Translations under genes and position numbers: made by a program
DNA from: Botryllus schlosseri
Lineage: Eukaryota
NCBI GenBank assembly: GCA_051294905.1
Contig: CM119372.1
Coordinates: 38,132,001-38,196,000, forward strand
Direction: 5' to 3'
DNA length: 64,000 nucleotides
Notes under the pieces: generated by a model
What the model was told of the DNA's origin: nothing
The model's input: only the letters and a program-made list of their open reading frames with translations
Database searches by the model: none
Part shown: piece after piece, positions 1 through 64,000 of the stretch
How positions within the stretch are numbered: the first letter of the stretch is position 1
Layout of the letters: every line of letters starts with the position of its first letter

Positions 1-265
1 TTGATCTCTAAATCGCGCAGAGCGCAAGAAAAATTTGAATGAAGTTGCATAAATTTTCAAAAAAATACCCTATAATTTATGTTCATTCACGAAATAATTT
101 TGAGTGCCCGTCGAGCTCGCCACCCAATTGGGGGGTTTGGGGTGCGGGAGTTACGGTACTGAGGATAATATAGGGCTTATTGTCTTGGTAGCTGGTTTCG
201 GAGACGTGTGCACTGCGCAGCTTGCCGAAATGTCCTCGTTGTTTAGCCAAGGTTGCAGTTATTAC

Positions 266-1564
266 CAGAGGTGGTCAAAGTAGTCAAGAAATCTACTCAA
301 GTAGAAGTAGAAGTAGCGACGAAAAAATCTACTTAAGTACGAGTAGAAGTACTTCTTCCATAAGTAACCTAAAACTACTTGAAGTCGAAGTAGAATTGAC
401 TGACTTTAAAAGTACTCAAGTAAGTAAGTAGTTATGAAAACGATCCTAATTCGTTCACATGGACTGTAAAAAGGTGCAAATTGAGCTATGCGATAGGTGA
501 CGAGCTTGATTCATATTGATGCATACCAGCAGGTATCCAATTTTCGCTAGCATAGGTATTCGTTCGCATCATGGGATGAAAATGATAGTATTGATATGGA
601 AATGCGATGCTAATCCTCTGTTTTCTCGAACAGCACGTTTTAGAAAATAGCATGGTACGGCGCCATTCCCCATATTATAAGGCTCGTAGTTTAGTCGAAG
701 AGCAGTACGGAGAAGTTGCATAGGATACGGTGTAAACACTTTGCGCGATTAGTAAACGTTAATAAAATATATGGCGGACCGTAAAAATGCCATATTGTGT
801 AGCTTTATTTCCAGAAATTAAAGGCATTACTATTACACTTGCTTTTATACTTCAACATGTATGTTATCCAGACAAAAGAACCGATAATAATAATTATAAC
901 TCAAAGTATATGATACTGGGAATTGAAAGTGAAATATAAATACTACTTCTAAAAGCAGAACATGTATTTCATGTTTTAGTCCAGAGAGTTTCAAAGGTGG
1001 TATGCTAGAACAGCTCGAAAACTAAAAAAAAAGTGAGAGTCCACTTTTACAGATTTGGACACGCCATGGTCATGGTCATGTTAGATTACGACATGACAAG
1101 TAAATGCTAGATTGCGAAATATCAGTTTCAAACGTTATATACTGTGATGAATTATTTGATATGGACGAAGGGCGACAATGTGGTGTGAGCGGAACCACGC
1201 CAACCCTCTATCTAAATTATATTCCCCGATACTTTCGTAAAATCATACTGGTCACTCCGTATCCAGCACTGCGCGCGAGGTGCAACGAAAATTCCGGGCT
1301 TTACTAAACTTTTATGAAAATTAAATGTTGATACTCCGTGAAATCAGCCCCGAAATTCCTCAGGCTATCTTCCTCATTGGAAGATTGAACTACTTCTACT
1401 TGACAAACTGAAAATAGCGAAAAGTAAGTAAGTGGATCACAAAATATTACGAAGTAGAAGTAGAAGTAACGAAAATAAGATCTACTTGAGTAAGTACCAG
1501 AAGTGAAAGAAAACTACTTGAGTACTTCGAAAAAGTAGAAGTACTTCGATACTGACCACCTCTG
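266..1564. mobile_element. Non-autonomous hAT element (AGTAGAAG/TACTT subterminal-repeat family)
   Basis: 12-bp TIR CAGAGGTGGTCA/TGACCACCTCTG; perfect 8-bp TSD GTTATTAC (258-265, 1565-1572); no coding capacity. Related degraded pieces near 4470-5908 and 63810-64000. Confidence 0.9.
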
Positions 1565-1572
1565 GTTATTAC

Positions 1573-2048
1573 CCATCTTTGAATTTCAACTTTCGGCTTT
1601 CTTTTTTCGACATCCTTTATGGGTGGTGATATATTCATAGAAATGATGAGCACTGATTCACTTGTGATACGAATTATGGATTTGGAAACACACCACGTAA
1701 CAATTTGAAACACAGACCGTGTAATGCGTAATGTGAGAATGGTAACAAAGAAGCTTTGGTGACTTCTTGTGACTTTAATTCTAGCTACATAATTTGATAC
1801 ATTGACTTTACTTTGAATCTGGATTAGGCATGTGAGGTACGTATAAGCTGCGTAATCGCGGTATGTTAATAAAAAGGCTTGATAGTAAACGAATTTCCGG
1901 TTCAGTTTATACTTCCTATGGTTTTAGTCCACGCAGCAACATTAAAAAGTAGGTTTTATATTTTAAATTTCAAGCGACCTTTGGCGGGCCGCACAGAATC
2001 GCTACGTGGGCCGCATTTGGCCCGCGGGCCGCACTTTCCCCAGGCCTG
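1573..2048. mobile_element. Right part of a Buster/Charlie-type hAT MITE (same family as 10490-11793)
   Basis: Aligns by eye to 11340-11793; ends in GCGGGCCGCACTTTCCCCAGGCCTG. Confidence 0.75.
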
Positions 2049-2053
2049 GTCAA

Positions 2054-2632
2054 CAAGGTGGTCATGACTCGAGTCATGACTCGACTTGAGTCAGACACGA
2101 GCCATGATTTTCTGATGACTCGTCTTGACTCGAGTATTTTTCTCGAAATACGGAAATGACTCGACGTGACTCGATTCAATCTGTGTATTGCCTCGACTTG
2201 GACTAGAGTCATTGCACATGACTCGAGCCGAGTCATATGACTCGAGACTCAGGCGGCCATGACCGAAATTTCATTGTAATTTCGAAGAATTGTGAATTAC
2301 CACCCTATTGGGATTTCGTCTATCGGTACTGGTACTTGAAAATGCGACCAGAAACTGCTAAAAGTGAGGAAAATTAGTATATTATAAATTCGAACCATTC
2401 GATACCACCAAACAGAGTTATAAAATGTGGGTTGAACAAGAATCCAACTGGAAACTGAGCAGTCAACACAATGACTTGGACTCGGACTCGAGTCATAATA
2501 CCATGACTCGGACTCGACCCTCTGCTTGATGACTTCGGACTCGGACTTGACTCGGTGGAGAATTGAAAATGATTCGACTTGACTCGAGTCAAAACTTGTG
2601 ACTCGGAGTCTTGTGACTCGGTTACAACCCTG
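2054..2632. mobile_element. Short copy of the GACTCGAGTC-motif hAT family
   Basis: Ends CAAGGTGGTCATGAC...GTTACAACCCTG; dense GACTC/GAGTC subterminal motifs; degenerate TSD CTGGTCAA/ACTGTCAA. Confidence 0.8.
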
Positions 2633-4599
2633 ACTGTCAATAAGATCGGTTTTATCTTATATTACAATAAAATGTACCAACAGGTTGCACAACCTTTTAT
2701 GGTCGAATGAAGGCAAACGAGTCCCCAGGTTTGGAATCACTGTCTTTGACTGAAAGCCTCCAAACGGCCGTAACGAGCTCGGGGAATATACCGTTATCTC
2801 ATAATTGAGTTTACAATTAGACTTATTTCAGAAAACGATTTTTTTTACTGCATTTTCTTTTGTGCGGGTGGTGGTCCCCATATTAAAACAATATACGTTA
2901 CACCAAATCGCGGCTAGCGCGAAGAAAAATTTAAACTAAGATTCATATGCTTGAAAATAATATTGTTATTGGTGATTTACGAAAACAATTTTGAGCCTTC
3001 AAAATTCCGGACATTTGAGCTTATTTTAGAATTTCCTCCCGGACGCAGTTTTTACAGTTAAATTCCGGACATCTCCGGGAAATTCCAGGCGTATGACAAC
3101 CCTAATCTAGCCCATACCGCGCTAATATGAGATTTTAGTCAAAATAGGCCCATTGATTATCTCTAAAAATAGAGCCAATTTGAAAATAACTGAAGTCATA
3201 TTCGTAATCAGTGCCCTTCAGAACCCCCAAAACCACTCTTACTTTGTCTGCCTAAAATTATGTGTTGACCAGTGTAATCAGCGTACGTTGAGCCCAGTAA
3301 TTAAACGAGCAAGAGGCTTGGAAATGTGGACGGTTAATAGTAATTAAATGTTCATTTTTGTTCACCAATGTCATTTTTCAAAATGCTAATTGGTATTTGC
3401 GACACAAAACGACCGCTGATAATATGGTTGTGACATCACCAAAGAAAGACGTATCCGGGTCCGAGATTTCCTTTTATCACAATTATTTTTCTCACTAATC
3501 ATTTCGTCTTTCAACGAGTGCCGATCCCGAGTTCAAGCAGCCGAAACAAACGTAATCGTGAATAAGTCTGATTGGTCGCCCGTATTTGGTTGTAATTGCA
3601 GAGAAAGACAGGTCTAGATCCGGAAAATGAAACCTGGAGAAAGGGCTTCGAAGGTTACAAGACGGTAACAGATGGTGGGTGTAGTTTTCTGTACGATTTT
3701 CATTCATTAGAAACTTACCTGACTTTGACAGCAAACGCCATCAGTACCGAACTACTTTTTCTTTTTGGAGTACTCGAGTGGTTTTTGCCTGCTTTCACGA
3801 CTTGCTCTAGTGGTTATTTGTTTAGTAGAGTGACCATGTTATATATAAAGGAGGACGCTTTTGGTAAAACAGAAAAGTTAGTTTACCGAAATGGAAAACA
3901 GCTGATGTTGTAATATTTACTGGAAATCTTTTTGTGTTAACTAAAAAAAATAAAAAGTGATCATTCCGACTCGACTCCCGAATGACCCACTCGAACATCC
4001 GCAATACGTATTTTGCTTCATTTATTACCATTTTCAGTTGACCCTGTCCATTATCCTTGCTGTCAAAGCTCTAAGAGAGGTCGGATGTCAAAGAAGGAGG
4101 ACATTTAGGCGTCCTTAAAGGACACTTTCGATTTCCTGAAAAGAGAGAAATCCTAATGGAGGGCATATGGTAACGCTAATGGTTAGTTTCACATCTATTT
4201 CAACAGTTTTGTAGGCAAAACTATATACCTATTTTTACACTTGATGTTTTGAAAAGTAGAAAATAGTTTTGGGGTCAGTTTACGTAACTTGCATCAGTGT
4301 AATCGTCATCATATGAACCACGTGAAACAGTCCTGTATGACGGTAAATGAATATAATTTCGAAGTTTAACGTGTTTAGCGGTGTGTCACTCATTTTTAGT
4401 GTTCAGAAGACGCATCTGGAAATTTCGAAATTAGCCATCTACGATTTACTGTTGAAAGTATGTGATCCCGCGATCAGATCTACTTTCGAAAACTACTTGA
4501 GTACTTTTCGGACCTTTAATTGTCTTTCTTTCCAATTACAAGTACATTTCGCGACATCAAAAACATGCTAAAACTACTGCAGATAGAATAAGTGATGCA

Positions 4600-4945
4600 A
4601 GTAAGTAAGTAAGTATGGTTGCAAAGGGGAGATATGGTTGAAGTGTCACAATGTTTAGCACGGAGTGCTAGAACGTGTCCAACGTGTGCGATAGCCTGCG
4701 TGGGTATACATCGAGTCCGTGGTCTACGGATAGCGTTACAAATATACTTAACTGGCAGTATAGCTCATCATCATTGGTTTATTAGCTATTTCACCTTGAC
4801 CTAGGCGATGAAAGTAGGAGGCATGCACACTGAATGAAAAGTAAAAAAAGATAGTATAGAAAAAAGCAAGCGACAGAAAATGAAGCGGCCAGAAGGCGAA
4901 ATCGATAGGTCAGGTCGTGGTCCGGTAATCTTGAGGATGGACTAG
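4600..4945 (-). mobile_element. 3' fragment (3' UTR) of a CR1/L2-like LINE
   Basis: Reverse complement shares CCATCCTCAAGATTACCGGACCACGACCTGACC and downstream sequence with the LINE at 36290-36445; (TTAC)n tail at ~4600-4615. Confidence 0.6.
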
Positions 4946-5510
4946 TACTGCTGAGACGGACGCCCCTACGAATGAATCCTTGTCTAGCAGTTCAGCAGAC
5001 GACCATTGCCTTTTCCAGATATATCGTAGCCTACCGATAAATCAAACAGTAGGTTTTGTATTGCACATGAGTCTCTTTCTCTCAGTCAATATACGAAGTG
5101 CCTTTGGTTTTATACCAAGGGGAAAATAAATCACATACCGTAGTATTGTTCCATAACGGATAGGAGAGAAAGGGGGTCGGGGCTCTGCACTTGGAAACCC
5201 TGGAGGCTATTTCGGCTCCTACCATGTCCAGCGGCATATATGCACAAGGCACATCATGCACTCATGGTATGCATATTACATATGCACAGATCGTGTGTAT
5301 GTAACTATGCATATCACGAGTCGGTTTTTATGCCGCGAAACATCAAAGAAAAAATACACAACGTTTTACTAATGCAAAATGGATGATGGCACTACATCAG
5401 GTAGGGCAATTTATGATAGTTTCGATCACAAAAGTGATACAAAATATTCCAAAAACTACTTTTACTTACTCTAAGACCAAGTGTTGAGATTAGGTATTTT
5501 CCGTCTAAGT

Positions 5511-5783
5511 CAGTGGTTCCCACCTTTTAGACACGGCTCCTTTATGATAGTGAAAAATTTCGCGCCCCCCATATCGTTATATCATCAAATCCAACCGGGA
5601 TGCTAGCAACCTCAACAGATTGTTTGATGGCATGGAAGGTTATGACTGTTGATGACAGAATTAAAAAATATGAAATTCGGTCTATATATAGAGAAACGCG
5701 AGTGAATTGGAGGTAAATCGCGCAGAGCGAGAAAATTTATTCAGTTGACCGCTTCTTCGCGCGCCCCAGGTTGGGAACCACTG
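5511..5783. mobile_element. Buster-type hAT MITE
   Basis: TIR CAGTGGTTCCCA/TGGGAACCACTG; TSD GTCTAAGT/GTCTAAAT; homologous copy at 10761-11079. Confidence 0.85.
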
Positions 5784-6037
5784 GTCTAAATCCTTCAAAA
5801 ATATGTTAAAGTAGTCCGAAGCATAACCACTTGGTTAAGTAGTGAAAGTAGATCAAACCTACTTGAGTACTACGGAAAATCGACGTACTCCATCACCGAC
5901 CACATTTGGTCTTGACATGTCTTTGAAATCGCAACTTTCCCTTGTGATTGGTTAGAAAGTTACGACTTTGCGTCTACTTCTACCTGGGTAGCAACGCTGC
6001 CTACTTTGACTACCTCTGTGTCCCAGACCCGTCATCC

Positions 6038-9000
6038 ATGGATCCGATCGCTAACCCGTTCGCCAATATCGAAACAATACTCCCGAGATTACAAGAGAGC
6101 AAGGAAACGATCAGATTTTTGAAAGACGAATCATTCATAAACATGCTGAAGGATCTTGGACAGAATCCTCTTAATATGCAAAAGTACGCTTCTTTGTCGC
6201 TTTTGCCCCAGAATTTCAACCTTCAGCGAGTCCGCAATGCTCAGTGGTTCTGAATTATGATTCATGAATAGGTTCTTTCAATAAGTCGCTATAAGCGCGC
6301 AGTGATTTTTCTCGTGGACTAGTTAGGGTCATATTGTTTTAGTTGCGACTATATTTTGCTTGAATTTGTATTTATTTAGATAATTTGATTAATAATTGGG
6401 TCAGTTCACATGGAAGTTAGCGTGGCAGTGACGCCTACTGCTAACTACGCACGCGCACCAGGTTCAATTCCTGCCGATTGGCGAAGCGTCACATGTTTAT
6501 CTGGGCTCCTCTTTCCCTGTGTCGCTCGATATTGGGGTGTAAAAAAACAGTGAAAGACCCGATTGCAACAATGCATTAAACAAACAAAGAGCACGGAAGA
6601 GCTGTCCGAAGAATGACAGAGACCAAGATCGAACAATGGTACATCTAGCACAGGGGCGGGCAACTTCTCCGGTCTGCGGGCCGGATATGGGAAAATGAAG
6701 CACTTGGCGGGCCGGATTACAGAATATATACATTATACATTATACATCATACCTCAATCGCGTATTTATCCACCTATACAAGGGATCCTTGTATTTAATG
6801 TAAACTTCAAGTTTAATGCATAGAGTCTAAAAACAGTATTTATTGAATTATTTACAGCAGCTATTGAAGTCAATCAGAGATCTGTGGTCGTTCAATATTG
6901 TCAACTAGTTTTTTGAACTCTGATTACATGTCGTATGCGGAAACCCTTACTAAAGACTGAACGCGAACATCAGTTATATTGGAACGAGGCCTTCCTCGTT
7001 AATGTTCGTGGCATTGTTGGGATCAAGTCACTACCTTCGAGTCACAAGTCATCTCGAGTCGTTGCACATTTTGACTCTAGTCAAGTCAAGTTAAGTCACT
7101 TGATTTTCAAAGGTGACTCAAGTCAAGTCAAGTCACGAGTCAAGTCAAGTCGAAATTTCAAAGTACTAGACATGAATCAAAGTCATCACCTTTTGCTAGC
7201 TGTTTTAAATACAGATGAAGTACCCATTTATTCGGAATCGACGAACGAATAAACAGTTTGTTTGTTTGTTTTGAGATATTCGTGATGTCTGTTGACTACT
7301 ACGGTCATTTACACCAGACCAATATTCTTCATATTTATTCCTCAACTGCCGACTTATGGCACGGCCTACTTCTAGGCTTTGTGTTAGACACCGCTTACGT
7401 GGATTAAGTGGCGAGGAGTAATGGAATGAATAGTTGATTTTACTCGTAAAAGGCGCTGTGTCGCTCACGCATACGCAGTAGGCTACTACTCAACTACCCA
7501 AGCATAGCGGTACAGGTTAACATACGAAACCTCAGAAAGTTTAAAAACGATATATTTCAATACCCGACCCACCTACTTATCAACGATATACAATCATATA
7601 CATATGAGCGATATTCGTTTGATTTAAAATATATACAAAAGGGCAGGTTGAGGTGAGCAAGTTTACGACAACGTAAGCTATTGTATAAGCTCCAATCACT
7701 GCGTTTGCGATCAATTTATTTGTGATATAACAATGGAGGTTTGGCGGTTTTATACAAGATACAGCGATTTCATCAACATCAATTACTTGATGACTTTAAA
7801 TTGACTCGAAAATTTTGCTTCGACTCACGAGTCAATCTACATTTCTGACGCGTCGAGTCAGGTCAAGCAACTTTTCAAAGGTGACTCGAGTCAAGTCATA
7901 CGAAAAAGGTGACTCGAGTCATCCCAACACTACTTCATGGTAGAAAATGTAAGTATATAGACCCGAACCGAGCAAGTGGTTTAATGTCCATCTTTTTCAG
8001 GTTCGCAAACTTGGATTCATTCTGTGACACATAAAATTTGTCAATACAATCACTTTAAAATTTCAATTTCAGAGTAAAAACTCTCGGCGGGCCGGACAAA
8101 ATCCCTTTGCGGGCCGGATCCGGCCCGCGGGCCGTATGTTGCCCACCCCTGATCTAGCACTAGGCCGAGGTGGATGCCAGGTTGAGAGACCCCAACTGCT
8201 CGTTTCGGCATCCTCCTATCTGCTCATAACTTCGCATAGTGTCTTCTAGGGATGGTGCGAACGCCAGGAAGGTTCAGGTTCGTGTGAACGCGAACCTTTT
8301 TGAAAGGCTCTGTGTAAACTGTTAACTCGAAGTCGCGAATGTGAACCTATCACATCACGTGACGTCATATTGCTAATTTTAAACCCTGCATTTCAGGCTA
8401 CACGATCCGATCGACGACTCAGACCACATTATGCCACAATGCTGATGAAGTACATGCAGACTTTTTAAACGTCACCAAATGTATCAACTAGAGTAAGCAA
8501 ATGCTATCATAATCCCATAAAATCAATATCGTTCGTCGCTTTGCCTACAATTTCGAAGAGGACATGCAAGGGAATAGGGTTACCATATTTTCGTGTCATA
8601 AATTCCGGACACTCTTTAGAGCCTGCTAGCGGATTTAAAATGAGGTGTGAACATATAGGGATAGGGGGAGGGATATCAGATTTATTTACGCCTGCACCAT
8701 CGAGATCCCATCAAGATAGATCCCATACGCCTGCTAGAATTTTTACACTAAACAACGATGTATTGTATATATATCAACTTCATTGACTGGTTGAACAAGC
8801 ATCATTCGGGGATTACGTAGCTTACATATAGTGTATTTCGTTCTCGATGTTGTGTGATAGCGGGTCAAGCTCACAGCAGAGTTACTAAATATTTACAAAC
8901 GGAATGCGGAATATTTCGTGCAAACTTTGGTTACAAAGCCAGTAAAATTTCCGAGATTGTAAAGAAGCATGCTCATGCTCATTTAGTGTTGATTTTTTTA

Positions 9001-12000
9001 TGCTGCCAGCGCCATGCACAGAGTGGTCCGAAGTTGAAATGCAAAGAATTTCAACCAAATGAAGTTCATACACAGAACGCGAACGTGAACCTCACGTTCA
9101 CACCACCCCTAGTGCTTTGTGTGTCGCATTGTATATTGTGCGAGTCTTAAACGGATAAAATATATGAGCTAACGATTACTACGATTTTATCAATATGGAA
9201 TTTGTATCATCACAAAATGTTCACCATCAAATAACATATGGGTATGTCCTTCTGTCGAAGCATTCGCAGCTGAGCTGACAGTATAGCATTGTCGTATAAT
9301 CAGAATGAACTTAAAAATTATGTGGTTACAATCATTTCATCCACATTAGACGTGTCAAATGAAGAATTATATTTCAGATACCTGAAAGACGACAGACTCC
9401 GTCTGATGCTCAATGCGATGCTGGGATTTGAGCTTGAGCATCCCGATCGATTGAATCTCGACGAACCGCCATCTGTAGATAATAACGAAGACACGAGGAT
9501 TCCAGAAGTAACCAAGAAAGGGCAATCCGTTCATATTGCCAAAAATAAGGTAGGCCTAAAAATACAATGTTGCTTGCAGAAGTGGTCGGTAATAAGTACT
9601 TTTGTTTTTTTGCACTTTTGCCTACTTATAGAAGACCAGAAGATACTTTTATGGGTACAGAACGGTATTATAAATTTCAGCAATATATTGCCCCTGAAGA
9701 GTGTCAGCTCGAAAACTTTCGCATTTCAATATCTTTATGCTATGAATATATTACTAAAATGTATATTATGGAAGATCGAAAGCGATGTTACATCGGGCAT
9801 ATCAAATAGGGTTACACACAAAATTTATATTCTCGTTTTGATTGATAGTTGCAGTTATAGCACGTTATTTTTGAGCAGACATATTGGTAGAGTCTTAAGT
9901 TTTTACCTTGGTTCTACTCGCAGTATTGTGAACACGCTTTTAATCGCAGTCTACAGTGAGCTAGCTGTGATATGCTTGTATTTGCCTGACTTCAAATGTG
10001 CCGCACCATGAGGTACTCTATGTCATGGTAAATATAAGACACCAAGGCATGTGGTATGTTTGGGGTAGTACAGACTCATCAGCAAATGGGATTTTGCGGT
10101 GAGCCGTACGTCAAAGCGACACATAGCCCACCTTGATACTGTAGCTTCGACCCTCGGCAAGTTCGGTTACTACACATTAAGATACCCTCTCTTCCTTCTA
10201 ATACCAGGCCAGCGAAGAGAAGAAACTGGGCATCGAATGCTTCAGCAAACAGAAATATGAAAAAGCAATCGAACATTATAACCGAGCGATGGTATACGAC
10301 TCAACTGACATCACATTGTATTCAAATAAAGCCTTGGCGTACGTCAGACAGAGATTGAACCAACAGGTGCGAGAGACCTCGCTCGCCTGGTGGAAGTCTG
10401 GAGAAAGTATGGAGGGGATAGAAAAGTTGTCTCCAAGTCAGTTCAAATTATTTTATATTTTTCAGCAACATCATTGCATAACTCTGACGCAGGGGAGGGC
10501 AAATATTTTCCTCCGCGGGCCAAATGAGAAGTAGAAAGTATGTTGGCGGGCCAAGTAAAAAATTTTAGCGATATTCTCCAGAGTATTTTAATTTTATTTC
10601 TAAATTACATTGTTAATAAATGCTGCTCATTGAATGTGTTGATGTAAGGTAATGAGAAGGTGGCGGTTAATTAAAAAATATCCATTTGTAGTCATGAAAA
10701 AACATGATACATTTTCACTCTTTAAACCCCCATCCACGCTTTTTTATTAGTACACTAAAACAGTGGTTCTCAATTTTTTTAGGCACGCCCCCTTCATGAT
10801 AGTGAAAAATAGCGCGCCCAAACCAACCGCTATCATGGCATCACAACATATTAAAAATAGCAACCAGAATGCTAGCGATCTCGACGGATTGTTTGATGGC
10901 ATGGAAGGTTATGGTTGTTCGTGAGAGAAATCGATAATATCGAGGTCGAACAATACACAGAGCAATAACTATACTATAAGCTGGGGGTAAATCGCGCCGA
11001 GCGCGAAATCAATTTTCGTATAACTTTGGCTTCGCGTCTCCTTTCAGATGCTTTCACGCCACCAGTTCGAGAACCACTGCACTGAGATGTTTATATGATA
11101 GCACAAAGCTTATTGTCTTGTTCGCTGCATTCCGAGCAGTGTGCAGCTGAAATAGCCTTGATGTTGAGCGAAGCTTTCAGTTTTTATGAAATTCGCCCTC
11201 CCTTGACCGAGTGTTTCGTGTTTTCGTGATAATTATAATCCTGAATCTCGGCGACATGCTCGGCCAAAACTAAAAGCACTGGTTTATCCCTAACTCCAGT
11301 ATACGAATATTTAGTGCTCTAACCCTTTTTTTAATTTCAGCTTTCGGCTTTCTCTTTATGACATGCCCGTTCATCTTTTATGGTTGATAGATATGATGAG
11401 CCATATAGTAATCACGAGCACTGATTGACATGTTTTACGAATTACGGATTTGGAAACACCTCACGTAACTATTTGAAACACAGACCGTATAATGCGTAAT
11501 GGGACAATGTCGACAAAGAAGGTTTGACCTAAACTATATGTAAAGAGTGAGTTATTGTGAATTTACTGATACTGTGCCATATTGCCATTATTTTGAATCT
11601 GGATTACGCATGCGAGGTACGTAGGCAGCGTAATCGTGCTATATTAATGAGCCGGCTTCAAAGTAAACGAATTCCAGTTTAGTTTATACAGCATATATGA
11701 TTGTATATTAGTCCACGCATCAACATTCAAATAGCAGGTTTAATGTTATGAATTCCAAGCAACCTTTTGCGGGCCGCACTTTGCCCAGGACTGTTCTAAC
11801 GCATTAAACCTGGTTTATATCGTACTTTTAAGTGTCTCATGCAATAAACAGCGCAGAAACCTCGCACTTAACTGTACATTCAGTTCGGTTTAATAGCAAT
11901 TTTTATCAGTTTGATACACCACAAAAAAATGCGATACGATGAAAAAGATAGGAAGGTGTCGAAACGACTTGGAGTAGCCTAGTCTTAGGAATCAGACACC

Positions 12001-12318
12001 CACCTTGGCAAGATATTTGGACCTTGCCTCTCATGATAAATTCTATTGACGAATGTATGTCAAACAAACGTAAAGTGGTTAAAGTATCTCACTACGTACA
12101 CTTGTCCTGAGAGACAATGCGCCAAAGGACCACTGCTGATGTAACGAATCGTGTGATATTTATGCAGAGCATATCGACGGATTTGTCAAACTTACCTGGA
12201 TGAAGGAGATTTGACGAAAGCGTTGGAAAATATTGAACTCGCTCAAAATATCAGCAATTCGGCGGAAGGGAGGGAGCTGATCAAACAATGTCATGCAAAG
12301 ATCCAGAATTCCAATTGA
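6038..12318 (+). CDS. Truncated STIP1/Hop-like co-chaperone (STI1/DP domain + linker + one TPR2A-like domain, ~232 aa), 4 exons, apparent 1-nt frameshift in exon 3
   Basis: Exons 6038-6183, 9378-9549, 10208-10436, 12168-12318, all introns GT-AG. Translation NPFANIETILPRLQESKETIRFLKDESFINMLKDLGQNPLNMQK/YLKDDRLRLMLNAMLG (DP1-like), ASEEKKLGIECFSKQKYEKAIEHYNRAMVYDSTDITLYSNKALAY, VEVWRKYGGDRKVVSK/AYRRICQTYLDEGDLTKALENIELA (TPR2A-like). Phases match at introns 1 and 2; exon 3 is one base short. Confidence 0.8.
6410..6590 (+). mobile_element. tRNA-derived SINE-like element (intron 1)
   Basis: A-box-like TAGCGTGGCAGTG and B-box GGTTCAATTCC, no clean cloverleaf, (AAAC)n tail. Confidence 0.5.
6651..8151. 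mobile_element. Buster/Charlie-type hAT MITE carrying nested insertions
   Basis: TIR CAGGGGCGGGCAAC/GTTGCCCACCCCTG; perfect TSD ATCTAGCA (6643-6650, 8152-8159). Confidence 0.9.
7012..7932. mobile_element. hAT MITE with CAAGT/GAGTC subterminal repeats, nested in 6651-8151; holds a minus-strand SINE-like piece (~7255-7505)
   Basis: Ends CATTGTTGGGAT/ATCCCAACACTA; degenerate TSD GTTCGTGG/CTTCATGG. Confidence 0.7.
8247..9111. mobile_element. hAT-like MITE (GTGAAC/GTTCAC subterminal motifs)
   Basis: TIR TAGGGATGGTGCGAAC/GTTCACACCACCCCTA; degenerate TSD. Confidence 0.7.
10490..11793. mobile_element. Buster-type hAT MITE in intron 3, with nested MITE 10761-11079
   Basis: Ends CAGGGGAGGGCAAA/TTTGCCCAGGACTG; TSD CTCTGACG/TTCTAACG; nested CAGTGGTTCTC...GAGAACCACTG with TSD CACTAAAA/CACTGAGA. 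Confidence 0.75.
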
Positions 12319-12579
12319 GTTATTGTTTTAGCGATAGAAACATTCCACATTGTGTCAAGATATATCTACATTTTGTAAGCGGCGTTTATTACCAAAGTTC
12401 AGCTTTTTATTCAACGAATAACCAACAAGTATGCCTGTGAAACATGTGGCATCGCTGTCATAGCAAGACGTGCGATTGCTCTATACTTTATTTAAGAATG
12501 TGGTAGTGCGGAAACTTTCTTGACTGCATCTTGAAAAGCTTTTCTCCAAACGTCGTCTCTATACCTATAGTCTATAGAT

Positions 12580-13100
12580 CAGGGGTCACCAACCTTTTTG
12601 CAACCAAGAGCCACTTCTTGGGTACTGATTGAGGCGACGAGCTACCGTTTACTCCCGCCGTTTACCCGTATCAGACTGAATTTCCACTTTGATATTCATA
12701 TCACTGGGCAGGAATCACATCTCGTTTCTACTATAGCTAGCCATTAAGATTATTTAAGAAATCATGAATTAATTCGCACTATGTTTGTATAAACTATACA
12801 ACAACAACAAAAGTCAACTCAAATTTTAAAATAAATCAGGTCACACTCTAGACTGGACATCATGTTATCAGTTTCTATATCATTCAGTGGGAAGCCTGGC
12901 ATTGCATGCTATTAACTAGTGCGATGTACTCTGGTATGTAATTGGATAGTGCAACTCTGAGTGAGTGTTCCAGATGTGAATTAGTGAGGCGTGTTCTGTG
13001 TTTGTTTTTAAATAAGTTCATGTCCGAAAAGGCTGATTCACAACGATAAACTGAATCAAACACGCTTTCAACCTTTATAGCTGCTGCGCATACACCACTG
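12580..13100 (-). mobile_element. 3' end of a Buster/SPIN/GTF2IRD2-like hAT transposon with transposase C-terminus remnant
   Basis: Terminus CAGGGGTCACCAACCTTTTT; minus-strand ORF VFDSVYRCESAFSDMNLFKNKHRTRLTNSHLEHSLRVALSNYIPEY...QCQASH matches the hAT C-terminal dimerisation region. Confidence 0.85.
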
Positions 13101-13539
13101 TAGTAACAAGGCACCAAAAGTTTGCTGGAGCCCGCTGGGCTTTGAGGTGGAGGTCATTTTGCAGTGTTACAATTTCAATCTCTAACTGTTCAGCATCCAG
13201 ACATGACAGATTTCATTATACCGTACAGCAGGAACGATTACAGAAAGTTAGAAACATGGTACCAAACTGCGTTGAGTGTAAGAGAAGTTGTGTCAAAAGA
13301 TGCATTACGTAATGGGCATGAATATATTGGAAATCCGCTAGTACGTCACGGCTATCTGTTACCGAATAGTAATCTTGTTTAATACTTTGGCATTGTCCTT
13401 GGCGTCGAGCTACCATAGCGGAACCCCCGGCCATTTCAAGAAGACCGTGGATGGCATTCCGTCATGTCGCCTGTATAGGTAGTGCGCCGTATCCCACGTA
13501 TTCGATATCTTGTGATTCTTGTTATGTTCATGTCTACCA

Positions 13540-13857
13540 AACCTAATATCACGCAGCAGGTCACATCCGTCAATTTCTGCTCAGTGCCGCTCCTCTCCTT
13601 CGACATCGATCAACTATATCGTCGCGTATGAAACCAGCTCTGGATCAACTCCAGCATCAACGGCATTCCGTTGCCGACACAGTGGGACACTGGTGCACCC
13701 TCCGCCATGGTGGGATTGACTGGGTACAAAATTTTGGGCTCTCCGAAACTCTCAGCATACCATTGCTCTTTCGTAGCGAACGGTGACAAGCCTTTGAAAG
13801 TGAAAGGTATTTGCACTGTAACCGTGCAGGTGGGTTCCGAAGTTCGAGTTGGCTTAA
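13540..13857 (+). mobile_element. Gypsy LTR retrotransposon, 5' piece (aspartic protease N-half); 5' LTR and most of gag absent
   Basis: SINGIPLPTQWDTGAPSAMVG...KVKGICTVTVQVGSEVRVGL; continues in frame at 26047 (KLVVLDEHRGQNIFGFDW). 5' boundary approximate. Confidence 0.85.
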
Positions 13858-14629
13858 AGGAGCACTGCACTCAAAAAATGATGTGGTCTCAAATTGAAGG
13901 GCAAAACGAAAAAATATTTTTGGCCGCAGCCGTTTTCTTCAGAACGCCACCGTAATGGAGCTGCAATTTATTGAAATTTCCAGAAACACATCCGGCTGCA
14001 GCTGTCGCGGCTCCGGGTCATTTCTTAACCCGTTACATGGCACGATGACTTCATCGTCGCACTTGCTCGGCGCGATTAGGCAGTCACGCAGAGGACGAAC
14101 TTTAGATAGTTGTCAGTCGATGTTGTGAAGGACTCATGTCTTGCACACCAAGGCGGCGCTCAACGTACGGTGTTAGAAGTCAGGATTTGTGTCTGAAGCT
14201 TGTCATGACTCTATAGTCTATAGTATTTGCCAGTTAACTGATACTGAGATGCCATTACAGTTGTATATTGATGCAAAGCTATATTGATACAGCTGTCATT
14301 TTCAAGATGTAATAATGATGCACAGTACACAACCTTCGGAGTAGAGGTCTTGTGGAAGAGACAGACACTGGATATTTTGCATCATTTACCCATGGCATAG
14401 CAACTATTTTGATACGGTCCAGTTTACTTGTTCAAGACACAGATGTATAGATGGTCAACACGAAAATATCATTGTTTCATTGTCATCAAAGTTCCAATAT
14501 TGTTGTGGAAATTTTTATCGTTACATTGTTTTTCTCATTTTCACTAACGAATCTTCTGTCTCCATCAGTTCATTCATGCAATTCCTTTGACACGTAGATA
14601 ACGTAAAATTTGTTAAAATTATTAATGGT

Positions 14630-14925
14630 ATGGAAGAAGATCTTGTTGATGAATGAACTTCTGATGAAGATATAGATAGAAGATTTCGATGATATCACAA
14701 TATTTGGTGAGAGCCTGCCGTATCAATTCGAGGCACAATATTCAGGGAAGGAATTCGCCGGTCTTGTTGCAACTCTAGAAGCACAAACTCAAGTATTGCA
14801 CCTGTGTTTCTTGAATGCAATTTATCAATCTCATTGTATTGGTCAAAGAAATCGTCAGAAAACCAGAGTCAACTTCGGACACTTGACAATGAATGGTGCA
14901 GTTGCTTTAACTGTGAACAGAAAAA
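14630..14925 (+). pseudogene. Remnant of a KolX / P2X7-C-terminal-like cysteine-rich ORF
   Basis: Acidic N-terminus, LPYQFEAQYSGKE, then RTLDNEWCSCFNC, disrupted by a stop and frameshifts; lies inside the Kolobok-type element. Confidence 0.5.
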
Positions 14926-15797
14926 CTGGAATAATTGGAATAATAGCAATCAACCTGGCCCTGGTCCTGGCAGAAGGCTTTCTAACGAACTGTGATTGAT
15001 AACACTGCGGCTCTGCTATATAAGTCGAAATCAGTACAGCGAACGGCAACTGTTTGCATTCTTATTTATTAAAAATTCAATTTAATAATAAAAGAAACAT
15101 CCGAGGACTATATAGCCAGGGTAGGGTATTACAACGGGGCAGTCAGGCAGTGGAAGAATGAAATTGAGCTAGTAAGCTACGCAGCACTGCACATGCCATA
15201 CAACCCGAAGATGTATGTATCTCAGTCACGTTCTAGAACCAAGTTTTTAAAGTCAAACTTTTTTTGTCTATCAAAGATTTCAATGCTTTGAAACTGGGAG
15301 ATCCACATTGCAACCATCTAGTTCTTAGGCACTGATCCCCATCCTTGTCCATAGTAGCAAGTCTTCCATACCTTTCTTCTCACCCAGAGACACCAACTTT
15401 TTTTTCAGTCCTGAGAAATGGTTAGTCAGGCAAAAGAAGATTCAAATAATATCAGTATTCAGTTACCTTTGCAGACATGCCACACAGCAAACTGTTGATT
15501 GATTGATGGATATGGCACTTTCGTCTTAGTGCAATTTCAGAAGGAATTTTATGAAGAGTATGCGATGCGTCATTCCTTTTGACTTCACACGATGTAACGG
15601 CACAACTTGTCGATGTCATTGCATTTTTTAATAATGTCAATGTATATTCTATATACTATTACGAAGACTCTGGGTAGAGCAAGACAATACCGTAGACCAG
15701 TGCTTTTCAACCTTTTTGAGCTCCATTCGCACTTTTTTTGACAATTTAATTCGCACCAGCCAGCTGGAATTTATTACACAAAAAGAAAATGAAAAGC

Positions 15798-15965
15798 TTA
15801 TCACTTTTGTATTTGTAGGTCTTCCTGTAGATACAGAGCGTCATTATTTCACATTCAGCGTGTCGTATTGTTGATTAATCAAATATCACTTTTGTATTTG
15901 TAGGGCCTGTAGGTACAGAGCGTCATTATTTCACATTCAGCGTATCGTATTGTTGATTCATCAAA
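15798..15965. repeat. Tandem duplication of an ~84-bp unit
   Basis: TATCACTTTTGTATTTGTAGG...TTGTTGATT(A/C)ATCAAA occurs twice. Confidence 0.85.
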
Positions 15966-16202
15966 TACTAAAATCACTGCAGTAGAAAAATCACGGATAT
16001 CGCACTTCCGCTGTTCTCAAGGTATTCGTTGCTTTTTATGGGGGTATCGTGCAGTGATTTCTTTCGAAGCTTAAAGGGCGAACCAATGAACAATATCACT
16101 TTTCCACTAAATCGACGTGTGAATGTGTGCCGAAATTCCAATACTTTGCATCCAAATCAACACTGGCATCGCCCACTATTACCTACAAGGTAGGGTTATC
16201 AT

Positions 16203-16417
16203 GGTTGCCAGTGAACTCGGCCCTTGGTGAATTCGGCCTCACAAACTCTTCCCTCAGGCTTATTAATATTTTCACCAATCACTTGATAATAATATTATTA
16301 GTTTAATGATTCGCTATAATACAAAATTTCCCGAGGGCCGTATTCACAGAGGGCTGAGTTCACTGAAGGCCGAGTTCGTGAGGCCGTATTCACCGAGGGC
16401 CTAGTTTACTGGTAATC
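16203..16417. mobile_element. MITE with internal GGCCGAGTTCAC-like repeats
   Basis: Imperfect TIR GGTTGCCAGTGAACTCGGCCC/GGGCCTAGTTTACTGGTAATC; perfect 8-bp TSD GTTATCAT. Confidence 0.85.
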
Positions 16418-17961
16418 GTTATCATATTTTGGATTCGGGACAGGAGGACACTTATTCAAAATTTTCAGAAATAGAATAGTGGATCATGTAGAATCCTGGA
16501 AAATGATAAATCAGACTCCGTTGTCGGTCGACTGAAAAAAAGTCAACTTTCTAGCTCAACTCCGGAAATAGTTTTCCTTTAACACTTAACATTGGTTGAC
16601 TATTTGTTTGAAATTCTTTTCATTCGCACAAGTACGAACCGTCACACAGGTTGAAAAGATACCCTTATCTTATGATTCTCCAACCTGAATGCGAAACCAA
16701 TTATGATCGCTCTGAATTTTGAAATGTTCAGAGGGCACACTGATTGGTGATGGTAATGTTTTATCAGGGTTGTAACCAAGTCACATGGTTCAGAGTCACG
16801 AGTCAATCTTACTTTTGTGGTATTGACTCGAGTCAAGTCGAGTCATTTTCAATTCATCACCGAGTCGAGTCCGAGTCCAAGTCACCGTTTAAAGGGTCAA
16901 GTCCGAGTCATAGTGTTATGACTATAGTCGAGTCCAAGTCACTGCATTGAAGTCATGTTCAACTCATGTTTCAATCCTGAATTAGCTTATAGCTTATAGA
17001 GAATCAACGAATTCACGTCTATAGATACCAGCTGATAGGGAATCATCAGATGCGTGTTTATGTAGAGGTACAGTTTTTCTTTCACATTATCAGGTGGTTG
17101 ACTAAACAAAAAGGTCAGCTTTCCTGCTCAGCTCCCGAAATAGCCGCCAGAGCCTTACTACTATGAGAGAAAATTTTGGATTAATTACAAATAGAGATTT
17201 TCGAATTTTACCGGCTACCTCATGATATTGTTATATTGTGTAAAAATATGATTCATAGCAAAATTGGCTCAATTCCAACTAGAAAAGGAGAATTTATTAG
17301 AGTAGAATATTTTGGATATGAAAAAATAGTCGGCTTACTACTAGTATGTAATTATATTAAATGAAAGAATTTCTCACTAAAAACACTCCATTTATTTTCA
17401 AAAATAAAATTTTCTCCTCTCATATCATTGATTCAACTTTTTAAAATTAAGCCAGATTCAGTGTTATTTTTATGCACCATAACAAGTAGCGCACTAAGTA
17501 AAATAAAAAAGAAGTTATTTTTGAACAGCCCTATTGTACAAACATCACATAACATTAGCCATTCGTTATTACTCACGTGCTCAATGCACATACCTAACAA
17601 AACGTCAAATGGACGGAGGCCGGAGGGTATTGTGTGTTTTCACAGACAGCAGATCAAATCGTTGCGCTGGTGAACTTAATACAGGAATTGACAAGTATTT
17701 TTTAACCACATTGAAGTGCATCGCATACTCATTCCTTCTAGTCGCTCAAAAATGCAAAGAATCATCGCCTTTAAATCTACACATGAGCTTATCAGTCTCT
17801 TCCAAGTACTTGACCATCTGAGTCATTGCATTGACTCTAATTGAACTTTGCTTCTATTATTTGCTTGTATAATTGAAAAGTCTTGAGTACGATACTTTGA
17901 TTGCGGAGGATTTATTACCTCTTCATCACTGGATGATTTTGTACAATGCATTACTACTATG

Positions 17962-18418
17962 TGAAGTCGCGATTTCGGACTTCAAGAGCCATAAACATCA
18001 CGGTTCAATAAACCTTGTATGACCTTTGTGACGTAACTGTTATATAGTTCACTGCCGTTCAGTTTCGCCCTCGTTGCCTGCTTTGTATCAGTTGCTAATA
18101 TTTCGACTATCAATCTTATTCAATCGTATTTACATCGCAATTTTTATAGATCCTAAAATAATTATTATGAATAGTCTGAATCGAAATTTGTAACTGTCCT
18201 CAAGGAAACACCGTCAAGTAAGTATATATTGATTTATCCGGTACTAAACAATTTGTGTTAATTCGCTGTGTATTAATGCTTTCAGAAAACCGTTTTTCGT
18301 CTGTGTAAAATAAAATCCAACGAAGCAGGCAGAAACGCGTCATCTTGGGGTGTTGGATAGGACAGTTATATCTCTATTGTGTATACGTGGAAGTTTCCAC
18401 CCCTCTTTCGCGGCTACG
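17962..18418 (+). repeat. BEL/Pao 5' LTR
   Basis: TGAAGTCGCG...GGCTACG; direct repeat of 24828-25284. Confidence 0.95.
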
Positions 18419-18485
18419 TAAAGTTTTTTGACGTATTCCATCAACAAGTGCACCAATCAACAAAGAAAACTCAACTGTCATTGTC

Positions 18486-21400
18486 ATGGATTTCAACAAC
18501 CAAACAAAAGATCCTGATCTGGATGTTACACAGAGATGCGAAGAAGACAACAAAGTCACCAAAACAAAAGACGAACCAAAGTCTTCAAGGTCTCATGGTG
18601 CCAGATCAAAATCATCAGTTCAAACGAGATCCATGTCAAAGGTTTTAGAGCACAAATACTTGAAACCAAAAAGTTCAAGCAAATCAAGTTCAAGTCATCG
18701 GTCATCAACAGGTACCGGTACTTCTACATCAAGTCATTCAACTAAATCTCGCTATAGTGAAATGAATGTTGAAAATGTCGTAAATTATCATCGGAAACTG
18801 CAAGAAATAAGCTCTGCACGAGCAAAACAGGATATTGAAGATATCCAGGCTTCAATGAACACTGAAATACAATCAATTCAAAATCAAACTGCTTTGGCCC
18901 GAGCCAATCTTCAAGAACAAAAAAAGAAGTTAGCAGAAGATCTACGAAAGAAACTAGACGAAGAAAAGAGGAAGTTGGAGGAAGAACAGAGGAAGTTGGA
19001 GGAAGAGCAGAGGAAGTTGGAGGAAGAAGAACAAGAACTACAAAGACGGCAAAATCAACAATGTGAATTGATTAAACAAAGGATGCAGCAAAATGCTGAC
19101 GAAACAGCTCGCCGTGTAAGACGAGAACATTTGCAAAATACATGTGAACTAGAACTAGAACTCACTAGACGTGGTGTATCAACGCTAAGTTCACCTCAAC
19201 TGACAGCGACAGATCTGCAGCCATCTGAGAACAGGAGCCTGGCTCCTCAAATAAGCAACGTTCCGGAACAGCAACTACAACAAGCCAGTGCAACTATTCA
19301 ACCTACGAACAATGTAATAACTTCAATTGCTGAAGCGTCTGCAAGTGTTGCTCCAAATGTAACTCCGTCGATATCTTCGAATATTTCATACGCAGGTGTG
19401 GCTATTCCTTTTAATAGCATGTCTCACAGTTCTCGCCAAATGTCTAATGTTGTAGGCCTAAGTGAGAATGTATGTGTGCGTGAAAGATCTAGTAATTGTG
19501 TGACTGCTCGTTTGGACGCATGCATTGCACCCAAAAATCAATCGCCTGTAATTGATGCCGAAAATAGTCGCCTTGTAGCACCTCCCATGATTGATACACA
19601 AATAACTACTAAATTGCCTAGTTCCTTTGCATCTGGTAGCGTACAACCCTTTGTGCCAGCTAATTCAAATCAAGCAGCTACAGCAGGCTGCGCAGTTCAA
19701 ACAGCTGCAAACTATGATCTCAATGTAAAGCCTAACCAACCGACAAACTTGATTCAATGTGAGAATCCGTATGTCATTCACCAGGTTAAACCTAGTGATC
19801 AAATTGTCCCATTAAAGTTGGAACCAAAATGTTTTAGTGGCGACCCAATTGAATTTGATACATTCAAGGAAATGATAAATGCTACTTTGAATCGTCAGCC
19901 ATGGACGCAAAAACAGAAGTTGATGCATCTTTTGCAATACACCCGAGGTATTGCCAATACTTTTGTTAAAGCTTGTGAAGATATGGAAAACTGCTTTGAT
20001 GAAGCTCTTGCGGTATTGAGAGACAATTTTGGTCAACCATTCCAAATAAGTGACCGCTACATAAACACTGTTATAAATGGCTCGAAACTCGTAGAAGGTG
20101 ACAACGATTCTCTCCTCTTATTTCATGCATCGTTAACCGCTTGCACCAATAAGTTGACCAAATTTGGAAGAATTCGTGATGTTTCACGCTCTATGGTTGA
20201 ACAAATTGCCGAGAGACTTCCCCCTTCTTGGCAGCCTGGTTGGAGAACCTTAGTGGCGGAGGTCACTTTTGACCTGAAAACCGAACTGACTGTTGAACAT
20301 GTAAATGACTATGTTCGCCAGAAAATTAGAGAAATCACTAGTAAATATACCAACCCTAATCATGAAATATCCAAGAAGCAAGTGACGGGTGTATTCAAAA
20401 CTGGCAAACCCAAGGCATCATTCAGCACACAAGTTGTGACTCCAACATTGGAACTTTGTTTCATGTGCAACGAAAAGCATTTCTTGAATCAATGTGTCCA
20501 GTTCCGCAAAATGCAGTATCCTGATCGCGTTGAATTCGTCAAAACCAAAGGGCTCTGCTTCAAGTGTCTAAAGTCGGGACACTTCGGAAAAGCATGCAAA
20601 CGCATTCAAGCTTGCATAAGGCCTGGTTGCAAAGGCAATCATACAACACTTCTTCACCCACCTGAAGAAAAGATAAAAGAGGTTGCTAACAAAACCTTGG
20701 ATTCAGCAAATGAACAAATTGAAGGCCAAGGCAAAATTTCTGATTCAAAAGAAGCTACCTCTTTCTTCAGTGCTTCCTGCGATGACAATGAATATGATGA
20801 TGATGAATGTGTTACTTTGAATGTAGTCTTGGCAAGACTACGGATCGTTGGCACTGACGAGTACATCGCCACTTTGGCATTAATTGATAATGCGAGCAAT
20901 TGTTCATTCATATCTGAAGAACTCGTGAAACTACTCGGTCTTGCTGGGCCCGAGCGAAACGTAACTTTCCAAACAATCGAACCATCTAAAAATACCAAGA
21001 AGTCAACCATTGTTCGTGGTTTAGAGATTTCTGATTACGAGGGATCAGAATACGTACCTCTGAAGTCACTGATATCTACAGAGAAAATCGCTCTGGACAA
21101 CGACCTGCGGCCAACACAAAGTGATGTACATCAATTTCGACAATTTGAAGATATTCCAATCCCAGATCTTTCTGGAGACATCGGTCTGCTGATTGGTAAA
21201 AACAACCCCAAAATTCATAAGCCTCTGGAAACTATATATGGACCTGAGGATTACTTCGCAGTGAAAAGTGCCATCGGATGGATGTTTACATGCCCAAAAC
21301 AATCCGAACCTTTCAAACCTCACTCCTATTTTATTCAAACCAATCCAAACCCTTTGTGCACGATGTGTCACGATGATGTCAATTCCATAGCAAATGACAA

Positions 21401-24400
21401 AACTGAACTCTCTGTAAATGATAAACTATTTATGGAAAAGGTGTCATCGACAATCCTACTTGACTCGAACGGGCACTACCAAATGGAATTACCATTGAAA
21501 CATCCGGACTTAACACTGCCCGACAACAAGCATCAAGCGAAACAAAGAATCAATTATCTGCAGAAAAGATTCCAAAAGGATCCAAAGTTCTTTGATGAAT
21601 ACAAAGTTTTCATGTCTGACATGATCACAAATGGATATGCTGAGAAGGTTTACGATGATGGGCCAGTTGGTAAAACCTGGTATCTGAGCCATCACGGGGT
21701 GTATCACCCTGAAAAGAAGACTATCCGGGTTGTTTTTGATGCCTCTGCGAAATTCAATAATCTGGCGTTAAACGACCTTTTGTTACAAGGGCCAGACCTA
21801 ACGAACAACCTTGTTGGGGTTTTATCGCGCTTTCGCAGAAATGAAGTTGCGATCCAAGGTGACATTCGATCAATGTTTCACCAGGTTAAGGTTGATGAGT
21901 GTGATAGAGACCTGTTACGCTTCCTGTGGTGGAAGGATAATGACCCAAACCAACAACTTGAAACGTACCGCATGACTGTGTTTTTATTTGGGACTGTGAG
22001 CAGCCCTAGCTGTGCCAACTTTGCTCTACGAACTGTCGCTGAAGACAACAAAAATGCCTATGACATTGATGTCATAAATGCAGTTCAAAGGAACTTCTAC
22101 GTTGATGATTTTCTTGATTCCTGTGAGGATACTTCTGCTGCAATTCGTCGTGTGGAAGATGTCAGCTCTCTGCTAAGCAAAGGTGGATTTGAACTGACAA
22201 AATGGGCAAGCAATTGCAGAGAAGTACTGGCAGCAATACCGGAATCAAACAGAGCCAAAAACCTGAAAAATATTGACTTGTTAACTGATGAGCTACCGAT
22301 GGAGAAGACATTGGGGCTTGCGTGGAATATAGAAGATGATTCGTGGTGCTTCCGCGTCAAAGAAAAACACAAACCTTGTACCAGAAGAGGAATTCTGAGT
22401 ATCGTGAACTCAATTTTTGATCCGCTGGGAATGGCTCAGACTATAGTGCAACCAATGAAGGTATTGATGCAGCACTTATGCAAAAATAGCTACAATTGGG
22501 ATGACCCGTTACCTGAAGAAGCCAGAAAGATTTGGTGCGACTGGTTATCTCAACTACCGATGCTTGAAAACTTTACGATTCCAAGATGTTTCAAACCGTC
22601 AAAGTTTGGACAGGTGACAAGAATCGAACTTCACCACTTCTCAGATGCCTCTGAGTTGTGCTATGGTGCAGTATCTTATCTGAGATATGTGAATGATGCA
22701 GGTGAGATTCACTGTTCCTTTGTTTGTGGAAAAACAAGACTCGCCCCCATTAAAGGTTCTACCATTCCGAGAATGGAGTTGTGCGCTGCAACAATATCTG
22801 CCAGTAATAACAAATTTCTGCTAAAAGAGCTGGACCTGCCTATTGACGATTCATACTTCTGGACTGACAGCACAACTGTTTTGCGATATCTCACAAACAA
22901 AGACAAAGCTTTCAAAACCTTTGTTGCGAACAGAATCAATATGATCAAAGAGTCTTCAGAATTATCGGACTGGAGGTATGTGCCTTCAAAACAAAACCCT
23001 GCTGATATTGCTTCTCGGGGCCAGACTGTTTCTGAATTCTTGACTTGCGACATGTGGAAATTCGGTCCAGAATTCTTGTGGAAAGATTCTTCGGAGTGGC
23101 CTCAACAACCAACATTTCTAGAGGAGTTGTCTGGTGATGACCCAGAAATCAAAAAGCCAAACAAATTGTGTTTTCTTACAATTACCACTCCAAATTCGGT
23201 TCTTGATGAACTCATCTCCAAGATCTCATGCTGGACCCGACTGAAAAGGGTGCTGGCATGGGTCTTGCGCTTCAGAAATAATCTTCTTGCCAAAGCGAGA
23301 AACAAACAACCAAATGCAAAGCTGACAAACGAGGCATTGACTTTAATTGAAGTTAAAGCTGCTGAAGAAATGCTTATACGTCATGAGCAAACAAAGCACT
23401 TCTCTGAAGAAGTAGAAAGACTGAAGAGTGATGAACGAATCAAAAGATCTAGCCCGATCTACAAATTGCTACCATTTCTGGATAATGGGACCCTCCGGGT
23501 TGGAGGCAGAAATCAAAATGCTCCTATTGGTTACGACTCAAAACATCCGATAATCATCCCAAAAAAGAGTCCAATTGCAGAATTGGTCATTCGAGATGCT
23601 CATGTTTCATGTGGCCACAGTGGCCGGGAATATGTTATTGCCCAAGTCAGAGAAAGATTTTGGATTGTCACAATCAATTCCAAAGTACGATCCGTTCTGA
23701 AAAATTGTGTCTCATGTAGGAAACGTCAACGAAAACCAGAATCTCAACAAATGTCTGATCTACCATCTGATAGATTAACTCCGAATGATCCGCCGTTCCA
23801 CGCAGTTGCGGTTGACTGTTTTGGTCCGTTCTTGGTAAAGCGTGGTAGATCTGAATTGAAACGATATGGCGTTTTGTTCACTTGCCTTACCACTCGCGCT
23901 GTCCATATTGAAATTGCGAATAGTTTGGACACTGATTCTTTCATTATGGCACTGCGTCGCTGTATTGCACGCCGTGGACAAATCAGTTTGATACGGTCAG
24001 ATAATGGCAGCAACTTCACATCTGGTGAGAAGGAGTTGAGACAAAACATTTTAACTTGGAATCAAACAAAAATACAAGATTTTTTGGTGCAAAAACAAAT
24101 AACTTGGTTGTTTCAGACCCCTTGTGCATCCAATCATGGTGGTGTATTTGAAAGACAAATTCGAACAGTGCGAAAGATTTTGGGTGCTTTGTGTGATGAA
24201 TAAATGTTGTCTGATGAATCTCTATTAACATTGATGTGCGAATGTGAATCAATTATGAATAATCGCCCCATTTCAACTGTGTCTAGTGATCCACATGATT
24301 TGACCCCAATAACCCCTAACAGTCTGTTGTTGTTGAAAGATAAACCCATGCTACCACCTGGTGTGTTTAATGTCAAAGATGTTTACTCCAGAAAAAGATG

Positions 24401-24695
24401 GAGACAAGTCCAGTACTTGGCTGATCTTTTTTGGACAAGGTGGAAGAAACAATACCTTCCACTACTTCAGATTCGCCAAAAATGGAATGAAAATAAAAGA
24501 AATATCACTGTAGGTGATGTCGTGCTTGTTTTGGATCAAAACCTACCTCGTAACATGTGGTTGCTAGGTCGTGTGATTGAAACCCTACCTGACAAGTCTG
24601 GGTTGGTGAGAAGCGTGAGGGTCTTTACCAAAACGAATATTTTGAAACGACCCATAAACAAATTGGTGCTTCTCTGTGAAGCTCCTGACTGTTGA
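18486..24695 (+). CDS. BEL/Pao gag-pol polyprotein (gag, three Zn knuckles, protease, RT, RNase H, integrase) with one in-frame TAA at 24201-24203
   Basis: FSGDPIEF gag motif; CFMC..H....C, CFKC....H....C, C....C...H....H knuckles; ALIDNAS protease; FYVDD RT; HHFSDAS/WTDS RNase H; HHCC + DCFGP/RSDNG/FERQI integrase; same frame resumes at 24204 with the WKKQYL...RPINKL C-terminal domain. Confidence 0.95.
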
Positions 24696-24827
24696 GAGCT
24701 GAAATTTGTTACAGTTTTTTGAGTATTGTAACCTTTCGTTTCTTTGTGCTTTTATTGTGAATTTGCAGTTGTGTAAAAATTGCCAAACTTGCATAAATTC
24801 AAATTTTCAATTTTTAAAGGGCCAGGA

Positions 24828-25284
24828 TGAAGTCGCGATTTCGGACTTCAAGAGCCATAAACATCACGGTTCAATAAACCTTGTATTACCTTTGTGACGT
24901 AACTGTTATATAGTTCACTGCCGTTCAGTTTCGCCCTCGTTGCCTGCTTTGTATCAGTTGCTAATATTTCGACTATCAATCTTATTCAATCGTATTTACA
25001 TCGCAATTTTTATAGATCCTAAAATAATTATTATGAATAGTCTGATTCGAAATTTGTAACTGTCCTCAAGGAAACACCGTCAAGTAAGTATATATTGATT
25101 TATCCGGTACTAAACAATTTGTGTTAATTCGCTGTGTATTAATGCTTTCAGAAAACCGTTTTTCGTCTGTGTAAAATAAAATCCAACGAAGCAGGCAGAA
25201 ACGCGTCATCTTGGGGTGTTGGATAGGACAGTTATATCTCTATTGTGTATACGTGGAAGTTTCCACCCCTCTTTCGCGGCTACA
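24828..25284 (+). repeat. BEL/Pao 3' LTR
   Basis: TG...CA, 457 bp, followed by TSD CTATG. Confidence 0.95.
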
Positions 25285-26046
25285 CTATGTACCCATGTCT
25301 GTTGTTTTTACGGCCGCCTATCTGATATCAGACTATAGTGCAACAAAAGCTGTGGTGACAAATAGCAATGTCGGCAGAATTCGTCAGATGCGTTGATCTA
25401 GCCGTTACGATTCGCAAATTTCTTCGTCTTCGAGTCATATAAAATGAACCAAGTCAATGACTTGGGTCAAGTCATGCGTAATGACTCGAGTACAAGTCGA
25501 GTCAATCCAAATATTGACTCGAGTCGAGTCAGGTCATTTTCCCATTTCAAGAAAATGACTCGAGTCAAGTCGAGTCACAAAAAAATCGTGACTGGAGTCT
25601 GACTCGAGTCGAGTCATGACTCGAGTCATTACAACCCTGTGTTTTATACATAACATAAGAATAGGACATGATCTATTCCTGCTCTCAAGAAATAGAATAC
25701 ACTAGCCCAGATTAAGAGAAAAATCTCCTGACTGAACATCCTCCGTGGAACGGCGTGTAAGACATATTTCCTTCATAACATTGGCTGGCAACCATCTAAA
25801 TTTCGTCCTCTGCGTGACTGCCTAATCGCGTACAGCAAGTGCGACGATGAAGTCATCGTTCCATGTAACGGGTTAAGAAATGACCCGGAGCCGCGACAGC
25901 TGCAGCCGGATGTGTTTCTGGAAATTTCAATAAATTGCAGCTCCATTACGGTGGCGTTCTGAAGAAAACGGCTGCGGCCAAAATTTTTTTTCGTTTTGCC
26001 CTTCAATTTGAGACCACATCATTTTTTGAGTGCAGTGCCCCTTTAA

Positions 26047-28918
26047 AGTTGGTAGTTCTCGACGAACACCGTGGGCAAAACATTTTTGGTTTCGATTGGA
26101 GCGATGCTTTCTCCGTGACCGCGAAGGGAACGTCTGCTTTGGATGCTATTTCCTCGCAGAAGGTCAAATCGCAATCATGTAATACTATTGACATTTGTGA
26201 TTCGAACGACAAATTGGTAGCTTTTCAGTCCAAATTTCCCTCCGTTTTCTCTAATGTGCACCAAGACAACGGTGACAATTCATTTGAAACCTAATGCCAA
26301 GCCCGAATTTAACAAGCCACGTCCTTTGCCGTTAGCAAGGCAAATCGCTGTTCAAACCGAATTGAATAGATTAGTCAATCAAGGTATCCTCGAACCAATC
26401 AATTACAGTGATTGGGCAGCACCAATTGTTGCCGTCACTAAATCTAATGGATCAGTACGCATTTGTGGTGACTTCAAAGCATTGAATCAACAAATTCAGA
26501 TAGATCAACATCCCCTGCCCTCCTTAGATGAAATTCTTCACAAGTTACAGGGTGGTTGTATTTTCACGAAAATTGATCTTGCCGATGCTTATTTTCAGCT
26601 AGAATTAGATGATGATGCGAAGAATTTGTGTGTCATCAACACGCAATTCGGTCTATTCCGCTATCGACGCATGTGTTTCGGAGTCGCATCTAGTCCCGCA
26701 AATTTTCAACGCTGTCTTGATGCCATGATCGCCGGCTTACCCGGTGTTGCTAGTTTTATCGATGACATAATCGTTACTGGCATCGATGAACGCGATCATT
26801 TTCGCAACTTATCGCTACTCTTTGAGCGCCTCACCGAATCCGGTTTCACCGTCAACTTCGTTAAATGTGAATTTTTCAAAAGTAGTATCGAGTACCTTGG
26901 TCATATAATCGACAAGGACGGCAAACGCCCGTCTAACAAATCCGTTGAAGCAATCAAACAGTTGCCTAAACCTCAGGATGTTCGCCAGCTACAGGCATTC
27001 CTGGGCAAAGTCAATTATTATCGCATGTTTATTCCTAATTTCACGAATAAAGCCGCTGCCTTGTACCGTCTTCTTCAAAAAGACGCGGAATTCATTTGGA
27101 ATACGGACTGTGACGCAGCTTTTCGCATTCTCAAAAACGACGTATTCGACGCTACGCAGTTAGCTCATTATGATGTAAACAAGCAGCTCATTTTGTCAAC
27201 TGATGCTTCTCAATTCGGAATCGGCGCTGTCCTCTCAATCGAGCACAATGGCGAAGAGAGACCGATCGCGCACGCATCGAAAACACTTTCAGATTCCCAA
27301 AAATCCTACTCTCAAATTAAGAAGGAAGCTCTGTCAATCATTTACGGAGTCACTAAATTTCGTCAATTCTTGTATGGTAGAAAATTTACGCTCGTAACGG
27401 ACCACAAACCGCTTTTAGCTATTTTCTCGCCGGACAAGAAAATTCCCGTGATTACAGCGCAACGCTTACAGCGATGGGCACTAACGCTCATAGCTTACCA
27501 ATACGATATTCGCTATAAACCAACTAATCAGCACGGAAACGCCGACGGTTTATCTCGCCTACCAAAGGGTCCAGACTCTGAGTTTGACGAAATGGAAATT
27601 CGTGAAAACGCGGAGATCGTTCACGCTATTAATATGGCATTCGATGGCTTACCGTTAACTCGCAATGAAATTCGCGACGCGACGCTGAAAGACAAAACCA
27701 TGGAACTAGTGAAATTATCTGTCACTCATGGAAATTGGAATCCAAAGACGCACATTAATGATTTTTCTTGGTTTTCGACTCGCAAACATTCGCTTTCTCT
27801 GCACGAAGACATAGTCATGCTGCTCAATATTGATGGTTTTCAGTGCGTAGTAATTCCGCAGTCACTTCGCTCGCGAGTCTTATCATTGCACGAAGGACAT
27901 TGGGGTATCGCGAAAATGAAGCAGATGGCTCGACGTTACATCGCATGGCCTTCCATTAATCGCGACATTGAAAATCTCGTTAAGAGTTGCGACGCTTGCC
28001 GTAAGGTAATGAAAGCACCTGATCGTCAGTATCGCGAATGGCCTAAAACGTCTGAAAGCTTTGAACGAATTCACTTGGATTTCGCAGGTCCAATAAACCA
28101 TAAGATGTTTCTTGTCATCGTCGATGCGCATTTGAAATATCCTTTCGTTAAATTGATGAATGTCGGTTCTAACACAACCTTATGCGTGGTCAACGCTTTG
28201 AGGGAAGTATTCTCTATCGAAGGCTTGCCCATAACAATTGTCACGGATGGCGGGCCGCAATTCACATCGAATGAATTCGATACGTTTCGCTCTAATTTGG
28301 CAATCCGCCATATCGTATCACCGTCTTTTCACCCTGCCTCGAACGGGGAAGCGGAGCGTTTCGTCCAGACTTTGAAAGCTGGATTAATAAAAAATTGCGA
28401 CGGGGAAAAGATCTCAACTTCGCGCTCCAAACGCTTCTTGCTACGTACCGATTTGCACCGCACCCGGGCATAGACTGGAAAACGCCTGCCGAGATTTTAC
28501 ATGGTCGACAGCCGCGCAATTTGTTAAGTTTGTGCTCGCCCTTCGACAAATCGAAACCCATTACGCCTGGACAACCAGTGACTCATTTCGAGATTGGTTC
28601 CTCGGTTTACGCTCGCAGTTACCGAAGCGGACCAAAGTGGGTTGCTGGCGTGGTGACGGAAATACTGGGGCGTGTTGTGTACATCATGAAACAGATCATG
28701 GGTATTGGAGGAGGCACAAAAACCAACTCCAACCACGCTTGATTTCCACTAGTCATGATACAGCCACACAGGAAGTTGCTCAGCCGCAACAGTCACAAGC
28801 TGAGCAACCATTGGTCAGACATACGGCACAACGTCCTGTAGCTAATCCTGCTCGAACGTCGGGCAGACGTTATCCGGTTAGAATAAGGAAGCAAACTGAT
28901 TTCTATCGGCCAACGTAA
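26047..28918 (+). pseudogene. Gypsy (Mag-like) pol: protease C-half, RT, RNase H, integrase; frameshifted near 26254, 28410 and 28690
   Basis: WAAPIV, RICGDFK, IDLADAY, SFIDD, TDASQFGIGAVL, LVTDHKPL, LHEGHWG..C..C, DFAGP, VTDGGPQF, NGEAERFVQT in Gypsy domain order. Confidence 0.93.
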
Positions 28919-29443
28919 AGTACCTTGTACCAGGGTTGTAATGACTCGAGTCATGACTCGACTCGAGTCAGACTCGAGTCACGATTATTTTATGACTCGA
29001 CTTGACTCGAGTCATTTTCTTGAAATGGGAAAATGACGCGACTCGACTCGAGTCAATATTTGGATTGACTCGACTTGTACTCGAGTCATTACGCATGACT
29101 CGACCCAAGTCATTGACTCGGCTTATTTTATATGACTTGAAGATGAAGAAATTTGCGAATCGTAATGGCTAGATCAACGCATCCGACGAATTCTGCCGAC
29201 ATCGCTATTTGTCACCACTGCTTTCGTTGCACTTGTCTGATATCAGATATGCCACCGTAAAAACAACAGAAAATGATACATAGTAGCAATAATGCATTGT
29301 AAAAAATCGTCCAGTGATGAAGAGGTAATAGATCCTCCGCAATTAAAGTACTCAAGACTTTTCAATTCTACAAGCAAACAATTGAAGCAAAGTTCAATTA
29401 GAGCCAATGAAATGACTCAGATGGTCAAGAGACTGATAAGCTC

Positions 29444-29660
29444 ATGTGTAGATTTGAAGGCGATGATTCTTTGCATTTTTGGGCGACTAGAAAGAATGAG
29501 TATTCAATGCTCTTCAGTGTCGTTCAAAAATGCTTGTCAATTCCTGCATCTAGTGCACTAGTGGAACGTGTATTCAGTAGATGTGGATTCATTCTACGGC
29601 CATGCCGCTTTAACATATCTGAGGATCTCCTTTCCACATTAGTATTTTGAGGTGTAACTC
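29444..29660 (+). pseudogene. hAT (Ac/ZBED1-like) transposase C-terminal dimerisation domain remnant
   Basis: DSLHFW...EYSML...CLSIPASSALVERVFSRCGFILRP.R..IS..LL.TLVF. Confidence 0.85.
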
Positions 29661-30700
29661 AGTGATTTGATCTGCTGTCTGTGAAAACACACAATGCCCC
29701 TCGTCCATTTGACGTTTTGTTAGGTATGTGCATTGTGCACGTGAGTATAATAATGAATCGCTAATGCTGTGTGATGTTTGTACAATATGGCTGTTCTAAA
29801 ATAACTTCTTTTTTATTTTACTGGGTGGTTACTTGATAAAATTGTTATGTTGCATAAAAGGAACACTGAATCTGGCTTAATTTGAAAACAAGTGGAATCA
29901 ATGATGTGAGAGGAGAATATTTTGGATTTGAAAATAAATGGAGTATTTTAGTGTGAAATCCTTTCATATAATTTAATTACATGGTAGTAAGCCGACTATT
30001 TTTTCATATCCAAAACATTCTACTCTAATAACTTCACTTTTTCTAGTTGGAATTGAGTCAAATTTGCTATGAATCATATTTTTCCACAATGTAACAATAT
30101 CATGAGATAGCCGCTAAAATTCTAAAATCTCTATTTGTAATTAGTCTAAAATTTTCTTTCATAGCATTGCTTTCTACTGGTTGGAATTGAGCCAAATTTG
30201 ATTTTTTAGGCAATCTAGCAATTTTAAGAAGTAGCCGGAAAATTTGAAAAAATGTTTTTGAACAGCCCCATTGTACAATTATTTATCCAATGCTGCAACT
30301 GCGATGTAGTCTGTAATGCAATTGGGAAAACCTTTTGTATAATCAAAAGGTATCTGTTCTGTTGTCACTGCACAATGCACATAGTTGCATGCACGTTTTT
30401 ACAGCATGCTGGCCTGTTGTAAATACCTCTACATAAACATGCATCTATGGATTCTCTATCAACTAGTATCTTGACGTGAATTTGTTGGTTCTCTATCAGA
30501 TAGTATGTAGACGTGAATTCGTTGGTTCTCTATCAGCTATTCGTGAGCTATCGTCGATGTGCTCATAATGAAAACTGAATGCTTGTATTGGTGATGTATC
30601 AGACTGACAAGAGAGATATTTGATTTTATGTTCTAAGATTAGTAAAGTTATATTTAGCATCGGTAAATGAGGCCAGGACCTGTCCGTTATCTGCCTAAAT

Positions 30701-32204
30701 CAGTGGTTCTTAACCTTGCTCCCAGCGCCCCCCAGGGGGCGCTGGCGATCTTGAAGGTGGGCGGAAACGCTCAGGGGGCGATATGGGGGGGCGCTGGAGA
30801 AAAATGGCTTCGCAGTAGATGATGTGGTGATAGGATATATCCTTAATGAGTATTCAGAGCAAATTAACACCGAAAACTTCGTTACATATAGCCTTCAAAA
30901 TACACATAGGTTTAATTGTCCATCGGTGCCTAAATGACTGACACCGAATGTTCCTGTCTTGGCAATCTGAACCCCAGAAGACGAATTCCATCTGGCAGGG
31001 AAAAATTATATGTCAGTGAAGAAATACCAATCTGAAATCGTGTGGGTCTTTAAGTTTAGTACGATTGAGCGACAGGGATATTCCTGTTGGGCGATATCCC
31101 CGTTGAGCGATTCTATATTTTTTGATATTGCAGACAGGGGGTCACGAAATAACATCATGCAACGAAGTCATACCAACGGGTTCGCCCGCCCGAATATGTT
31201 TAATTATTAGTAACGGGCCCTACAGTTTCCAAGAAACCTCACAATGTTCGCTTTAAGTTTTGATGAGTCTGCGCACACTCAACAACTCACTGCGCTGACC
31301 CTTGGACAACAGTGCGTAACGACTAAAAAAAGGTAATAACTCCGGATTTGTTGTGCGCAACGTAGATTGTCTGTGCGCAGTGACCGTGTCAGCACTGCGC
31401 TCGTGCGCAGCTTAGAGGGAACATTGCACCTCACTCAGCGCTACCGGTAAATTTGTTTACGTGAGCAGAGAGGGGATAAAAATTGATCTCAATTTACATG
31501 CAATTCCCGATGATATTGACCAATTCAATCATTAATTAGTGAAATTTTTCGCACTTCGCGCGAATAGGCAAGAATAGCTGCCTCAGTAAATGGACACCCA
31601 ATGTAGATACCTAATAGGCTATCAGCAAATAGCGGACAGCCTAATGGGGGTCTGGGAGTGAAGTCCCCCGGAAGTTTGGTTTATCACCCGATGGGGGCCA
31701 AGGACCAACGTTTTTTGTTTGGGGAGGGGGGCTGACGAAGTGCTGTTAGGGCCCTGGTAACGAATAATTGTACCTGTGGGCACGCCCGAATATGTTTAAT
31801 TATTAATTACGTGCCCTTTATTTTCCTATACAACAGCTCACTCAGTGCTTCTGTTAAATCTGATTACGTGCGCTGAGAGGATAAAAAGTTTATAGCGATT
31901 TATATATGTACTTACCCCCTATTCATGGAAAATTTTGGTACCTAGGGCGACCAGGCCACACAAACTTTGCTGACCATCAAAATCACGATATGGGGTTCGT
32001 GGGGGCGAAGCCCTCAGAAGTTCGGTTTATCACGCTATGGGTGCGCAAGGCAATCGATTTTAGGGGGGTTAACGAAGTGCTGTTACGGCCCTCCCTCTTA
32101 CTCATTGTCTTTATTACATTCCTTACAATATGAAGTTGGGGGGCGCTGGAGCACGATAATTTTTGAAAGGGGGCGCTGGAAGAAAAAAGGTTAAGAACCA
32201 CTTG
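30701..32204. mobile_element. Buster-type hAT MITE with composite cargo, nested in copy B; includes a small CAATGTTC...GAACATTG MITE at 31242-31426
   Basis: TIR CAGTGGTTCTTAACC/GGTTAAGAACCACTTG; perfect TSD GCCTAAAT. Confidence 0.85.
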
Positions 32205-32453
32205 GCCTAAATAAACACGTGCCAAGACTCTGATAGGGACAAAATGAGCATGTTTCGCAAACAAGGAATTCGATATCACCCAAGCAGGATTGAAAACATG
32301 AGTTGAACATGACTCGGACTCGAGTCTGTGATGAATTGAAAATGACTCGACTCGACTCGAGTCAAAACCACAAAAGTATGATTGACTCGTGACTCGGAAC
32401 CATGTGACTTGGTTACAACCCTGCCTTGTACCTTTTAACTTACAGGGGAGGAC

Positions 32454-32707
32454 TGTCATGTTCGTGCATTTTACGTTGGTATCGTTTGTCTCTTATTTGT
32501 CTAGGATTAGTAATTACCGCCAATCATTATTTCCTCGTGTGTCGTGCTTCGTATTTATACCCTGTGTTCTGTTGTCTCGTGGTCTTTCATTTAACTGCAC
32601 TCTGGATCGTGTCGCTGCCGTAAAGTTATTCTGCTGATAATATACTGATTTCATTTTGCAACCTCGTCGTATTGAGTTATTGTTCAAACAAGATCAAGAA
32701 CATAACA
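32454..32707 (+). repeat. Gypsy 3' LTR (254 bp)
   Basis: TGTCATGTTC...GAACATAACA, preceded by PPT AGGGGAGGAC (32444-32453). Confidence 0.9.
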
Positions 32708-32712
32708 ATGGA

Positions 32713-32748
32713 ATGGAGGCGTGGGTTCGAATCCCACTTCTGACACCA
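32713..32748 (+). other. DNA copy of the 3' 36 nt of mature tRNA-Leu including CCA (extended primer-binding site of the inverted LTR)
   Basis: ATGGAGGCGTGGGTTCGAATCCCACTTCTGACACCA: variable-arm end, T arm, acceptor strand and CCA; no 5' half. Confidence 0.88.
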
Positions 32749-32750
32749 AT

Positions 32751-33017
32751 TGTTATGTTCTTGATCTTGTTTGAACAATAACTCAATGCGACGAGGTTGC
32801 AATTAGAAATCAGTATATTATCAGCAGTATAACTTTAAGACAGGCGACACGATCCAGAGTGCAGTTAAATGAAAGAAAACGAGACAACAGAACACAGGGC
32901 ATAAATACAAGCACGACACACAAGGAAATAATGATTGGAGGTAGGCTAATTACTAGTCCTATAGAAATCAGGAGACAATTAGGAAACAACACTGAACGTA
33001 AATGCACGAACATAACA
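32751..33017 (-). repeat. Second, related Gypsy LTR in inverted orientation (267 bp)
   Basis: Minus strand TGTTATGTTCGTGCA...GAACATAACA, clearly homologous to but diverged from 32454-32707; followed by AT + TGGTGTCAGAAGTGGGAT. Confidence 0.9.
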
Positions 33018-33473
33018 GTAACCAAGTCATACCAACGGGTACGCCCGCCCGAATATGTTTAATTATTATTTACGGGCTCTACAGTTTCGAAGACACCTCA
33101 CTAAGCTATACCGGTAAATATGAGTAGAGAGGACAAGAAATTTGTAGCAATATATATGCAATTCCCGATCTTATTGACCGATTTATCATGAATTATCGAA
33201 AATTTTCGCGCATGGCGCTGGCTCACGAAATGGTACCACTACAACTTCGTGGTAAAAGTGAACAACGTGATGGGGGACGGACTGGATGCGGCCAAGTGGC
33301 TTTGAGAGTCGGATTTATACTCGATTTCAGCCTCACAATAAGTGGAAATAACAGGAATTTACGTGCCAGCCGGATTTTTTGGACTTTGATTTGGCAACCT
33401 GGATCGGGTTGGAGTCAGATTTCGAAATCTCTCGCTCATCTTTACACCCCACCGAAAGCAGGCTAGATCGCAT

Positions 33474-34800
33474 CAGGGCCGTAACTGCCGCACTCCAAAC
33501 CCCCCAACTGGGGGGGGGCGAGCTCGAAGGGGGCCCAAAATTATTTCCTGAATTAGCATAAATTATAGAGTATATTTTGAAAATTTGTGCAACTTTTTCA
33601 AAAATTTTTCGCGCTGGGCGCGATTTCAAGTTGCCAAATTTCTTTATTATTGGGTACTTTTCCCCCAAGAAAAAATACGCAACATTTATAGAAATGGGCA
33701 TATAAGCGTTGGCCATTACCGCGCCACGACGAACCAAGACGTATAAAATCTTAGACCATGCAATATGCGACTCCAAGAAGTGTGCCAGAACGATCGGCAG
33801 CGAGAAAACTTCGGCCGAAAGGTACTGCCCTTATACTGACCTAAAACTTCGTTAGGCTATATACAAATTACACATAGGTTTGATAGTCCATAGGCGCCTG
33901 AATGACTGGCGCCGAATGTCTTGGCAACCTGAACCTTAGAAGACAAATAACATCCAGCAGAGAAAAATTATATGGCAATGAAGAAATATCAATTTGAAAT
34001 CGTGTGTACTTTTAGTTTAGTACGTTTGGCCGATTCTATATTTTTTGATATAGCAGACAGGAGGTCACGAAATAACATCATGTAACCAAGTCATACCAAC
34101 GGGTATACGCCCGCCCGAATATGTTTATTTATTATTTACGGGCTCTACAGTTTCGAAGACATATCACTAAGCTATACCGGTAAATATGAGTAGAGAGGAC
34201 GAGAAATTTATAGCAATTTATATATGCAATTCCCGATCTTATTGACCGATTTATCATGAATTATCGAGAATTTTCGCGCATGGCGCTGGCTCACGAAACG
34301 GTACCACTATAACTTCGTGGTAAAAGTGAATAACAACGTGATGGGGGACGGTTTATCACCTAATGGAAGCCCATGACTCAAATTTTTTTGGGGGCCTGAC
34401 GAAGTGCTGTTTCGTTCCTGTCAACGGGTATACACCCGGAGATGTTTAACTATTATTGAGGGTTCCTGCCTTTTGAAACACACCTCCCTCAGCTCTACCG
34501 GTAAATCAGATTACGTGAGCAGAGAGAGGGTAAAAATTAATAGCAATATATATGCAATTCCCGATCATATTGACCGATTCAGACATGAATTATAGAATTT
34601 TCTTCTCGCTTCGTGCGGTCAGCCGAGTAAAGCTGACACACTAAACGGACACCCAATGAAGGTGTCAGGTAGCGGTAAACAGTGTAGAGCCTGAGGGGGG
34701 TCTGGGGGGCTTCGCCCCCCAGAAGTTAGGTTTATCACCCTGTGGGGGGCCCGAGACCAACGTTTTGGGGGGGGCCTGACGAAGTGCTGTTATGGCCCTG
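33474..34800. mobile_element. Non-autonomous element with CAGGGCCGTAAC ends and internal ~300-bp repeated units
   Basis: CAGGGCCGTAAC/GTTATGGCCCTG; internal unit (CCCGAATATGTTTAATTATT...GCAATTCCCGATCATATTGACCGATT) recurs at ~31150, 31780, 33018, 34083, 34420, 37250, 59910; left end also at 1-160 on the minus strand; no TSD. Confidence 0.65.
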
Positions 34801-36568
34801 GGTGTAGCCCAAGGCTCAGTACTTGGAACGGTTCTCTTCACCTTAAATGTCGACGACATTTTGATACCTCATCATTGAACACCACTCTGTTCGCTGATGA
34901 TACTAACCTCCTCTCTTCCGCATCTTCGGCCCTGACTAGTGACCAAATGCCCAAAGTGCATGAGTGGTCGGCCCAAAATAGCATTTGCATAAACCCCTCA
35001 AAATCCCAATTTCTGACAGTAGATTCAAAATATAATCTAACCGTTTGTAGCCGTTCGGTCGTAGTCAATATGGCTCCGGAGCCGAGCGGTTACATGTTAA
35101 CATCGCTGGTCAGCCCGTTTCCAACACAGAAAATGTCATATATCTCGGGGTTTTACTGGACTCAGGCATGTACTGGAAGAGTCGTATTCAGTCCCTATAT
35201 AGACACTAAATTATCACCGCAGTGCGGTCTGTTCTACAGCCTTAGACACTTCATGCCTGCCTGGGTTCTTCGCTGATACTCTTTAAATCCTTAATCCAAT
35301 CGAAGTTACAATATGGCATCCTCTGTTTGGGAGCTGCCAGTAAAACTGCGATCGAGCCGCTGCAAAAACTACAACATAACGTACTCCGCATAGCCAGGGC
35401 CTCGAAGGGGCCTGGTTGTCCATCCAACAAGTCGCTGCTGAAGAGATTCAGTGTCCTAAACCTTGAAGATATGCGAAAACTAGAAATCGACAAGTTTATG
35501 TATCAGTTCTACTGCGGTCATTTTGCCCCGAATATTTCAATGACTTCTTTACCTCCGAATCAAAAGCGCACAGCAAGTACAACACACGCGCGTCCAAGTC
35601 GTCCAAATATCATATGATCTACCGAAATGATCGTCGCTCTATCAAATGTGCCAGACCTGACGTGTGGAACAGTATCCCGCCGGCCATCTGACAGTCGACG
35701 AGCATCAGTGATGAGCGGATATTGAATTCTGAGAATCCGAATCCATCCGACAGCTCGAATCTTTGAGGAAATATCAGTCCAAATCCGAACAATCTCAATC
35801 AAAAATCCATGAGAATCCGAATAATGCCGTCCAGAATCCGAATCGAATAACTTTTCCAGGGAATACTATAAGTGTTCACTGTTCAGCTGAGCAGATTATA
35901 GTCTCTACAAAGGCTAAATGAGGGTTGGCTGTTTTATATTTGCTTGGACACTCGACAGAACAACTTTAGAGTGCTACCAGTACTATAAGAACGTATTTAC
36001 CGTCCATGTTTGGTTGTCGAACTTTTTCTTTTGTCTTGAAATCAAAAGTCACGTCTCGTCCGAACTATCAAAAAATATCCGATGCAGAAGTTACAACTAT
36101 CCGAAAATATCCGTAACAAAATCTGCAATACAATCCGAATCCGATCCGACTGTCTCAAAATTGTGCAAAATCCGGTCCGAACGCTATCCGAGTCCGTCCG
36201 ATGCTCATGCTCATCACTGACGAGCATATCCACATTCCAGTCGAAATAGGCTACATGCAGTTACTGATAAATAAATACTATATAATATCCATCCTCAAAA
36301 TCACCGGACCACGACCTGACCTATCGATCTCGCCATCTATGACATGCCAGCCCATTTTTTGTCGCTTGCTTTTTTCTATACTATCTTCTTCTACTTTTCA
36401 TTCAGTGTGCATGCCTCCTCTTTATATCGCCTGGCCAAGGGGGGTGTCTGATTCCATAGCCTACTCAAAGTCGCTTCGACACTTTCCTATCTTCTTATTG
36501 TATCGCATTTTTGCGGTGTATTGAACTGATAAAATTGCTAATTAACCGACGATGATGATGATGATGAT
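34801..36568 (+). mobile_element. 5'-truncated, degraded CR1/L2-like LINE (RT C-half, 3' UTR, (GAT)n tail), interrupted by a MITE
   Basis: GVAQGSVLGTVLFTLNVDD and TTLFADDTNL RT motifs; LQYGI..LG..SKTAIEPLQKLQHNVLR C-terminal region; 3' UTR shared with 4600-4945, 11885-12012 and 56720-56880 (all minus strand). Confidence 0.85.
35706..36219. mobile_element. hAT MITE with ATCCGA subterminal repeats
   Basis: TIR CAGTGATGAGC/GCTCATCACTG; perfect TSD ACGAGCAT. Confidence 0.92.
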
Positions 36569-36817
36569 ACAAACATATATTGCTATTTGAAGATGTTCTG
36601 TCTGGGTTTGTGAAAAAATAAAAATTTAGAGTAGTAAGGTCAATCAGGCTGACTTCGAAGTATTACAAGTTGTCAGTCGCAGCAAACTAGTGAGCAGTCA
36701 CTAAAAATGTTTTTTTTTAAAATCCGTTTTCTTCTGAAATATACATAACCACCATTAAAGACTAATTTCAAGATGAGCTTGTAGATAGAAATGGCTCGGC
36801 TGGACGTTCATTCAAAA

Positions 36818-37235
36818 ATATGTTTCTCAATTTTGGTGCCTTAATTAAGGCGTCGTCGGAAGCGTTACGAGTTAATATTATCATACATTTGCCACTGCAT
36901 ATCTTCGTGGAAATGGATTTTCAGCACTCATACATATCAAATCAAAAGCGCGAGGTTTCAAGACACGATCACTTTTTTCAATATATAGCCTATTCACCCG
37001 CAAAATTCGCTTTGAAATAATAAAAATCGATACAATTTCTACATAATGTATGATATTATTTATAAGATAAGTCATGTTGTTGCTGTTTATCACTATCCTA
37101 CAGTTAAATTTTGCACAGGTCATATCACGGTTGCACAATAATTGAGCGAAATTTGATCGAAAACTTAAGGGGTTCCGCGGCGGTCCCTGACGGACAAAAG
37201 GGGTCCGCGAAGACATAAAAGGTTGAGAACCACTG
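36818..37235 (+). mobile_element. Buster/Charlie hAT derivative with transposase C-terminal remnant
   Basis: FATAYLRGNGFSALIHIKSKAR at ~36888; terminus AAAGGTTGAGAACCACTG. Confidence 0.7.
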
Positions 37236-37905
37236 CATTATACCAACTATGGTCCGCCCGAAGACATTTAAATATTATTTAGGGGTCCTACCTTTTCAAC
37301 ACACCTCACTCAGCTCTGTTACCGGTAATCTGATAACGTGTACAGGGAGTGGATAAAAAAAAATTGATAGCAATATGTATGGAATTCCCGATCATATTAA
37401 CCGATTCAATCAGGAATTATAAAAAATAAACGCTCTTCGCGCGTTTAGGCGGTACCAGCTTACTGACTATACAGTGCAACCCATCTAGGTGATAAGTAGC
37501 GGATAAAGGCGTAAAGCGTAATGGGGGTCTGGGGTTCATAGTAGATCAATATTGCTATGATGTTTTGTAATGGAAAAAGTCCAGCAATTTTTATGGCTCA
37601 TGATTTAGTCAATAGCTCCCTCGGTGGACAATGTCTAATGTCGCAAGCGTAGCAGTGAGAAATGTCGAAAGCGAAACGGGAGTGGAATCGCACTGGGTTG
37701 GGTGTGCTTGTGCTGGGTCCGGTTCCGGTATCCTAGCGTTAAATGGATTGCGGTCATAGTGTTGATGGAGTTGGAGAAGCGAAACGTACTGATACTACTT
37801 CAGGGCTTTAGAAAACTGAATCGAGAGTTTGCCAGCGTCTGTGGAATTCTGCTAATCGGAGTTGAGTGCAAGTGCAATTAACCGGCATTACGCATTAGTG
37901 GCATC

Positions 37906-38459
37906 CCCTATTGGAATCTCGGTATATTTTGCCTGATTCAACATGTGAGCAGCGATGATTCTTCTAGTTGAAGTAATTTAATGAAAAATATTATAAAAAT
38001 AAAACATAGTGTGAGCACAGGACACCGATTCCACTGGCATCACTTTATCAATTTTCTGTTATTCCTGTGCTGTGAAACCTGTGGTAACCTTGTACGAGCC
38101 ACCGTGCGATGAACTATTTCGTGTATCGATTAATTACCGTGGAATTCGGGGAATAACGTTCCTTTTTCAGTCTGAATCTGCTGTTTGTATAATGTTTAGT
38201 TAATAAGTAGGCACATCATCTCGCAATATTTTGCATCCATTTGCTTCTCCACGACTAGTTAACTTTGAACAGATATTATTAATTTACTATTAAGACGACA
38301 GATTTCTCGTTGCTCTTCCTGGGAACCTGTATGGAATTGGTATCCTGTGCTCACACTATGCTTTATTTTTTAATTATTTTTCATTGAATTACTTGACTTG
38401 GAAAATCATCGCTGCTCACCTGATTTATCAGGCAAAAAGGCCAGCGATTCCAATCAGGG
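37906..38459. mobile_element. Foldback/MITE with ~130-bp imperfect TIRs
   Basis: CCCTATTGGAATC...GTGTGAGCACAGGACACCGATTCCA is inverted at TGGAATTGGTATCCTGTGCTCACAC...GATTCCAATCAGGG. Confidence 0.75.
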
Positions 38460-39447
38460 CTGGGAAGTGGGAGGGGCCATTCACAGTTCCATTTGTGTGC
38501 CTTGGAGTCGATTCTTATCGAAATCCAGCCAATGCTGTGTCAACAAAATGAGCTCGTGTACCATCTAAAAATAGTACATCGAACGCTCACTTATTCGAAA
38601 TTTCATGCTGTTGAGGGTGACGTCATGTTTTTATATACAATGCTCTTTCCAATTCTCTATACCGAGTTGCCGACGATTACCCCTAACCAGTGTCAGCCGA
38701 AAATATTTGGGTTCATTTCAATATGAATGAACTATTCATATACCAATATGGAATCGGTGTCTCGTGCACACCAAAGATTCTACTGACTGCACACAGGTGT
38801 GACGCCGAGAACCGCCTTGGCACACCAAAGATATTGCGCTAAACGTACCGGGATTCCAACCTGGTTCATATACCCGTATAGAAGCATTGCTATATAAAAG
38901 AAATACTTTTGGATTCATTAAAACAATGAAAAGTTTGAAACTAAACTAACTACCCTATATAAAATTGTTAACCAGCCTAAAAAAATGCTGCCCTCAAAAT
39001 TTGGATGAAATCCAACCAGTGGAAGCGAAGTTATTGCAGTAGAACATTTTAAATTGAAAGGAAAAGTATTTACGGTGGGTAGGTCTATAATAAATAATCG
39101 AAGAATTTACCATCGTAAATACAATTTTTTTGATCCAAAATTCTGTAGTCAACTGCAAAAACTTGACTTCCACTGGTTGCAATTTGGTCAAATTTGGCGT
39201 TCGTTGTTTTTTAGATAACCTCCACATTTTATCGAGTAGCCTGTAAAATTTGAAAAAAAGTTATTTTTGAACAGCCCTAATGTCCCTGGATGGTGGAAAT
39301 TATCATTAACTATGTTCGTTACAAACAATCCTCTAATTCATCCCTTGTGTTACCAGAATTTGAATGTTCAAAACTGTAATTCACTGTATTTCTAAGCCTA
39401 CTCTCTTGTGCTTTGTGACTTGAACGTGTGAGTCGCATGGTGTCACG

Positions 39448-41019
39448 ATGTCTGTGGATGGAATGAACCTAATGGTTAGGTCGAAAGTGACGTACCAGAA
39501 TCAAGTTCTGAATCTAAACATCGACCCTGCCATTACACTTGACGATTTATGGATCAAGGTTCGGTTAGCGTGCCGATTCACAGACGCCCAGCTCTTCACT
39601 GTCAAATGGCTCGATGATGAAGGAGATCTTTGCACTGTATCTTCACAACTGGAATTGGACGAAGCTCTACGTCTGTACGAACTTAACGAGGATGACACTT
39701 TGTTTCTGCACATTTTTTCAGGCATTCCAGGAGAACCGGGCATGCAATGTCCCGGCGAGCATAAGATATACCGCCGTGGCGCTAGGCGATGGTACAAATT
39801 AAAAAGGCGCCTCAAAAAGTTGAAAGGACGCAGACAACGTATCCCAATCGTGAATCCACCTGATGATATGCCAGACCATGGTGATGATAGCTCAGCGCAC
39901 AGACCCCATTATAACCCAGCTACAGGCCTAGGAGGCGAGGTAGTACAAGGAACACCTAAAACGACACCTGGGTTTGGATTGATCGATTTTGAGATGTTAA
40001 GAGTCATCGGACGCGGGTCTTACGCCAAAGTTTTGCTTGTGAGTTTGAAGAAGAACAAAAAGCTATACGCGATGAAGGTTATCAAAAAAGAGTTGGTGAC
40101 AGATGAAGAAGATGTGGATTGGGTACAAACGGAAAAACATGTCTTCGAAACTGCTTCGAATCACCCGTTTCTCGTCGGATTACACTCTTGCTTTCAAACT
40201 CGCGAACGCCTTTTCTTTGTGATCGAGTTTGTTAATGGCGGCGATCTTATGTTTCACATGCAGAGGCAGCGTAAACTGCCAGAGGACCACGCAAGATTTT
40301 ACGCGGCCGAAATCATACTCGCACTGCATTTCCTGCACGAAAAAGGCATCATTTACCGCGATTTGAAGCTCGACAATGTCCTGCTCGATAGCGACGGTCA
40401 TATCAAGCTCACCGATTATGGGATGTGCAAGGAAGGGATCTTAAAAGGCGACACTACATCTACGTTTTGCGGTACGCCAAATTATATTGCGCCGGAGATA
40501 TTAAGAGGTGAAGACTACAGTTTTTCAGTCGATTGGTGGGCTTTGGGAGTGCTGATGTTTGAAATGATGGCCGGCAGAAGCCCGTTTGATATTATAGGCA
40601 TGACCGACAATCCAGATCAAAACACGGAAGATTACCTCTTTCAAGTGATACTGGAAAAAGTGATCAGAATCCCGAGGTCGTTGTCGGTAAAAGCTTCATC
40701 CGTTTTGAAAGGTTTTCTAAACAAAATGCCAATGGAACGCCTTGGATGCCATCCGGAGACGGGATTTCAAGATATAATCGATCATGCCTTCTTTAAAACC
40801 GTAGACTGGGACACACTACAAGCCAGACAGGTGATACCCCCCTACAAACCTCCGATTACAGACGAGTATGGTTTAGAAAATTTCGACGCTCAATTTACGG
40901 AGGAACCGGTCCAGCTTACGCCTACAAGTCCGCGTACGATATCGAAAATCGACCAGGGCGAGTTCGAAGGGTTCGAGTATATCAACCCGCTTCTCATGAC
41001 CAGTGCGGATGCGGTCTGA
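39448..41019 (+). CDS. PRKCI: Atypical protein kinase C (iota/zeta type), 523 aa, intronless, no C1 domain
   Basis: PB1 (KWLDDEGD), pseudosubstrate IYRRGARRW, kinase GRGSYAKV / YRDLKLDN / DYG / TFCGTPNY, hydrophobic motif [12 protein letters not shown]-terminal PDZ-type ending ADAV. Confidence 0.96.
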
Positions 41020-41121
41020 TCTACTGATGTGGAACTCAATGCTTTGATAGTGGTAAAAGTGTGGCTATATATTGTCGCTGTGGGATCGAATCGTCTCTGC
41101 TTCATGGAACAGAATTTGCAA

Positions 41122-41681
41122 TTGAATAGTATATTGATATTGAAATGAACCCGAGTATTTTCGGCTGTCACTCGTCAGGGGTAATCGTCAGCAACTAGTA
41201 GAGAATTCGAAAGAACAGCGTATATCAACAATCGTATCACAAAATATGACGTCACCAGCATGAAATGTCTAATACGAGAGCGTTCAATGTACTATTTTTA
41301 GATGATACACGAACTCTTTCTGTTGACACATCCTTGGCTGGTGTATTTTGATAAAAGTCGACTCCAAGGCACACAAATGAAAGTGTGAACGACCCTTTCC
41401 GAGTATGCGAAATCTGTCCTCTCGATAATTTTTTGCACAGGCGGGATTATCCAATAAGTGTTGCCCAATGCAGAATTTACGGCCTTTGATTGTTCCGCAT
41501 CAATCTTGAGCGGATGAGTTAAGGTTGAGCTTTTCGCCGAGTGTGTTCTAATGAATCTAGGTACATGTAGATTTATGGGTTCCTGCAAGTTCTCGTTTTT
41601 GACATTTCATGCTGGTGACATCATATTTTGTGATACGATTGTTGATATACGATGTTTTTTTAAATCTCTACTAGTTGCTGA
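41122..41681. mobile_element. Inverted-repeat MITE downstream of aPKC (family also at 38480-38740, 44328-44462, 51580-51872)
   Basis: 41188-41270 and 41600-41681 are inverted arms (TCAGCAACTAGTAGAG...CAGCATGAAATGTC). Confidence 0.75.
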
Positions 41682-44560
41682 GAAGCTGGAGAAGAATTTG
41701 TAAAGAAGCAAGATCTGATCACTAAAGTAATAATAACTTCATTTTTACAAAGACTCTAATGTGCTAATCTGGTTTCTACGTAATAGTTTCCTTCTGTTTA
41801 TCGCCTTCTAAAAAACGGTACACCCCCTCCACCCCCACCCCACCCGGGGCTTGAGAATACCCTAAAGAGACTGAATCTAAATAATGAAATGCTATTGATA
41901 CATTGAAGTGCTTAGTTGCCTGTAGAATCATTCACTGCGTTGTAAGTGTAGCTGGTAGACTGGTCAATTCCTCTAGTAGGTCTGGTTAAATTCAGTCTGT
42001 TTAGTAAAACCAATTTTACAACCTTTAGAAAACATTTCGGGCAGGCATGTAGCGACTAGAGATTCAAGATTCAATTCCCTTCTTTGACTATCAATGTTAT
42101 GTCACCTTTTGGATGGTGATATCTCATTGAAGCTTTGTATCATTTCGGTTAATACAAGTATGTTGACCTAAAATCATACTCTCTCTACATGTTGATTTTT
42201 TTATTCTATTATTTTAATAAATTCTCCATGTTTTGGTGAACTGCAGATGGCTTGGTCAGAAATATAGATACTGTTTCGTTGATCTCCGTTCAATATGACA
42301 CATTGCTGGCCGTGATGTTCATGTTGACTTTATTTCTTGAATCTGCGTTATGTAATGCAAATAATACCCGCAAAGTCTATTAGTCAGTGCCAGAGACTGT
42401 ATTATTAACTTGTACGCTTACGTTTACACTTTTTTGACCATTGCCCACACGCTTATATATCAATTTTCATTAACGCTGTACTACATCTTGTTTTTCTGCG
42501 TGCATTCCGTATGGAAGCATTGTAATAACTGATATATTATGTTACTATGTACGCACCCTATGGCATGCATGGCTGATACTTGATTTGATGCTAATATATG
42601 AAGGTATTTAGCATCTGACTACCGATATCCTTTCAGTGACAGTGTGCTATTTCGATCGTGTGGAATAATTGATATTGTTACCTTTACCCCGCAAATCATT
42701 CTGTTGCAGTTTCTTCTATTTCGTTGCTATTAGCTTGTAACGGTTACGTGAACGCGGACGTTGATATATCTCTCACCCTTCATCTGTCCGAAATTTGGTT
42801 CTATAGTCCTTTTTGCTATTTTTACATTGATTTTAATTCCCACTGCCGAGACACTGGTGGCAATTGTATTGTGGGAAACTAGCCTTGTATGACCCGATTT
42901 TTCGGTCTCTGCTGGTATATTTAGTCGAAATATGCTATTGCAACGCTAGAAGTACCGCTTACTAACTCAGTGTCGTGAGTTCATATATTATGTCTTACTC
43001 AAAAGATGCCTTACCACTTATATGCTCTGTTATTTCTAAGTTAAAATACTCACAACGTTATTTTTGAATCTTCAGTGAATGATTGAATTTGTATTTTCAC
43101 TTTAGATGAAGCGTTTGAATGGTAGTGTATTATAGTGGGATATCATTGATTGTGAAGCAGCCGTTTGAGAAGAAGGTAAGGAATTTCTCTAAGTTTTACC
43201 TCACTTTATGGCCTATTCATCGCTAGTTGCTATTAAAAGTGTCAATGCTTGTGTATCCGGTGGAGAACTGTACTTAGTATAAAGATATTTTATCATTGGT
43301 CCGTGGTACGATACCTGTTGTGAAGGCTCATTTGGTCTGGTTGATATGAAAATTTCACTCGCAAAAATAGTGATAATTCCACTCGCAAGTGACACAAACC
43401 AATCCATAAACCACATTCTGCTATTCATAGTACGAAAAAGTAGTTGTGCGTCAGCAGCTCTTCAAGTGAAAGTGCCCTGAAAACAAAATATGGTCAGTAA
43501 CGAGAGAGCTCGGATTAGAGCTGCACAGTTTTCGTATTAAATGTTGCAATCACAATTATACCTACATTTTAAATCATAAACTACATTACAATTGGAATTT
43601 ACACCAGCAGTTTTTATCACAAATTACATACTTAACATATTTTGAAAATTACAACACGGACAGGACAGTTCTTTCCCAAATAAGGTTAGAATTGGTATGA
43701 TAACGACGATTTTTACAAAATTGGATTACGATTAGAATTGCTTAATTCGTCAAAACTTATCATTGAATGAGATTCATAATTGGGAAATAGTGCGGCAAAA
43801 ATCGCGCTCGGTTCGTAACAAGTCGGAGTTTGTTATCAAAGTTTGCTGTGAAGCTCTGCGACGAAGAGCCATGGTAGGCCTATGCCGAACTATTAGCATT
43901 AGGTAGGTCACGATAGTAGCTTTGCAAAACGCCTCGATTTTTTCTTGATTTGCTACAGATTTGTCATACAAAAATTAGATTTATAATGAATCACTGTAGC
44001 GAAATTGTGCGATGGACAAATATACTGGAGGGGGACCAGGTAAAATCAAAATTTACCAATTAACTGTTATTTTATCAGAGAGATAAGGCCATTAAGTAAG
44101 TGCAAAGGCACTATGTTGATACTTCAGACCGAAAAAAAGGCAGCGTGTACGGTTTTATAACTACTTCCATTGGTACTTGACCGTTGGCGTAATTTTAGTC
44201 AAAACTACGCCTAGAATACTCTCTTTTCAGTTGTTCGGGAATCGCTACCTTTACTCGTACTTCGGTATTGATTTAATTGAGTTTGGAAAATGGTTGCCTT
44301 GACCTCCTCCGCTGAAAACATAGCCGCTTGAAATAAACACGACTATTTTCTGCTGAAACTTGCCAGCTGTGGTCTAATCGTTGTAACTAGCAGGGAATTG
44401 GAAAAAAATTGTCTATCAACAATCGTAGCACTAAATATGATTGACATTACCGGCATGAAAATGAATGAATATGGATATATTGTTGAAGTGTACTTCCGTT
44501 ACCTCAATTATCCAGGTCATAAATGACTTGGTTCCATATGTTACAGAACTCTGGGGCACC

Positions 44561-46773
44561 ATGGCTCTGAACTCGGAGACGTACCAAGAATTTCAGAGGC
44601 AGCTCGAACTGCAGCAGAAGTCAGACGCAGAATCGGCGACGGGAAAACCAAAAGTCAAAGTGGATGAAGATGGTACGGAATACGAATGGGACGCAGAGAA
44701 AAAGGCCTGGTTCCCAAAGTTCAACGTGGACATACTCATGAAATATCAGGGCAATTACGGACCGGTTGACCAATCTGAAACGGAACAGACTTACGTCGAC
44801 CCTGTGACGAAAGTCACATTTTTGTGGGACCTCAAGAAAAATTGTTGGGCACCGAAACCCAACGAGGACGGGACACCGTGCAGGTACACCCACGCGAACG
44901 GCACTGCGTACGTTTGGAATTTGGAGAAGAACAATTGGGAACTAGAATCTAAAGGCGAGGACTCCGACCAAAAGCCTAATTCAAGTCACGTGTACACCGA
45001 TCCTAAATCGGGGGTCGAATACAAATGGGACCCGGACAGGAACTTATGGGTGGCTGAAGACGGGAAAGTCATGTACCCCTACGCCCACAATGCCATCGGC
45101 GGAACGTCGTACACGGACCCCAAATCTGGGGTTATTTACAATTGGGACAAGGACAAAAACGAGTGGGTTGCCGATAAGCACGCCAGAAATAACAAGAGCA
45201 AAAAAAGTAAAAAAGAAGCCCCGAAAAGGAAGGCTGCCGAACCCACGTGGTTTGACCCGTCGCAGGTAATGTCATGTATGAATTCGTATCGAGTATTAGT
45301 CGTGGAGTATGCACATTGTCATTTTACAACATGATTGATGTGAAAAGTTCGAATGTGCGCCTTTTATGCAACCCGTGAAGATTCCCAATTGAGTGATTGT
45401 TCTGATGCTGATACTGATTCTGATGCTGTGTCAAACTGGGGGGCGTGACAGCATCTGAAGGAGGGGAGCGAAACTGTCTGAGAGAAATCATGTTTCTTGT
45501 ACTCAGAATCAGTTTAATTTGTGTCCAAACCTCCAAGTTTCAACAACGGCAATAACACTAAATATATTACGATTTTGAATGTCATTAATGCGTAGTACCA
45601 TCCATAAACAGATGCTAGATTTTGGCTAATAACGGACCTTGCACTGATCGGAAGAGGTCTCTGAATTTAGATCAACTGGTGAATGCGTGTAGCTGTTGGC
45701 TTATGATTATATGGCGTGTCTGTCAAGCATCTGTACAGAGTGACAGAATGACTCTGACTCGAGTCAAAACTCTATGACTCATCACTCTACTAGCTGACTT
45801 CGACTCAGACTTGACTCGGTGGCGAATTGAAAATGACTGGACTTCACTCGAGTCGAAACTATAGAAGTGAGATTGACTTGTGACTCGGAACCTTATCACT
45901 TGGTCACAACCCTGGTGCCCAGGCTGAGTTATGAGGCCTACCACAAATTTGCGCATACTCTTTAGACCTCATTGGTTGACTAAATAAATATCTCTCTTTC
46001 AGGTTAACAATACCAACGTCTACGTACAAGGGCTGCCTACCGACGTGACCATGGACGAATTCGAAGCCCTCATGTCGAAATGCGGTATCATCATGACCAA
46101 TCCTCACACGGGCAAGCCCAAACTCAAACTCTACAAAGACAAAGACGGCAATTTAAAAGGCGACGGACTTTGCTGTTACTTGAAAAGCGAGTCTCTAGAC
46201 CTGGCTTTACAGCTTTTGGATGAGTCTGACGTCAGGAACTGTAAAATATCCGTTCAAAAAGCTAATTTCGAGTTGAAAGGCTCGTACGATCCCAGTAAGA
46301 AACCGAAAATGTTAAGTAAAAAGGAGAAAGTGAAAATTCGGAAACAACACGAAACCATGTTGGACTGGCGCCTGGCCCGAAAGGAAGCTGCCAAAAAGAG
46401 CGAGCGGGTCATCATCTTTAAGAACATGTTTGACCCGAAAGAATTCGACCAGGACGCAACCCTTATCACGGACATTCGCGACGATCTTAGAACAGAGTGT
46501 GAAAAATTTGGGCCTGTCAAAAAGGTGTTGGTTTTCGACAGACACCCGGACGGGGTGTGTTCGGTCGCGTTTAAAGACTTTGACGGGGCCACGGCTTGCG
46601 TCGGGGCAATGAACGGGCGGTGGTTTGCGGAGAAGAAGGTGGAGTGTGCCCCGTGGGATGGTGTGACGGATTATCAGGTCGAAGAGACCGATAGGGAAAG
46701 GGAGGAGAGGTTGGACAATTGGGAGAAGTTCCTTAACGAGGCAGACGATAAGGAGCCGGACCAGCCAACGTGA
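44561..46773 (+). CDS. HTATSF1: HIV Tat-specific factor 1 homolog (U2 snRNP factor), 2 coding exons, 491 aa
   Basis: Exons 44561-45265 and 46003-46773 joined by a phase-0 GT-AG intron (CAG|GTAATG ... TCTCTTTCAG|G); GTEYEWDAEKKAWFPK, RRM NTNVYVQGLP...KGDGLCCYLK, UHM IIFKNMF...ECEKFG...MNGRWF. Confidence 0.94.
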
Positions 46774-46815
46774 CACGATTCTAGTGATGATTGCGCCGGG
46801 CGCGAGGGTCGTTAG

Positions 46816-48486
46816 CAGGGTTGTTATGACTCGAGTGTCTCAATCTTTTGTTCACTAGACTTGACTCGAGTCATATTCTTAAAAATGGAGAATGACTCAA
46901 CTCAGTCGATCTGTGTATGGAATTGTGTTTGAATCACTGCTTATGACATGACGGAGTCTTATGGCTCGGCACAGGCGTGTGGCCAGGGGAGTGCCGGGGC
47001 TCAAAACCCCTTCATTTTGAAATGCAAAACCCCGTCCTTTCCCGCTGGGTTAATATCGCGTCTTGGGCCTAGCATGCTGTGGCACCTATCTCGCGATGGC
47101 TTGGAGACAATGCCGTTACTTGTATGCTGATCAGCGACTGTGATTAGGGCTGGGCACAATGATTCGAGTACTCGAATCTGAATCGAGTAGTAATTTTAAT
47201 GATTCGAGTCGAGTAGTAAAAGACGATTTTTTCGAGTACTGAAATTATACGGTCCTCGCAACTGAAAGTCAATTTACTGACGAGAATTATAGTTTTGATA
47301 TTATTTTCCACTGAGGAAGCCGTGAAACCTTGATTGGCCGTGTTACAGCACACCAGGCACAGTTTAAAGCTACGAACGTTACTGGAAATAACACATTTCC
47401 GAAGTCATTATCATCCACCAAAATTGTTATGAAGTGCAATGAAATCGGTATGGTCGAAAAAATACCAAAGTATCTTTAATGTGATGGATAACAGGCATTA
47501 CGTTCTTTGTGGTGGCATAAAAGGTTCATATTTGGACTTCGACATAGTACATCCTGTTGTGACGTCATAATGAGTGATACTCGATTACTCGACTCGCGAA
47601 GCATATTACGTGATTCAGAATCGAATCACTCAGGTACTCGATTTTGCCCAGCCCTAACTGTGATCAAGGAGTGACATCGCCAAACTGAATGACATCGCAA
47701 GTCCGCAAACATGTGCGACATGTGTGCGTACATGCGTATTTCTTTTCTGCTAATGCTTGAACATAACCATCGGAAGTCGTACGTGTCAAGGCTTGAGTTA
47801 TAAAAGATGGGAAAGGTTTACACCACTTGAAATCAATGTCATTATAAGACAGATTCCGTAACAACTGAGAAATTTTGAAATGCGCAAATCGACAATGAGG
47901 CTGCGTAATACGCTTTGATAAGCGCGGGTATTTAATTATTCACGAGAGATCATGCACTCGCTAATTGACAGCAGTTCTGGACTTGTTGGGCTGGCTTATA
48001 TGCGTAAGTTCGTCAATACCAGGAGATTGTATAATCATCATTTACACATGCACTTAACAGTAATGAATTGATGCGTTATTAGTAAAATCGAAAAAAAATC
48101 GAAACCCCAGCTTTTATTTCAAACCCCCACACCGTCATTTTTCGGCTGGCTACGCGCCTATATCGGCACATTCTATATGATTCGACAATTCTCGTATTAT
48201 CAGGACCAATGGTCATAAATTAGCTACCGAAACTGTCTTTTATATGCTTAAATAAGCATGTTTAGACTGTAAAAGATGAGTGCATTGTAAATCCGAGGCC
48301 TTCGATATCTCCCAAAAGTTTCACAGAAGCCTATTGAACATGACTTGAACTCGATATTGAACAGGAAACATTATGACTCAGACTCAGTCTTAACACCATT
48401 ACTTGTACTTGGATTTCACTCCGGTGAATTGAAAATGACTCCAGTCATAACTATAAAAGTCAAATTGTGATTTGGTTACAACCCTG
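46816..48486. mobile_element. GACTCGAGTC-family hAT copy with two nested MITEs (46972-48160 and 47145-47656)
   Basis: Outer TIR CAGGGTTGT/ACAACCCTG with TSD GTCGTTAG/GCCGTTTG; middle CAGGCGTGTGGCCAG/CTGGCTACGCGCCTA; inner TAGGGCTGGGCA/TGCCCAGCCCTA with perfect TSD ACTGTGAT. Confidence 0.85.
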
Positions 48487-49717
48487 GCCGTTTGTAGGCA
48501 TGATGCTTGGGGTGTTGTTGTCCGGTTTGAGTATTAATTGGGATTTGCGGCAAGTGGGAATAATCGTACGCTGCTTTCCCTTATTATAGGTTGTTCGATC
48601 TGAGTACCGGAGTTGGTTTTGGTTGGTCTGTGTGTCTACCGGTGCCTACTGTCCCTGCGGTTTTCACATGGTCTGTCCATCAACTGCAAGGTGCGTTTTA
48701 CCTCGTTAAAGTCGTTGATGATGTCGCAGTTGGGATGATGAAATGATGGATCACGCATTTCACCAATTTGCAGAACACTTTCCAGCAAACGATCCATTCG
48801 TTAACTCTTGTCTGATGTTGAGGCGGTGAAGTCATGTCCATTCATTTATTAAAAACGTAAATAACGCTAGACTGCTATTGCACGCATTGCATATTTACTG
48901 GGTCTAACATTTGTTGCGATATCACATTAACACTGCTGTCAGCCTTGATTTTGATCAAGCATTGACCGAAACCCAGTTCGATCCGAGTTGACAATACGAC
49001 GTCGTTTATTGTGCATTGTTTGAAGTGAAAATCACATCACTCTTTCGTAGCATAGTGATCCGTTAATGTAAGGGTTACTCATAGTTTAGCTTCTAAAATT
49101 AGCAAATCATTGACCCTTTATTATCAAGTAGGGAAAAAAACGAGTAGTCGTGTACCACCTATTATGACACCGTACCAGCCTAAGTGCTTTATCTATCATA
49201 TATGTGATCCTGTCGTATGGGGCACATTTTGTGATTCTTGACCTTGTCAAGTATAGCCAACTGCGGCTGGGCTAGATCAATCCAGAACCGAAATGGCATT
49301 TCCATGAATATTACAGGCCTTTTTTTAATATGCGAAATGCTCTGGATGCTGGGTTACGACAGAGTGAGGTTTCAAGGCGCCCACGTTGTAAAGAGAGTAT
49401 CAAAACTATATATTTTCGTTACGATATTACTTTTGATGTGAAGTCGCATAATTTGAGTAGAAAAAAAATCCACACTCATTACTGACTTGAAGAATCGTTG
49501 TGCCCAGCCACTATTTCATGTATTGTGTATAACAACTCAATATCTGCAGCATTTTTTATACGTCGATGTCGCAGTTTCTCCCAATATTTTTCGGCACCGA
49601 TGTCCACATGGAAAATGCAATTCTATTCCAAGATCTCCTTCTCTTTTACAGGGTTCTCTTGTAGTCGATTAGGGTAACGTAATTACCGCCTAAGAGTGCG
49701 CGCACCATTCCGAAGAC

Positions 49718-51400
49718 ATGAAATCTGTGCGGTTCGGCGGCCGCGTCGCCCAAGTTATCAAAGAGAAAGAAGGCGGGCTCGACGATAACTACGCTATCAT
49801 CGTGCAACAACTCAGAGACCCTGATCTCCAATCTCCTCAACTTGTGGAATTACTCCAACAGTTTATCGCCGTGGTCAGCACTTTGGACAAAAGCAAAAGC
49901 GATTTGGTAGACGAAATATTGGCGGTGAACTGGGCGCACAGGGAGAGAAACGTCATGGAACTGTATCTTGACTTTTTGGTGCAGTTGATAGCACACAATT
50001 CCGTGCATCAAGCCAGAATTCTACACTGCCTGCTGATGCATTTTGTCCCTGCCGCGAGCCCTAAAAAAGACAGTGCTCCAATCGTTTGTCATGAGGATTT
50101 ATTCGAACTAGTGCATGGCGCTTTGCAAAAAATATTTACCCTAATCCCAATGACGATAGCCCTTGTAGAGCCTTTGTTGTCCAGCCGCTTTCCGTTCATA
50201 AAGAAAGAGCTTTTGATCGTGGAAAGTTACGTCAAAAACATGCTTGTCATGACCAGATATCAGCCTTCGTTAAGACGGAAAGTATTGAGTGTCATTGTAA
50301 GCAAAGTGCTTGCTCTCGATTTGCAATGTCCTAAGCATGTTATTTTGAAATCGAACGAAGACGAGGAAAGCGTATTTGAAATGGATGCGGATCGGAATCC
50401 TGGTAAGCATCAGGAAATGTACGTGGACAAGTTGGATACTCTCATGGGTATTCTGCTGCGGTACATCCGCGATAACTGCCACGCGGACGGGGTGTTAACA
50501 GGCCGATCTGACGCGATTTTTGAAGAGCTGATGTCCATTTTTGAAAAGATAGTTCTCCCTGCGTACGAATGCTCGCACACACAATTTGCGGTGTTCTACG
50601 TGTGCAGTTTTGCCGGCAAATTCCGAGAAAAGTTTCAAGAGCGCTTGTGGCTCAAGATCACGAATTTCAGCTTGCCGGTGTTGACTCGCCAAACGGCGTT
50701 ATGTTACCTCGCGAGCTTCACCTCACGGGCCAAGTTTGTGGATGCGGGAACCGCGATCGCGGTGTTAAATTCGTTGACACTTTGGATTCATTCTTATCTT
50801 AAAGAGAAGGAGACTAGTTCTTATTGCAATAGCGTGCAAGATGCTCACAAGCACGGTGTTTTTTACAGCGCATGCCAAGCTCTGTTTTATGTGCTTGTGT
50901 TTAGAGTGGATCAAATCTTGGATCTGCCCGATGGGTTTGAAATGATACGTAAAATGCAACTTGAACATATCGTCACGAGTAGATTGAACCCTCTCAAATA
51001 CTGCGTCAGGACTGTGGTCGATGTGTTTGCGAGGATTGTGAGGAAAAACCAAATTGCTTACTGCGACACGATCATTGAGAAAAATGACAGGCACACCTTG
51101 CCGATCTACGGGGTGTCTACGAAGACGGATTTAGTGAACCCTTTGGGGTCGTTTTTTCCGTTTGATCCGTACTGCTTGAAGTCTACTGCGCATTTTTTTG
51201 AGGATATCTATCGGGAGTGGGAAGGCGACGTGCCTCGCGTCGAGGATAAGGTCGAAGCGGACGAGATCGATTTTATGGAGACGGCGCCGATAAATATACC
51301 GGACATCTTCGACGAAGGAAAGATTTTGTCGGACTCGCTCTCGAAGAAGACGTTTGGGATCTCGCCTGGTTTTTCTATGACCGCGAATTCTCCGTACTGA
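49718..51400 (+). CDS. RRN3: RNA polymerase I transcription initiation factor RRN3 (TIF-IA), 560 aa, intronless
   Basis: KSVRFGG, FPFIKK, DKLDTLM, HTQFAVFYVCS, YLASFTSRAKFV, HGVFYSACQALFYVLVFR, LNPLKYC, FFPFDPY. Confidence 0.95.
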   Translation: MKSVRFGGRVAQVIKEKEGGLDDNYAIIVQQLRDPDLQSPQLVELLQQFIAVVSTLDKSKSDLVDEILAVNWAHRERNVMELYLDFLVQLIAHNSVHQARILHCLLMHFVPAASPKKDSAPIVCHEDLFELVHGALQKIFTLIPMTIALVEPLLSSRFPFIKKELLIVESYVKNMLVMTRYQPSLRRKVLSVIVSKVLALDLQCPKHVILKSNEDEESVFEMDADRNPGKHQEMYVDKLDTLMGILLRYIRDNCHADGVLTGRSDAIFEELMSIFEKIVLPAYECSHTQFAVFYVCSFAGKFREKFQERLWLKITNFSLPVLTRQTALCYLASFTSRAKFVDAGTAIAVLNSLTLWIHSYLKEKETSSYCNSVQDAHKHGVFYSACQALFYVLVFRVDQILDLPDGFEMIRKMQLEHIVTSRLNPLKYCVRTVVDVFARIVRKNQIAYCDTIIEKNDRHTLPIYGVSTKTDLVNPLGSFFPFDPYCLKSTAHFFEDIYREWEGDVPRVEDKVEADEIDFMETAPINIPDIFDEGKILSDSLSKKTFGISPGFSMTANSPY

Positions 51401-54400
51401 CGGAATCCCTGCAGCCAATTCGAAGTGTCCGGCGTGTGACTCGCTTGTTGATCAACTGTGCCAAGGTGGCGAGTCACAGGGCCGGACATCATCGGGGTAT
51501 CTGGGTCATTCGATTCCGAGTCCAGTGTTCGAGCACCACCTATTTTGACGCCGTATCATGACTCCTGGAGATACAGAACTTCAATATACACTTGAAATAC
51601 ATCTGGATATTTTCGGCTGGCGCTTGTCAAGACTAAGCGTCTGTAACTACTGTTGATTTCAAAAGAGTCGGGAGTTGCACTGGTATCAGTTTGTGTATAA
51701 TCTGCCATGTCTTTCACCTCTAAAATTCAAAATTTCGAAGCGGGTAACATGATTATTCGGTGATGCCACTGTTTATCGACAAAGCTCTTTAGAAATCTCT
51801 ACTGACGATTACCCCTGGCGAGTGTCAGACGAATGTATTCGGGTTTATTTCAGTATGTTTATATTATTCAATGGTATAATGACTTGAAGGGTTCAAATGT
51901 GGTATGTATTTTTCTACGAAACGATGTCGGCGATCCAAAATAATGATGGTGGTATTTCTGGGACACCATTTCGTAGCGCTTTTTGTTGATAAAATGTTAC
52001 CCTTGGTTTGAATGCGGATATTTTCTTTACTCGCGAAAAATGACTCAAACCATTACAATCAAGACTCGACTCTGAGACGGGTACTAGAATCTTTGTTCCC
52101 GGCACTACTCATCATCTCGATATGTAGGCTACGGTCCGACTTTCGTGGCTGCGAACGTCGATTTCATTTTGTCTGATCTTTTTGGCTGAGTGCAATGCAT
52201 TTCAAGTACAATGCTCACTTTTTCTGTCAAAATTAGTAAAAAATGATCTAGTAAGCTGCTTAAGATACCAATTCAAAATTGCTGCTCTTCAAAATGTATA
52301 TAAATGTCATCAATTCAAGTACAAGGGCATTTTATAAACTCCACAAACATGTACTCCTTACCAACTCGTGCTTTGACATTGAAAGCTTTGATAAAGACGA
52401 ATCTCCTTTCTCGTTCAGACCGCCTTCTGCCCATGCAAATATCATACGAGACGAATAGCCTTGAATATTTGCTTGTGAGAATGTGGTACTTTTAGCTACG
52501 GAATTGTAATTTTGCCCTGTTTGTTACTTATAAATACCAGTTGTACCGACCTAAACTAATCATGTTGCGAACAATTGATACTGTGTCACAATTTGGCATA
52601 ACATACCATGCCAGCCCTATGGTCTTGTCCTTCCCAATCATGCATTGAAAATTGTACTGAAGCAAAATACCTTATTCCAATAATCCGTCGGTGCTAATCT
52701 TGTATAATACAAACTATGCCTTTTGCAGTTCAAATTCTATATTCGATTCAATTTATGGCACAACGCGGTCTTTCGTTGTATAAGGAATTCAATGTGATTC
52801 GAATTCTTGCCTAATCACATGTTATCCTTGGATTGGCAATTTCCGTTTATTTGCAATAACATGGTTGATTGTATTGGTGATTTGGCTGCTTTGTAAAGGG
52901 TTTCACATGATTTTTTGGCATTATTGATGTTTAAAACGAAGTAAATTTCATTGTGGTAATTTTTCATTGTAATTTTTCATCATCAATACCAATTTGCAAG
53001 ATATTCTGTTGAGTTTGTTTTTCAATTTTCCGTCTATTGCTGCTGTTATTTTGGTTTGTAAGTTGTTGGAATCTGCACCATTCATGAGTACTTGAACAAT
53101 AATTGATGTGTTTTCTGTAGTGTTGATCATAAGAATTATTCCATTGGTATGGAAAGCTGCATTTCAACAAGAAATTGTTGGAGCGTGTGAGTTTTGAATA
53201 TATTTTATTATATACGAAGCTCGACTATGGCTAATTGGCTATTTCGTGCTGCTTATACCTGACTGATGGTTCTTCCAATTGCGTCTTTCGAACTTTAGTG
53301 AATCCCAAACGATATGGCCCAAACATTTAAAATCGCGATAACATTGACAAATATTAATATCATAGTCAAAAGGAGCTGCATGCACAAAACATGACTCTCT
53401 CAATATTTGCAGGGAGTTAATCGAAGTATTGGAATTTGCTGCTCTAGAGTAATGTACAAGGCACGTCTTTGAAAAGCATACAGGCTACATTAGCATTCAG
53501 CAACTAGTGTCTCACTACACTTGTAATGAAAAGTACATAACTATGGGTTAACTACCTACCATATCGTTGATTGAGAGTTACAGATTTTTTTGTTTTATAA
53601 AATGTTGGTAAGTTATTGGTTTAGATTTGTGAAGAATGTTTTTCTGTGCCTTCAGGTCACATTTTAATATCATTATGCAGGCGTACTCTTGCATTGACTA
53701 TTTATTAGAATTGTTGTGCCATTCGCGTTGATATTCCTTTGCTGCTTGCTACGGTTTTGAGTATCTGAAGTTCTGAGCTCTCTGCATGCCACAGTTATTC
53801 ATCTTATGCTCAATTGCATTGGCGCTGGTTTCAGTCACAGGCCCAACCTGATTTGATTTACTACAATAGCTTTATCCATTATGAAATTTTACCTTCATAA
53901 TATTGGCGTATTAAGCACAACTACTGCACCACAGGACTTGGCGGCTCCGCGCTAAGTTTTCTTTGGGGTAGAGCCTGCTGGTAATTAAGCAGCATCCCTG
54001 TGTATAGGATCTATTTTGGCCTCAACTTCCAGGAAAAATAGTTCATATTGGCATTCGGAAGTATTATGGTACCGGTTTTGGCTTCTTCAAATTTATAAAT
54101 CTTCGAACAGCGACAATTCTTATGTATCCAATAAGACGTTTTGCAAATGCTGGATTGCGGTATGTAATTTTTTTTTCAATTTTGAACGCAATTAATTGAT
54201 GCCGTCATGATGGTAAAATGGCACTATGTTCTCCAGCCATAGGATTAGATTTCCATCCATCGCTTGCCAGTTGTGTTCTGGACTCCCCCACGCTAGCATG
54301 CCATACATACAAATACAAATATCCGCCCTTTTTAACGAAATATGAATGCCAAGCCCTTGCGTGGTAAAGTTGAAACAGCCAGAACCCGTTTCATATCGGT

Positions 54401-54672
54401 CTCTATGTTGTTAGTGACAGATTTGTGGCGAAGTGTTGGACCTGGGGCCGCATAGTATTGAAATCATGCAATACGTTGTGATGTGAAAGTTTACTGGCAA
54501 TTTACGATTTCATCTCATGCGAGTGTATATCTACTGCGTGTTTTCTCGTTTGATCTTCGAATTTCGAAGTAGGCTTACCGAATATCGTGTCAAATCTGAC
54601 AGTAGTGGTTTAATCGCGAATAATGTGTGATTTTTGTTTTCGGGCTAGTGTCAAATCTAATCTATTTAAAAC

Positions 54673-55590
54673 ATGGCTCCTCTGGATTTGGATCGTATGA
54701 TCGAGGTGGAACGCGAGTGCAAATACTTGCCCGAGAACGACTTGAAGAAACTATGCGATTACGTTTGCGATTTGCTGTTGGAAGAATCCAACGTGCAGCC
54801 CGTATCTTCGCCAGTTACTGTGTGCGGGGATATACACGGGCAGTTCTACGATCTCCTCGAACTGTTCAGGACGGGGGGTGAAGTGCCGGAAACCAACTAC
54901 ATATTTATGGGAGATTTTGTGGACCGCGGATACTTCAGTTTGGAAACGTTTACTTATCTGCTCACTTTGAAAGCGAAATATCCGGATAAAATCACACTGT
55001 TGAGAGGTAATCACGAGAGCAGGCAAATTACGCAGGTGTACGGTTTTTACGACGAATGTCAAATGAAGTATGGCAACGCTAACGCTTGGCGTTACTGCAC
55101 CAAAGTGTTTGATTTGCTTACTGTCGCCGCTATCATCGATTCTTGTGTGTTATGCGTACACGGTGGTTTATCCCCCGACGTGAAAACCTTGGATCAGATA
55201 CGTACCATCGATCGTCAACAAGAGATTCCCCACAAAGGAGCGTTCTGCGATTTGGTTTGGTCCGACCCTGAAGACGTGGAAACCTGGGCTATCAGCCCTC
55301 GCGGCGCAGGCTGGCTGTTTGGAGCTAAAGTCACGAACGAATTCGTTCACCTCAATAATCTACGGCTGATTTGCCGCGCGCACCAGCTGGTTCACGAAGG
55401 ATACAAGTACATGTTCGATGAGAAGTTGGTTACCGTTTGGTCGGCGCCGAACTATTGTTACCGCTGCGGTAATATCGCTTCGATTTTGGTGATACGCTCG
55501 TCAGACGACAGGGAAGCGAAGCTGTTTCGCGCCGTTCCGGATAACATGAGGGTCATACCGCCTAGGAACACGGCACCATACTTTTTGTAG
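54673..55590 (+). CDS. PPP6C: Serine/threonine protein phosphatase 6 catalytic subunit, 305 aa, intronless
   Basis: MAPLDLD N-terminus, GDIHG, GDFVDRG, RGNHE, SAPNYC, C-terminal PYFL. Confidence 0.98.
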
Positions 55591-56719
55591 AGGGCATTGT
55601 GGCATTCAGAAGTATATTTATAAACCGTAATCGATCTCGCGAGGCCAGACACAGGCCGTGGATTTATCGCGCGTACAGGCCAACGCGATGGTGTTGACTA
55701 GGGCTGACCAAAATTGAGTACCTGAGCTGAATATTAAGCTTCCTGTATCACATACTGCGACGCTTTAACAGTAAGCCAGTAACAATGACTTGAAAAGTTG
55801 AGACATGTGATAATGATACGTCTCTTTTTTAAGGAAACAAGGACAATGATGCCAGTTACATGTCATCCAAATTAATTTGTATTTCATAGCGCCTTGTGTC
55901 TGTGTATAATGTATATTTGTAGCCTTGTGCAAGAAACATGCATTCGCTAACTGAGGTTTTGAGGCCTCGAAAGTATAGATAAAGCATTGAGAAATACATA
56001 TTCCATCCCTAGCGGTTATATCAAGGCTGGATTTCCGCTGTAATTCTACTTTTTGGACTGTGCTGATACGAGGTTGGCAGAAAATCTGTGTCGGAACTGT
56101 AGGCTACCTGCCGCGATACAGGATCGACATTAATTGCATGTCGACAGCTCATTCTTGTGTAAAGCTTGTTGCGATATATTTCACTCGTCATTTATTTTAT
56201 TTTTGTTGCGTATCTATTCAAGTTTGGTGTTTGACCAAATCGATACGTAATGATTCGTGCGATTATCGCCTTGATTCTAAAATGCTTCATAATTCACAAT
56301 GGGTTTGTGAGCTGTTATTTCTTATGGCGATGATAAATGCATACGACATTGACTATCCTTTGCATCGTCTTAGTTTCGAGGGTTGTCATTTAAGAAACAA
56401 AGCTTAGTAGGCAGGTTGGTTGGCATCACACGCGGACTATTGTCGGAGTATGATGTAATCTGAGTTTCTTAAATGAAAGGAGTGAAGGCAAGGCCATAAT
56501 ATATAAATGAGTATCAGGGCGGAGTGGAAATAACTTTATTTTTCAAATCGAAAGAAGGGGGTCCATAAATCCAAACAAATGACCTGAAACTTCAATAAAA
56601 ATTGAATTTTCCAGTTATCAACCCCCAATTTCTGCGTAACACGGGGTAAAATTGGCCGTCTCGACAACCACTGGTTGTACATGTACATTGTACAACAGTC
56701 ATAATATATAGCTCAAAAG

Positions 56720-56880
56720 CTTCCAAAACATCATTTTCTATCTGGAAAAAGCAAGCGACTAAGATGGGATGACATGTCATGGAAGGCGATATCAAAAGGT
56801 CAGGTCGTGGTCCGGTAATCTTGATGGCGGGCTAGTATTCATGTAGTAGAAATTGCTTGTAGTTCGACTTGAAGTCAGTT
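56720..56880 (-). mobile_element. CR1/L2-like LINE 3' fragment
   Basis: Minus strand FKSNYKQFLLHEY* followed by the shared CAAGATTACCGGACCACGACCTGACC motif. Confidence 0.65.
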
Positions 56881-57402
56881 TTTCGGCGATCCTTCAAACG
56901 TCGTTTCTTGTCTTATCTTCCGCTTTATTTATTTGAGTACGTTCTTCGTCGGGCGTCTTTTCAGGGCTTTTTTTGTCGCCGTAAGCATGACGACAAGAGG
57001 AGTCCAGATAAAACGGGTCGCGACGCAGAATTGAAACCATCTCGCCTGCGTAGTGGTGACACTTTTACCAATGTCAAATTGGGTTTGCTCTCTAGAAAGT
57101 ATGCGAACCACTGCTTAAAAGCTACGAAATGAATGTAGTACACAGTGTTCATAAATTCATTATCCGTAAGATAAAAATCCCTAATTTTACTACATAATAA
57201 ATGTGACGACAAATCATCGAACCGTCACGCCGACAACAAATGCACATCGCAGTGCACATGAATGACATGCTTGATGAGTGATGTGTCTGCTGACTCTGCT
57301 GTCTGATATCGTAGCGCTTTTTGCCAAAATGAACCGTAAATATGTGATGTGATCAGGAAGTTGAAGTATATAGAGAATAGTAATAGAGCGATACAGTTGA
57401 GA

Positions 57403-58977
57403 ATGATCCTTAAATATAGTTTGGACGTTATCATTCCGTTGCGTGCGCTGCTCCGATTACAGTCCTACGCTGTAAAACGCAACGTCAGGTCGAATGTTCC
57501 GAGGAGAATTCCATGGTGTATGTCATCTCACAGCTACTACACGGATCGTTACGATCCAAAAGATGACGACTATGAGATCGATTACTATTCTACCGAAGCG
57601 ACAAAACCGGGATCACTAAGACTTGGAGATCATAATGTTTTTGTATTGCAACCAATTATTCTCGGGAGCAAAAGGTCGCCTATTTTGTCCGACACTTCGG
57701 CTGAATTGCAACTGGCAGAATCTGTTGCATTGGTAGACTGTATTCCGGACTGGAACGTGACTGGGACGTTGATTCTTTCGACTTCAACACCCACAGAAAG
57801 GAGTATTTTCAGAGGAGAAAGGTTAAAAAGACTATGTCACGCTATAGCCTCTAATCAAGAAACGTCTGCCATATTTTTAAGCATGGACCGCATCAACTTA
57901 CTTCAAAGACAAGTACTGACGAAAGCTACAAATATTGACAATATCTTTGATAGATACACTCTGGTGTTGGAAATATTCCGTTTGAGAGCACAAACGAAAC
58001 AAGCTAAGTTACAAGTGGCGTTGGCGGAAATACCGTATGTGCGCGCCAATCTCAAATCTGAAATCACAACGTACAACAGACAAGGCGGTGGTCCACGCGG
58101 CGTTGGACCAGGAGAAAAGGCGTCTGAATTGTTGTTAAGACGATTTCGTTCCCGTGAACAAAAGATTAGAAGCAAACTTGAGCTGTTACGTAAAAGGCGG
58201 ACACAACAGAGGGAAGTTCGAAAACGTTCACAACTCCCCATCGTAGCTGTTGTCGGGTACACCAATGCAGGTAAAACCACTCTCATCAAGGCACTTACAA
58301 AATCCGAAAGACTATCTCCAAAAGACCAATTGTTCGCAACACTAGACGTAACCACGCACGCGGCCGTAACAAACCAAAACATGAAATACCTTTTAGTCGA
58401 CACCGTCGGATTCTTGTCAAACTTACCGCATTCGTTGATAGACGCATTTTCGGCCACTATGGAAGATATGCTTCAAGCTGATATTATTTTACATGTATGT
58501 GATATTAGCCATCCAGATTATCAAAACCAAAGAGTTAACGTACACAGAGTACTGCAAGATCTTAAATTACCGGATAATTTAAGGTTAAATATGATCGAGG
58601 TACAGAATAAGATTGATTTGCTTGATCAGAATGACCAACAAGATGGCGTGTCCTCGGGTTATACAAATTTTGCAAATGGTAACAAGAATGTACTCTGTGA
58701 ACCATCGAAAGTATGTTCCATTTCTTGCACTTCGGGTATAGGACTTGATTATCTTGATGATATACTGCATGATAGTATCGTTCAAATCACTGGTGGGCGA
58801 ACAATCAAAGTTAAGGTGCCGGCTTCCGGAGACCATCTTAATTGGTTTGAGGAGTATGCGACTGTTTCATCCTACTACGTTGAGGGTGATTATCATTTTA
58901 TTATTGAAGTTACAATATCGAAAGGCATGTGGAACAAGTTTAAAGCCAGATATTATGATTACGAAGTGGTTCAATGA
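57403..58977 (+). CDS. GTPBP6: HflX-family GTPase GTPBP6, 524 aa from the first ATG, intronless
   Basis: FDRYTLVLEIF..RAQTKQAKLQVALAE, G1 GYTNAGKT, LFATLD, DTVG, NKID; basic N-terminus compatible with mitochondrial targeting. Confidence 0.93.
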   Translation: MILKYSLDVIIPLRALLRLQSYAVKRNVRSNVPRRIPWCMSSHSYYTDRYDPKDDDYEIDYYSTEATKPGSLRLGDHNVFVLQPIILGSKRSPILSDTSAELQLAESVALVDCIPDWNVTGTLILSTSTPTERSIFRGERLKRLCHAIASNQETSAIFLSMDRINLLQRQVLTKATNIDNIFDRYTLVLEIFRLRAQTKQAKLQVALAEIPYVRANLKSEITTYNRQGGGPRGVGPGEKASELLLRRFRSREQKIRSKLELLRKRRTQQREVRKRSQLPIVAVVGYTNAGKTTLIKALTKSERLSPKDQLFATLDVTTHAAVTNQNMKYLLVDTVGFLSNLPHSLIDAFSATMEDMLQADIILHVCDISHPDYQNQRVNVHRVLQDLKLPDNLRLNMIEVQNKIDLLDQNDQQDGVSSGYTNFANGNKNVLCEPSKVCSISCTSGIGLDYLDDILHDSIVQITGGRTIKVKVPASGDHLNWFEEYATVSSYYVEGDYHFIIEVTISKGMWNKFKARYYDYEVVQ

Positions 58978-59170
58978 TACTACGTGTTTGCTTGTACACT
59001 TGTGTTTTCAATTCCATATCACTGTTCATGGTCTTTGTAAGCTGATTAAGTAGAAGTATCAAAATCAGTTTGAAAATTGAATCTTGCCAAGTCATTTCTT
59101 GTCGGATGCTTTATGCTGAATGTTAACTGGGGATATTAACACACAGTTGTTGTAATGTAATGGTCTAATT

Positions 59171-60499
59171 CAGTGGTTCCCAACGTGGGCGATATCGCCC
59201 CCCAGTGGGCGATTTGTCGGTCCAGGGGGGCGAAAATAGCCAAGGGGGCGATAGGGGGGCGAAAATGGACGAAGGGGGCGATGGCGCATTGAAATGCTGT
59301 ATTGGCGTTCATGACCGTAACTGTCACACCCAACCTCCCAATTGGGATGGGGGGCCCGAGCTCGAAGGGGTCTCATAATTTTTTTGTGAATTAATATTAA
59401 TTATAGAGTAATATTTTAGAAATTTAGGCAAATTTTTCAAAAAATTCTCGCGCTGCGCGCCATTTTCTGGTCGCTTATTTCTTGCTTATTGGATACCCTT
59501 CCTTCAAGAAATTATACGCATGAGTTATAGAAATGGGCATCTCGGCGTCAGCCATTATCACACCATGACGCACCAAGACATATGAAGTTTTGGGTCATGT
59601 AACATGCGACTCAGAGAAAGAGTGCCAGAACGAGAAAACCTTGGCGGAAAAAGACTGCTTTTAGGCTGACCGACTTCAATATATATATACGATGTACATA
59701 TATATTTATTCGCCCATAGGCGCCTAAATGACTGGCGCCCAATGTTCCTGTCCTGGCAATCAGAATCCCACAAAAAAATGCCATCTCGCAGAGAAAAATT
59801 AATTGCCAGTGCAGAAATACCAATTTGAAATCGTGTGCATCTTTTAGTTTAGTACGCATTGGCGATTTGAATATCTTTCAACATAGCAGACAGGCCACGA
59901 AATATCATTACGTAACGAAGTCATTATACCCACGGGTCCGCCCGAATATGTTCAATTATTGTTTACGGGCCCTACATTTTCCAAGACACCTCACTCGGCT
60001 TTACCGGTATATCTGAATACATGAGCAGAGAGAGATAAAAATTGAAAGCAATATCTATGCAATTCCCAATCATATTGACCGATCCAATCATGAATGGTTG
60101 AAATTTGAAATAACTAAAGAGTTCAACAATTTGCGCTAAGAAGTAGCGGTAAAGAGGTATCGGTGGAGTTGGGTCTGAGGGGTGCAGAAGTTTGCTTTAT
60201 CACCCTATGGAGGGGGGTCAAGACCAACGCATTGGGGGGGGGGGGGGGGGTGACGAACTTTTGTTACGATCCTTTTGGAATCAAGTCGGAGAAACCACCT
60301 TTTAGTTAGCGAACTCACCAACATTCAGTTGGAAAAGTGTAATTTCGAGGTCGAGCCGAGAAGTTGACCTTTTTTCTTAGTCAAATCGCCGGTGATTTCA
60401 GAATTTATGCCCATTTTTTGGTTCCCAATATTTGCGGGGCGATGATCGGTGTGGAGTTTGAAAAGGGGGCGATGAGTCGAAAAAGGTTGGGAACCACTG
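59171..60499. mobile_element. Buster-type hAT MITE with composite cargo
   Basis: TIR CAGTGGTTCCCAAC/GTTGGGAACCACTG; perfect TSD GTCTAATT; interior homologous to 33474-34800. Confidence 0.9.
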
Positions 60500-60992
60500 G
60501 TCTAATTTGTAGAACTACTCAAACTACTTTTTGAAATCTAGATTGCTACTTGTACTTAGCTCTTAGAATATATAATTTGAGTAATATTGGAGTGGAATTT
60601 TAAAGTGCTTCTTCCACTTGGGTGCCATCAGTAACTATCTTCGAAAGAGGTATTCTGGACTCAAATTAGTAAAAATCAATTCTGCATCATCTTAAATACA
60701 TTCATGCCTTTGTTTGCCTCTGGTTCCCACTATGATTGAAGTCTTCAAGCGATACACCTAATCTTAAAAGAAAACATCCTGATTTATATAATGAATTTCG
60801 ATCATAATTTGGTTCTGACATAACTGAATTGCATTAGATTCAAGTCTTGTGGGTATCTTGACCGTAAATCTGTTATTTCTGAATTGATGCACTCCTCATT
60901 TTTGCACTTTTCCACATGCTTCAATGTTGCCATTTCAAATTTACCCCGCTGTGAATTCATTTATTGGATATCTAGGTGTTAATATATTAGCA

Positions 60993-61823
60993 ATGTCTTC
61001 TGCTACGTACGACGATACATTCGGATCATACCAGCTCGCATCCCACGACCCGCTTATCGGACTGAAACGCTCAAAATGTAAAAAATGCAACTGCTCCAGG
61101 ATGTACTTCTGCTACAAATGTCACACGTATGTTGATAGCGTGGACGAAGCAAAGATGCCTAAGATGGAACTACCTTGGAAGGTCGACGTTATAAAGCATG
61201 CGAAGGAAGTGGATGGAAAAAGCACAGCTATACACGCCGCCCTGCTGGCTCCAGATCATGTCAAAATATACACCTACCCTACTATTCCAAGCTACTCAAA
61301 AGAGGATAAAATTTTGCTTGTATTTCCTGACAAGAAAGCATCAACGATGGAGGAAGTTTTCGGCGGAAGTAGTGCTGCGCCTGGAAGCAAAAGAAAGAAT
61401 GATACAGATGTCTCTGATGTTTCACCAAAACGCATCAAAAGCGACAGTGTCAATAAAAGTGTCATTAAATCGGCAGAGGAGGATTTTAAAAAAACAAAAT
61501 TGTCTGACTTCGATAAAATTGTCTTTATCGACTGCACTTGGAGTCAGGCGTACGGCATTTTTACGGACGAAAGAATTCGAAATCTTCCTACTGTGAAGCT
61601 AAGCGATCAGAACACAGTGTATTGGCGCCATAACGACGAAATGCCATTCACGTTTCTGGCCACGATTGAAGCTATTTATTCCTTCCTGAAAGTTAGTCAC
61701 GAACTGGCCTGCGGAGAGTATGACGGCAGATATGACAACATGCTGTACTTTTACAGTTACTTTTATAAATTGGTGCAGAACGGGGCTCAGAAAACGAAGC
61801 AGAAATTGAAAAAGGAAAAGTAG
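60993..61823 (+). CDS. DTWD1: tRNA-uridine aminocarboxypropyltransferase 1 (DTW domain protein 1), 276 aa, intronless
   Basis: RSKCKKCNCSRMYFCYKC zinc motif, KHAKEVDGKSTAIHA, FIDCTW, LATIEAIY, YDNMLYFY. Start at 60993 is inferred; the in-frame ATG at 60924 is possible. Confidence 0.93.
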   Translation: MSSATYDDTFGSYQLASHDPLIGLKRSKCKKCNCSRMYFCYKCHTYVDSVDEAKMPKMELPWKVDVIKHAKEVDGKSTAIHAALLAPDHVKIYTYPTIPSYSKEDKILLVFPDKKASTMEEVFGGSSAAPGSKRKNDTDVSDVSPKRIKSDSVNKSVIKSAEEDFKKTKLSDFDKIVFIDCTWSQAYGIFTDERIRNLPTVKLSDQNTVYWRHNDEMPFTFLATIEAIYSFLKVSHELACGEYDGRYDNMLYFYSYFYKLVQNGAQKTKQKLKKEK

Positions 61824-62271
61824 GCATGCACCGATACGGGGTCTCTAAAGCTCATAATGCTCAAAGCTATAAATCCAATAATGTCGTGTAATGAGCCGCT
61901 TAGAAACTGCCCTTTTCATGGATGAATTGGGACAGAAAATACCTCGGTCAAAATCTGCGTATACTTGAGCCTGCTACTTTTAATGTTGCTTTTCAACGCG
62001 AAAAAGCATTTTTACAAATTAGGGATGTGGTCTTTAACTCGGAGGACTTGTACGTCAACTTGTTAGAGCACTCGAGTGTGAATGCTTTTGTAGCTTTGAT
62101 TGAATATTTTCATAAGATTTTATGTCACGATGCTGTCATTATATGTTACTATCATCTTGATACTTTCAGGTGACTATCATGCCTGTAACACTGAAAAATG
62201 TTTTCATTGTTAAAATTTCAGGATTGTTTGACATAAACTAATCTGAACTGTGAATTTCATCACTATTAGGG

Positions 62272-62651
62272 CTGTGGTTCTCAAACTGGGGGACGTGAAA
62301 GTATCTGAAAGGGGGTATGAAGTCGCCTGAGGGGCATGAAGTTTGTTGAACTCGGAATGAGTTTGATTAGCGCTGACGCTTCTAAGTCTCAAAAGCAGCA
62401 ACGATCCTCATTATATTACAATTTGAAATGTATGCTGCGACATTTGCGATATACATCCAACTCATGACTATTGCTCCATGCGCAGTCTGAAAGTCGTATT
62501 TGAGAGTTCTCTCGAAATGCTTAACTACGCGTTGGGATTGTAGACTTTCTGTTGATCCAGTTTAATGATTTTTTAGACATGACGATAAATGGAGCGCAAA
62601 ATTTTTCACTGTCTTAAAGGGGGTGTGTCTAAAAAAGTTTGAGAACCACTG
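62272..62651. mobile_element. Degraded Buster-type hAT MITE
   Basis: CTGTGGTTCTCAAACT/AGTTTGAGAACCACTG; TSD not preserved. Confidence 0.65.
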
Positions 62652-62977
62652 GTTTTGAGAATGTAATAGATATTCCGTACTGTCGTTTGAAAAAAAGTAA
62701 TTAACACATTACTATATTTGCACATAAATGTTATGTACCATGGAACTTGAATCTACATGAGGAAATCTATAGGACTTTCGTCAATCATGATACAATACAG
62801 GAACTGTCAATGTTACCAATATGACCATAGGCGTAATTCTTTTCGTCTTACGTACTAGAAATAGGCGAATTCCTGTGGAATGCCAATTTTTTTGTGCATT
62901 ACAGATCAAATACTTTCTATTGCAGATTTCTATGTAGCGATATCTGACTATATTTTCACTAGTCACTCATTTCCGAG

Positions 62978-63634
62978 ATGTGTACAGTCTTGCTAAGATG
63001 CACAGCACGGATTACTGGTTACTATTCGTTACGACATAATGCCTTGAAAGCTACGATCAGGGCAAAGTCTGTGAAATCGTTAGAACGATACATCAAAGAA
63101 AAGCAGCTACCGGTTGGTGACCACGGTGAATACGTGACTATCTACAATTACAAATACATAAAGCCGATCGCTATGCTGTCCAGAATGAAAGTGTCGCAAA
63201 CCATACTGTTTACTATTGTGTGCGCTGGAGCATGGACTTGTAATATACTCGGAGACGGTTTCGGCCAAAATGCGATGATTTGCGTTTCAGTAGGTGCCGC
63301 TCTCTCAATCACAGTTCTTTTTATGATCGCCCATTTTTCGAGGAGGCTTATCGGCATCGTCTGGTACGATCGGACAAGCATGAACGTGAAAATTGCGCAT
63401 TTGACATTCTGGGGCCGTAGGAAAGACACGGTTCACCCGATCTTGTCTCTGTCCGAAGCCGGAGACTTCAAAGAGGACTCAAGAAATCTATTCTTGAAAA
63501 TTAAAGTGCGCGGCAGCGAGCGATATTACTACTACAGTGTGCGACGTGGCGCTGTCGTCGAGAAACCAAAAACGTTTGTGCATGTGTTCGGTAGAACTCC
63601 GTATAATTTATATAAATTGTACAATAATCTTTGA
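62978..63634 (+). CDS. TMEM186: Transmembrane protein 186 (mitochondrial, TMEM70/186/223 family), 218 aa, intronless
   Basis: IYNYKYI...LSRMKVSQT, two hydrophobic helices, FSRRLIGIVWY...VKIAHLTFWGRRKD, F..VFG. Confidence 0.9.
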   Translation: MCTVLLRCTARITGYYSLRHNALKATIRAKSVKSLERYIKEKQLPVGDHGEYVTIYNYKYIKPIAMLSRMKVSQTILFTIVCAGAWTCNILGDGFGQNAMICVSVGAALSITVLFMIAHFSRRLIGIVWYDRTSMNVKIAHLTFWGRRKDTVHPILSLSEAGDFKEDSRNLFLKIKVRGSERYYYYSVRRGAVVEKPKTFVHVFGRTPYNLYKLYNNL

Positions 63635-64000
63635 TTCTCTGTAGAAGACAATTTGCATGTGATTGGTGCTGTTGGCATCAATCATTAAGTCTATTTCTGT
63701 TTCACACACAGCATCATGCTACCATGAACAGGTCAGAGGTCAGGGTTGGATTTATCTGCTATTTATAAATTTTTTCATATATTGATGATTTTTAATGGCC
63801 GTATTATTAGCGGTCGTACTTGAGCAGAAGTAGAAGTTACGTCGTAACTTTGTATTAGTTACAAGTAGAAGGCTTCGCAATTTCAAAGGCATGTACTTTA
63901 CTTTTAAAGTACTTATGAAATTGCAGGGTGCATGTTCGCGACTACGCAATAAATTGTAACCAACGGCACTACAAATGAGTGAAGCTTAATTTTTAGTAAT

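What the first reader, a model, noticed from the sequence alone, without database searches (positions are those of the whole stretch)
32454..33017. Two Gypsy LTRs joined tail-to-tail through a CCA-bearing tRNA-Leu copy twice the normal PBS length
Seen: 3' LTR (32454-32707), 5 nt, 36 nt of tRNA-Leu 3' end with CCA (32713-32748), AT, then an inverted complete LTR of a diverged sister copy (32751-33017) with no internal sequence. Known: eukaryotic tRNA genes do not encode CCA, and plus-strand strong-stop synthesis normally copies only 18 nt of primer, stopping at m1A58 (here position 32730). Inference: a fossil of an aberrant intermediate, an LTR plus tRNA copy that read through position 58 into the variable arm, integrated by its U3 end and joined to another element's end. 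It also creates a ~560-bp hairpin that could yield dsRNA against the family.
Basis: partly seen in the sequence, partly recalled or inferred. Interest (0 to 1): 0.7.

Follow-up and report, generated by a model that had tools for sequence, protein, structure and literature searches.

The report
Retrotransposon primer overshoot frozen as hairpin
A jumping gene's copying enzyme most likely ran past its normal stop on the tRNA that starts it, and the faulty piece was patched into the chromosome back-to-back with a dead relative, leaving a harmless-looking fossil of a known kind of copying error.

Summary
The structure is in the sequence as described. LTR1 (32454-32707) is the 3' LTR of a decayed Ty3/Gypsy element (A) that can be traced back to 13520. 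LTR2 (33017-32751) is a sister LTR, 86% identical, followed by a CCA-ended tRNA-Leu copy of 36 nt, probably 38, where 18 is normal. In 120 public loci with this primer site, 115 of 121 matches stop at about 18 nt; 5 run on to 40-60 nt and 1 is a tRNA gene. Overshoot copies therefore recur and are not unique. LTR2 has the extent of an unprocessed plus-strand strong-stop DNA. Both of its junctions look like homology-guided repair: a slipped 5-nt repeat inside, a 12-of-13-nt look-alike plus a 263-bp flank duplication outside, and no target-site duplication. That fits capture by host repair better than integrase insertion of the U3 end. Still open: whether this family simply has a long primer site (A's own site is deleted and no sibling DNA was reachable), whether reads support the junction, and whether the hairpin is transcribed. 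Verdict: a new variant of known aberrant reverse transcription and integration products; moderate interest.

The parts
13520..13532 (+). Remnant of element A's left end: 12 of the first 13 nt of the LTR, abutting gag codon 302; the rest of the 5' LTR, the primer site and gag codons 1-301 are missing
   Evidence: reading it as the 5' LTR start is inference (both LTR ends share these first 10 nt)
13530..13857 (+). End of gag and first part of protease of element A
   Evidence: tblastn with sibling protein P0001, residues 302 onward, 87%
13858..26042 (.). 12.2-kb insertion with ~290-bp terminal inverted repeats and TTAA on both sides, splitting A's protease; holds a hAT-like copy and a BEL/Pao element
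26043..28918 (+). Rest of protease, RT, RNase H and integrase of element A, in several frames
   Evidence: Pfam; P0001 residues 405-1372, 96% over the main frame
28931..32423 (.). hAT-like composite inserted in A's 3' untranslated region, 8-bp target duplication (28923-28930 and 32424-32431)
32444..32453 (+). Polypurine tract and 2-nt spacer of element A
32454..32707 (+). LTR1, the 3' LTR of element A
32708..32712 (+). 5-nt spacer, an exact tandem copy of 32713-32717. Its first two bases equal the dinucleotide between LTR2 and its primer site and also the first two bases of A's left-flank pentamer; its last two may belong to the tRNA copy
   Evidence: read directly
32711..32748 (+). Copy of the 3' 36-38 nt of mature tRNA-Leu with CCA (on the - strand: the 18-nt primer site plus 18-20 nt of overshoot); A58 at 32730 copied without error; ends at the variable-arm loop
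   Evidence: tRNA numbering counted by hand on the gene in L049
32749..32750 (-). Dinucleotide between LTR2 and its primer site
32751..33017 (-). LTR2, complete sister LTR with no internal sequence
33018..33280 (+). 263-bp copy of 34082-34351, starting exactly at LTR2's U3 end; its first two bases also equal the unprocessed U3 dinucleotide
   Evidence: 8 substitutions in 263 and 3 indels
34066..34351 (+). Probable donor inside a host repeat: a 12-of-13-nt look-alike of LTR2's U3 end (from 34066), 4 nt, then the duplicated block

Best explanation
LTR2 plus the tRNA piece is an overshoot plus-strand strong-stop DNA of a sister element, captured by repair-type copying. Steps: (1) a Leu-primed Ty3/Gypsy RT made plus-strand DNA from the polypurine tract through the LTR and did not stop at A58, copying 36-38 nt of the primer (product shown; cause inferred, probably an unmethylated A58). 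(2) The extra tail cannot pair in the second strand transfer, so the piece was a dead end (established for HIV, PMC8599865). (3) A DNA 3' end at the U5 tip of element A primed on the tail through a 3-nt microhomology (32707-32709 equals 32712-32714), slipped once to give the 5-nt tandem repeat, and copied the whole piece through the U3 end (inferred). (4) The new end primed on a look-alike in a host repeat 1 kb away, copied 263 bp and rejoined the chromosome (duplication shown, route inferred). This happened either while A was integrating with one failed end or later at a break beside A; the data do not separate the two. The hairpin is a by-product; a function is not shown.
For: Primer-site geometry with CCA directly behind a complete LTR. 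Of 121 matches to this primer site in 120 public loci, 115 end at 18-24 nt, and the base opposite A58 is at chance among them (32 of 115, p 0.5-0.8); 5 run to 40-60 nt. L052 (57 nt) shares its LTR with L094 (18 nt), so overshoot and normal copies coexist in one family. L035 and L052 cross the anticodon loop without the intron seen in the L049 gene; L035 ends one base before G26; L041 mismatches at positions 58 and 57. LTR2 carries both unprocessed dinucleotides. No target-site duplication for A, for A plus LTR2, or for LTR2. Look-alike 4 nt from the outer junction, chance about 2e-5 per 10-nt window in base shuffles. PMC5041404 (Discussion and passages) describes failed viral ends extended by host polymerase onto viral DNA in either orientation and onto nearby host DNA, giving duplications of hundreds of bp.
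Against: The family's normal primer-site length was not measured: A's own site is deleted and no sibling DNA was found. L035 has a 60-nt copy followed by gag, so a long site can sit on an element with internal sequence. The LTRs differ more (7.9%) than the flank duplication (3.0%; Fisher p 0.019), so LTR2 is not A's own LTR and two elements must have met. The inverted ends of the TTAA element inside A differ by 5.8%, which hints that A is older than the duplication (p 0.15) and weakens the single-event version. The slipped repeat needs only three bases explained, so it is weak evidence (about 1 in 50 by my arithmetic). A58 was copied without the mismatch that a methylated A58 often leaves. A precise end at CA is also the integrase signature.
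Confidence: 0.62

Rival explanations
1. One reading: the overshoot cDNA (LTR-length, or full-length and later reduced to a solo LTR) was inserted by integrase at its U3 end into one copy of an older tandem duplication; the tRNA-tailed end was joined by repair next to A's end, deleting the DNA between.
For: LTR2 ends precisely at CA in the middle of a host repeat. The two bases after LTR1 equal the first two of A's left-flank pentamer, as if A had integrated normally and been cut 2 nt into its target duplication. One-ended integration with flanking deletion is described in PMC5041404.
Against: It needs the second junction to fall by chance within 3-5 nt of a same-family LTR end, and the first to fall 4 nt from a 12-of-13 look-alike. 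The left half of the supposed tandem copy was not found in the window.
Confidence: 0.15
2. The family has a long (36 nt or more) tRNA-complementary primer site as an inherited trait, and a deletion or replication template switch joined a chromosomal 5' LTR with part of its primer site to A's 3' LTR. The overshoot would then be ancestral, not an accident at this locus.
For: L035 carries 60 nt of tRNA complement followed by gag, and its sibling L077 carries 40 nt followed by other sequence. Lentiviruses and MusD keep complementarity to position 22 (PMC8599865, 10.1101/2025.05.12.650695; passages). Homology at the outer junction could also guide a chromosomal template switch.
Against: Only 1 of about 100 upstream-sequence clusters shows a long site followed by gag. 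The break would have to leave no base of internal sequence. The simple nested version fails: no gag of a host element lies left of A and there is no shared target duplication.
Confidence: 0.17
3. Assembly or library chimera.
For: No reads were laid on the junction; the region is made of repeats.
Against: The arms differ by 20 substitutions and 7 indels; fold-back chimeras give near-identical arms (general knowledge). The junction has biologically exact geometry.
Confidence: 0.04

Closest known systems
Read-through of plus-strand strong-stop past m1A58 (HIV-1 and M-MLV RT; PMC8599865, passages read)
   Same: RT copies primer tRNA beyond 18 nt when A58 does not stop it; the product cannot complete strand transfer.
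   Different: There it is shown in vitro and in mutant cells and said to block integration; here the product is fixed in a genome, from an invertebrate-type Gypsy element, and also passes position 54.
Aberrant one-ended retroviral integration (HIV-1, ASLV; PMC5041404, abstract, Discussion and passages read)
   Same: A failed end is extended on viral DNA in either orientation and on nearby host DNA, leaving a duplication instead of a short target repeat.
   Different: In what I read the appended viral DNA is not a tRNA-tailed strong-stop piece of a second element; their junction tables (supplement) were not seen.
Provirus-host junctions that keep the terminal dinucleotide and part of the primer site (PMC2797772, passages read)
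   Same: Unprocessed U5 end, primer-site sequence and microhomology at a repair-made junction; other end normal.
   Different: 2-15 nt of primer site, never beyond 18 in the passages seen; no inverted second LTR.
Reverse-transcribed mature tRNA beside an LTR (tRNA-Gly at an HIV provirus, PMC12220202 parts 1-3 of 7 read; it cites tRNA-Gly between M-MLV LTRs, original not seen)
   Same: CCA-bearing tRNA DNA abutting a U5 end, with loss of flanking DNA.
   Different: There a non-primer tRNA of 67 nt; here the element's own primer in primer-site geometry.
Ty3/Gypsy elements labelled K02A2.6-like; the clade name Mag is recalled, not tested
   Same: Single Gag-Pol frame in sibling P0001, two Cys/His knuckles, PR-RT-RH-IN order, short LTRs, Leu primer site.
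   Different: Typical members stop at an 18-nt site.

Membership tests
Ty3/Gypsy LTR retrotransposon (element A) | Domain order protease-RT-RNase H-integrase | tested here: met
Ty3/Gypsy LTR retrotransposon (element A) | LTR with TG...CA ends and polypurine tract before the 3' LTR | tested here: met
Ty3/Gypsy LTR retrotransposon (element A) | Two LTRs, primer site and target-site duplication | tested here: not met
   5' LTR reduced to 10-13 nt, primer site absent, flanks not duplicated: a decayed or aberrant copy
Mag clade | RT phylogeny with named Mag references | not tested
   Only K02A2.6-like source labels; the paper search for the clade gave nothing
Plus-strand strong-stop overshoot product | Complete LTR from the purine-tract cut, then spacer, then tRNA copy with CCA beyond position 58 | tested here: met
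Plus-strand strong-stop overshoot product | Parent family has a normal short primer site | not testable with these tools
   No genome held; no sibling DNA found; no reads laid
Plus-strand strong-stop overshoot product | RT signature of a modified template (mismatch at 58, stop at a modified base) | tested here: inconclusive
   Window copy has no mismatch at 58 and ends at the variable-arm loop; L041 and L035 show such marks, one case each
Integrase-made insertion (LTR2) | Target-site duplication | tested here: not met
Integrase-made insertion (LTR2) | End joined precisely at CA | tested here: inconclusive
   Precise at CA, but the next two bases also equal the unprocessed dinucleotide
Hairpin-RNA or endo-siRNA locus | Long pairable arms | tested here: met
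   Perfect runs of 37, 32, 22 and 21 bp; arm duplex about -360 kcal/mol
Hairpin-RNA or endo-siRNA locus | Transcription through both arms and small RNAs from them | not tested
   No RNA data examined
tRNA gene | Full cloverleaf | tested here: not met
   ARAGORN 0 genes; only the 3' 36-38 nt are present

The most novel reading that the evidence does not exclude
Overshoot strong-stop DNAs are a regular, undescribed class of genomic fossil in animal Gypsy elements (a few percent of Leu primer sites). Their end points and mismatches record the modification state of the primer tRNA in the germ line, some become inherited long primer sites, and when one is copied onto a sister's U5 end it creates, in one step, a family-specific hairpin that can seed silencing.
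Probability: 0.3. Interest if true: 0.68.

Novelty: new variant of a known kind. Interest (0 to 1): 0.45.

Why it matters
Whether and how often RT passes m1A58 in living cells has been argued mainly from in vitro work and HIV mutants (PMC8599865). Fixed genomic copies make it countable: end positions and mismatches across many copies would give in vivo stop frequencies for each tRNA modification. This locus also shows that such dead-end pieces can reach the chromosome without normal integration and can build an inverted repeat against their own family. As a single locus it is debris; its value is as a clear example of the class.

Tried and rejected
No whole genome is held. LTR searches in the window found no further copy beyond the 13-nt remnant. 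Sibling DNA was not found: pol against viral contigs, P0001 against prokaryote genome contigs and viral contigs, an LTR 31-mer in viral contigs; the single metagenome scan went to the primer-site survey. Sequencing runs: 24 listed, 20 hold part of the stretch, best share 0.62, no RNA holder listed; none was laid, and the stretch is mostly repeats, so this is no evidence on the junction or on expression. Rfam microRNA matches are all below gathering score and reflect only the hairpin. A bacterial promoter scan of LTR1 is irrelevant and empty. Rejected: nested insertion of A into a host element behind its primer site (no gag left of A, no target duplication); integrase insertion of A plus LTR2 as one unit (flanks differ); tRNA gene; LTR2 as A's own LTR (more diverged than the flank duplication). 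No clean target duplication was found for L077 or L052 either (a 4-nt match 13 nt away at one trial start of L077 is taken as chance). The scoring reference was one base short at the splice and capped lengths at 48; one search corrects it. ARAGORN was run on 60 of the 120 loci. Ten paper searches found no description of genomic LTR copies with primer overshoot; most subscription papers are not in that library. PMC5371799 and PMC7472051 gave nothing relevant in the passages seen.

Full report
Observation. The window shows two LTRs tail to tail: LTR1 at 32454-32707 (+) and LTR2 at 33017-32751 (-), 86.2% identical. Between them lie 43 nt: a 5-nt spacer, a CCA-ended tRNA-Leu 3' part and a dinucleotide. 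Read on the minus strand this is LTR2, two bases, an 18-nt primer-binding site and 18-20 more bases of tRNA complement. The host's tRNA genes were not available, since no genome is held. No tRNA gene is called in the window. The inverted repeat extends two bases past each LTR at both ends, so LTR2 has the extent expected of an unprocessed plus-strand strong-stop DNA: spacer, LTR, spacer, tRNA copy.

Element A. LTR1 follows a purine tract and belongs to a Ty3/Gypsy element. Its pol frame (26221-28470) carries RT, RNase H and integrase domains. An unnamed 1372-residue protein, P0001, is 96% identical over 96% of that frame and maps the element: gag end and protease start at 13530-13857, a 12.2-kb TTAA-flanked insertion, the rest of pol to 28918, a 3.5-kb hAT-like insertion with an 8-bp target duplication, then purine tract and LTR1. 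Gag residues 1-301 have no match in the window. Directly before codon 302 stand 12 of the first 13 bases of the LTR, which I read as the remnant of the 5' LTR after an internal deletion. A's own primer site is therefore gone. The named relatives are labelled K02A2.6-like at 40-49% identity; the clade name Mag is recalled and was not tested.

How long is this primer site normally? 107 of 121 have a CA within 6 nt upstream. 115 end at 18-24 nt, and the base opposite A58 agrees with tRNA in 32 of 115, which is chance. One match, L049, is an intron-bearing tRNA-Leu gene followed by CCA (identified by eye; ARAGORN did not call it). Five run on: L077 40 nt, L119 about 42, L041 45, L052 57, L035 60 (5 of 120, 95% interval 2-9%). 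Nothing lies between 25 and 39. Four of the five start directly behind CA; L119 sits behind only about 12 LTR-like bases. L052 shares its upstream sequence with L094, which has an 18-nt site and then a gag-like frame (by eye; not found by tblastn). L035 shares its LTR with L077 and is followed by gag (E 1e-12). L035 and L052 cross the anticodon loop without an intron, L035 ends one base before G26, and L041 mismatches at 58 and 57 (numbering counted by hand; that G26 and A58 are RT-blocking modified bases is recalled for G26 and read in PMC8599865 for A58). The loci come from different hosts and include redundant samples (about 100 clusters among 119), so the rate is rough. Overshoot is thus real and recurrent. 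L035 also shows that a long site can sit on an element with internal sequence, which keeps the family-trait rival alive.

Junctions. Inside: the spacer 32708-32712 repeats 32713-32717 exactly, and the last three bases of LTR1 plus dinucleotide (32707-32709) equal 32712-32714 in the variable-arm loop. Priming on three bases, a short extension and one slip would give this. Only three bases need explaining, so the evidence is weak, and the two bases after LTR1 could equally be the remains of A's target duplication. Outside: LTR2 ends at CA in the middle of a host repeat. The 263 bp that follow duplicate 34082-34351 (8 substitutions, 3 indels), and the donor has a 12-of-13 look-alike of LTR2's end 4 nt before the breakpoint; such a match is expected about 2e-5 times per 10 nt in base-shuffled sequence, though the motif is a standing feature of that repeat family. 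No target duplication pairs A's left flank with either right flank. PMC5041404 (Discussion read in full; passages) reports that a viral end that integrase fails to insert is extended by host polymerase on viral DNA in either orientation and on nearby host DNA, leaving duplications of hundreds of bases. PMC2797772 (passages) shows junctions that keep the terminal dinucleotide and 2-15 nt of primer site, with microhomology. The locus fits this pattern with an overshoot piece as the first template.

Against a single event. LTR1 and LTR2 differ by 7.9%, the duplication by 3.0% (p 0.019), so LTR2 came from a sister element. The inverted ends of the TTAA insertion inside A differ by 5.8%, a hint that A is older than the duplication (p 0.15). 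Capture at a later break beside A is therefore about as plausible as capture during A's integration.

Hairpin. The arms alone pair in perfect runs of 37, 32, 22 and 21 bp, with a duplex energy near -360 kcal/mol on either strand. A transcript through both arms would form long dsRNA, but no RNA data were examined and the nearest clear gene starts 6.4 kb away.

What is known and what is not. Overshoot past m1A58 is established biochemically, and retroviral genomes keep complementarity to about position 22 (PMC8599865; 10.1101/2025.05.12.650695; passages only). Reverse-transcribed mature tRNA beside an LTR is reported for HIV (PMC12220202, parts 1-3 of 7). 10.1101/2022.09.25.509424 (passages) links the primer-site annealing step to alternative end joining. 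Capture of Ty1 cDNA at breaks is recalled, not read. Ten searches found no paper on genomic overshoot copies in LTR retrotransposons; the library lacks most subscription papers, and no supplements were read, so junction tables there could hold similar cases. An earlier AI note on this genome (e1-7804496) reports a 55-nt case and dozens of similar ones; I did not check it and do not count it as support.

Verdict. The structure is real in the assembly; the tRNA piece is almost certainly an RT copy of the mature primer beyond A58; that it is an accident of this copy and not a family trait is likely (about 0.8) but untested; repair-type capture fits the junctions better than integrase insertion. 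Read support, family primer-site length and expression remain open. New variant of a known kind, interest 0.45.

Noticed in passing
window 17962-25284: Young BEL/Pao element: 456-bp LTRs differing at 2 of 456 bases, 5-bp target duplication, a 1923-residue frame and a 163-residue frame after one stop. Earlier notes on this genome suggest self-priming in this group; its primer site was not examined.
   Followed up: partly
window 13520-32707: Four-level nesting: Gypsy element A holds a TTAA element (13858-26042), which holds a hAT-like copy (16765-25639), which holds the BEL/Pao element; a second copy of the hAT-like element sits in A's 3' region in the opposite orientation.
   Followed up: yes
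window 39424-63634: A run of host genes on the + strand, each apparently within one open frame (PB1-kinase, RRM protein, RRN3, phosphatase, GTPase, DTW, TMEM70-like): an intron-poor, same-strand cluster. The PB1-kinase frame gave no C1 domain hit at E 0.001.
   Followed up: no
L035 501-560: LTR followed by 60 nt of spliced tRNA-Leu complement ending one base before G26, then gag: a candidate inherited long primer site.
   Followed up: partly
L041 501-572: 45-nt tRNA copy with mismatches at positions 58 and 57, followed by a 28-nt repeat of the sequence just upstream of the primer site.
   Followed up: partly
L119 78-125 and 301-342: About 42 nt of tRNA complement behind a short LTR-like end, in front of a pol-like frame; upstream lies a threefold short repeat that resembles the tRNA variable arm.
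   Followed up: no
window 34695-35400: RT-domain fragment (weak RVT_1 hit), by eye LINE-like, beside the repeat that donated the duplication.
   Followed up: no

Follow-up and report, generated by a model that had tools for sequence, protein, structure and literature searches.

Where aPKC takes its affinity for the membrane from is under dispute. In one account, set out in passages of PMC10435729, the C1 domain is required and sufficient; in fly neuroblasts the pseudosubstrate proves insufficient, and aPKC deprived of C1 is cytoplasmic and deregulated. In the other, the polybasic pseudosubstrate is crucial: it binds PI4P and PIP2, is exposed by Par6 and can target aPKC alone (10.1101/588624, in the sections available). 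Pseudosubstrate and C1 have also been described as a joint surface and called an invariant platform (part of PMC10333572). Tyr136, the centre of the PB1–C1 linker strand and a regulatory phosphosite, is given as 97% conserved in passages of PMC10754278 and PMC10333572. For ascidians, the accessible parts of two studies place Phallusia aPKC at the cortex, at the CAB (PMC5640700), and describe the aPKC of the Ciona notochord as polarised together with Par3 and Par6, its localisation depending on Par3 (PMC7661463).

Here, we describe an aPKC of Botryllus schlosseri that lacks C1, encoded in a 64-kb stretch of DNA (hereafter the window). Tunicates are the sister group of vertebrates, and a vertebrate sister group that polarises aPKC without any C1 domain offers a test case from nature for the dispute between C1 and pseudosubstrate. 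A natural swap experiment is at hand, using embryos of Ciona or Phallusia as well as fly or human cells, and ascidian aPKC data should not be interpreted by the C1 model. Sequences of C1-less ascidian aPKCs are already public. In the searchable literature we found no published remark on the ascidian C1 loss, the primary ascidian aPKC papers, where a mention is possible, being left aside; a term look-up in the two Cobbaut papers (the review's Table 1 aside) returned no tunicate names, and the portions of PMC2966392 and PMC5470649 available to us contain nothing on C1 loss.

The aPKC gene of Botryllus schlosseri and its domain layout

The coding sequence is a single exon of 523 residues plus the stop codon, lying in a stop-to-stop frame at 39424-41019 on the forward strand, the first Met of which is at 39448 (Table 1). 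The catalytic and regulatory motifs of the protein are intact. Those of the kinase domain include a set of 15 residues, the activation-loop Thr339 and RIPR, and the C-tail carries the turn motif QLTP, the acidic hydrophobic motif FEGFEY and a C-terminal DAV of the PDZ type. Pfam and motif positions thus agree with the first-pass annotation of this DNA that PB1, the kinase motifs, the hydrophobic motif and the PDZ-type C-terminus are retained. The WLDDEGD motif of PB1 presumably has a Par6-binding role, and in the pseudosubstrate alignment Ala112 corresponds to A129 of the human protein. With PRKCI/PRKCZ, Drosophila aPKC and C. elegans PKC-3, the protein shares the PB1 acidic motif, the pseudosubstrate, the kinase motifs, the activation-loop and turn-motif Thr, the acidic hydrophobic motif, RIPR and the PDZ-type ending, and it is about 67% identical overall to vertebrate iota. 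Nevertheless, it differs from these canonical aPKCs in three respects: C1 and its Zn ligands are missing, the linker strand RKLYCA is replaced, with Tyr136 changed to Lys, and the segment after the pseudosubstrate is more basic by about five charges.

Table 1. Coordinates of the aPKC gene and of its parts in the window.
Feature	Position	Strand	Residues	Basis
aPKC coding sequence	39448..41019	+	523 aa + stop	single exon
PB1 domain	39475..39717	+	10-90	Pfam PF00564, E=2.6e-10; pLDDT 87-96 over aa 11-90
Acidic WLDDEGD motif in PB1	39607-39627	+		motif position
Pseudosubstrate IYRRGARRW	39766..39792	+	107-115	match to human PKC iota
Tunicate-specific basic segment	39793..39849	+	116-134	alignments, composition, predicted structure
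Cys-free linker, site of the missing C1	39850..39990	+	135-181	variable among tunicates; predicted disordered
Kinase domain	39991..40794	+	182-449	Pfam PF00069, E=1.2e-65
AGC C-tail	40855..41016	+	Pkinase_C 470-511	Pfam PF00433, E=8.2e-11

The first-pass annotation had marked 39763-39985, which is aa 106-180 within this single frame, as an aPKC in which no C1 stands between pseudosubstrate and kinase. It expected a Pfam scan to return PB1, Pkinase and Pkinase_C without C1_1, and the outcome was exactly this: among all nine families at E<=1, only Pkinase, Pkinase_C and PB1 form the layout, and neither C1_1 (PF00130) nor, as for an atypical PKC, a C2 domain is found. None of the eight Zn ligands of the canonical C1 is present. 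The pseudosubstrate and the Gly loop are separated by 71 residues with no Cys, compared with 85-282 residues in 149 C1-bearing homologs (a count drawn from 182 proteins, 172 of which have both motifs). The best PDB match is full-length human PKC iota (9ejk_B, 786 bits), which aligns with query residues 9-118 and 167-521 and with nothing between; PKC iota takes all ten best PDB rows, at 644-786 bits, and the PKC next in rank reaches 391 bits. The protein is an aPKC by descent, having PB1, an RRGARRW pseudosubstrate, an iota/zeta-type kinase with an acidic hydrophobic motif and no C2, but not by the full domain definition, as the single atypical C1 is missing.

The junction was examined in eight of the 24 sequencing runs listed. 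A contig from X6 spans 39688-40103 with one difference and no gap, and contigs from three further studies (X13, X14 and X17, of which it is only a guess that they are RNA) are also gapless across the junction. Single-cell run X23 contributed 43 reads that share one orientation, with a depth of 7-12 over 39788-39970 and no joints listed. The gene is transcribed, and an assembly deletion is ruled out by the gapless contigs from four studies together with the single-cell reads. Depth at the junction was zero in the bulk run X24 and about 1 in X22, and X21, labelled as another organism, gave five partial reads, so that expression is low in those samples. The frame is open with no evident intron, as first annotated; a hidden intron or a displaced C1 exon was rejected, since the reads over the ORF have no joints listed, no frame of the 64-kb window contains a C1 pattern and the C1 search of the genome returned no aPKC-type C1. 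Of 98 differences, 40 were inspected, of which 30 lie inside the ORF; 28 of these 30 are synonymous and the other two fall within one codon.

In the Botryllus genome itself, the full-length aPKC gave 22 matches, the next best being 39% identical to the query; this second match we take to be an RSK-type kinase. The kinase core returned exon-sized matches at <=68% identity (best 150 of 434 candidates), and the PB1-pseudosubstrate portion matched the aPKC gene itself and one further site at E=0.5. With a canonical aPKC C1 as the query, 14 matches were obtained, the best 38-40% identical and none above 40%. Three of them adjoin multi-exon kinase loci on C6 and C11, presumably conventional and novel PKCs, which indicates that other PKCs of this species (three genes) retain C1. 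No second aPKC or canonical paralog, for which the first-pass annotation had advised a search, was found by the full-length, best kinase-core, PB1-pseudosubstrate and C1 searches, and the gene is likely the sole aPKC gene of Botryllus schlosseri. A review likewise gives Ciona a single aPKC (PMC7104321, in part). The natural C1-less aPKC that was first proposed is thus borne out: no C1 was detected, the assembly has no gap, the locus is transcribed and a canonical paralog was not found.

Loss of C1 among tunicates and its origin

A homolog search gave 3827 hits; among the 120 listed, 104 carry PF00130 and 16 do not. Eleven of the 16 (ranks 1-10 and 12) have the junction of the window protein, and the same 11 C1-less proteins rank on top when aa 1-140 are used as the query; the remaining five, gene models from vertebrates or tick, break off at QAKRFNR. 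Those C1-less hits that carry a species name come from Clavelina, Phallusia, Ciona intestinalis and Ciona savignyi, and the aPKC of Styela clava enters as a member of the cluster of an 87% hit. A Pfam rescan found no C1 in ten out of ten such relatives. A tree of 40 rows, built from the kinase domain and C-tail only, unites the 18 C1-less rows of tunicate type in a single clade (100/99). In it the window protein stands beside Styela, a placement that points to a styelid ascidian as the likely source. The loss of C1 is common to ascidians: the alignment to related aPKCs that the first-pass annotation had recommended shows it at the same junction in five named species (Styela, Clavelina, Phallusia and two Ciona), every named tunicate retrieved, so that a species-level oddity is not supported. 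Compared with Phallusia AAX89404.1/Q52PI7, Ciona XP_002128901.1, Styela XP_039270879.1 and Clavelina XP_076807790.1, the window protein is 74-87% identical, belongs to the same clade and shares the C1 loss, the junction and the basic helix, the only difference being the length and sequence of the linker.

A further mark of the group is found in the kinase domain, where R278K, D293E and N367H (iota numbering; aa 205, 220 and 294 of P0001) occur in all 21 tunicate rows, D293 showing no variation among the 44 others. Cluster representatives at 50% were searched with a profile (56 of 150 rows inspected), which led to a divergent C1-less aPKC, P0202, and a follow-up search to P0347. In both, the pseudosubstrate is followed by a basic run, and two of the three kinase substitutions are present. 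Under LG+G4 they fall together with the tunicate rows (93/82, not starred), and in the mixture model their position is not resolved, the styelid and other ascidian rows also being unjoined. Both lie on long branches, and their C-termini, LVNN and NDIS, are without the usual terminal Val of a PDZ-binding motif. P0202 and P0347 may, as a guess, be appendicularian aPKCs; a search for literature on the appendicularian (Oikopleura) status returned two papers, both on unrelated matters. The C1-less protein is a real variant of aPKC and is likely tunicate-wide, and the shared junction and clade suggest that C1 was likely lost once, in a tunicate ancestor.

Similarity between tunicate and canonical aPKCs stops near KRFxRR (KRFKSRR in Clavelina). 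The vertebrate PRKCI/PRKCZ C1-skipping models P0015, P0016, P0086 and P0120 break after QAKRFNR, as does the tick model, and these breaks fall within about 1-3 residues of the end of tunicate similarity. The shared break point likely marks an old exon boundary, as far as can be judged from aligned sequences. The vertebrate C1-skipping models and the engineered fly aPKC delta-C1 resemble the window protein in that the C1 core is absent; however, the vertebrate models keep the canonical KLYxxNGHxFQA, have 5-6 K/R where tunicates have 8-10, and coexist with full-length forms. On the simplest account, the loss likely started with the C1-coding exon and the upstream residues were remodelled later. 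An ancient origin from an exon-skipped transcript is possible, and genomic deletion and retro-replacement are indistinguishable from these data.

A different matter is whether the gene could be a recent retrocopy, a pseudogene or the product of an assembly deletion, a canonical aPKC being located at another place in the genome. The absence of introns, the existence of the vertebrate C1-skipping models and the LTR retrotransposons 11-21 kb upstream would agree with such an origin, but we regard it as very improbable, as independent contigs and reads span the junction, neither a paralog nor an aPKC-type C1 was found in the genome, nearly all listed differences in the frame are synonymous and five named ascidian species have the same junction. 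The suggestion in the first-pass annotation that the gene might be a retrocopy of an exon-skipped mRNA fails, as far as a recent event is meant, for the same reasons: no intron-bearing parent was found, the frame is open and the loss is shared by ascidians. Intronlessness was also set aside as a sign of a special retro-event, being non-specific here. Five of the six genes downstream of aPKC in the window are single long frames, as are those for Par6, TFG, MEK5 and RSK; with single-frame genes so common in this genome, an intronless aPKC says little. The Ensembl Ciona model P0007 has a 67-residue Cys-containing insert in the linker, which resembles a translated intron rather than a C1 and hints at an intron in the Ciona aPKC gene.

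The segment in place of C1 and its possible function

The pseudosubstrate IYRRGARRW is followed by a segment of 19 residues and then by a Pro/Asp/Gly-rich linker. A column comparison of 21 tunicate rows with 44 others shows that the tunicate rows have none of the eight Zn ligands and none of the NGHxF residues, that R133 has become Tyr in 20 of the 21, and that Tyr136 is Lys in every one. The 18 residues after the pseudosubstrate contain 8-10 K/R in tunicates versus 5-6 in the others. In 14 of the 21 tunicate rows, near-duplicates being left out, the basic-hydrophobic (BH) index is 1.13-1.52 and the net charge +11 to +14, compared with 0.83-1.11 and +7 to +9 in 160 C1-bearing rows; the charge of the segment is thus higher than in canonical aPKCs. 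The BH scale used here agrees well with the published one, bat iota scoring 0.94 with it versus a published 0.92. The window segment has a BH index of 1.47, a net charge of +14 and a hydrophobic moment of 0.72; the moments are higher in tunicates (0.53-0.84) but overlap with those of canonical aPKCs (0.26-0.70). The description of C1 as replaced by a polybasic stretch accordingly stands in part: the segment is more basic, but no foreign sequence of the same length has been put in. The segment aligns with the linker strand and with the KRFxRR loop opening the canonical C1, and it probably descends from these in remodelled form.

The AlphaFold2 model (107 sequences) has a confident PB1 and kinase domain, a helix at 107-125 with a pLDDT of about 50-70 and predicted disorder at aa 126-172 (pLDDT <50); an earlier structure model from 65 similar sequences had a mean pLDDT of 50 and was unusable. 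The predicted amphipathic helix places its hydrophobic residues at W115, L118, L122 and L125, in a conserved i, i+3, i+7, i+10 spacing within the basic segment. It is likely, judging from the model, that the pseudosubstrate continues into a conserved basic, amphipathic helix. After the basic run, a tail of the form [RQ][IV]P[IV] is kept in all 21 tunicate rows, the rest of the linker being unconserved.

We consider it fairly probable that this extended helix supplies the lipid affinity that formerly came from C1, binding anionic membrane lipids in its place, a proposal drawn from sequence features. While the kinase is closed, the half of the helix formed by the pseudosubstrate would occupy the active site, and the basic face would be hidden. 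Binding of Par6 to PB1 would release the helix, as in fly and mammalian aPKC (Dong et al.), and the released, longer helix could hold the kinase at a cortex rich in PI4P, PIP2 and PS without C1 or the PB1–C1 linker strand. The Tyr136 phospho-switch itself is absent, the residue being Lys throughout the tunicate rows. As the helix has no Ser/Thr, phosphorylation by aPKC would not directly switch it off. The basic-hydrophobic motifs of Lgl and Numb, with BH indices of 1.00 and 0.89 in the part of 10.1101/588624 available, are matched or exceeded by the window segment, which, unlike them, is fused to the pseudosubstrate within a kinase. A Phallusia aPKC cut up to K146, a residue confirmed in the Phallusia sequence P0005, was used as a dominant-active construct and reduced cell adhesion (passages of PMC5319837); the result is compatible with restraint by a C1-less N-terminus, the passages seen containing no full-length control.

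Alternatively, C1 could simply be dispensable, the kinase reaching the cortex through Par3 and Par6–Cdc42 and the helix serving mainly as an autoinhibitory contact on an acidic kinase surface or as an NLS. The Par3-dependent localisation in the Ciona notochord, where Par3 acts upstream of aPKC (PMC7661463, in part), means that protein partners could do the job of C1. In canonical aPKC, C1 represses activity (passages of PMC10435729 and PMC7104321), the three kinase substitutions are present in every tunicate row, and R128/R129 align with the NLS residues R150/R151 (part of PMC10754278). The substitutions are conservative, however, and the hydrophobic spacing and the high BH index suit a membrane helix, so that we regard dispensability as rather unlikely. 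Still less probable is that the segment is mainly a protein-docking site, either a calmodulin-binding helix that overlaps the pseudosubstrate and confers control by Ca2+, or a MAPK D-motif made up of the basic cluster and the I-P-I tail. The resemblance of helix and tail to these motif types is our own assessment, and the tail is kept throughout the tunicate rows despite an otherwise unconserved linker; yet motifs of both types are degenerate, P0202 and P0347 lack the tail as such, and neither a binding prediction nor a paper supports docking.

Returning to the membrane helix, its most general form would be that Par polarity operates throughout the tunicates, perhaps in appendicularians as well, with an aPKC that has neither C1 nor the PB1–C1 linker strand nor the Tyr136 switch. 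A single basic helix, fused to the pseudosubstrate and linking autoinhibition with membrane binding, would stand in for the supposedly invariant two-part membrane platform, and the change would have escaped comment although ascidian models are in wide use. For this whole statement we see the chances as evenly balanced.

Surroundings of the gene and other PB1 genes

A Par6-like gene with a PB1 domain was found in the genome (L030, G000:C4:27752085). It and three other genes (L029, L032 and L002) are each a single long open frame; we take the four to be Par6-, TFG-, MEK5- and RSK-like, respectively. Three further PB1 matches of like size and score (L034, L035 and L036) lie on G000:C15 at 12.07, 12.08 and 7.23 Mb; L034 and L036 resemble each other and are presumably p62/SQSTM1-like copies.

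Upstream of aPKC, the window contains a BEL/Pao-type LTR retrotransposon (18432-24695, forward strand), with a 1923-residue frame, a stop and then a final frame of 163 residues, and a Gypsy-like pol fragment with RT, RNase H and integrase (26221-28473, forward strand). High-copy repeats occur on both sides of the gene, at about 36234-36700, 38340-39275 and 40914-41850, and reads that join 38534-38694 to 41199-41334 indicate related repeat copies on either side of it. Further downstream, housekeeping genes, most of them in one open frame each, are closely packed in a run over 44465-63634 on the forward strand. We take them, some of the names being tentative, to be an RRM protein (HTATSF1-like, in two frames), RRN3, a PP6-like phosphatase, an HflX/GTPBP6-like GTPase, a DTW-domain protein and a TMEM186-like protein; the run could be an operon-like cluster.

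Follow-up and report, generated by a model that had tools for sequence, protein, structure and literature searches.

A same-strand block of seven housekeeping genes in Botryllus schlosseri, six of them intronless in coding sequence, as a candidate operon that may have been built piecemeal

How do seven unrelated housekeeping genes come to lie side by side on one strand with a single coding intron among them? In the stretch of Botryllus schlosseri DNA analysed here (64,000 nucleotides, hereafter the window), sequence reading and Pfam searches placed seven consecutive ORFs, all intact (7/7), on the + strand from 39448 to 63634. One coding intron was found in total, and six of the seven genes had none. 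The original prediction had described this arrangement, seven co-oriented genes of which six are intronless in coding sequence, and it was borne out by the ORFs and by splice joints in RNA.

To relate the block to RNA, four of the 24 listed runs were compared over positions 43030-63029: bulk RNA (X24), single-cell RNA (X22), contigs (X2) and DNA contigs (X1). This stretch leaves aPKC and most of TMEM186 outside and covers the last 76 nt only of the aPKC-HTATSF1 spacer. X2 was taken as RNA because both HTATSF1 splice joints were present in it. The coding features of the block, with the HTATSF1 exons and introns, are as follows.

39448-41019, + strand: aPKC coding sequence, 523 aa, no intron, PB1 and kinase domains, C1 domain absent
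43106-43175, + strand: HTATSF1 non-coding 5' exon; RNA contig start at about 43108-43110; joint 43173-44545 (cut +2) seen in both X24 and X2 but not in the DNA run
43176-44546, + strand: HTATSF1 5'-UTR intron, 1,371 nt, GT..AG; X2 depth 0.98 in bin 43697-44363
44547-45265, + strand: HTATSF1 exon 2, with the ATG at 44561
45266-46002, + strand: HTATSF1 coding intron, 737 nt, GT..AG, phase 0; sole coding intron of the block
46003-46773, + strand: HTATSF1 last coding exon, RRM and UHM
49718-51400, + strand: RRN3 coding sequence, 560 aa, no intron
54673-55590, + strand: PPP6C coding sequence, 305 aa, no intron
57403-58977, + strand: GTPBP6 coding sequence, 524 aa, no intron; RNA contig start at 57312, on the AG at 57313-57314
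60993-61823, + strand: intronless coding sequence of DTWD1; the ORF is open from 60924, with a probable start at 60993 judged from an AG ending at 60975
62978-63634, + strand: intronless coding sequence of a TMEM186-like protein, 218 aa; two candidate acceptors precede it, ending at 62904 and 62925

The Pfam domains of the block were PB1 and kinase, RRM, RRN3, metallophosphatase, HflX-type GTPase, DTW and TMEM70/186/223. The names aPKC, RRN3 and GTPBP6 rest on named homologues besides Pfam, and human HTATSF1 matched the second gene with an E value of 9e-90. The phosphatase belongs to the PP2A family by homology search, with no PP6 chain among the matches listed. On the basis of motifs, we take it to be PP6, and we likewise take the last two genes to be DTWD1 (and not DTWD2) and TMEM186 (and not TMEM70 or TMEM223). 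The best named matches of aPKC were in Styela clava (86%), Clavelina (76%), Phallusia (74%) and Ciona (73%), and GTPBP6 was also closest to S. clava (57%). The aPKC protein was collinear with that of S. clava with one gap, and TMEM186 with that of the relative P0319 with none. The RRN3 protein search returned no named tunicate among 75 matches, and three of the four top matches looked up were singletons without a name; the four top TMEM186 matches were likewise nameless. Five window proteins had no identical entry in an exact-sequence collection.

A scan of metagenomes with a tunicate aPKC alignment, in which 80 of 94 confirmed loci were kept, found another block gene at 0/80 loci and a C1-less aPKC of tunicate type in 0/31 loci with a readable pseudosubstrate. 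We set aside the notion that the C1-less aPKC derives from a retrocopied, exon-skipped mRNA: the junction would agree with it, but the Ciona gene is also C1-less and appears to bear introns.

Around the block, remains of Pao/BEL, Gypsy-like and LINE reverse transcriptases were observed directly upstream. No opposite-strand gene was found between the block genes as judged by ORF size, the minus-strand ATG ORFs being 71-159 aa long, and Rfam gave no match at gathering score across the 64 kb. The Hop-like gene of the window, which had been described as carrying three long introns, does appear from its sequence to have three introns and four exons, with intron sizes set at about 2.4, 3.2 and 0.66 kb; later exons were not found, with 0 TPR/STI1 matches in 124 segments.

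Both HTATSF1 introns were spliced in X24 and X2 and not in the DNA run X1. The joint of the coding intron, 45262-46000 (cut +3), was seen in 10 reads of X24, one contig of X2 and none of X1. The single coding intron of the original prediction stood. The 5'-UTR intron at 43176-44546 had been missed, and with it the start becomes the ATG at 44561 instead of the ORF start at 44465. The X2 contigs spanned 46422-47168, 47632-49679, 49826-54648, 54671-56268, 57312-59198 and 61037-62503. Within them PPP6C and GTPBP6 as a whole, RRN3 from 49826 and DTWD1 from 61037 were without joints, and the coding sequences of these four genes are therefore intronless in RNA over the covered parts.

The contigs did not stop at the ends of the coding sequences. 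The HTATSF1-RRN3 (2.9 kb) and RRN3-PPP6C (3.2 kb) spacers were crossed by RNA contigs at about 80 times the intron depth, X2 having a depth of 76-81 in each of four unique bins of the spacers and of 0.98 in the bin of the intron. The DNA run X1 had a depth of 13-17 in all five bins, which gives ratios of 4.8-5.2 for the spacers and 0.07 for the intron. Transcription certainly continues over the HTATSF1-RRN3 boundary and on to the PPP6C acceptor with no interruption. The shared transcription unit of the original prediction is supported by RNA for HTATSF1-RRN3-PPP6C and not for all seven genes, as RNA depth was zero at 57037-57311. It should be observed that one contig over two genes is not the same as one molecule, as overlapping ends also fuse. 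In X24, depth was low and uneven, at 0.14-1.3 over RRN3 and 15-19 over PPP6C. The features between the coding sequences are listed below.

41020-43105, + strand: spacer after aPKC, with AATAAA at 42216; candidate acceptor AG ends at 43105
46774-49651, + strand: transcribed spacer after HTATSF1, likely the HTATSF1 3' UTR; ends at the RRN3 acceptor ctcttttacAG
51401-54648, + strand: transcribed spacer after RRN3, likely the RRN3 3' UTR; ends at the PPP6C candidate acceptor AG; in one X2 contig, 49826-54648
55591-56620, + strand: PPP6C 3' UTR, with a probable end at about 56350-56620; AATAAA at 56594
57037-57311, no strand assigned: RNA gap before GTPBP6; X2 bin depth 17.9, against 17.93 expected with zero depth upstream of 57312
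59171-60499, no strand assigned: inverted-repeat element in the GTPBP6-DTWD1 spacer with an 8-bp target duplication, found by sequence reading and probably hAT-like

The RRN3 acceptor ending at 49651 was strong and unpaired, with pyrimidines at 14 of 15 positions, and the candidate acceptor AG of PPP6C ends at 54648. The single-cell reads (X22) fell on one strand only in unique bins, with values of 21.4, 7.86, 69.4 and 3.25 against 0. They piled up before the RRN3 acceptor (depth 71 at 49457 and 52 at 49509) and before the PPP6C acceptor (15, 18 and 37 at 54398, 54402 and 54524, and 0 at 54649), so that in both clean cases the piles sat 125-190 nt before the acceptor. Provided that X22 is a 3'-end library, the upstream mRNAs would end at or near the next acceptor. 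At the HTATSF1-RRN3 and RRN3-PPP6C boundaries, the reads fit an upstream RNA end within about 150 nt of the downstream acceptor, which did not hold for PPP6C-GTPBP6, where there is the RNA gap. No AATAAA or ATTAAA was present within 800 nt upstream of the acceptors at 49651 and 54648. Going upstream, the nearest poly(A) hexamer was met 889 nt from the acceptor at 43105, 803 nt from that at 49651 and 5,800 nt from that at 54648, and, as in Ciona operons, no canonical hexamer was found within 40 nt of the upstream gene end at any of the three. The contig 47632-49679 crossed the RRN3 acceptor and stopped where the last 31-mer containing base 49649 ends (a word length of 31 being assumed); this end fits a branch at the AG at 49651, and cis-splicing would give the same. 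Two further signals lie away from the acceptors: the AATAAA at 42216 could mark an early aPKC end, and an X22 pile of 70 reads at 51858, inside a repeat, could be an earlier RRN3 end.

Downstream of PPP6C, the X22 pile was 316 at 56191 and fell to 16 at 56330, about 1 kb before GTPBP6. The RNA gap at 57037-57311 may mark either a second promoter or a quickly degraded outron. The last two boundaries, GTPBP6-DTWD1 and DTWD1-TMEM186, were masked by repeats. The hAT-like element had a depth above 30,000 in the DNA run X1, with loose ends at 60499, and because of this repeat the RNA test is blind at the GTPBP6-DTWD1 boundary. No spliced leader was found among the loose ends (24 of 2,644) and joints (15 of 452) listed, and the 5' end of the GTPBP6 contig had no extra letters before its start.

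At the Ciona single-exon rate of 19.4% (computed from PMC2760879), six of seven intronless genes on one strand has a probability of 4.8e-6 per start. The chance test proposed in the original prediction was made with Ciona rates; for independent genes and an assumed 25,000 starts, it gives an expectation of about 0.12 such runs in a genome. At the Ciona operon rate of 38%, the value is 0.014 per seven-gene set. These borrowed rates understate coding-intronless genes, since they count whole single-exon transcripts.

Relatives of three of the seven genes (aPKC, PPP6C and GTPBP6) were located in other tunicates, partly via contig sizes. According to the supplement of PMC4528069, Ciona aPKC is KH.C14.47 on chromosome 14 and PPP6C is KH.C3.910 on chromosome 3, and the two are thus unlinked. 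Their spans are 8,642 bp for aPKC and 1,155 bp for PPP6C in the supplement of PMC7986045, where both are trans-spliced to the leader and the strict operon file lists neither. In Ciona (6,976,749 and 8,965,682 bp) and in Clavelina (28,789,166 and 19,509,797 bp), aPKC and GTPBP6 lay on different contigs of the same accession series, and are unlinked in both. The three genes have different neighbours or chromosomes in Ciona and Clavelina, although the block could be old and later broken up in these two. In S. clava, a difference of 491 separates the accessions of aPKC and GTPBP6; this is compatible with a single chromosome and is no evidence of adjacency.

The intron state of these relatives differs between genes. 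Ciona PPP6C is very probably intronless, as its span of 1,155 bp compares with a coding sequence of 918 nt. Ciona aPKC very probably bears introns, because two gene models are set apart by an insert of 67 residues resembling intron sequence. In all genomic loci chosen from other animals (10/10), the aPKC coding sequence was split into several blocks. The other genes of the block are generally intron-rich in other animals. Orthologues that are intronless and unlinked, which the original prediction named as evidence against it, are thus found for PPP6C in Ciona and not for aPKC.

The reading that we prefer, and to which we give about an even chance, is that the block is an operon of the Ciona type, assembled step by step from intron-free gene copies that arrived once the Ciona lineage had split off and that would have borrowed upstream transcription. 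A leader-resolved operon likely covers at least HTATSF1-RRN3-PPP6C, and GTPBP6-DTWD1-TMEM186 may be a second unit. The block seems to work like a Ciona operon and is a candidate member of that class, since no leader was read. One promoter would yield a long pre-mRNA, to which a spliced leader would be joined at each unpaired AG, and each upstream mRNA would end at or near the next AG, making the 2-3 kb spacers 3' UTRs. In a trans-splicing animal, a promoterless retrocopy that landed in an outron or behind a transcribed gene would need no more than an AG to be expressed. Loss of the parent would then fix the retrocopy, and repeated arrivals would leave abutting, intronless housekeeping genes on the same strand.

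Serial arrival, one of the two routes first suggested for this block, fits because neither Ciona nor Clavelina has the tested genes linked. Different genes probably lost their introns at different times, and the aPKC introns seem to have been lost outside the Ciona line. Separate times of loss argue against one reverse transcription of a polycistron and favour piecemeal arrival. Coding introns absent where orthologues carry them, the criterion for a retrocopy, were demonstrated for aPKC only. No retrocopy scars (poly(A) tail, target duplication, relic leader) were found, a weak test as scars decay with age: A-runs longer than 8 were absent, and the relic Ciona leader had 0 matches where 1.77 were expected, the leader of the window's species possibly being different. 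More tentatively, and with considerable doubt, outrons may have acted as retrocopy traps, in which processed copies of scattered styelid housekeeping genes landed serially within a single transcribed unit and replaced their parents to give a 24-kb seven-gene operon, equal to the longest predicted in Ciona, whose former outrons are the 2-3 kb 3' UTRs.

Other histories would give a similar layout. It is rather unlikely that the block is an operon whose genes were joined by DNA rearrangement, with introns lost separately, either prior to moving or in situ through recombination with cDNA. The PPP6C of Ciona, unlinked there and already as short as 1,155 bp, could have been moved as DNA; HTATSF1 has kept two introns within the block; the scars of retrocopying were not found; and PMC4122922 discusses, for tunicates, the loss of introns in place by way of spliced mRNA. 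Introns and promoters should, however, travel with DNA that moves, whereas six of the seven coding sequences are intronless here, and the loss of all aPKC coding introns would suit one RNA-mediated step better than many. Seven independent monocistronic units, each with its own promoter and a long 3' UTR, with read-through or overlapping ends mimicking continuity, are an unlikely explanation. The unseen leader, the RNA gap before GTPBP6 and the uneven depth among genes in X24 are in keeping with it, as is Ciona, where aPKC and PPP6C are trans-spliced yet outside strict operons. In PMC3691228, read-through was also the verdict on two Botryllus genes for which linking transcripts were rare and a leader was absent. 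Against such units, coding and spacer RNA reach the same depth in X2, both clean cases (2/2) show read piles that end at the next acceptor, where no poly(A) hexamer lies, and the number of such runs expected under independence is about 0.12 per genome.

We consider it very improbable that the whole block arose by a single reverse transcription of a cis-spliced polycistronic precursor, the other route first suggested. It would explain the common orientation and the intron loss at one stroke, and the reverse transcriptase remains lie just upstream. The precursor is, however, absent in Ciona and Clavelina, a cDNA of 24 kb far exceeds typical retrocopies, and different dates of intron loss are already indicated for two of the seven genes. 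This route does not fit the contrast in Ciona between a PPP6C of 1,155 bp and an aPKC of 8,642 bp, which differ in intron state, nor the two introns still inside the block, both kept by HTATSF1.

The literature searched gave no paper on this locus and, judged by titles and the beginnings of abstracts, none on retrocopy-driven operon growth in ascidians, a subject that Kim 2014, Zeller 2010 and Gasparini and Shimeld 2011 may cover. The layout itself would not surprise a specialist, as both the operons of ascidians and the surplus of single-exon genes in them have been published. Ciona has 1,310 operons, the largest of six genes (Satou 2008, PMC2760879), or up to seven genes by prediction (Wenzel 2021, PMC7986045). 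In Satou 2008, single-exon genes make up 38% of operon genes against 15% elsewhere, and 60% in first position, with a significance called 'not clear'. The clustering, in which the original prediction saw part of the novelty, is therefore not new. If true, the retrocopy-trap reading would explain the crowding of single-exon genes at the front of ascidian operons that this paper left open. Ciona operons are also precisely juxtaposed, with no poly(A) hexamer within 40 nt in 16 of 18 (Satou 2006, PMC1488885). Like the block, they join unrelated genes on one strand, many of them single-exon; their upstream RNA reaches the next acceptor without a hexamer, as seems to be so at two boundaries of the block. 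In contrast to them, the block has stop-to-acceptor spacers of 1.1-3.2 kb with transposon pieces, no leader was observed, and continuity was shown at two of six boundaries. Operons with kilobase-long 3' UTRs will resemble ordinary spaced genes if judged by coding sequence alone, which is a warning for operon searches.

Kim 2014 (Dev Genes Evol 224:255), going by citations in PMC5803294 and PMC5408686, is reported to have found retrogene replacement common in Ciona. This process resembles the block in its intronless housekeeping genes with intron-bearing orthologues elsewhere, and PPP6C looks like a shared case, whereas the aPKC intron loss seems to lie outside the Ciona line. In Oikopleura and chaetognaths, operons also hold housekeeping genes in long same-strand units (at most 11 and 9 genes); unlike the block they are compact, with cut-offs of 60 and 250 bp, and the accessible portions of PMC4122922 and PMC12460157 do not describe an intronless excess. 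The closest likeness to the proposed route is the RFC140-flp operon of Hydra, in which, as described in PMC3273482, an intronless incoming gene uses an upstream promoter and a trans-splice acceptor. There, one horizontally transferred gene lies behind a spacer of less than 417 nt and the case was shown by transgenics, whereas the block would hold several native genes that may have arrived by a similar route. The two block genes traced in the Ciona operon data are non-operonic and unlinked there. As the traced genes are scattered in Ciona and the aPKC intron loss seems later, intron loss and operon birth can be put in order on the tunicate tree with existing genomes, which makes this locus a test of operon birth.

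The region upstream of the seven-gene block contains a Hop/STI1-like gene and several transposable elements.

Features upstream of the block
3602-10338, Hop/STI1-like gene, four exons, with DP and TPR matches
18486-24695, Pao/BEL LTR retrotransposon with a nearly complete frame of 1,905 aa
26254-28473, Gypsy-like pol fragment
29411-29647, hAT dimerisation fragment
34695-35614, LINE-type reverse transcriptase fragment

The Pao/BEL frame ends in one stop, after which the same frame continues for a further 163 aa, and a decayed piece near 13632-14125 resembles the Gypsy-like element. Later exons of the Hop/STI1-like gene were not found among the 124 plus-strand segments of at least 38 aa between 10.5 and 39.4 kb. 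The gene may be truncated, it may have further exons that are short or divergent, or it may extend beyond the window, in which case the block would sit nested inside its intron.

Within the block, the N-terminal part of HTATSF1 (44640-45180) carries several short aromatic repeats of the pattern Y..W...K..W, for which Pfam gave no significant match. At 56900-57000, 84 bulk-RNA reads exiting the window at 56985 share a common tail (agreement 0.89), which suggests an expressed repeat or small-RNA family located elsewhere in the genome. A search of the whole 64-kb window, including 56900-57000, against Rfam at the gathering score returned 0 matches.

The aPKC of the window lacks the C1 domain, the site of which corresponds to 39772-39850 (residues about 109-134). 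The domain was absent from all 12 tunicate-type aPKC sequences examined, including those of Styela clava, Clavelina, Phallusia and two Ciona, and was present in 7/7 full-length non-tunicate controls. A literature search on ascidian aPKC and the C1 domain found no paper, and older papers may mention the absence. Separately, four metagenome contigs (L027, L047, L023 and L024) carry aPKC genes that contain C1 and are not of the tunicate type; some have few introns.

The Phallusia junction (KRFKKRPRIP) aligned without a gap to that of C1-skipped vertebrate isoform models (KRFNREPMMP). By this alignment, the C1-less tunicate aPKC seems to reflect the loss of one ancestral exon.
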